34,131 nucleotides of DNA from an uncultured Methanosarcinaceae archaeon (GTDB lineage Archaea; Halobacteriota; Methanosarcinia; Methanosarcinales; Methanosarcinaceae), in assembly GCA_963721455.1 (NCBI GenBank), contig CAVRJG010000047.1, positions 1-34,131 on the forward strand. The letters run 5' to 3'. Shown piece after piece: positions 1 through 34,131 of the stretch. The position numbers and the translations under genes were made by a program. The notes under the pieces are model-generated. The model had not been told where the DNA came from. It saw only the letters and a program-made list of their open reading frames with translations, and ran no database searches. Every line of letters begins with the position of its first letter. Position 1 is the stretch's first letter.

Positions 1-1129
1 GAGTTTCTGAAAAAAAATTCGCCAACTGTTTATGAGATATTTGATAACATATCGATAAAGGAAAAGTCTTCCGATTACTTTGAGAAAACCGTTAATGGGA
101 TTTCAAACCTCATAATAATATCTATCGAGGCTGGCGATACTCCAGGAGATTTGTTGGATCTTCTGGTTGATCTTAAAGATAAGGATACAACAAAAGTGAG
201 GCCCAAGTGCGTGCTGACAACTGGCAGTGATGGGGAAGGAGATTTAGAAATTTCGGACTATGAACGAAGTGATCCTGTAGACGACGTACCCGGAAAGAGA
301 AAAGGTTTGACAGCATTTAAAGGAATTGAGGACATCTCAATCATTTATGCCCCAAACGCTTATTCGATCAACGGTCTTGTGGAGTTCCCTATCTCGCACT
401 GTGAAAGCCTCAGGTACCGTTTTGCAATTCTCGATGCTCCACAGCGGATCTTCAGATGTTTCCAATCTGGACCCGAGAAGTGAAGAACCCAACAGACTTT
501 GCAGCGTTCTATTACCCCTGGATCAAGGTAATCAACCCGGAAACCGGAATGCTTCAGCGTATGCCACCAGGCGGGTATGTTGCAGGCATTTACGCCCGCA
601 GTGATACTGAAAGGGGAGTGCATAAAGCTCCTGCAAACGAGATCGTTAAGGGAGCCTCGGACCTTGAGTTCCAGATCATGAAGGGAGAGCAGGATGTTTT
701 GAACCCGAGAGGCGTAAATGTCATCCGGGCATTTTCCGGGCAGGGGAATACGTGTATGGGGAGCCCGCACTACTTTCTTCCAACACTCTCTGGAAATATA
801 TCAACGTTCGCCGTCTCTTCATTTATATTGAGGCATCCATAGAAAAAGGAACCCAGTGGGTCGTGTTTGAACCCAACGACGACAGCCTCTGGGCAAGGGT
901 AAAGGCGACAATAACCCAGTTCCTGACAGGTGTCTGGAGAAGCGGGGCGCTCATGGGGACAACCCCGGAGGAAGCCTTTTTCGTAAAATGCGACAGGAGC
1001 ACGATGACCCAGGACGATATCGACAATGGAAGGCTGATCTGCATCATAGGAATAGCACCCGTGAAACCTGCGGAATTTGTGATCTTCAGGATAGCACAGT
1101 GGCAGGGTGGCTCTGCGGCTACGGAATAA
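1..1129 (+). pseudogene. Contractile tail sheath protein (Afp2/3/4, T4 gp18-like), 5'-truncated by the window edge and split by four +1 frameshifts (near 443, 478, 740, 772)
   Basis: Frame 1 is open from base 1. Joining successive frames gives the sheath motifs RFAILDAP, AAFYYPW, PPGGYVAGIYARSD..RGVHKAPAN, LNPRGVNVIRAF-GRGIRVWGART, WKYINVRRL, QWVVFEPND..LW and GIAPVKPAEFVIFRI. It may be intact in vivo if the indels are sequencing errors. Confidence 0.93.
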
Positions 1130-1251
1130 TTATCGAATATGATCGTTCAGAATAGGATATCCACGTAATCAACAATCTTTCAGCACATATGGTAAATCCT
1201 ACAATATTTTGGTATTATCAAAACAGGACTTTGTACAAAGGAGATTAAAAT

Positions 1252-1689
1252 ATGCCAGACAGAGTAGATCCTTATAGGACTTTCAGGTTCAGGGTTGAGA
1301 TTGACGATGTTGGACAGGCCGGATTCAGTGAATGTACCTTTGCGGACACATCGACTGAAGCCATTGACTACCGGGAAGGAAACGAGCCTCCCATATTTAG
1401 AAAACTTTCCGGCCTTACCAAATACGGGAATATTACCCTAAAATGGGGAATCACGGATTCAATGGACCTTTACAAATGGAGAAAACAGGTTATAGATACA
1501 GGAGCAGAGGGTGCAAGAAAAAACATGGCCATTATTCTGATTGATGAAGCCGGGAAAGATAAAGCTCGCTGGAATATTGTACATGCATGGCCGATAAAAT
1601 ATGACCCTACGGATTTCAATGCCAAAAATAATGATATTGGAATAGAAACGCTCGAAATAGCCCATGAAGGCTTTGCCAGAGCATCCTGA
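1252..1689 (+). CDS. Tail tube protein (T4 gp19-like, Afp1)
   Basis: Motifs DPYRTFRFRVEID, YREGN, RKLSGLTKYGNITLKWG, WPIKY and IETLEIAHEG; GGAG ribosome-binding site upstream. Confidence 0.95.
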   Translation: MPDRVDPYRTFRFRVEIDDVGQAGFSECTFADTSTEAIDYREGNEPPIFRKLSGLTKYGNITLKWGITDSMDLYKWRKQVIDTGAEGARKNMAIILIDEAGKDKARWNIVHAWPIKYDPTDFNAKNNDIGIETLEIAHEGFARAS

Positions 1690-1732
1690 AAAGAGATTCT
1701 TCTGAGAAGTTTCTCTTTTATTTTAGTTTTTT
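1689..1732 (+). terminator. Hairpin plus T-tract after the sheath-tube genes
   Basis: Imperfect inverted repeat AAAGAGAttCTTC-tga-GAAGttTCTCTTT followed by TATTTTAGTTTTTT. Confidence 0.55.
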
Positions 1733-1765
1733 AAAAAATAAGCTTCTTATTCAGAGATCGATAAT

Positions 1766-2131
1766 ATGATATTTCAAACGGAATTTGAGTTTATCCTCCC
1801 CAAAGGTTATGTGGACAATGAGGGAAACCTCCAAAAAAAAGGGATCATGAGACTTGCAACGGCTGCAGATGAGGTTCTGCCCCTGAAAGATCCGAGGGTG
1901 CAGGCAAACCCCCCCTATTTGACCGTAATCCTGCTTTCTAGAGTAGTAACAAAGCTTGGGAATTTGCCGATGATCGATACGAAAGTGGTCGAAAGTCTCT
2001 TTGCTTCGGACTTTGCATACCTGCAGGATTTTTACAACAGAATTAACGATAGCGGTAGTCCAAACCTCAGGGCAACCTGCCCTAAATGCGGCCATGATTT
2101 TGAGGGAGAACCATATTCTCAGGGGGAATAA
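1766..2131 (+). CDS. eCIS tail assembly chaperone-like protein (gpG/gpE-like) with C-terminal CPxC zinc finger
   Basis: Motifs FQTEFEFILPKGYVD, MRLATAADE, DFAYLQDFYNRIN and CPKCGH; lies directly after the tube gene as in eCIS loci. Confidence 0.8.
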   Translation: MIFQTEFEFILPKGYVDNEGNLQKKGIMRLATAADEVLPLKDPRVQANPPYLTVILLSRVVTKLGNLPMIDTKVVESLFASDFAYLQDFYNRINDSGSPNLRATCPKCGHDFEGEPYSQGE

Positions 2132-2313
2132 GTGGCTACCCCCTTAGCAGAATTTACGAGGAGGTAGCCTTTATCGCGTACTATTTCCACTGGTCTCATG
2201 AAGAGATAATGAATATGGAACATAGGGAGAGGCAGCACTGGTGTGAAGAGATCTCAAAAATCAACCGGAATCTATCAGACGAAAAACAGAGGAGTATACT
2301 TGAAGTTGAATAA
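2122..2313 (+). CDS. DUF6760-like small ORF without a start codon; probable -1 frameshift extension of the chaperone (gpGT-like)
   Basis: The -1 frame reads GGISGYPLSRIYEEVAFIAYYFHWSHEEIMNMEHRERQHWCEEISKINRNLSDEKQRSILEVE*. No ATG/GTG/TTG occurs between the in-frame TGA at 2101 and the conserved YEEVAF..YFHW core. Not in the supplied ORF track. Confidence 0.8.
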   Translation, partial: GGISGYPLSRIYEEVAFIAYYFHWSHEEIMNMEHRERQHWCEEISKINRNLSDEKQRSILEVE

Positions 2314-2325
2314 TGGGGGAACTGG

Positions 2326-2790
2326 ATGGGTAATGGTAGCTGGAAGAATTACTACACAGAAAAAATAATAGACCCTCTAATGTCTTTTCGGTTTAAGGTA
2401 GAAATATGCGGAATAATGACAGCACATGCTTCCGAAGTAACCGGACTTCAGATTGAGACCGAGACTGAAACATATGAAGAAGGAGGTGTCAATTATTTTG
2501 TTCATCATTTTCCTAAAAGAACAAAATATCAGAATATTACTCTGAAAAGGGGCATTACAGATCGAGATGAACTGTGGAGATGGTATCAGGAAGTAGTTAG
2601 TGGGGAATTTAAACGTGAAAACGTGGCAATTATATTGATGGATATCACTGGCGAAAAAGAAAAATGGCGCTGGAATTTTGAAGGGGCATATCCTGTAAAA
2701 TGGACAGGACCGGACTTTAAAGCTGATAGTAACACTGTAGCTTTTGAGACCATTGAACTCGTGCATAATGGAATAATCCAGAAGGGCTAA
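2326..2790 (+). CDS. Second tail tube-like protein (gp19-like, Afp5)
   Basis: Motifs DPLMSFRFKVEI, YEEGGVN, NITLKRG, AYPVKWTGPDF and AFETIELVHNG; paralogous to 1252..1689. Confidence 0.93.
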   Translation: MGNGSWKNYYTEKIIDPLMSFRFKVEICGIMTAHASEVTGLQIETETETYEEGGVNYFVHHFPKRTKYQNITLKRGITDRDELWRWYQEVVSGEFKRENVAIILMDITGEKEKWRWNFEGAYPVKWTGPDFKADSNTVAFETIELVHNGIIQKG

Positions 2791-2793
2791 AAA

Positions 2794-4950
2794 GTGGGTT
2801 TGTCTGGTATAAAACCTATAACTACTCTATCCAGTTCCAGTCTTTACCGAAAAATTATGCAAAAATATCAGACTGGTAAAAAGAATACTTCCAGGTTTCC
2901 TACAATGATTTTTTACAAAGAAAAAGGGTATTTTTTCCAAAAAAAAATTATTGATAAAAACCGGAAATGGAAAAAAATGGTTGTTAGTTATCCGTTTCTT
3001 GTGTATAATACAGCCAGTAACACTCCTAGAAGTTTTAAAAGCAAAATTAATTTTTTCCTTTCTTTTCACTTTCAAAAACAAAATCATAAGTTTTTTAATA
3101 TTCTCTGGAATCATCTGAATTTGGTATTAATTAAGCTGAAAACTAGCCTCTATCAATCAAAAATCGAGACAATAACAAAAAATTTCAAAAAGACCTTTTT
3201 GTTATCAATTACAGAGAGTAAAAATATCAATATTGATAAAAGAAAAAATACAAATAATGTAATAGAATTTTTTAAAAGCGGAATTCGAGTTCCTGATACT
3301 GTATTTATATTTAAAAAAACTTACATTCAAAAATCCTGTCTTTTTGAATGTAGATTTCTGAGATCTATTTCGGAATTGAGAATTTCCCGAATCGAAAACA
3401 ATATAAAAAGTAATATTGAAAGATTATCAAATAAAATAAAGAACTCAAATTTGTTATTTATTTTAAAAATACCTCAAAGTCTGTATTATCCGAAAGTTAC
3501 TGGGCATCTGAAAAATAGTAAGCTTTTAAAAAAGATTTACTTTCCAAAAGATACTATCCCTACAAGCAAGATAGATTTTATCAGGAGTGACTACACCTTA
3601 AGAGTTCTCGAAGTATTATCTAGTAAAAAAACTTTGCACAATCAAGATTTATTGAATAATGCAGGTAGTTTAAATAGTAGCGTCTTTTTAACTGGTATTG
3701 ACTATTGGAGTAACTCACGTTTTTTGAACACAGTACTACAGCTTCACGATATATTGTCCTCAAAAGCTTCCATCCATATATATTTACAAAATTTTGCGGA
3801 AAAACCTTTGAGAATGGATTTCTCGACTGCTAAAAAAATGACTGAACCTAAAATAGTTAATAGTAGTTGTTATTTCACTAAAAATTCCAAACTGTTGAAA
3901 GCGAACAAAATAAAAAATCCGGTTTTATTGTTTCCTATAAAAGTGCCTGAAAATATTCCAGACCAAATGCTATATGAGTTTTCAAAGAGTATACAGCTTT
4001 CGAAAAACTTACATTTTCTAATAGATAATATTTTTTTAAACAAGCAAGAATTTTTAAAAAATGTCTTTGCCTTAAAAATTTCAAACTCCTCAGCTATCAA
4101 GAATGACTTATACAGCAAATATTTCTTCAATCATTTCTTTAATCGGCATAGTACTTTAAATAGTAATGTCTTTTCGACTGGCATTTATCGTTTAGACAAT
4201 ATAAGTATTAGTAACACAGTGCGCCAGCTTCGCAATACATTTTTCTCAGAAGCTTTAAGCCAAGTAAATTCAAAAAATTTTTCAGAAAAATCTTTGAGAA
4301 TGGATTTCTCGATTGCTAAAAAAATGACCGAATTCAGAGTAACAGGTAATGAGCATTATTTCACTCAAAAGTCCAAAATGTTTAAAGCTCAAGGCTCGGA
4401 GAATGCTCATCCGGAATTTGAAAGCATAACAGCTTTTCCTTTCCGCCTTCCTAATTTATCTTTAGAGAATTTGATTTTTCTTGGGAGAAACACGCAATTT
4501 TCTTTTTTAATAAGCCAGAAGCCTACTATTGTAAAAAATAATCTTATACTGTCCCTCTCTGACCTTGAATTAAGAATTAAAGGAATAACACCTGTTTCTA
4601 TGAAAAAGGATTTGCCACTTTTTGCTTCAGGCAATGAAATTCCTGGTTTAGAACACAGCAAAAATCGTAATTTTCGGATAAACGGTGAGAACCTTGTTTT
4701 CCGTATGCAATCGGATATGGAACAAAGAATAGAAGAAAAAATTGAGCAAAAAATCAGGCAAAAGATTGAGCAGATAAAAAAAGCTTCAACTGATGTAAAA
4801 GAAGCATCTGTAAAACAATATCTTTCGGATTATTCAGCAACAAGAGAGTTTCAAAAACAGTTCTTAGACATAAATTACATTTCAGACCAAGTTTTCAGGT
4901 TAATGGATCATAGGCTGCAAATTGAACGTGAAAGAAGGGGTATTCTATAA
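2794..4950 (+). CDS. Long AT-rich eCIS-associated protein with an internal duplication; possible tape-measure or anchor protein
   Basis: 718-aa ORF coupled to the next gene (TAATG overlap). The C-terminal motif ISDQVFRLMDHRLQIERERRG is typical of eCIS loci; the rest is K/N/F/S-rich and unrecognisable. Confidence 0.65.
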   Translation: MGLSGIKPITTLSSSSLYRKIMQKYQTGKKNTSRFPTMIFYKEKGYFFQKKIIDKNRKWKKMVVSYPFLVYNTASNTPRSFKSKINFFLSFHFQKQNHKFFNILWNHLNLVLIKLKTSLYQSKIETITKNFKKTFLLSITESKNINIDKRKNTNNVIEFFKSGIRVPDTVFIFKKTYIQKSCLFECRFLRSISELRISRIENNIKSNIERLSNKIKNSNLLFILKIPQSLYYPKVTGHLKNSKLLKKIYFPKDTIPTSKIDFIRSDYTLRVLEVLSSKKTLHNQDLLNNAGSLNSSVFLTGIDYWSNSRFLNTVLQLHDILSSKASIHIYLQNFAEKPLRMDFSTAKKMTEPKIVNSSCYFTKNSKLLKANKIKNPVLLFPIKVPENIPDQMLYEFSKSIQLSKNLHFLIDNIFLNKQEFLKNVFALKISNSSAIKNDLYSKYFFNHFFNRHSTLNSNVFSTGIYRLDNISISNTVRQLRNTFFSEALSQVNSKNFSEKSLRMDFSIAKKMTEFRVTGNEHYFTQKSKMFKAQGSENAHPEFESITAFPFRLPNLSLENLIFLGRNTQFSFLISQKPTIVKNNLILSLSDLELRIKGITPVSMKKDLPLFASGNEIPGLEHSKNRNFRINGENLVFRMQSDMEQRIEEKIEQKIRQKIEQIKKASTDVKEASVKQYLSDYSATREFQKQFLDINYISDQVFRLMDHRLQIERERRGIL

Positions 4951-5594
4951 TGGCTGGAGAAATAAAAAAAAAAGGGTTTATTGAGATCTGTGGTGGAGAG
5001 AAGAAGGGTGAACAGATCGAAATACTCTATTACCCTACCGAGTATTCAATTGAAAAGAGCAACACTTTTTCGGAAATTTCTATCCCAGGGCTTGAGTCTC
5101 CATATCTTCAATATGTAAAGGGAAATGCCAGTACTATTTCCCTTGACGTTTTTTATGATACCTATGAAACTAATAAGGATGTTCGAGAATATTCGAATAA
5201 GCTGTCTAGTCTCATGGATATTGATCCTGACCTCCACGCTCCCCCTACTCTGCGCTTCATATGGGGCATGTTTTCTAAAGAATCATTTAACTGCGTCTTA
5301 GAGAGTGTAAATAAGAATTTCACTATGTTTAATAAGAGTGGAATTCCTGTTCGGGCAAAGCTCAAAATAAAATTAAAAGAGATAAAACTCGAGCTTAACG
5401 ATCGAGAAAGAAAACTTCAATCATCTGACAGAACGAAACTTTACATCGTAAAGCAAGGAGACAGTCTGTGGTATATTGCCTCCAAGGAATATGGAGATTC
5501 GGGGCTATGGAGACAAATCGCAGATGCAAATAACATTTATGACCCTAAAAAGCTTAAGTCGGGAACTGAACTGGTCATTCCTCCCCTGGAGTAA
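4950..5594 (+). CDS. Tube-initiator / CIS tube domain protein with C-terminal LysM (Afp7-like)
   Basis: YPTEYSIEKSN, HAPPTLRFIWG and GIPVRAKL, then the LysM motif YIVKQGDSLWYIASKEYGD..LWRQIADANNI. Confidence 0.9.
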   Translation: MAGEIKKKGFIEICGGEKKGEQIEILYYPTEYSIEKSNTFSEISIPGLESPYLQYVKGNASTISLDVFYDTYETNKDVREYSNKLSSLMDIDPDLHAPPTLRFIWGMFSKESFNCVLESVNKNFTMFNKSGIPVRAKLKIKLKEIKLELNDRERKLQSSDRTKLYIVKQGDSLWYIASKEYGDSGLWRQIADANNIYDPKKLKSGTELVIPPLE

Positions 5595-5596
5595 TT

Positions 5597-6658
5597 ATGG
5601 AAAATAAGATTTCTGCAGCTGAAATATATGCCCCGGCTTTTTCGGTACAGCTTGGCAACAAAACGATTCCAAAGAGTGAAATAACCGGAATTAAAATTGA
5701 AGAGGATCTGGAAAAACCTGGGATATGTACTATTTCCTTTAATGAATTTCTTGATCCTAATTCTCAGAGATTTAAATGGCTGGACAATGAAAGTATTGCT
5801 CCGGGAACAGATATTTTGATTAATTTTGGATATGTTTCTTCAAAAGCTAAGGGGGTATTTAGAGGCAAAATTAAAGCTCTTGAGCCGTCTTTCGCATTAG
5901 GTGGAGTTTTAACCCTAGATGTGCAAGGATTTGACCTTTCCCATGAGCTTCAAAAAACACAAAATAAGGTGATCTCAAATGATTTGACCTATCAGGATGT
6001 TGCCAGGGAGCTAGCCGGAAAAAACAGCCTCACTTTTTCAGAAGATGGCACCGGCAAGCCGATAACTCATCAAAAGGCCAAGCGAAGAGTTGATGAGAAT
6101 GACTATGAATTTTTGAAAAGGCTTGCAGGAGATATAGGGTTTGAGTTTTTTGTAAGAAATACTACTCTATATTTTCGGAAACCTCAGGATGATAAGGTTC
6201 CAGCGTTTAGTTTTGAATTACATAACAACATAATTAGTTTTAGTCCGAGAATGAGTATTGCAAGTGTTGTAAGTAAAGTAACGGTTACAGGCTGGAACGA
6301 GGAAAAAATGTCTATTTCAGAAACTGCTGAAATCAATGAAATTAAAAGCAGTTTTGGAGTTCCAGATTTTGAACAAATAGTTAAACAGGCAAAAATTGCA
6401 ACGAAAGAGGAAGGGAAGGTTGTGCGTTCCACAGAAGAAGCAAAGGAAATTGCTCTTTCGGAATTAAAGAGAAAAAACAGCAATCTTATTACAGGAACGC
6501 TGGAATGCGTTGGAAACGAAGTCCTCAGACCTGGAATGACTGTGAATATAGAAAAAGTTGGGAAGCGCTTCAATGGGCGTTATTACATTACAGGGACAAC
6601 ACAAACATTCGGAGATAATGGGTATCGGACTACACTCAAAATTAGAAGGTGCTTATAA
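5597..6658 (+). CDS. Phage late control D / gp27-like baseplate hub (N-terminal half of VgrG)
   Basis: ENDYEFLKRLA..IGFEFFV, VTVTGWN and GNEVLRPGMTVNIEKVGKRFNGRYYIT. Confidence 0.9.
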   Translation: MENKISAAEIYAPAFSVQLGNKTIPKSEITGIKIEEDLEKPGICTISFNEFLDPNSQRFKWLDNESIAPGTDILINFGYVSSKAKGVFRGKIKALEPSFALGGVLTLDVQGFDLSHELQKTQNKVISNDLTYQDVARELAGKNSLTFSEDGTGKPITHQKAKRRVDENDYEFLKRLAGDIGFEFFVRNTTLYFRKPQDDKVPAFSFELHNNIISFSPRMSIASVVSKVTVTGWNEEKMSISETAEINEIKSSFGVPDFEQIVKQAKIATKEEGKVVRSTEEAKEIALSELKRKNSNLITGTLECVGNEVLRPGMTVNIEKVGKRFNGRYYITGTTQTFGDNGYRTTLKIRRCL

Positions 6659-7464
6659 TGGATAACCTGACTGATTTGCTGCCTCCTCAAAACACAAAAG
6701 CTTCGTTATCTTCCGGAGTTTTTGTCGGAAAAGTAACGAGCAATAAGGATGAGAAGGGGCGAGGCCGAGTAAAAGTAATGCTTCCCTGGAGAGGGGAAGA
6801 AGATGAATATTGGGCAAGAATCGCAGTTCCCATGGCTGGAAATGGAAGAGGCATGGTTTTTTATCCAGAGGTCGAAGATGAAGTGCTTGTAGCCTTTGAA
6901 CATGGAGATATCAATCACCCATATGTAATTGGTGCTCTCTGGAATGGAAAAGATTTGCCTCCTGAAACAAACAGTGATGGGAAAAATAACATCCGAAAAA
7001 TAAAGTCAAGAAGCGGGCATGAGCTTATTTTTAATGACGAAGAGAATAAAGAAAATGTAGAGATTCATACAAAAGCAGGTCACAAGATATTTCTTGACGA
7101 CTCAAGCGACGAAGAAAAGCTGGAGATACTGGATAAAAGCGGGAATAACTCGATTTTAATAGATTCTGTCGAAAATTCGATAACTATCACCAGCCAGAAA
7201 AAAATCGATATAAATAGTGGGAATAACTCGATTGTAATAGATTCTGCCGCGAATTCGATAGCTATATCCAGCCAGAAAAAAATCGAGATAAAATGCGGAA
7301 ATAACTCGATTACAATAGATTCTGCCGCGAATTCAATATCTATATCCAGCCAGGCAAAACTCAGCATAAAAGCCCAGATTATTGAGATCGAAGCTGGAGG
7401 GATGATGACCATTAAATCATCGGGTATTTTAACTCTCCAGGGTAGCCTGGTAAAAATTAATTGA
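6658..7464 (+). CDS. Baseplate spike, gpV/gp5 OB-fold with beta-helical repeats (C-terminal half of VgrG)
   Basis: GRVKVMLPW, WARIAVPMAGNGRG, PEVEDEVLVAFEHGD.NHPYVIGALWNG and IKSRSGH. ATG 6658 overlaps the previous stop and is preferred over GTG 6649. Confidence 0.92.
   Translation: MDNLTDLLPPQNTKASLSSGVFVGKVTSNKDEKGRGRVKVMLPWRGEEDEYWARIAVPMAGNGRGMVFYPEVEDEVLVAFEHGDINHPYVIGALWNGKDLPPETNSDGKNNIRKIKSRSGHELIFNDEENKENVEIHTKAGHKIFLDDSSDEEKLEILDKSGNNSILIDSVENSITITSQKKIDINSGNNSIVIDSAANSIAISSQKKIEIKCGNNSITIDSAANSISISSQAKLSIKAQIIEIEAGGMMTIKSSGILTLQGSLVKIN
7138..7371 (+). repeat. Three tandem 78-bp (26-aa) repeats in the spike gene
   Basis: (S/C)GNNSIxIDSxxNSIxIxSQxKxxIx units start at 7138, 7216 and 7294. 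Confidence 0.9.
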
Positions 7465-7476
7465 GAGGATATCAAA

Positions 7477-7770
7477 ATGCCACCAGCAGCCAGAGTAGGA
7501 GATTTAACAAGTCATGGGACTCCTCTTGGTCCAGGTCCTGGAAGTGTCAACGTATTAATCGGGGGAATGCCCGCATGGAGAGCAGCAGTAGATACTCATA
7601 CATGTCCTCTAGTTACTGGAGTTGTGCCACATGTAGGAGGGGTCGTTGCCTTAGGAAGCGTCACAGTTCTAATTAACAACCTCCCTGCGGCACGCCTGGG
7701 TGATACAATAGTTGAGAGCGGACCACCCAATACTATTGCAATGGGCTGCCCAACTGTACTGATTGGTTAA
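7477..7770 (+). CDS. PAAR spike-tip protein
   Basis: MPPAARVGD, HTCP...PH and VLINNLPAARLGD motifs. Confidence 0.95.
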   Translation: MPPAARVGDLTSHGTPLGPGPGSVNVLIGGMPAWRAAVDTHTCPLVTGVVPHVGGVVALGSVTVLINNLPAARLGDTIVESGPPNTIAMGCPTVLIG

Positions 7771-7981
7771 AGCAGAAACTCTTTTTGTATCTTATTCAAA
7801 ATTCAAGGGAGAATTTTCCAATCAGAAAAATATGCAACAATTTTGTCATCCAGTTTTAAAATTGAACGCGTTGCTTGAGAATTTTTTGAAACTTGGTTAA
7901 ATTCTTACATTTTCACCAAATATGTGAAATTTACGTTTACCTATACAATTTGAAACGGATATCTCTTTTTTAACTTTAAAT

Positions 7982-8218
7982 CCTACATTCGGCAGGTCGA
8001 CATTAGATATTGAAAATTTTTACGGATGGCGTTTTTTAAACATTATGCAAATATATATTGGGTTTGTAACTGGTTAACGTATAACCCAAATCTCACGACA
8101 TATATGAACAATGAATCATTTTTGCAATAACGTTTGGTATCAGATAATATGTGTTTTCGAGCAAAAACGCTAGCAGTAAAAATATTGCGAAAAATACAAG
8201 TTACCTGCCGAAAGTAGG
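7982..8218. mobile_element. 237-bp MITE, probably IS1634-family-derived
   Basis: 16-bp terminal inverted repeats CCTACATTCGGCAGGT / ACCTGCCGAAAGTAGG (1 mismatch), flanked by the 6-bp direct repeat TTAAAT (7976-7981, 8219-8224); no ORF inside. Confidence 0.85.
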
Positions 8219-8236
8219 TTAAATGGAGGAATTATA

Positions 8237-8626
8237 ATTAGTAAGGATTTTCTTGGGAAAGGGTGGAAATTTCCTTTCAATCTTAATTCAAGAGGGAAGG
8301 TGGGAGTTTCCAGTTATGAAGAGGACATAAAAGAGGCTATACATATAATACTCGGTACAGCTAAAGGAGAACGACTGATGAGGCCTGACTTTGGGTGCGG
8401 GATCCATGAATATGTGTTTTGTTCCATGGATGTTGTTAATCTTCACCTTATTGAAAATACAGTATATGAGGCTTTAATGATGTGGGAGCCGCGAATAAAG
8501 GTAATCAGCGTGAAAGCAGAATCCGCTGCAGAGGAGGGGAAATTGCTAATGGAGATTGATTACCAGATCCTCACCACAAATACTCGATTTAACCTTGTAT
8601 ATCCGTTTTATTTAAAAGAAGGGTGA
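8237..8626 (+). CDS. GPW/gp25 family baseplate protein (Afp9)
   Basis: IKEAIHIILGTAKGERLMRPDFGCG, WEPRI and NLVYPFYL. The conserved N-terminus SKDFLGKGWKFP lies in frame upstream of the called GTG (8300) and begins at ATT 8237, after GGAGG. Confidence 0.9.
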   Translation: MSKDFLGKGWKFPFNLNSRGKVGVSSYEEDIKEAIHIILGTAKGERLMRPDFGCGIHEYVFCSMDVVNLHLIENTVYEALMMWEPRIKVISVKAESAAEEGKLLMEIDYQILTTNTRFNLVYPFYLKEG

Positions 8627-8630
8627 CCAG

Positions 8631-11600
8631 ATGCAAGTCCCTGAAATTTGCAAACTCAATACAGATACAACAATGAGGGAAGTCCGGAAAAAAGCCCCTT
8701 TTTATGTACCTGAATGGAATACAGAGGATGAGAAAGACTTTGGAATTGTTCTTTCAAGTCTTTTTTCCGGTATGGTGGATTCGGTCTCAAGCAGATTGAA
8801 TGAAGCTCCAAAAAAGCACTTTCTTTCTTTTCTCGAGATGATCAATACTTCAATAATTCCTGCAAGCCCAGCAAGAGCTCTATTTACATTTATACTCAGT
8901 GAAGGAGCATCTGAAGCTGTACTTATAGAGGCTTATACGCAGGCTTCTGCTGATGGTCCTGATGGAAAAGCAGTCGTTTTTGAAACCGAAAAAAACATCC
9001 TTGCAACTCCTTCAAAGTTAGTATCTGTATATAGCGTAATAAAAGAGGAAGATAAAATAATTAAAAATACAGATGCAGTAAACGGGACAAAATTCACAGA
9101 ACTTTTTGCAGGGGATTCCCTTCAGAAGCATATTCTTTATATTGGCGACGAAAACCTGTTCAATGTACAAAAAGGGCAGATAAGCGTTGAGTTTGGACTA
9201 GATGAGACAGAACTCAAATACCTTGATCCAGAACAGCGTCTTGTTGAATGGATGTACAGTGTAGAATCCATAGTCAAAGAAAATGGTAAAGAGGTCAAGA
9301 AAATTGAGTGGCAGCTCCTAAAAGCCAAATTGGTGAAAAAGAGGCTGGTATTAGATACTGAAAATAAATCAATTGATAAGGTGAAGTTAAACGGGATTGG
9401 AAGCAGGTGGTTAAAGTGCCAGTTGAAAAATTCCAAAATTGAAGATCTTAAGGACTTGAGAATAAATAGCATAAGAGCTTTAACTTCACCTCAAAAAAAT
9501 TCATCTGATCTTCAAAATTCACAAAGTACCTCTCATAGTATTCCTGATTGTTTATTCAGTAACGATATCCCAATAGATCCAAATGGGAATTTATTTTATC
9601 CATTTGGTAAAAAACCCTATCTCTATGATACTTTTTACATAGGGTCTAAGAATGCGTTTTCAAAAAAAGAGAATGAGATCACTCTGATACTTAGCTTGAC
9701 ACCAGGAAGACCAAGTTCAACAAACAAGGCAGATAGTTCAATAAACGGGGTAGATAGTTCAATAAATGAAGTAGATAAACCTCAACTTTCATGGGAATTC
9801 TGGGATGGAGAAAGCTGGAGCCTTCTTCTTATTCAAGGAGATGAGTGGAAGAAAAACTTATGTGAAGAGATTGAATCCAACGTGCCAAACGAACCTCAAC
9901 CTACGACTTATGAGTTGACGATTACCAGGATGCCTGAAGTAAAACTTACGAGGGTTAATGGAAAAGAAAACTACTGGATACGCGTTAGAATGGTTGGCGG
10001 AAACTATGGAAAGGAATATGAAATCATAAGTTCAGAAGAGATTATAACTGCTGAAGGTAATAAGGTTTCATGTGCTAAAGTTGTCCCTGGTCATTTCTTC
10101 CCGCCTCAAATAACTAAATTAAGAATTAATTATAATATCAACAAAAATGATAATGACAACGATAATGATGAAGGTAATGATACTGATCAACTAAAGCCGC
10201 CAAAATACATTTTTACTGAAAATAACCTTATCTTCACAAGTTGCCTGGAAAAATCAGAAAAGAAAGAGGGTTTTAAGCCATTTGAACCTCTTCCCGACAT
10301 TCCTCCTGTAATCTATTTTGGGTTTGATAAAGAGCTCAAAAAAGGGCCTTTTAGCCTTTTCATAAATGTAGATGAAAGCGTTGAATACCCAGAAGATTTT
10401 CTGCCAAAAGTTAAGTGGCAGTATTTAATTGATACAAACCCCGAAGTATGGGAAGAACTTGAAGTGCTGGATGAAACAGCAAGTTTCACAAAGAAAGGAA
10501 TGGTACAGTTTAATATTCCAGGGAAAATACAGGCTTCCGGATTATTTGGTTCGGGGAATCAATATTGGATACGGGCAGTTGTAACGGGAGATTTTTTTAC
10601 CGATACCAGAGATTTCATAAATATAATGTTAGTTTCACTATACCTAGAAAAACTAAAAGAACAAGAGGTCAAATCTCTTCTAAATAGTCCTCTTGCAATC
10701 TATTTTGGGTTTGATAAAGAGATCAAAAATGAACCTATCAATCTTTCCATAGATCTTGATGAAAGCATTGAATATTCTGAGTCATTTCTTCCAAAAGTTA
10801 AATGGCAATATTTGGTTAAAGAAGATCCTAAGGTATGGGAAGAACTTGAAGTGTTGGACAAAACAGAAGGTTTCACAAAAAAAGGAATAGTACAGTTTAA
10901 TATCCCAGGAAAAATGCAAACTTCCAATTTATTTGAGTGGAGAGATAAATACTGGATGAGAGCAGTTGTAATGGAAGAATCTTTTCCTGTTACTTCCGGT
11001 GATATTATAAATCAAATTCTGACCTCACTCGCTATGGTGGATCAACTGTTGACTTCACTAAAGGTTGATAGCGTTCAATTAAAAATCAAAAAAATAATTA
11101 CAAGTTTTCACTTTACAAAAGAACTCCTTGATTATATACAAGACTTTTTGATGTCCAGTGAATATGTGAGATATATTAGAAAATTCAGGCCTGCAATCTA
11201 TAAAGAATTGGAGAATTTGAATGAAACACTGGAGAGAGGTCGACTGAAATCTATTCCGCCGAAAACTGTAGAATTAAACGAATTAAAAACAAGTTCATTA
11301 CCAAAAATGCAATTAAAAGATCAGTCAAATGTTTCTATGGAAAATAAAGAGGATTTTAAGATCTTTAATATTGATTTATTCTTCGAAAACAGTCTAAAGT
11401 TTCCTCCAAAAGTTCGTGGTTTTTATCTTAATTCCGTATGGGCCGGTCAATCCAAAACAATTAGTGATGAATTACTCGGCTCAGGAAATGGGGAAGTAAA
11501 TCAAAATTTTAAACTTGCTAATGCTCCTGTAATAAGTGAAACGATATGGATAAATGAATTTGCTACTCTTTCAGAGAAAGATAGGAAAACACTGCTTTCC

Positions 11601-12599
11601 GAACCTAATAGAGCAAAACTAATCCAGGACAGTAAAGGCAATATTCTGGAGTTTTGGGTTAGATGGACCCAGGTAAATGATTTTTTAGACTCGGAGAGTA
11701 AAGACAGGCATTATGTAATTGACAAAACAGATGGAGAGGTCTCTTTTGGAAATGGAAGACGTGGGATGATTCTTCCAATAGGTTCTGATAATATTAAAGC
11801 TACATACAGTATCGGTGGAGGTAAATCCGGAAATTTTGATGCTTCAAAAATTTCAAAACTTCAAAGCTCCATAGCTTTTGTCGATAAAGTTTTTAATCCA
11901 ATCAGTTCGAGTGGAGGAACCGAAACTGAAGATATAGATACCTTTCTAAAAAGGGCACCGACCATATTCAAAAAAAGAGACCGTGCAACTGCACTTGAAG
12001 ATTACGAGTGGCTTGCAAAAAAAGCATCAGACCAGGTAGCAAGGGTGAAAGCACTTCCCAATTTCAATGCCGAAAGAAAATTCAGCACCGGCTGGGTAAC
12101 GGTTGTCATAGTTCCGGAAAGCCCGAGTTCAAAACCCGTTCCTTCAAGTGAATTAAAACGCAGAGTTACCGCTTACTTAAAAGAAAGATGCCCGGCTGTA
12201 GTAATGCTGCGAGTAATACCTCCTTATTATATCAAAATAGATGTTTCTGCAGAAATTGTAACTGCTTCTATCGATGCAATACCTGTGATAGAAAAGGATG
12301 CCCGGAACAAAATCTCCGAATTTTTACATCCTCTAACCGGCGGTACTGAAAGAAACGGCTGGAGATTTGGGGGGGCGATTTGTATCTCTGACCTTTACAG
12401 AATTCTCGAACAAATAAAAGATATCGATTATGTAAATAAAGTAATAATAAACCTTTATGATGATGATTCAGGAGATACGGGTCCAACTATGAAACTTAGT
12501 GATGCGCCTACAGTAGCTAAACTTCCTGAATATGCCCTTCCCTACAGTGGTGAACATGAAATAACTGTAAAATTGAAAAATCCTGAAAAGGAGGGATAA
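8631..12599 (+). CDS. Baseplate J-like wedge protein, large (Afp11-like)
   Basis: APFYVPEW, RLNEAPKKHFLSFL, GSGNGEVNQNF, VSFGNGRRGMILP, RDRATALEDYEWLA and FLHPLTGG..GWRFG. Confidence 0.92.
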   Translation: MQVPEICKLNTDTTMREVRKKAPFYVPEWNTEDEKDFGIVLSSLFSGMVDSVSSRLNEAPKKHFLSFLEMINTSIIPASPARALFTFILSEGASEAVLIEAYTQASADGPDGKAVVFETEKNILATPSKLVSVYSVIKEEDKIIKNTDAVNGTKFTELFAGDSLQKHILYIGDENLFNVQKGQISVEFGLDETELKYLDPEQRLVEWMYSVESIVKENGKEVKKIEWQLLKAKLVKKRLVLDTENKSIDKVKLNGIGSRWLKCQLKNSKIEDLKDLRINSIRALTSPQKNSSDLQNSQSTSHSIPDCLFSNDIPIDPNGNLFYPFGKKPYLYDTFYIGSKNAFSKKENEITLILSLTPGRPSSTNKADSSINGVDSSINEVDKPQLSWEFWDGESWSLLLIQGDEWKKNLCEEIESNVPNEPQPTTYELTITRMPEVKLTRVNGKENYWIRVRMVGGNYGKEYEIISSEEIITAEGNKVSCAKVVPGHFFPPQITKLRINYNINKNDNDNDNDEGNDTDQLKPPKYIFTENNLIFTSCLEKSEKKEGFKPFEPLPDIPPVIYFGFDKELKKGPFSLFINVDESVEYPEDFLPKVKWQYLIDTNPEVWEELEVLDETASFTKKGMVQFNIPGKIQASGLFGSGNQYWIRAVVTGDFFTDTRDFINIMLVSLYLEKLKEQEVKSLLNSPLAIYFGFDKEIKNEPINLSIDLDESIEYSESFLPKVKWQYLVKEDPKVWEELEVLDKTEGFTKKGIVQFNIPGKMQTSNLFEWRDKYWMRAVVMEESFPVTSGDIINQILTSLAMVDQLLTSLKVDSVQLKIKKIITSFHFTKELLDYIQDFLMSSEYVRYIRKFRPAIYKELENLNETLERGRLKSIPPKTVELNELKTSSLPKMQLKDQSNVSMENKEDFKIFNIDLFFENSLKFPPKVRGFYLNSVWAGQSKTISDELLGSGNGEVNQNFKLANAPVISETIWINEFATLSEKDRKTLLSEPNRAKLIQDSKGNILEFWVRWTQVNDFLDSESKDRHYVIDKTDGEVSFGNGRRGMILPIGSDNIKATYSIGGGKSGNFDASKISKLQSSIAFVDKVFNPISSSGGTETEDIDTFLKRAPTIFKKRDRATALEDYEWLAKKASDQVARVKALPNFNAERKFSTGWVTVVIVPESPSSKPVPSSELKRRVTAYLKERCPAVVMLRVIPPYYIKIDVSAEIVTASIDAIPVIEKDARNKISEFLHPLTGGTERNGWRFGGAICISDLYRILEQIKDIDYVNKVIINLYDDDSGDTGPTMKLSDAPTVAKLPEYALPYSGEHEITVKLKNPEKEG
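10311..10970 (+). repeat. Two-copy in-frame domain duplication (387-bp offset) in baseplate J
   Basis: The unit IYFGFDKE...FLPKVKWQYL...VWEELEVLD.T..FTKKG.VQFNIPGK...YW.RAVV starts at 10311 and 10698. Confidence 0.9.
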
Positions 12600-12601
12600 A
12601 T

Positions 12602-15164
12602 ATGTCCCTACCTGTACCTGACCTTGATAATAAAACATTTGCTCAGTTTGTAGAAGAAGCAAGAAAACTCATCCCAGGATACTCATCTGAATGGACAGAT
12701 CATAACCTCAGTGATCCCGGAATTACTCTTTTAGATCTTTTTGCGTGGCTCTCCGAGATTGCGTTATATCGTACAAACCTTGTAACTGAGAGTCACCGCC
12801 TTAAATACCTTGAACTGTTGGGAGTTAAACCTCAGCCGGCAAAGCAAGCAAGAGTGGACTTAACTTTTACTTCTGATGAAATAAAGATTTTGAGAAAAGA
12901 TAAGGGTACTAAGGTATCAACTGCAGTAAACGGCAAAGATATTTATTTTCAGCTTGAGGAAGAAATATACATACTACCAGCAAAGCTTGAGAAAATAGTG
13001 GTTGATGAATGTACATCCGGTATTTACGAAAGAAGTCGTTCAAATTCAGATGAAAAAGGGGATCTTTTCTTTGCTCCTTTTGGAAGTGAAATCCTGGAGG
13101 GATGTGCCCTTTACCTTGGTTTTGTTCTTAATACGAATACTCCTCCACATATCTCCCTTGATAACTTAAATTTAATGTGTTATCTTTATGAAAAAGATCT
13201 CATAGAAATCAAAAAATATGGGACAGAGCAGGATTATAAAATTGAGAATACAGGATTAAAATGGGAAATCTGGACCGGCAGTATATGGAACCCTGTCTTC
13301 CCGCAGGATGAAACGCAAGGTTTTAGAAAAAGTGGAAAGATTGTATTTAAAAAGCTTGAAGATTGGACAGCTTCCGAGAAAATTCCAAAAATGAGATACG
13401 ATATATCTGATACCCAAAATACCTACTTTTGGCTTCGATGCGTGGTGGAAAATGCGCTCTATGAATATCCCCCCAGAATTGAAAATATGAGACTTAACAC
13501 CGTTTCTGCAGTCCACGGGTTGACGGTTAAAGATGACAATTCAGAGATTGTTAGCAACGGATTGCCAGGTCAGGTTATTGAGCTGAGGGAAACTCCGGTT
13601 GTGGATAATACATTAAAATTATCAATCGAAGAATGGGTTGAGGTTCAAAATTTTGAAAAATCATGCCCTGATGATAAGCACGTTGTGCTGGACAAGGAAA
13701 AAGCGGAAATAAAGTTCGGAAATGGAAAGAAAGGCCTGGTCCCATCAAAAGGCCATACAATTACACTGATAAAATATCTACCTGAAGATGGAGAAAACGG
13801 GAGGTCGATAGCCGATTACGATGAATGGGTCAGCAAAGGTTCAAATGATCAGACTTTTAAGATAAATCGTCTCGTGCTTGGAATGACATTTAAACTATCT
13901 GTTGAAAAGGATAAGTGGGTTGAAGTTGATAATTTTGAAACATCAGGCCCTTACAATAAACATTTTGTTCTAAATAGAAAAACGGGAGAAATAAAGTTTG
14001 GGAACGGTAAGAAAGGCTTAATCCCACCTGAAGGCTCTATTATTATAGTTAAAAAATATGCTTCTGAGGATAGAAAAAGAAGGCTCGCTTGCCGAATACG
14101 AAAAATGGACCAGTACAAGTTTACCAGATCAGATTTTTAAGCTAAAGGAAATCCCAATTTCGGGACTTATATTTAAATTACTGATTGAAGATAAATGGAT
14201 TGAAGTAGATGATTTTGAGGGATCAGGGCCTTCAGATAAACACTTTGTCCTGAATAAAGAAAAAGGGGAAATTAAATTTGGGGATGGACTGATGGGGCTT
14301 GTTCCATCTCAAGGTTCTAAAATAAAATTGCTGGAATATGTGACTGGGGGTGGAGAAGAAGGAAATTTGATGCCAGAACGCAGCTGGAAGAAAATAGAAG
14401 ACTTTAATGGCTCTATAATAAATTATCTGGCTTCAACAGGAGGCAAGGGAGCGCAGACTATTGAAGAGACAATTGAAGACTTTTGTAGAGATCTGAAGAC
14501 TCCCTATACAGCTGTTACACTACAGGATTTTGAACAACTAGCCATGAGCACACCTGGACTGAGAATTTCCAGAGCCAAAGCAGTCCCGGATTACAAACCC
14601 AAAGCGAAGCCTAATGATAAAGAACTTGAAGAGAGCAGAGGATCTGTAACAGTAGTAATTATTCCATATACGCCTCTTGATGTTTTGAAAATTCCTCCCG
14701 AATCTTCAGAAGAATTCAAAAAAGCAGTATGTATCCATCTTGATAAACACCGCATTCTTGGAACTGATATCCATGTAATTTCTCCTATTTATGTAAAGGC
14801 TATTGTGAATGCAAGAATAGTTCCAATGGATACTTTCCGTGACGATAGCCTGATCCGGGAGAAAGTTCTTAAAAAACTCAATCGTTTTCTTCACCCGATA
14901 CAGGGAGGCGTAGATGAAAAGGGATGGCCTATTGGCAGAGGTATCTATCTTTCAGATATTTATAATTTAATAGAAAATATTGAGGGTGTAAATTGTGTTT
15001 TAAGGCTGTCAATCTCTGGGGATCAAAATGCATCCACTGATGCCGACGGAAACCTGATACTTAAGTCCAGGCTAGCAAGCGTTTATTCAGGTGTACACAA
15101 CGTAGAGATTTTTAGAGAAAAAGATCAGTGCTTTAAGAGAGGTGACAGCCATTCCGGAAAGTAA
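12602..15164 (+). pseudogene. Second baseplate J-like protein (Afp12-like), split by a +1 frameshift at the A5 run 14074-14078
   Basis: N-part MSLPVPDLD, EWTDHNLSDPGITLLDLFAW; C-part TAVTLQDFE, FLHPIQGG..GWPIGR. Removing one A fuses ORFs 12602..14140 and 14058..15164. Confidence 0.88.
13634..14340 (+). repeat. Three ~93-aa repeats in the second baseplate J
   Basis: WxEVxxFExSxPxxKHxVLxxxxxEIKFGxGxxGLxP at 13634, 13916 and 14196 (offsets 282 and 280 bp; 280 reflects the extra base). Confidence 0.88.
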
Positions 15165-17439
15165 TTACAAACGAATTAATTCTCAAAAACTCTTTGAAGA
15201 TTTTAAGGTTTATGAAAAAAACCTGAGTATGAATTCAGGGGACTTAAGGATAAATAGAGGTTATGTTTACAATCAAGTGAATGATGTTTTCAAGGGTATT
15301 ACTGTAATTGATATGGCTATAGACAGATGTGGTACACTTTATCTCATAGGCCAGGTACAGATAGACAATGAACAAATAAACAACGAGCAACAAAAAAAGG
15401 AACAACTGGACAATAAACAAAACCCGGAACAAAATTTGTACAAATTTCATGCGAATGAAAAAATCCTGGAAAAAATCGGAAGCGCTGAGAAAACCTTTTC
15501 ATTAGCATTGAAAAATATTTCCGCAATCGGGGTAGATAAGGATACGATATATATTGCAGATTACGTTTCTGGAGATTCAAATAATCAAACCAAAATAGAT
15601 GCCGCCCGCCTTATTGCCCTTACAAAAAGTGATCTACAAATTCGCTGGATTCTTTCAACAGGTCCTGATGGAAGATCTTTAAATAAAATTCATACAATTC
15701 AATGTGATAATCGGGAGAAAATCTATGTTCTTGAAGGAAACGAGAAAAGAATACTTTACATAAATACTGGTGATATTTGTTATCCGGCTTTCCGCTTATT
15801 TGACTTAACTTTTAAGCTAGAAAAGGGGGACTTTACACAGAACCTCTTTCTAGGTGTTGATGGCTCTCTTTATGTTCTGGTTGTAAATGCAGTGAAAAAT
15901 GAGAATACGGTAAGTGGGCCAAAAGGATATGTTTTAAAAGTTCGGTCGACAAAAAAAGAAAAATCGGTTGAAATGATCGGACCTAAAATTAGTGATTTCT
16001 CACCTTCAGGAATTGCAGTTGATACCAGGAATCAGATCTTCATAGGTGGATCTAAAACCGGTAGCCAATTACCAATTATCAAACTTTCAAATAATGCAGA
16101 TGCCTGGGAATCACTAACAACTTACAAAGTTACAAATGGGACTTCTTTAGGAGCAAGCCGAAAATTAATAAGTGATTCAAAAGGAAATCTTTACGTTATT
16201 AATTATGAAGATAAATTGACACTTCTGGATCGTAAAGAATTAAACATTCAGGGTGAGAATGGTTACGAAGGGACTTATATATCAAAGCCTATTGACAGCC
16301 AGATTTCCGATACTCACTGGCACAGGCTATTGCTGGGAGGGGAATTCGAGAAAGGTACTCAGGTTGACTTTCAGTATTTTGTTTCAAATAATAAGGATGA
16401 AGGACCTAAAGACTCCGATTCTAAAAAATGGCACAACTGCGTTTCGAAAGCCTCTGCAATTCAGGGTAATAATAAAAGAGATGCCCTTTTTATAGAAAAT
16501 ACCAAGGGGCGATATCTCTGGTTTAAACTTATCCTTTCAGGTAATGAAATACTATCTCCTGTAATCAACTCTGTTACTGTGTTTTTCCCTAGAATCTCAT
16601 ACCTTGATTATCTTCCTGGCATCTATCAGGAAGATTCTGCAAGCAAGGGATTGCTTGAACGTTTTCTTGCGATATTCGAAAGCATATTCTATGAGATTGA
16701 TTTTACTATTGACCACATAAGCCGGTATTTTGATACCTCTGGAGCGCCCCCTGAGTTTTTATCCTGGCTCGGTTCATGGCTTGATGTATCCATAGATGAG
16801 GATTGGCCGGAGGATAAAAAAAGACTTTTTATCAGGAATGCTATCTCACTGTATAAGAAAAGGGGCACAAGAGAATGCCTGGAGGAGAGCATTGAACTTT
16901 TTACAGGGAAAAAACCATTTGTTGTTGAGAATTTTCAGGCGGCTAAAGCATGTAAAGGCAATATTTCTCAACCCTGCAATAACGGGAAAACAGTCTCTTT
17001 TCCTTCTCAAGAAAGGATATTTTTCCCACCTAAGGGAATTATGGTGGAAGAATGTCCTGAAAAAAACACTGCCGGAAATAAAGGTAAGGAAGAACCAGGC
17101 AAGGAAGAGCCTTTAATAAACAAGCTTTATGGAACTGAAAGGTTTGGTTTCTGCGTGCTACTGGCGGACCCTGATCTCGATACAACTGCTCAAAGCCGTG
17201 TTAGAAGAATAATTGAGGAACAGAAGCCTGCCCATACCAGCTATGAGCTAAAGGTGCTCGAACCATGGTTTCACCTGGATATGCATACATATCTTGGAAT
17301 CAATACTGTGGTTACAGAGCCTAAATTTGTTCTGGAAAAGACATCTATGATAGGTAGGGACACAGTCCTCCATGATGAAGAGAAGGCAGGGCAAGTTGAC
17401 AGACATTCAAGAGTAGGAATCGATATTCTACTTTCTTAA
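15142..17439 (+). CDS. Phage tail protein: N-terminal beta-propeller-like region plus P2 gpI-like baseplate domain
   Basis: Propeller-like strands (IAVD...IFIG, LYVI) and C-terminal YLPGIYQED..LERFLAIFE, APPEFLSWLGSWL, LYKKRGT, IIEEQKPAHT. Start uncertain (GTG 15142 or ATT 15151). Confidence 0.88.
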   Translation: MTAIPESNYKRINSQKLFEDFKVYEKNLSMNSGDLRINRGYVYNQVNDVFKGITVIDMAIDRCGTLYLIGQVQIDNEQINNEQQKKEQLDNKQNPEQNLYKFHANEKILEKIGSAEKTFSLALKNISAIGVDKDTIYIADYVSGDSNNQTKIDAARLIALTKSDLQIRWILSTGPDGRSLNKIHTIQCDNREKIYVLEGNEKRILYINTGDICYPAFRLFDLTFKLEKGDFTQNLFLGVDGSLYVLVVNAVKNENTVSGPKGYVLKVRSTKKEKSVEMIGPKISDFSPSGIAVDTRNQIFIGGSKTGSQLPIIKLSNNADAWESLTTYKVTNGTSLGASRKLISDSKGNLYVINYEDKLTLLDRKELNIQGENGYEGTYISKPIDSQISDTHWHRLLLGGEFEKGTQVDFQYFVSNNKDEGPKDSDSKKWHNCVSKASAIQGNNKRDALFIENTKGRYLWFKLILSGNEILSPVINSVTVFFPRISYLDYLPGIYQEDSASKGLLERFLAIFESIFYEIDFTIDHISRYFDTSGAPPEFLSWLGSWLDVSIDEDWPEDKKRLFIRNAISLYKKRGTRECLEESIELFTGKKPFVVENFQAAKACKGNISQPCNNGKTVSFPSQERIFFPPKGIMVEECPEKNTAGNKGKEEPGKEEPLINKLYGTERFGFCVLLADPDLDTTAQSRVRRIIEEQKPAHTSYELKVLEPWFHLDMHTYLGINTVVTEPKFVLEKTSMIGRDTVLHDEEKAGQVDRHSRVGIDILLS

Positions 17440-18467
17440 AGCGTTATTCAGGCAGATTAATTCAAAATAATCTTTTTACAAACCCGAATCATTCAATCTT
17501 TTTTAAATCATAGTACTTTTTATAAATTTATGTTAACTTTTGTAAATTTTAAACATTAAAGATATCCTCATAAATCTGTATATTTTTGATTATAGGATAA
17601 TAACAATTGACTTAAAAATCTAGCCAAAAGATGTTGATTTTTCGATTTTTTTCCAAAAAAGCAGTCAAGAATTGTCTACATTGAAAAACGTTTGCTGCCC
17701 GGATGAAGGTTAAAGGAAATTGATATTAATTTAAAGATTAGAGGATGTGAAAAGTATGCCAGATAGTGACCAGAATATAAACAATTGCAACTTTCATAAG
17801 TTTGAAAAAAATAAATACTTTTATGGAAAGCTGATGACTGTCAGGGATTTTGAAACCGAGCAGCGGTATTTTGACGAAAAACGCAATCTTATTAACAGGC
17901 TGCTTCACGGTACTGGAATAGTATGTGGTTTTCAGAATGTAAAGTTAGTAAAAAAGGACAATGAACCACTCAAATTGAATTTTGAGGATGGAGGGGTAGC
18001 TCTTACCTGCTGCGGGCATGAAATAGTTGTCCTTTCCAATACAGACAAACAAATTTTAGATGAAACTGGTAACAAGGTTTCGGACTTATCCAACTCCCCG
18101 TATCTTTATTTAAAGTATAAACCCTATGATTGCGGTTATGTTGCTGTGGCTTCAAATTCTTCAAGTTGTGAAGAAAAGTGTTGTCCGGGGCGGGTTATTG
18201 ACGACTTTGAAGTTGTGGCGGCTAAAGAGTCACCCAATTCAGGAATAAATTGTAATGATCAATCCAAACTATGCAGGTGTTTAACCGATCTTGAAAATAA
18301 TAAAAAGAGTCTGTCCGGCATGTGGGGAAAATCAAAAAGACAGAGTTTTCCTTGGAATAGTTGAAAACGACGTCTCTGTTACACAGAAAGAACCTGAAAA
18401 ACACAGGATTTTTTTTACACCGAAAGAGCTGTATCAGATTTTTAAATGCCATAGTCTGGACTTCGAG

Positions 18468-18915
18468 AATCCGCATAAAGTTACCGCTCTCCAGGCAGGC
18501 GCACTTGAAAAACTGGATGGAGTTTTAAATCTGAATGGAAATATCGACCTTATCCAAAACGGATCAATTGTAATTACTGCCTAACGGAAGTGAAAGGTCT
18601 ATAACTATAGGAGAGACTCATTCCGAGAAAATGAATAATCCACATAAAGTTACCGCTCTCCAGGCAGGCGCACTTGAAAAACTGGATGGGGTTTTAAATC
18701 TCAATGGAAATATCGACCTTATCCAAAACGGATCAATTGTAATTACTCACGAAAGTGAAAACTCTATAACTATAGGAGAGACTCATTCCGAGAAAATCGA
18801 CAATCCACATAAGGTTACGGCTTTCCAGACCGGCGCACTTGTAAGTCTGGATGGGGTTAGCAATCCCGGAGGAGATATAGACCTGATTGAAGGCACGAAT
18901 ATAAAAATAACTCAT
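18468..18915 (+). repeat. Three ~55-aa NPHKVTA repeats; the first two are nearly identical in DNA
   Basis: Units start at 18468, 18637 and 18802 (offsets 169 and 165 bp). Confidence 0.9.
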
Positions 18916-19134
18916 GATAATAACTCCATAAAACTTGACTGTACTCTAGGGTTAGAGGTCCAACCTGCTGAAGCTGAGCCAAAGAGTGTAGGCATTAACA
19001 ATGTGGTTGGCACTTCAACCAGATATGCTCGTGAAGACCACGAACATAAGCTTGAAGAGAATTTTGTGGATTACACCAGACTCTCTGTAGACCTTCAGAA
19101 ACAGCTCGACGTTCTCAATGTGTACCTGAGAGAA

Positions 19135-20500
19135 AGAGCTCTGAAATGCTCCGTAAGCAGTTTCAAAAAAGTGGAAGAAGAGTTTAAAAATAACAGATCG
19201 CTTGGGATCTCACTGCTTTTCAAAAAAGCAGTCCGGGAAAAATTGTATGAAAAAGAAAACGATTTCATCGACTTCATGATGAACGTACTGGGTCAAATTA
19301 ATGCATTTAAAGAAGAAGTCAAATCCCAGGCTGAGGAAGGAAGCTTCAAAGACTTCGATGACGCTCTTGAAGACCTCAAGAAGGCTCTTCTAGGAGATAC
19401 CCCCCTCAAAGTTGCTGCACAGCAGGATGAAGTCTGTTTCTACGCTCTGGAACTCAAACGTAATGTCAATGAGCCCATGTTCAGAGCACTGAATTGTACT
19501 GTGATTAACTTTAGAAAAGTTGCCGATGATTTCAAAAGCGAGACCGCGAACAGAATTTCATTGAAGTTTGAAGAAGGCATCAGCAGCAAGGTGTATGAGA
19601 ACGAAGAAGCGTTCATAAAATTCATGACAGTAAATCATCAATTGCTTAAAAATTTGCCAGACGAGATAAAAGAAAATACCATTGAAGAAACCCTTACTAA
19701 TTATGTTTCGGCTGTAGATGGGCTTGTGGAAGTAATAGAATCAAACGATGCTCTTAGCATTGCTACCATGCAGGAAGAAGTCTGCTCTGCTGCTAAGGGA
19801 CTGGAGCCTATCAGCCAGAACCCGATGTATAGAGCACTGAAATGTACTGTGAGCAGCTTTAGAGATATTTACGAGAGGTTTGACAGCGATGTTGCCAATA
19901 AAATTTCAGAGGAATTCGAAGAAGCTCTCAAGAATAAAATGTATGATGATGAGAATGCGTTCATACAATTCATGAAGGAGAACCTTGGGTTCCTTAATGA
20001 TCTGCTTCCAGATGAAGTAAAATATACCGCTATTGATAAGGATCTTACTAATTATGTTGCAGTTGTAACAGAGCTCACAGACATAATCGAATCAAATAAA
20101 GCTCTCGAAATTGCTGCCAAACAGGAGGAACTCTGTTACTTTGCCCGTGAACTCAGACGTGCCACCTCCTTATACAGAGCCCTTAGATGCACTGCGGTTA
20201 ACTTTGTAGAAGTTGCTGATAAATTCGAAAACAAAACCGCCAAGAAAATTTCAGAGGACTTCGAAAAAGCCGTAGATAACGAAGTGTATGAGGATGAAAA
20301 TGAATTCATAAATTTCATGAAAGAAAATTTCGAATCATTTGGAACCTTTGAAAGAGAAATAAGAGACCTTGCTACTAAAGAAACTTTCCACGATTACATT
20401 ACAGCTGTAAGAAGGCTGGAAGAGGTAATTGAATCCGGAAACACTCCCACGATTGCTGCCAGGCAGGAAGAAGTCTGTTCGTCTTCCAAGCAACTTGAAG
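19135..20500 (+). repeat. Four ~116-aa acidic helical repeats
   Basis: RALxC..xxFxxV...F...IS..F...YExExxFIxFM...IAxxQEEVC units start at 19135, 19483, 19831 and 20176. Confidence 0.9.
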
Positions 20501-20588
20501 TGCATCTGATTGCCTAATTTTTGATTTGAGCCAAAATTACTCAAAACAATTTTTACTCAACTGTTGAATCTTCAGAAGGAGTTTAATT

Positions 20589-23414
20589 ATGTCTGAACAT
20601 CAGCAAACGCAGCAGTCCAAAAAACCGGAGTCTTCTTCTCAAAAACAAATAACTCCCCTAAGCCAGACTCCTGTATCAAATCCAGCGTCTATTATCCAGC
20701 GTGCCAGAATAGATCCAAAATCCCTCACCCATGCTGATGTAATGCAGCTTCAGCAAACCATCGGAAACAGGGCAGTCGGCAGGCTACTTTCAAGTATCAG
20801 AAACCCTTCAAAGGTTCAAAAGATGCCGATTCAGCGGCAAAAGCTGGAGGAAGAAGAAACATGCCCTTCATGCGTGCAGAGACAGGAAATTCCAGAGGAA
20901 GAGGAACCTATTCAAGGCAAATTTGAAAGTAAACTGGAAGCAAGGAAGACATGTTCGAATTCCTGCAAGCAAAACGTAGGCTTCAATTCTTCAGGACCTA
21001 CTGCTGATATGATACTGCAACTTCAGAGAACTGCAGGCAATCAGGCAGTTCAGAGGCTGATTAAATCACGAGCCTTACAGGCTAAACTCAGAATTGGCCA
21101 GCCTAACGATGTATATGAACAAGAAGCTGACAGAGTAGCGGAGCAAGTAATGAGGATGCCTGAGCCGCAGGTTTCAAATGAAACAAAAGCTCCTAAAAAG
21201 GCGACAGCTAATCTCGTTCAGCTTAAGTGTCCAGAGTGCAGACTAGAAGAGGAAGAAGAGAAAAAAACTCTCCAGGCTAAGGAAATTTCTGGCTCAACTC
21301 CCAAAGTCACACCTGAACTGGAATCACGCATCAGTGCAATCCGTGGTGGTGGCCAGCTTCTGCCTGATTCTACGCGCGCTTTCTTTGAGCCGCGATTCGG
21401 GCATGATTTCAGCGGAGTGAGGGTGCATTCTGGTGCAGCTGCCGTACAATCGGCACGAGATGTAAACGCCCGTGCATACACAGTGGGGAGCGACATTGTG
21501 TTTGGTGCAGGGCAGCTTACACCGGGGACACACGAAGGACGGCGGTTGATTGCTCATGAGTTGACGCATGTGGTACAGCAGAGCCAGGGCGGTCTGCCAC
21601 CAGTAGCGCCGAGAGTAACGCACGAGGCCGATGCCGCAAGGGCTCCCGAGGCATCGGTGAGCGGTGGGACACTGGTCCAGATATCGGCTGCTACCGGCGT
21701 TGAATTGACGCGTGACGAGGATCCTGAGGTGGAAAAGGCCCTCGGCGGGCTCAAGGAACAGGAGGTCCCTTCAGGGCAGCCGGCAAAGCCGGCCGCGCAA
21801 GATGCTTTGACCACGGATGAGCTGATCGACGAGCATGTCTTTGGGCCACGCATCCACGAGGAGGTGGGGGATCTGCGTAAACGGCTGGCTAACCAGGAGG
21901 CTAGGTTGAAGGTGAATCCAAAGGACAAAGCGTTACAGGCAAAAGTGACCGAGATGCGAGCTCGGTTGCGTGTCCTCGAGGGCCGCGGACTTGACCCCAG
22001 CGCACGTGGGGCTAATGTGCCGGGTGTTGGTAGTATCAATACGCGGGCCGCAATTCAGGTGATCGGCCCCGACGGTAAGATCATCGCAATCGAACGCGGG
22101 AGTTGGGGTCCAACTCACCACGCCGAGGGGGACGCACTCGCCAAACTGCGCAGTCGTCTGGGCACACAGAAGCTTCCCGAGGGTACGCACATTATGATTG
22201 CCGGCAACCAGGTAGTTTGTGGCAAGGTCTGCAAGCCCGATATCGCTCGTTTTGCGAAGGACTACGGCGTTCCCCTGGAGAATGTTAACGCCAGTGTGAG
22301 AACACGTCCAAAAATGGTCGGTCAGGGACAGGCTAGTAGTAAGACAACCGAGTTTACGGGCTTGCGAGGCGACGTGCCGAAAGCAACGGTCAAGACCGAA
22401 CCGCTCTTCCACGGTGACAAAGAACCGGCGGCACCTGCCAAGCTGCCACTAGAAGGTGCTCCATCAGCAGAAGGATACAAAAAGGTTGTTTCAAATCAAC
22501 CTCCTTCGCCTGAAGAGCCTATTGTCCAAAAACCCAGTCCTACAGAATTTAAAGTTAATACCCAATACAGAGTTCTCAATGTTGATCAAATCCCTGGTGG
22601 AAGGGTCGTCTCGGAAGTTGAAGTGGTATTTAGCGAAGGATTGGAACAGACGAACCAAGCTGTAAAAGTCCACGGTGGGAAACCTTTTCCTTCTCGTCTA
22701 ATCTTGCATATTACTACGGACTCTAATGGTGCTCTGGTCGCTGCCGAGATGACATCAGGAGAAGCAGCAGGTCTAGCTGAAACTCTAGCGCGCCAGGCTC
22801 TGTCGTCTGCGCCTCGCGGAGCAACCGGGGCTGAGGCTGGAGCGGTTGCAGCATCAAGGGGAGTATCCCCTTGGGTGCGTGGAATCGGATGGGCTGGTAT
22901 GGCGCTTTTTGTCGTTCTAACAGCTTGCAGATATTCTCAGGCATCTCCTGAGGAAAAGCCTAAAGTTTTAGCGACTGCTGGAGGTGGTCTCGCAGGTGGA
23001 ATGGTGACTGGATATGTTGCATGCAACCTCATTCTAGGTATTGAAACATTAGGTTGGTCTCTTTTGATATGTGGCTTTGTAGCAGGAATACCTGGTGGGA
23101 TTGCTGGTGAAGCAATTGGAGAGACAGCCTATGAAGCAACTATCGATGATGATAAAATCCGAGATTGGGTTTCAGCAAACGATCTGGCTTTGATTAAACG
23201 ATTACCGGTCTCTGAGAAGGTTCGCATGATACTCAGCCTAATGAAGGGTTGGATCAGTGATGCCGATATAGCAGCTATCGAGCGTATTTGCCTTAGCGTC
23301 GCAAACAGAGCAGAGATGGTCAATATTCGTCGTGAAGTGGAACCCCATATTTTAGATATGACCAGTATCGGCCAGCGTACTCGAGTGCGGGTAACTCTTG
23401 CTCGAAATCTATGA
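20589..23414 (+). CDS. DUF4157 (eCIS core) cargo/effector with a putative zinc-deaminase-like domain and C-terminal hydrophobic glycine-rich helices
   Basis: Leader motifs QLQxTxGNxAVxRL (twice); DUF4157 motifs EQEADRVAEQVM, FFEPRFGHDFSGVRVH, ARAYTVGSDIVF, LIAHELTHVVQQ; then HAE (22119) ... VCGKVC (22218-22232) and hydrophobic GxxxG helices. Confidence 0.88.
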   Translation: MSEHQQTQQSKKPESSSQKQITPLSQTPVSNPASIIQRARIDPKSLTHADVMQLQQTIGNRAVGRLLSSIRNPSKVQKMPIQRQKLEEEETCPSCVQRQEIPEEEEPIQGKFESKLEARKTCSNSCKQNVGFNSSGPTADMILQLQRTAGNQAVQRLIKSRALQAKLRIGQPNDVYEQEADRVAEQVMRMPEPQVSNETKAPKKATANLVQLKCPECRLEEEEEKKTLQAKEISGSTPKVTPELESRISAIRGGGQLLPDSTRAFFEPRFGHDFSGVRVHSGAAAVQSARDVNARAYTVGSDIVFGAGQLTPGTHEGRRLIAHELTHVVQQSQGGLPPVAPRVTHEADAARAPEASVSGGTLVQISAATGVELTRDEDPEVEKALGGLKEQEVPSGQPAKPAAQDALTTDELIDEHVFGPRIHEEVGDLRKRLANQEARLKVNPKDKALQAKVTEMRARLRVLEGRGLDPSARGANVPGVGSINTRAAIQVIGPDGKIIAIERGSWGPTHHAEGDALAKLRSRLGTQKLPEGTHIMIAGNQVVCGKVCKPDIARFAKDYGVPLENVNASVRTRPKMVGQGQASSKTTEFTGLRGDVPKATVKTEPLFHGDKEPAAPAKLPLEGAPSAEGYKKVVSNQPPSPEEPIVQKPSPTEFKVNTQYRVLNVDQIPGGRVVSEVEVVFSEGLEQTNQAVKVHGGKPFPSRLILHITTDSNGALVAAEMTSGEAAGLAETLARQALSSAPRGATGAEAGAVAASRGVSPWVRGIGWAGMALFVVLTACRYSQASPEEKPKVLATAGGGLAGGMVTGYVACNLILGIETLGWSLLICGFVAGIPGGIAGEAIGETAYEATIDDDKIRDWVSANDLALIKRLPVSEKVRMILSLMKGWISDADIAAIERICLSVANRAEMVNIRREVEPHILDMTSIGQRTRVRVTLARNL

Positions 23415-23526
23415 ATTCAGTTGCCAATGGTTGATTTTCAGAAAAGAATTATACAAATCATTATAGTAACCTGAGTTTGACAGATAAATAAAAATAAGTG
23501 CTCTTTATTTTGTTTTATTCGGTCCA

Positions 23527-25066
23527 ATGAATATAAAAACAAAAATAAGAGCATTCCCAACTATTCCTAACAAGAATAAATGTGTTTCTATCGGATCGAT
23601 GCTTGCTGTTCAATACTTTTATGAAAAACTTAATTTTTCTGATGTTTTTAGCAAGCATAAAAGTAAGGGTTTAGATCTCAATAGTTTATTAATTGGCTTG
23701 GTGAGCTATAAGCTCACCGAGAATTTTAGCATCAAGGAAGCTAGTAAATGGTTAAATCAGAAAGAAATTCTCGAGATTTTGAACCTCAAGAGTTTTCATG
23801 AAAAAGTTCTTTACAGGACTCTTGAGATCCTCGGACGTAATAAGGAGATAATTCTCTCGGAGATCTTAGATAATCTGTTTTCTGTTTATGGTTTTGGAGA
23901 GACTGATATAAACCTTGACTGGACTAGTGCATCAATTCCAAAATAAATCCCTTTGTTTAGCGGGAAACTCGTTGATCGATGGATAGATTCAAAATTTCAG
24001 GTTTGTGAACATACTTTGGAATCGAAGCACTAGTATAGTTCTTCACGGAACTAAATCCAAGCTTGGTAAGTACGGATATAGCAGGGATCATAGACCTGAT
24101 AAGTTGCAGATAACAGTTGGAGTCAGTGAACTCAGAAAACCAATTAACATCCCTATTGGAATTACAGTTAATAGAGGAAACGTTCTTGATCTGCAACATT
24201 TTCCTGAGACTTATAACCAGGTAAAGAGAAATCTCAAAAAAGGATCTCTTATTGTCTTTGATAAAGGTGCAAATACAGTTGACAACATTAAGCTAATACA
24301 GGAAGATAAGATGACATATCTTACTTCCATGAAACTGAACGCAAGCGACGATAAAATCATTGAGAATTTTGATAAAGATAAAGCAGAGCTAATAGATTCT
24401 GAAAAAAGTATTTATGGGATTAAGATCATCAAGACAAATAGCATTAAATATTTTTATTTCTCAGAATCACTACAAGAGAAACAGTTGGAAGCAAAGGCAA
24501 GAACTGTTCTTAAGAAGTTACAGGAAGCAAAAGAGATACAAGAAATAATTGTTAAAAACAAAAAGCTTCCCAAGAAATTCAGAATCAACAATGAGTTGAT
24601 TGAGATTGACTACTCTTTTACAACTAAGCTCGAAGAGCTTAGTGATGATGAAGCAATAGAACTTCTGAAAAACTCGATAATTAATGGAAGAGAAGGATTT
24701 TTCTGCCTTAAATCAAACAAGAATTTGACACTTGAGAAGGCATTAGAAATATATCGAGAGAAGGACTCTATCGAGAAAATATTCAACTCATTGAAAAACG
24801 AATTACAGATTAAGCCGTTAAGGGTTTGGTCAGATAATAGCATTTATGGAGCTGTTCTCTTAGGATTTATTGCTCAGTTGTTCATATCGCTGATGCGATA
24901 TGAATTTGAGGAAATCAAGCATAAGTCCACAAAATTCATCAAAAAAAGCTTAAAGAATTTGACACTTACAATAAAGTTCGTGAAAAACGAGGTCAAAAAT
25001 CATATTTTTGCGAATTTTGATAAAATCAATAGCTTAATAGTAGCAAAAATGGGCACTATTCCCTAG
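23527..25066 (+). pseudogene. IS1634-family DDE transposase interrupted by a MITE
   Basis: INLDWTS|IVLHG..GKYGYSRDHRPD, VFDKG and YREKDSIEKIF..LKN. Removing 23928-24033 restores a single reading frame. Confidence 0.9.
23928..24029. mobile_element. 102-bp MITE inserted at the palindrome ACTAGT
   Basis: 18-bp terminal inverted repeats TGCATCAATTCCAAAATA / TACTTTGGAATCGAAGCA (3 mismatches), with CTAG on both sides (23924-23927, 24030-24033). Confidence 0.88.
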
Positions 25067-25620
25067 AATTTATTATAAAATTCGATGGATTCATAACCTC
25101 CTGTCAAACTAATTTGAGCTAAAAATAGAACAGATTTTCAATATCAATTAGTGAATACTGTCAAATTAAGGTAGTAAAAGTGCAATGTTTACACACATAA
25201 AACGTAAATTCATGAAATCCTTGGAATTTCTTTCATTAAATTGACCATAATTCTACAGTTGGATATATTCAAAGAAATGTAATCTAATGAAGGTAATGAA
25301 AATAAGGAATCAAATTGTGGGCGGAAACCTCATCTTAGAAGGCAGGGTATGCTTTGGACCATTCGCAGCATCTAGAACAAATTAATATTATTGACAAAGT
25401 TTCTATAAGAGTTAAGTTTTCAACTACTGTGAATAGGTACTAAGAAAAATTATTTACAAAATGCAATGATAAGAGGTTTAAAGGGAACTAATAAGATGTG
25501 AGGGTTCACTTCATTCCTGATCTGAAAAAGTTTGTTCGATAATTCAATTTTAAGTAAAAAACGATAAAAAAGAGCTTTTAAAACTCTTAATTTGAAAAAG
25601 AAGGATTTGTTTATTGATCT

Positions 25621-26758
25621 TAGGACTTACGCACTTGAATCACCGCAAACTTAAAATCATTTAAAATATAATTCATTTTTTATATAATATGAAAATGGTT
25701 GGAGTTATGCCTATAAATCCACCCAAATGTACTGTCCTTGATTACATCAATTTTCTTATTGCAGCATCTACCGTTTATAGTTGTACCGAAGCTGCTCGCT
25801 GTTATTCATCTTTAGTCAATGCTCCTTCTCATGATTGTTTTACTCGCCTTCTTCAAAATCAATCTTCAGATACAGAATCTTTATGGACTGAAATAAGGAA
25901 ATTTGTTACTCCCAAAGAAGGCTACATGATTGTCGACGATACAGTATTGGATAAACCTTATTCTGAAAAGATGGGCTTTGTTCGGTACCAGTGGAGTGGA
26001 AAACATCATCGTACTGTAAAAGGGATAGGCCTGGTTACCTTAGTTTGGACAGACGGTACAACCGTCATACCTCTCGATTTTCGAATTTATAACATCGATG
26101 AAGACGACAAAACGAAAAATGACCATTTCCTTGATATGCTTGACAAAGCGGAAGAACGTGGTTTTAATCCCGAATTTGTTTTGTTTGATACATGGTATGC
26201 AAGTGTGAAAAACCTTAAAGCCATAAGGAAGAAAGAATGGCATTTCCTTACGAGGTTAAAAAATAATCGTTTGGTAAATCCTGACAACAAGGGAAACGTA
26301 CCACTTGAAACAGTAGATATTCCTCCAGAAGGACTTGTGGTTCATCTCAAAGCATATGGATTTGTAAAGGTGTTTCGGATTGTTTCAAAAGATGGAGACA
26401 CGCAACACTGGGTTACAGATGTGCAGGATATGGATGAATCAAAACGTGAGGATTTGGCAAAGAAATCATGGAAAATTGAGGAATATCATAGAGGGATAAA
26501 GCAGTTCTGTGGTGTCGAAAAATGTCAGGCAAGGAAGGAAGAGTCACAAAGAGCACATATAATGTTCTCATTAAGAGCTTTTTTCAGACTGGAATTACAA
26601 AGAATCAAAAGTGGAATATCCTGGTTTGAAAGTGCCATGAAAATTAGAAGAGTGGCAGTGACAGCATATTTAAATAATCCACTGTACACATTAAATTAAT
26701 TTGTATGGATGGGAAGTTGTGAAAAACGATATGCTAAGAGCCAACTGCGTAACTCCTA
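25621..26758 (+). mobile_element. IS701-family insertion sequence
   Basis: 17-bp terminal inverted repeats TAGGACTTACGCACTTG / CAACTGCGTAACTCCTA (2 mismatches) around the transposase. Confidence 0.85.
25689..26699 (+). CDS. IS701-family DDE transposase (apparently intact)
   Basis: SHDCFTRLL, IVDDTVLDKPY, VLFDTWYAS, WKIEEYHRGIKQFCG and CQARK..SQRAHI. Confidence 0.9.
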   Translation: MKMVGVMPINPPKCTVLDYINFLIAASTVYSCTEAARCYSSLVNAPSHDCFTRLLQNQSSDTESLWTEIRKFVTPKEGYMIVDDTVLDKPYSEKMGFVRYQWSGKHHRTVKGIGLVTLVWTDGTTVIPLDFRIYNIDEDDKTKNDHFLDMLDKAEERGFNPEFVLFDTWYASVKNLKAIRKKEWHFLTRLKNNRLVNPDNKGNVPLETVDIPPEGLVVHLKAYGFVKVFRIVSKDGDTQHWVTDVQDMDESKREDLAKKSWKIEEYHRGIKQFCGVEKCQARKEESQRAHIMFSLRAFFRLELQRIKSGISWFESAMKIRRVAVTAYLNNPLYTLN

Positions 26759-26834
26759 ATTAGTTTCGGTATGGATGGGAAGTTGTGAAAAACGATATGC
26801 TAAGAGCCAACTGCATAACTCCTAATTAGTTTCG
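26703..26834 (+). repeat. 66-bp tandem duplication covering the IS701 right end
   Basis: GTATGGATGGGAAG...AACTCCTAATTAGTTTCG at 26703 and 26769, with one G/A difference. Confidence 0.92.
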
Positions 26835-27059
26835 GGATAGGCTTTATAAAGAAAAACATTCGATAGAACGGATAAGCTTCAAACGTAAGTGCCTGTAAAT
26901 ATATAGATTACATTAAAATAGGAAGATGAATTGAATACGGTTAAATAACGGGATAAAGTTCACATCCACAGGACGAAGAAAAAGTGAGGATTAGAAACAA
27001 TCAGTTATCCCTACTAAATGTAAAATTCTGTCTCCTCCTATCGGAAAGCGGCTTTAACG

Positions 27060-27251
27060 GTGAATTTGGTGAAAAAAGATCTTATGGATATTCTGGCTTG
27101 CCCTATATGTAAGGGCGACCTGATTCTGAACGTTGTCGAAGAAAACGAAGAAGAGGTCATCTCAGGAACCCTCTACTGCCCCGTATGCAAGGAGCATTAT
27201 CCTATAGATGAGGGAATTCCCAATTTGCTTCCTCCTGACCTCAGGAACTGA
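27060..27251 (+). CDS. Trm112-like (DUF343) methyltransferase activator
   Basis: LMDILACPICKGDL...LYCPVC...YPIDEGIPNLLP. True start is probably GTG 27069. Confidence 0.9.
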   Translation: MNLVKKDLMDILACPICKGDLILNVVEENEEEVISGTLYCPVCKEHYPIDEGIPNLLPPDLRN

Positions 27252-27265
27252 TGTGAGGGTTAAAC

Positions 27266-28021
27266 TTGCAACAGATATTCCAGAATGTTATTATCAACCG
27301 TCAGGAAATAAACTCAATAGAGTTTGAAAACGAAAGCATGGAGATCTCTCTTTATCCCGGCGGCGAGCAGACTTTTGAAATCCTGGTCACAAACTACGGA
27401 TCTCCAACCCATATCCACCTTTCAGTAAGTGAAGAGTTAAAAGGCCAGATTACTTTTTTGAGGGATAATCCGTATGTGCTTCAAAAAGAATATGTTTCCG
27501 CAGTTGCAAGAATCCCTCAAGAAGGCAGGATGCTTACAAAAGGGCAGATCTATATCACAGCAGGTTACGGCTCAAGAAAGAAAGGTTTTCCAGTACAGCT
27601 TGGAAAAGTTGATTCAAAGCCGCAAGAAAACTCAAGGGATGAGCCCTACACACGGGAAAATGAGGAAGATCTGAAGCCTCAAAAGTCCTCAGTTGCGCTA
27701 CCTGTAAAAAAAACTTCTCGCCCGAAATCAGGAAATGGAAACGGATTTGGTGAGATGTTGTCTTCTATCCGTAAAGGCTTTACAGGAAGCTTTTCAGCTT
27801 TCCCGGGAAAAAGAGCTCATAAAAATATAGGTGGGAATGAAAAGCTTCCTCTGACTATGGCTTTTGGAGGCTTTTTACTACTGGTGTTCTTATTCTTCCT
27901 CTACTTCATTCTGCCGGCAGGCTTGCAGTTCAGTGTCAGCTTTACCCAGTCACTTTTGTTTTCAATCCTTTTTGTGACATGTATGACATATATCTTGCTG
28001 AAAATTGCAGAGGAAGGTTAA
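27266..28021 (+). CDS. Conserved archaeal membrane protein (beta-rich N-domain, two C-terminal transmembrane helices)
   Basis: NYGSPTHIHL and ITAGYG motifs, a low-complexity linker and two hydrophobic segments; co-oriented with the Trm112-like gene. Confidence 0.75.
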   Translation: MQQIFQNVIINRQEINSIEFENESMEISLYPGGEQTFEILVTNYGSPTHIHLSVSEELKGQITFLRDNPYVLQKEYVSAVARIPQEGRMLTKGQIYITAGYGSRKKGFPVQLGKVDSKPQENSRDEPYTRENEEDLKPQKSSVALPVKKTSRPKSGNGNGFGEMLSSIRKGFTGSFSAFPGKRAHKNIGGNEKLPLTMAFGGFLLLVFLFFLYFILPAGLQFSVSFTQSLLFSILFVTCMTYILLKIAEEG

Positions 28022-28081
28022 GCACCTTCGGGAAACTATAATTTCGAACCTGATAATTACACTAATTTATTTCAGGTTTAT

Positions 28082-28340
28082 AACCACAGAAAGCATGGGA
28101 AAACGCAATACAAAGATTCTATAACCACGGAGTTTTACAGAAGGACACGGAAATTTGTATCTTCTTCTACCTCATTCCGTGTTTTGTGTCATCTGTGGTT
28201 CTTAATATCATTTTTGTAGATTAGTCCTCTCAAGCGTAACGAGAAGGGCAGCGTACTGTTGACATTTGAAAAATTAGTCCGCTTGAACGAGCAGAGCGAG
28301 TGAAACGGCCCGCGTACTCCCGAGGCGCAATTCGGGAGAT
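28082..28340. repeat. Cluster of REP-like palindromic intergenic elements
   Basis: AACCACAGA (28082) and AACCACGGA..ACACGGAA (28123) pair with TTCCGTGT..TCTGTGGTT (ends 28200). Two TTAGTCC...CGAG...GCGTACT units start at 28221 and 28274, followed by the hairpin CTCCCGAg-gcgcaa-tTCGGGAG. Confidence 0.6.
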
Positions 28341-28570
28341 TGAGCTCGTTTTTTATCGGAATTTATTTTTTGGTTTCATTCCTTATTTGAACCTGTTCCT
28401 TTTTGGAAGTAGAGAGTGTTTTTTATATCATGAGGATATTGGTATTGTGTTCGTACAAAAGGATTAATGACAGATTTCGTACTATTTATTTGACTATTTT
28501 CTGGTCTAAGTTCATGTGATTATCCTTTAGTCTAAAACCGCTATTAGGAAAACTGTTGAGGAATATTATC

Positions 28571-30175
28571 ATGAAGTATATCGTAGTTACCGGTGGGGTG
28601 ATGAGCGGGCTTGGAAAGGGCATCACCATCGCATCCATTGGCAGAAACCTTAAAAATAAAGGTTATAAAGTTACGGCTATCAAGATCGACCCTTACATCA
28701 ATATTGATGCAGGCACCATGAGCCCCTATCAGCACGGGGAAGTCTTTGTGCTCAAGGACGGAGGTGAAGTTGACCTGGATCTTGGGAATTATGAGCGGTT
28801 CCTTGATACGGAACTTACAAGGGACCACAACCTCACCACAGGCAAGATTTACCAGGAAGTAATTTCCAAAGAGAGAAGAGGAGATTATCTCGGGAAAACC
28901 GTCCAGATTATTCCCCATGTTACAAACGAGATCAAAAACAGGATAAGGAAGGTTGCGGCCCGGAGCGGGGCTGATATCTGTCTTATTGAAATCGGAGGGA
29001 CTGTCGGGGATATTGAGAGCATGCCTTTCCTTGAGGCTGTACGCCAGATGCACAGGGAAGAGCCTTCCGAAAATATCGTATTTATTCATGTTACCCTGGT
29101 TATGGAAGACCTTCAGGGTGAGCAAAAAACCAAGCCTTCCCAGCATTCGGTAAAAGAACTCCGGGCGCTTGGTCTGAGCCCTGAAGTAATCGTTGCAAGG
29201 TCGAAGTCTCCTCTTCAAGAAAGTGCCAAGGAAAAGATCGCTCTCTTTTGTGACGTGCCCCAGGAACTGGTTATCAGCGCCCATGATGCCGACGATATTT
29301 ATGAAGTCCCTCTTGTGATCGAAGAGCAGGGATTGACCACCCAGCTCATGAAGCACCTGCAACTGGAATCAAGTGTCGAAAGCAGTGGGTGGAAGGATAT
29401 GGTCGCAAGGATGAAATCCACAACCGATAAGGTTAAACTGGCAATTGTCGGAAAATACACCAATCTTGAGGATTCTTACCTCAGCATCCTTGAGGCTGTC
29501 AAGCATGGGGGAATTGATAACGGGTGCAGGGTTGAGGTCAACATGGTTGAAGCCGAAACCCTGGAAGAAGACCCGGCAGAGGTTGAGAAGCTCCTGCAGT
29601 TTGACGGAATCCTTATTCCGGGTGGCTTTGGCGGGCGCGGGACTGAAGGCAAGATGATGGCAATCAAGTTTGCCAGGGAAAACGACATCCCGTTCCTTGG
29701 GATCTGCCTGGGCATGCAGCTTGCAGTCATCGAGTTTGCCAGAAATGTGGCTAACCTTGGAAAGGCAAACAGTACGGAGTTTGACGAAGACACTCCTTAC
29801 CCGGTAATTGATATCCTGCCGGAGCAGACCGGTGTTGCGGATATGGGCGGCACGATGCGCCTCGGGGACTATGAAGCCTTCCTCAAAGAAGGTTCTATTG
29901 CCTCAAAACTCTACGGAACCAATTACATTGTCGAGCGCCACCGCCACAGGTATGAGGTTAATCCGGAGTTCGTGGACAGGCTGGAATCCTTTGGCATTAT
30001 CTTTTCCGGCAAAAACAAGAACAGAATGGAGATTGCCGAGATTCCTGGAAAACGTTTCTTCTTTGGTTCCCAGTTCCATCCAGAGTTCAGGTCCAGACCG
30101 GGTAGGCCGTCTCCCCCGTTCAATGGTCTTGTCAGGGCAATGTGTGAATATAGGAAGGAAAAGGAAGGGCGGTAA
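28571..30175 (+). CDS. pyrG: CTP synthase
   Basis: [62 protein letters not shown] and QFHPEF. ATG 28571 is preferred over TTG 28556. Confidence 0.98.
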
Positions 30176-30524
30176 TTCAGGTAAAAGTTATTTGAGGGAA
30201 TCTATCGTTTTTAATTCCCTTTTCATACTTTCTTCAATTCCCTTTTCAGATTTTTCTTTAATTCCCTTTTCATCATTTTTCTGCCTCTCTTAATCCTTAT
30301 TAACCCCATCGAGTCTAATCTGATCCCTGTAATATTCTGTACCGGATAAATTACACCTTTAATCTGACCTGACATTCCTGCTAAAGAATTTTCCTATCGC
30401 GGGAAACTGATAAATACTTTTAAAACTGAAAATGATGGATTACGCGATATCTATTGAGGCACTTCATTGCAGTAACGCCTGTAACAGATATTGTAACTTC
30501 ACAAAATTTATGAAGGTACGCACT

Positions 30525-30662
30525 ATGGCAATGTCTAAAAAAGATATGGATAAGAAGAAGATCGCTAAGAAAGAAAAGATGGGAGAGCTGGAAAAAATGG
30601 CTTCCGCAGGCAGCAAGGATGCAAGGAAGAAGCTTGCAAAGGAAATCAAGAAGAAAAAATAA
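30525..30662 (+). CDS. Small, very lysine-rich protein (45 aa)
   Basis: MAMSKKDMDKKKIAKKEK...KKLAKEIKKKK; purine-rich coding-like composition, followed by a T-tract. Confidence 0.65.
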   Translation: MAMSKKDMDKKKIAKKEKMGELEKMASAGSKDARKKLAKEIKKKK

Positions 30663-30937
30663 TTCCCGAATAAGTGTTTCTTTTCTATATAGCGTGTGAG
30701 AAGATCCGGGGATTATTCACCCCGATCCCACCAATTTTTATTTAAAAAATCGTACTCTATCTTTTGAACCTTTACTCTTCTTTTGAGGTCTCAGGACTTT
30801 TTACCATAACAATAGATTAATTTATCACTTTAAGTTTTAATCTCTTAAAAGATACTTACTGTAATTACTATATCTTAAATTTTATTTTTACTAAGTTTTA
30901 TATACTTGAAAAGACGGAATAACTTCAGGTGATTATT

Positions 30938-31510
30938 ATGGAGACCATAAGTTTTTCAGATGCTTTTAAGTATCCGTTCAAAACTCCAAAAAGACTTCTC
31001 TATGCACTCTGGTTGATCATTCCGATTCTGGGGTGGTTTGCACTCTTCGGTTATATCGTAAGGCTGGTTAATGAGTTTGTCGAGGGCAGGTATGAAGGGC
31101 TTATAAAACTCGATTTTATGGAAGACCTGAAGCTCGGGTTCATAACTTTCCTGAAGGCTCTTCCTTTCTATATCGCATATGTGGCTATATTGTTTGCAGC
31201 AACTTACGTCAATGAGACCCTGGGAAGCCTAGTGAACTTGCTGCTCGGTTTCTTTGTGGTTCCTATTCTTGTGGTTAACTTCTTCAGGAAGCAAACCATT
31301 GAGTCTTTCTTTGAGTTTCAATTGCTGGATATTGTCAGGAACAACCTTGGAGATTATGTCATAGCAGTACTGAAACAGTACGCTCTTGTTATTATCTTTG
31401 CATTCCTTTCAATTGTACTCGTGGGCATACCAGCCATGTTCTTTACAAATTCAATATTCATTGCAAACTTCTACGGAAGGCTTGTTGAACAAAAACGCAC
31501 CCTGACCTAA
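30938..31510 (+). CDS. DUF4013-like integral membrane protein
   Basis: DAFKYPF, IIPILGW..LFGY and four hydrophobic segments; ATG lies 5 nt after a GGTGA ribosome-binding site. Confidence 0.8.
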   Translation: METISFSDAFKYPFKTPKRLLYALWLIIPILGWFALFGYIVRLVNEFVEGRYEGLIKLDFMEDLKLGFITFLKALPFYIAYVAILFAATYVNETLGSLVNLLLGFFVVPILVVNFFRKQTIESFFEFQLLDIVRNNLGDYVIAVLKQYALVIIFAFLSIVLVGIPAMFFTNSIFIANFYGRLVEQKRTLT

Positions 31511-31681
31511 AAACCCAGCCTAAATATCCTCTGACAGTTTAACCCGGATAAATATCAGTTCCAGACCCGATTTTCCTGGCTGAATTACATTTTTATTTTA
31601 TTTCTCTTACAGGGTGCTATAGGGGGGCCTGTATGCGGCTTGCTTTGTAAATTTGATTTGGTGATCAAGAGGGTCTGTAAG

Positions 31682-32902
31682 ATGAGAGTTTGTAAATTAA
31701 AGATCGCTTTTATAGCTTTTACATTGATAATTATCCAATTATCTCTATTTTGTGGAGTCCATGTAGCCAGTGCCATTTCAAAAGAGCCGGAAATGGAGTC
31801 TTTAATCCGGAATCTTAGCGCTTCGGACTTAAATGTTAAAACAGATTCCGTAAAAGCCCTGGTTGAAATTGGAGAACCTGCAGTTGAACCTTTAATCCTG
31901 GCGCTTGGAGTTGAAGATCCGGAACTCCGGGAGAACGCAGCCGTAACCTTAGGTAAGATAAAGGACGAAAGAGCCGTCGAACCGCTTATCGGACTGCTTA
32001 CGGACGAAGAGTGGGAAGTCGAACAAGCTGGAAACAATGCCCTTATTGCAATCGGAAAACCTGCCGTAGAGCCCCTTATTAAGATTTTACAGGATGAAAA
32101 CGAAAATGTTTTTCTCCAGAGAGAGGCAGTTCAAGTCCTTGCCGGAATCGGAGACGAGAGAGCAATACAGCCCATGATCCAGGCACTAAAAGAAGAGCCG
32201 GAGCTTGATGCAGATCTGGGTTATTTTCTGGGTCTGATGGGGGAGCCTGCCGTGGAACCTTTGATCCGGGCCCTCGGTGACGAAGATCCGAACGTCCGGG
32301 TGCGCGCGGCTGAAGCTCTCGGTAGAATCGGGGATAAGCGCGCAGTTGGACCGCTCACAGATGCTCTAAACGATGAAAATGAAATGGTCCGGACATTTTC
32401 AAAACTAGGGCTTAAAAGCATTGGATCTCAACGCGAAAATACGTTAATTGCCACTTATGGAAAAGAAGGCGAGTTCTATATCGAAGATCAGAGGCGAGAA
32501 TGGTACGATCAACTCGATACAATCTGTAAACTTGCAGGAAACGATATGGAACCTTATAAGTATCCGGAGGGGCCGGTAATAAGCTATGGCTGGGGCATTG
32601 AGAATTGTATAGGAGTAGGAATTCTGGAAGGCTCGGAAGTTAATAATTCTACTCTTGACAATATTTACGGTGTATTTGACATGATGGGAAAAGAGATCGG
32701 AGTTAACGATGTGCCTGTTGTATTCCGTTATGAAGGATCCGTTCAAACGGAAACTGCACAGGAAGTATCAGAAGATATTGAAAAAAATAACGAAACAGAA
32801 AAAACAGATAAAGAACCGGAAGAAACTGACAAAACGGCCGGAGATCTGCGGAAGTCCACGCCTATTCCAGAGTTTAAGTTCGTTTTTTCATTGTTACCTT
32901 AA
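31682..32902 (+). CDS. Secreted HEAT-repeat (PBS lyase HEAT-like) protein with a PEF-CTERM-like tail truncated by an IS
   Basis: Signal-peptide-like N-terminus; repeats IGEPAVEPLI..L and VRVRAAEALGRIGD.RAV; ends STPIPEFKFVFSLL|P*, where the stop comes from the IS end. Confidence 0.85.
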   Translation: MRVCKLKIAFIAFTLIIIQLSLFCGVHVASAISKEPEMESLIRNLSASDLNVKTDSVKALVEIGEPAVEPLILALGVEDPELRENAAVTLGKIKDERAVEPLIGLLTDEEWEVEQAGNNALIAIGKPAVEPLIKILQDENENVFLQREAVQVLAGIGDERAIQPMIQALKEEPELDADLGYFLGLMGEPAVEPLIRALGDEDPNVRVRAAEALGRIGDKRAVGPLTDALNDENEMVRTFSKLGLKSIGSQRENTLIATYGKEGEFYIEDQRREWYDQLDTICKLAGNDMEPYKYPEGPVISYGWGIENCIGVGILEGSEVNNSTLDNIYGVFDMMGKEIGVNDVPVVFRYEGSVQTETAQEVSEDIEKNNETEKTDKEPEETDKTAGDLRKSTPIPEFKFVFSLLP

Positions 32903-33258
32903 TTTGACAGTATTCACTAATTGATATTGAAAATCTGTTCTATTTTTAGCTCAAATTAGTTTGACAGGAGGTTATGAATCCATCGAATTTTATAATAAAT
33001 TCTAGGGAATAGTGCCCATTTTTGCTACTATTAAGCTATTGATTTTATCAAAATTCGCAAAAATATGATTTTTGACCCCGTTTTTCAGGAATTTTATTGT
33101 AAGTGTCAAATTCATCAAGCTTTTTTTGATGAATTTTGTGGACTTATGCTTGATTTCCTCAAATTCATATCGCATCAGCGATATGAACAACTGAGCAATA
33201 AATCCTAAAGAGAACAGCTCCATAAATGCTATTATCTGACCAAACCCTTAACGGCTTA
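32897..33258 (-). mobile_element. Right-end portion of a second IS1634 copy (inverted), interrupted by IS630
   Basis: Near-identical reverse complement of ~24811-25171, starting with the inverted repeat CCTTAATTTGACAG; similarity stops at TA 33257-33258. Confidence 0.92.
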
Positions 33259-34131
33259 TAGTTTCCAACACAACTTATTACACATATTAATGCTTATATT
33301 CTTTTATGGTGGGGAAGGAACAAATTCCGATTGATCGAAATGTAACTCTCGCTGAGATCAACGTTTTAATCAAACACGAAAACAATTCAAGAGTGCTGAA
33401 GGCTCTATTTTGTCAAATTTAGGTATTTGGGAGACTCTGTTGAAGAAGCTGCTATTAAAGTTGGAGTGACTAAGAAAACAGGATATTACTGGCAGGATGA
33501 TTGGAATAAAGGCGGCTATGCCGCCTTAATACCAAATTTTAGTGGGGGAAGAAAGTCCAAGCTGACAGATGAGCAAATAGAAGAATTAAGAGCCTTGTTG
33601 GAAAATAAGGATTATTGGACTACCAGAGAAGTTTTGGAGCTAATAAAGGAAAAATATGGTGTAGAGTATTCACAGAAACAAATCGGAGTTATACTGCATA
33701 ATTTTAAAATGTATCACTCTAAACCATATACTCTTGACTACAGAAGGCCTGAAAACGCCGAAGAAATTTTAAAAAAAGTTAACCGAAGCAATTCCAGCAT
33801 ATATTGGTCCAGATGAGCAATATATCATAGGTTTTCTGGATGAATCTTCACCACAAACAAAGGCAAATACTCAACGGTTATGGTCATTCAAAAAACCTGT
33901 GATGATAAAAAATATGGATTATATAAAAGCAAATGCATTTGCATTTTATTCAATTAACGGTAGCAATCTCATCGATTTTATGGAAAGTTCAAAAGCAGAA
34001 AATGTATGTGAATTCCTGGAAAAAATTGTGAAACAGAATCCAGAGAAGAGAATAATTCTTGTTGTGGATAATTCAAGGTCACATCATGCTGATAAAACGA
34101 TAAGAAAAGCAAGAAAATTAAAAATAATGGC
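33259..34131 (+). mobile_element. IS630-family element (runs off the right edge)
   Basis: Inserted at a TA. The HTH ORF starts at ATG 33306, is frameshifted near 33400 and continues as 33427..; an A7 run at 33771-33777 joins it to a DDE frame (GFLDES, NTQRLWS, LVVDNSRSHH). Confidence 0.9.

Follow-up and report, generated by a model that had tools for sequence, protein, structure and literature searches.

The window, the whole stretch of 34,131 nucleotides analysed here, very probably contains the greater part of a gene cluster for a contractile injection system (CIS), assignable to the Afp/PVC-like 'PLTS/eCIS' class, on a Methanosarcina chromosome, in a copy that is incomplete as assembled and has its sheath, second baseplate gene and fibre out of frame. 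The cluster consists of genuine phage-tail-like injection-system genes with a toxin-like cargo gene; clusters of this kind have been catalogued in methanogens before, and relatives have intact copies. Such clusters are in print for Methanosarcinales and ANME archaea (PMC4122934, PMC9012536, PMC12180501), in the portions of these papers relied on here without experiments, and the relevant part of the discussion in PMC11566945 agrees with the original prediction that methanogen examples are uncharacterised. As the contig end truncates the copy and three essential genes are out of frame, the cluster is perhaps dead or merely badly sequenced.

The window is the entire contig C47 and opens inside the sheath gene, some 160 codons past its start. 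As seen by Pfam and PHROGs searches, positions 1-23414 contain, co-oriented on the plus strand throughout, every gene class named by the original prediction: sheath, two tubes, a chaperone-like protein, LysM tube initiator, split VgrG, PAAR, gp25, Baseplate-J (two genes), gpI-like protein, fibre and the DUF4157 (eCIS_core) cargo, besides a tape-measure-like protein (Table 1). That list was right in its classes, the cargo gene included, but overlooked the contig start within the sheath, the frame breaks in sheath, second baseplate gene and fibre, and the missing cap region. The gene order is the same as in the intact loci of relatives (given G and L codes below), which runs ATPase, Pvc16_N cap, CarboxypepD_reg-like protein, sheath, tube, 121-aa protein, tube, TMP, LysM, VgrG, PAAR, gp25, two BaseplateJ proteins, gpI, fibre and DUF4157. 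The closest named relative is a Methanosarcina sp. UBA5 MAG, with 73-93% amino-acid identity for five genes. The tube gene was found in 28 of the family's 151 genomes (counting this one) and in 6 of 16 genera; within the genus, 12 of the other 34 genomes have it.

Table 1. Features of the window and the evidence for each assignment.
Feature	Coordinates	Strand	Evidence
Tail sheath gene	1..1129	+	PF04984 (2.3e-12) and PF17482 (2.8e-21) on two pieces; 5' part missing
Tube protein 1 (gp19/Afp1-like)	1252..1689	+	PF06841 4.2e-45
121-aa conserved protein, chaperone-like	1766..2131	+	PHROGs phrog_508 tail assembly chaperone, 5.3e-5
Tube protein 2 (gp19/Afp5-like)	2326..2790	+	PF06841 6.5e-46
718-aa protein, putative tape-measure/length-determining	2794..4950	+	Position, conserved ends; GC 0.30
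LysM tube initiator (Afp7/Cis7-like)	4950..5594	+	PF19266 CIS_tube 1.6e-28; LysM 6.7e-10
VgrG N-part (gpD-like hub)	5597..6658	+	YQBQ 2.2e-7; phrog_52 9.8e-30 and baseplate hub families
VgrG C-part (gpV OB fold and repeats)	6649..7464	+	PF04717 Phage_base_V 4.6e-27
PAAR spike tip	7477..7770	+	PF05488 5.8e-17
gp25-like baseplate wedge	8237..8626	+	PF04965 1.2e-25
Baseplate-J-like protein 1 (Afp11/Cis11-like), 1322 aa, intact	8631..12599	+	PF04865 3.4e-19
Baseplate-J-like protein 2, one broken gene	12602..15164	+	Baseplate_J 2.1e-4; ORFs in relatives
P2 gpI-like baseplate protein (Afp12-like), 765 aa, intact	15142..17439	+	PF09684 Tail_P2_I 7e-10
Tail fibre gene, one gene in three frames	17747..20517	+	Single ORFs in relatives; PHROGs on L037 homologue
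Cargo/effector candidate, 941 aa	20589..23414	+	PF13699 eCIS_core/DUF4157 5.5e-33
IS element: 139-aa ORF and DDE transposase	23527..25066	+	PF01609; directly 3' of cargo gene
Second IS transposase (DDE)	25689..26699	+	PF01609, PF13546

Regarding the tube, protein 1 is 90% identical to those of G092 and G078, and its nearest solved tubes are 7B5H, 9R9H and 7ADZ. The 121-aa gene sits between both tube genes in all six relatives examined, including G078, G062, G104, G092 and G138, the counterpart in the last being a 106-aa ORF. The 718-aa protein matched no family in Pfam and PHROGs searches; its conservation with the same-position proteins of relatives (394-1249 aa) is confined to the N- and C-termini, and it is taken as a putative tape measure from its position and these conserved ends.

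In the spike, the N-part of VgrG gave a Phage_GPD match (4.1e-5) that falls under the family cut-off; G062, G138, G078, G092, L037 and H. borinquense likewise have it as an ORF of its own, and in G104 it is fused. Both VgrG ORFs share 10 nt, with an identical overlap in G062, G138 and G092, and the C-part carries a 78-nt tandem repeat (3.1 copies, 7132-7373). The PAAR protein is 93-95% identical to those of L037 and G104. The gp25 gene likely starts at the ATT at 8237, located 7 nt downstream of GGAGG; the first canonical start is the GTG at 8300, the 21 codons preceding it are conserved, and the homologues of G062, G104 and G092 have ATG where the window, L037 and L038 have ATT, ATT and ATC, respectively. 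Baseplate-J-like protein 1 shows 81% identity to L037 over 1342 columns, its nearest solved structure being 9GTP (E 9.1e-50), and the gpI-like protein shows 73% identity to L037 and 71% to L038.

Upstream, a DUF4255 cap and an AAA+ ATPase had been proposed as the genes to look for. The ATPase was found on another contig (C48:1444-3618, minus strand; 724 aa, 79% identity to G078) and carries a WHD domain, but the cap gene is absent from the assembly, together with one neighbouring gene and the sheath N-terminus. A Pvc16_N/DUF4255 profile search gave no match in the genome (in relatives this family reaches 4.8e-41 and 1.4e-40), and tblastn of four relatives' caps against the genome found nothing. 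Past the ATPase, C48 carries Trm5/TYW2, DUF6141, CMD, DUF2124, methenyl-H4MPT cyclohydrolase and peptidase U32 genes, and the genome has just one copy of the CTP synthase that lies downstream of the cluster. No tRNA genes were found in the window. Both ORFs of the IS element that follows the cargo gene occur on at least nine other contigs (76-100% identity), and the second IS transposase has copies on ten others (81-99.7%). The 139-aa ORF, being the first ORF of this multi-copy element, is not an immunity gene.

The cargo protein begins with a region common to other cargo genes, its N-terminal 97-131 aa being 66-77% identical to those of G078, G104 and L037, followed by DUF4157 (aa 258-334, with HELTH), a helical linker, a GC-rich deaminase-fold domain (about aa 480-575; HAE, C-x3-C) and a C-terminal part with hydrophobic segments. 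The mean GC of the contig is 0.39, and positions 21300-22400, in the cargo gene, reach 0.56-0.66. The H, A, E, C and C of the deaminase-fold domain are invariant in 11 of 11 aligned sequences (ten homologues and the window). An AlphaFold model of aa 400-640, built on an alignment of just 11 sequences, has a mean pLDDT of 69 and core blocks of 86-93. The best Foldseek matches of this model are all deaminases (DddB 1.2e-3, CDD1 1.5e-3), and the top 30 VIA-align entries are all cytidine-deaminase-fold proteins, led by 1JTK (Z 11.2, rmsd 2.8 A, 104 residues). Pfam also recognises a Pput_2613-like deaminase domain in the second cargo gene of a relative (9.3e-23). Against the deaminase reading, the hhalign comparison of the window's domain with that Pput_2613 domain gives a probability of 0.6%, and the window's domain matched no Pfam deaminase family, nor any other Pfam family. 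Considering the modelled fold and its HAE/C-x3-C zinc site, the toxic act of the effector is likely the deamination of a nucleic acid base.

Judged from the homology of its parts, an intact cluster would assemble a baseplate from gp25, both Baseplate-J proteins and the gpI-like protein around the split VgrG-PAAR spike, with the LysM initiator seeding a tube of two gp19-type proteins whose length the tape-measure-like protein would set. A single sheath protein would wrap the tube, the cap would close it and the AAA+ ATPase would aid assembly; the repeat-rich fibre would bind the target, and sheath contraction would then drive the spike and the DUF4157-tagged effector into it. A defective prophage tail module, or a tailocin killing by puncture without cargo, would also have phage-tail homologues for every structural gene, and the upstream part of the cluster is incompletely assembled; nevertheless, this origin is nearly refuted and very improbable. 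As the original prediction had it, capsid, portal, terminase and integrase families matched 0 of 27 window ORFs in a Pfam scan, and these head, packaging and integration families were likewise not matched by the 19 ORFs of C48:1-18614 on the ATPase contig. Moreover, the AAA+ ATPase (here with its WHD), DUF4157 and the relatives' Pvc16_N cap are eCIS-type cluster markers in the cited part of PMC8213781, and chromosomal housekeeping genes flank the cluster on either side. The predicted methanogen eCIS thus stands as a Methanosarcina-type, non-prophage contractile injection cluster, but its 'extracellular' nature is an assumption only, because the solved sheath nearest to the intact G092 homologue is 9EZM (E 1.6e-143), followed by 8BKY (3.8e-116) and 8BL4 (2.7e-113). 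According to the sections of PMC11566945 used here, 9EZM is the H. borinquense T6SS sheath, from a membrane-anchored haloarchaeal system, and 8BKY the cytoplasmic S. coelicolor CIS; in the same sections, H. borinquense DUF4157 proteins are secreted in a sheath-dependent manner and two are toxic. Like the Methanosarcina locus, that cluster has a split VgrG, a pair of baseplate genes and DUF4157 genes, and no lysis gene is evident among the window ORFs (Pfam scan). A system anchored in the cell and fired outward on contact as in the haloarchaeal T6SS, or cytoplasmic as in Streptomyces, instead of a released particle, is a minority possibility. Against it, in Methanosarcina clusters the gpI-like gene is immediately followed by a gene for a fibre that can reach about 1000 aa, whereas none is listed there in the H. 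borinquense annotation, and the structural proteins have no hydrophobic segments save a marginal one in PAAR. In addition, the likely haloarchaeal anchor (a 388-aa protein that lies upstream of the H. borinquense cluster and has six hydrophobic segments) gave no match at E<=1 when compared by tblastn with this genome and seven relatives' loci, a weak test with a single query.

Inactivating mutations, which the original prediction counted against a working particle, appear in the assembled sequence as seven frame breaks over three essential genes (sheath four, second baseplate gene one, fibre two), each of these genes being one unbroken ORF in 3-6 relatives; as the cause of the breaks, recent real inactivation and sequencing error stand at roughly even odds, error being slightly ahead. 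If the frame shifts, cap-region loss and flanking IS elements are real, the strain makes no particle and its orphan cargo genes are decaying too, a reading given somewhat less than an even chance. It is favoured by breaks in two orphan DUF4157 genes on C45 and C43, one deep within a 147-kb contig, by 134 of 154 conserved G078 ORFs matching the genome as a single unbroken stretch (>=90% coverage; two other break candidates look like antisense shadow ORFs), by the IS copies directly 3' of the cargo gene and a repeat element, present more than 40 times, directly 3' of the ATPase stop, and by the absence of cap, neighbour and sheath N-terminus from a genome rated 98.5% complete. However, the smallest contig kept in the assembly has 3028 bases, so a cap-bearing piece of about 2.5 kb could simply have been dropped. 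The sheath passes through frames 1 (1-444), 2 (446-484), 3 (486-731), 1 (733-771) and 2 (773-1129) in three-frame translation, i.e. four net +1 shifts; the DNA alignment to G092 and G078 places extra bases near 445, 486, 732 and 772 that are absent from the relatives' contigs. Several points lean towards error: the four sheath shifts are packed into 330 nt, under 800 nt away from a contig end that falls in unique sequence, and eight contigs of the assembly contain foreign stretches of 60-69% GC, for the most part at their ends, while C19 has a palindromic chimera. Read through with X at every break, the sheath aligns over its full length to five intact sheaths; of the 165 positions at which these relatives do not vary, it has a unique change at 2, against 2-30 for the relatives themselves. 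The second baseplate gene shifts once, near 14066, from frame 2 (12602-14065) to frame 3 (14067-15164), with 25 extra bases, an A5 run among them, relative to L037 and L038; single ORFs match both halves in L037 (847 aa), L038 (855), G092 (667), G062 (679) and G138 (539), and its unique changes are 4 of 232 (relatives 11-65). Amino-acid change is not in excess in either gene, and drift is not expected to leave four neutral indels in 330 nt while substitutions stay nearly absent. Nine of the ten CIS-related shifts are net +1, whereas a bias towards deletions is typical of prokaryotic pseudogenes.

The fibre lies in three pieces, 17747-18253 (frame 2), 18312-18575 (frame 3) and 18595-20514 (frame 1), all matched by single ORFs of L037 (1003 aa), L038 (at least 964 aa) and G138 (543 aa); the intact L037:12477-15488 matches phrog_8147, tail fibre (2.9e-16). 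Its first break falls inside a 58-nt stretch that could not be aligned. At the second break, 4 inserted nucleotides create a TAA within copy one of a recent tandem duplication of 165 nt; substitutions lie next to the insertion, which makes this lesion mutation-like and unlike a simple base-call error. A wider screen with 238 queries flagged about 20 non-CIS places, mainly repeat proteins, with apparent real indels in a sulfatase (+1, +2, -1) and close to the end of an M20 peptidase (+1), so the breaks are enriched in CIS genes and not exclusive to them.

The contractile injection system (CIS) locus in the window is real and belongs to a kind already known from archaea; it is either in poor condition or badly assembled, and its most original element is the cargo domain. 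The original prediction was an archaeal extracellular CIS (eCIS) with a DUF4157 cargo, and every gene class that it listed was found with Pfam and PHROGs, all co-oriented, at 1-23414. The sheath, 5'-truncated and with four frame shifts as assembled, matches PF04984 and PF17482 in Pfam and aligns to five intact sheaths. Pfam also recovered two gp19-type tube genes (PF06841, 4.2e-45 and 6.5e-46), a tube initiator with PF19266 (CIS_tube) and LysM, and the spike families Phage_base_V (PF04717; VgrG, Afp8) and PAAR (PF05488); the N-terminal part of VgrG matches hub families in PHROGs. Regarding the baseplate, gp25 (PF04965), Baseplate_J (PF04865; Afp11) and Tail_P2_I (PF09684; gpI-like, Afp12) were matched in Pfam, the Baseplate_J domain lying in a 1322-aa protein and, weakly, in a 368-aa piece. 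In PHROGs, a 121-aa protein has a tail-assembly-chaperone match and an intact homologue of the fibre has a tail-fibre family match, and the cargo gene carries eCIS_core (the former DUF4157; PF13699, 5.5e-33) with HELTH at aa 322-326. A 718-aa protein of 30% GC, encoded between tube 2 and the LysM gene, gave no family match; only its two ends are shared with the 394-1249-aa proteins at the equivalent position in relatives, and we infer a length-determining protein. The C-terminal part of VgrG contains a 78-nt (26-codon) tandem repeat, in 3.1 copies with 85% matches, whose units are presumably turns of the spike β-helix.

The window is contig C47 in its entirety (34,131 bases), from a genome of 3.94 Mb in 73 contigs. 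The closest named relative of the cluster genes is the Methanosarcina sp. UBA5 metagenome-assembled genome (MAG; L037), to which PAAR is 93% identical at the amino-acid level, gp25 90%, the large Baseplate-J protein 81% and the gpI-like protein 73%. The predicted absence of prophage genes also stood, as Pfam found no capsid, portal, terminase or integrase among the 27 window ORFs. Capsid, portal and terminase were likewise missing from the 19 ORFs searched on C48, a contig of the same genome that lies across an unassembled gap from the window.

The cargo, of 941 aa, begins with a leader bearing two LQxTxGNxAV-like motifs, followed by eCIS_core with HELTH, a helical stretch, a conserved domain, a proline-rich linker and a C-terminal part with hydrophobic segments. 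Over its first 97-131 residues, it matches cargo genes of L037 and of two same-family relatives' genomes, G078 and G104, at 66-77% identity, and the downstream parts differ; the cargos thus form a modular set in which one leader is combined with different toxin domains, that of the window being a deaminase-fold domain that no described family includes. With aa 400-640 as query, ten other proteins were found, 50-88% identical, seven of them with PF13699 in precomputed annotation, and H-A-E together with two cysteines (C-x3-C) is invariant in all 11 aligned sequences. These correspond to the zinc-site motifs of the cytidine-deaminase-like superfamily (HAE, and two Cys opening the next helix). 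In the AlphaFold model (mean pLDDT 69), the core is β-β-α-β-α-β and the motif residues start two helices, 113-125 and 149-159. The best Foldseek matches are deaminases, with a probability of 0.99 and weak E-values from 1.2e-3, and VIA-align gave Z 11.2 and an rmsd of 2.8 Å over 104 residues to 1JTK (Bacillus subtilis cytidine deaminase), its top 30 entries all having the cytidine-deaminase fold. Family searches with aa 338-941 against Pfam at E<=5 and with the C-terminus (aa 640-941) gave no match, a profile of the 11 sequences found no deaminase among solved structures, and hhalign of the cargo domain with the PF14427 domain gave a probability of 0.6%; PF14427, the Pput_2613-like deaminase domain, is present in the second cargo of L037. 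We read the domain as a putative toxin deaminase of a family outside the described ones, with a predicted activity.

Polymorphic-toxin deaminases (DddB/DddA-type dsDNA deaminases; Pput_2613-like PF14427) have the same fold, H-A-E and two cysteines opening the next helix, and likewise a multidomain secreted-toxin architecture with the domain behind a trafficking domain. However, the window cargo differs from them in having no Pfam deaminase match, in its C-x3-C spacing and in the position of the domain in mid-protein, with about 300 residues after it. The composition of the gene is also uneven, as one part of the ORF, spanning DUF4157, the linker and the deaminase-fold domain, has 56-66% GC against 39% in the contig. 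Because no stop interrupts the ORF at either composition change and its architecture is common to homologues, this part looks like acquired DNA and not like a chimera. A doubtful, tentative proposal is that an undescribed toxin-deaminase family (HAE ... C-x3-C) came from a GC-richer donor by recombination and was fused behind a Methanosarcina-type leader and DUF4157; if true, a methanogen CIS would deliver a nucleic-acid-editing enzyme. No immunity gene is evident, since an insertion sequence (IS) follows the cargo stop at 113 nt. The 139-aa ORF after the cargo was considered for that role and rejected, being the first ORF of a multi-copy IS.

Upstream of the window, the original prediction had asked for an ATPase and a cap; the ATPase was found, on C48, and the cap had no match in the genome. 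As the ATPase gene is on the minus strand of C48, the low end of this contig faces the window start, and the genes past the ATPase are chromosomal and not phage: Trm5/TYW2, DUF6141, CMD, DUF2124, MCH (methenyl-H4MPT cyclohydrolase) and peptidase U32. The order in relatives is ATPase, Pvc16_N cap, CarboxypepD_reg-like protein and sheath, and the expected position of the cap is the unassembled gap between C48 and C47. The cap family (DUF4255/Pvc16_N, PF14065) scores 4.8e-41 and 1.4e-40 in relatives, and it has no match anywhere in this genome; tblastn over the whole genome at E<=1 gave no match to four relatives' caps, to four relatives' cap-neighbour proteins or to two sheath N-termini. Since the smallest contig kept in the assembly has 3028 bases, a piece of ~2.5 kb with the cap region could have been discarded, and the region may be either deleted or merely unassembled, neither being favoured.

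Immediately past the ATPase stop, C48 carries a 120-nt repeat, present in more than 40 copies across the genome, and beyond it ~1.2 kb of 64-71% GC, of which positions 1-330 encode the end of a CoA-transferase III. The repeat is MITE-like, with inverted ends and copies 70-99% identical, and it also lies inside the CIS clusters of relatives. No overlaps of the ends of C47 and C48 with other contig ends were detected, and the first 40 nt of the window do not represent a repeat terminus. Downstream of the cargo, the IS (139-aa ORF and DDE transposase), a second IS transposase and a DUF7524 gene form a module that recurs at the far end of C48, with proteins 97.6-99.7% identical; the CIS region is therefore bracketed by direct copies. 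Stretches of 60-69% GC joined to Methanosarcina sequence of 40% GC occur in C48 and seven other contigs, mostly at contig ends, and the one in C19 has reverse-complement copies of the same sequence on both flanks, forming a palindromic chimera. These stretches have the appearance of contaminant DNA in chimeric joins and not of gene transfer.

Coordinates of features in the window, in other contigs of the same genome (C) and in relatives' loci (L037, L038, G078)
Feature	Location	Strand	Remarks
AAA+ ATPase (Afp15-like), 724 aa	C48:1444-3618	minus	WHD and AAA domains; 79% identical to the ATPase of the G078 cluster
Orphan DUF4157-type cargo gene	C45:about 115,500-117,106	minus	broken at a leader motif, between LQQ and TIGNRAV
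Orphan DUF4157-type cargo gene	C43:about 7090-7976, contig end	minus	broken at least twice
60-69% GC stretch	C48:1-1236		
60-69% GC stretch	C8:792-14653		
60-69% GC stretch	C17:58054-end		
60-69% GC stretch	C19:132937-143536		
60-69% GC stretch	C33:1-22051		
60-69% GC stretch	C44, both ends		
60-69% GC stretch	C54:about 400-7498		
~120-nt repeat	C48:about 1286-1405		
~120-nt repeat	L037:17373-17493		
~120-nt repeat	G078, C15 stretch 12447-12570		
IS/DUF7524 module	window 23527-28021		
IS/DUF7524 module	C48:28188-33788	minus	
VgrG 78-nt tandem repeat	window 7132-7373		
gp25 N-terminus	window 8219-8300		
gp25 N-terminus	L037:about 3040-3110		
gp25 N-terminus	L038:1-110		
~80-aa units of second baseplate gene	window 13400-14400		
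GC-rich part of cargo ORF	window 21300-22400		
Sulfatase gene	C28:17529-18574		
M20 peptidase gene	C28:21340-22864		

Seven frame breaks were counted in the window copy. In the sheath, extra bases lie near 445, 486, 732 and 772 in comparison with the relatives G092 (82% DNA identity) and G078 (80%), so that the frame order is 1, 2, 3, 1, 2; the contigs of relatives in public runs do not have these bases. The second baseplate gene is a single ORF in L037 (847 aa), in the related MAG L038 (855) and in the relatives G092 (667), G062 (679) and G138 (539), and in the window it passes from frame 2 to 3 at 14062-14076, where 25 extra bases include an A5 run. This gene contains tandem ~80-aa units (...KFGNGKKGL.P..G...), more than in G062, G092 and G138, and its break falls at the boundary of one unit. 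The fibre, a single ORF in L037 (1003 aa), L038 (at least 964) and G138 (543), is spread over frames 2, 3 and 1; its first break is inside 58 unalignable bases, and the second results from 4 inserted nt that create TAA, with substitutions close by, in the first copy of a recent tandem duplication of 165 nt. Two orphan DUF4157 genes that have the leader in common with the window cargo (61% over 72-80 residues) are also frame-broken, on C45 near 116,940 (+1) and on C43 (-1 and +1).

Two other candidate lesions were rejected. The split ORFs of VgrG and their 10-nt overlap are common to G062, G138 and G092, and the gene is also split in G078, L037 and Halogeometricum borinquense. The "lost start" of gp25 is a non-ATG common to the window, L037 and L038, with conserved codons around the start. 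In these three loci there is no ATG, GTG or TTG at the conserved N-terminus, and conservation extends over the 21 codons preceding the first canonical start; GGAGG stands 7 nt before ATT (window, L037) or ATC (L038), where G062, G104 and G092 have ATG, and this ATT/ATC is a candidate near-cognate start codon.

The frame breaks could be errors, which we rate slightly better than even, or a real recent inactivation, a serious contender somewhat short of even, with a small remainder left to a mixture of both. A first control speaks for inactivation: among ORFs of 120 aa or longer in 289 kb of G078 sequence, 154 found a best match in the genome of the window at 70% identity or above, and 134 of them (37,787 aa) were matched as one stretch with at least 90% coverage. 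Among the 20 remaining, two with neighbouring matches in different frames were inspected and look like antisense shadow ORFs; the sheath is a third case with neighbouring matches in different frames. The breaks in both orphan DUF4157 genes point in the same direction. Against inactivation, the sheath read through with X is uniquely changed at 2 of 165 positions that are invariant in five relatives, compared to 2, 7, 5, 7 and 30 in those relatives, and the baseplate gene read through has 4 unique changes in 232, compared to 15, 11, 65 and 33. Four neutral indels inside 330 nt without excess substitutions fit drift poorly, and nine of the ten CIS-related shifts are net +1, whereas prokaryotic pseudogenes are known for a deletion bias. 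Moreover, the sheath breaks lie less than 800 nt from a contig end that does not coincide with a repeat, and the assembly is demonstrably chimeric in places.

The breaks are not exclusive to CIS genes, an idea rejected when a wider and more sensitive screen found other genes affected. Its queries were 326 ORFs of 150 aa or longer, taken from five relatives; 238 had a best match at 40% identity or above, and 31 places were flagged, about 20 outside CIS genes; most of the latter are in TPR, PKD/β-propeller, HEAT, S-layer or GAF/PAS proteins, and neighbouring repeats in repeat proteins can mimic a frame shift. At the DNA level, two genes of contig C28, 82-90% identical to their G078 orthologues, have small indels relative to these, a sulfatase with +1, +2 and -1 and an M20 peptidase with +1 about 25 codons before its end; breaks are thus enriched in CIS genes, yet also occur elsewhere. 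A wilder reading would take insertion-biased breaks, largely in CIS genes, as a real targeted or mutator process and not as drift or error. None of the public sequencing runs searched contains the window stretch (best share of words, 0.06), and the four runs compared hold only relatives, at 85-95% likeness, so that they report the relatives' state at the shift sites and leave the reality of the shifts aside. Contigs of one of these runs, an RNA library, span portions of the relatives' sheath, tube and 121-aa genes and cannot count as expression evidence. Metagenome contigs were also searched for two exact strings of the window, one close to the 732/772 shifts and one following the 14066 shift, with 0 stretches for each. 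Counts of "eCIS-positive" genomes from domain hits alone would score such a frame-broken, cap-less copy as present.

Afp/PVC-like clusters ("PLTS") are reported in 35 archaea, including Methanomethylovorans hollandica, with Baseplate J coming from two genes in Archaea, in the accessible text of PMC4122934; that of PMC8213781 counts 19 archaeal genomes with eCIS operons and defines DUF4157 as an eCIS core domain with a link to toxins, and those of PMC9012536 and PMC12180501 give PLTS clusters in every ANME group and in 10 of the 21 Methanovorans genomes. The methanogen and ANME clusters are called unexplored in the accessible part of a 2024 haloarchaeal paper (PMC11566945). As far as the accessible text of these sources goes, the Methanosarcinales/ANME clusters (M. 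hollandica Metho_1612-1628, PMC4122934; PMC9012536; PMC12180501) belong to the same host order, are known from genomes only and share sheath, tubes, LysM, VgrG, PAAR, gp25, two Baseplate-J genes, gpI-like protein and AAA+ ATPase. In comparison with them, the window is cut by the contig end, has no cap in the assembly and bears the seven breaks; the alignments of the window covered same-family genomes and two MAGs.

The classical eCISs, Afp of Serratia entomophila (6RAO) and PVC of Photorhabdus (6J0B), have counterparts of all core parts of the Methanosarcina-type cluster (Afp1/5, 2-4, 7, 8, 9, 10, 11, 12, 13, 15 and 16), with the toxin gene likewise at the 3' end, and their structures are matched by the sheath at E 1e-47 to 1e-57 and by the tube at about 1e-9. 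However, the Methanosarcina type has a single sheath gene where they have three, ATPase and cap in front and not at the end, a tape-measure-like gene between tube 2 and the LysM gene, a split VgrG and an archaeal host, and Afp/PVC sequences are far more distant from it than the haloarchaeal and Streptomyces systems. The G092 sheath, which is intact and 92% identical to the window sheath over the last 118 residues, has as best solved structure 9EZM (haloarchaeal), followed by the cytoplasmic Streptomyces CIS, and is 46.5% identical to the H. borinquense sheath.

In the accessible text of PMC11566945, the only experimentally studied archaeal system is the haloarchaeal, membrane-bound T6SS with DUF4157 toxins. 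The H. borinquense T6SS (pHBOR03; PMC11566945) likewise has a split VgrG, PAAR, gp25, two baseplate genes and a gpI-like protein; it also carries a DUF4255 cap, an AAA+ ATPase and DUF4157 effectors, of which the cap had no match in the genome of the window. Its order differs, with the baseplate module first, an 8.7-kb spacer, and cap and ATPase on the other strand, and no fibre gene is annotated after the gpI-like gene, where Methanosarcina clusters have a large one. For a probable six-helix anchor upstream of the H. borinquense cluster (Hbor_38620 homologue; 388 aa, six hydrophobic segments), tblastn at E<=1 with one low-sensitivity query, picked by description only, gave no match in the genome of the window or in seven relatives' loci, which is not evidence against anchoring. 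The Methanosarcina system may act as a released particle or in an anchored, T6SS-like mode; a fibre gene is present, and the nearest characterised relatives are not extracellular. Because the large fibre gene sets the Methanosarcina clusters apart from the haloarchaeal T6SS, fibre presence may serve as a testable predictor of mode.

To our knowledge, nobody has demonstrated a role for methanogen CISs, although they have been seen in genomes for a decade, and this locus alone, incomplete and possibly dead, adds little on that role. Intact copies are present in the relatives G092, G062, G104 and G138 and in the Methanosarcina sp. UBA5 MAG. In a plasmid-collection search with a Methanosarcina-type sheath, the best match was a replicon of Paenibacillus cellulosilyticus (60% identity), ahead of haloarchaeal plasmids at 46-48%, which fits the idea that archaeal and Firmicute clusters reportedly have a common origin.
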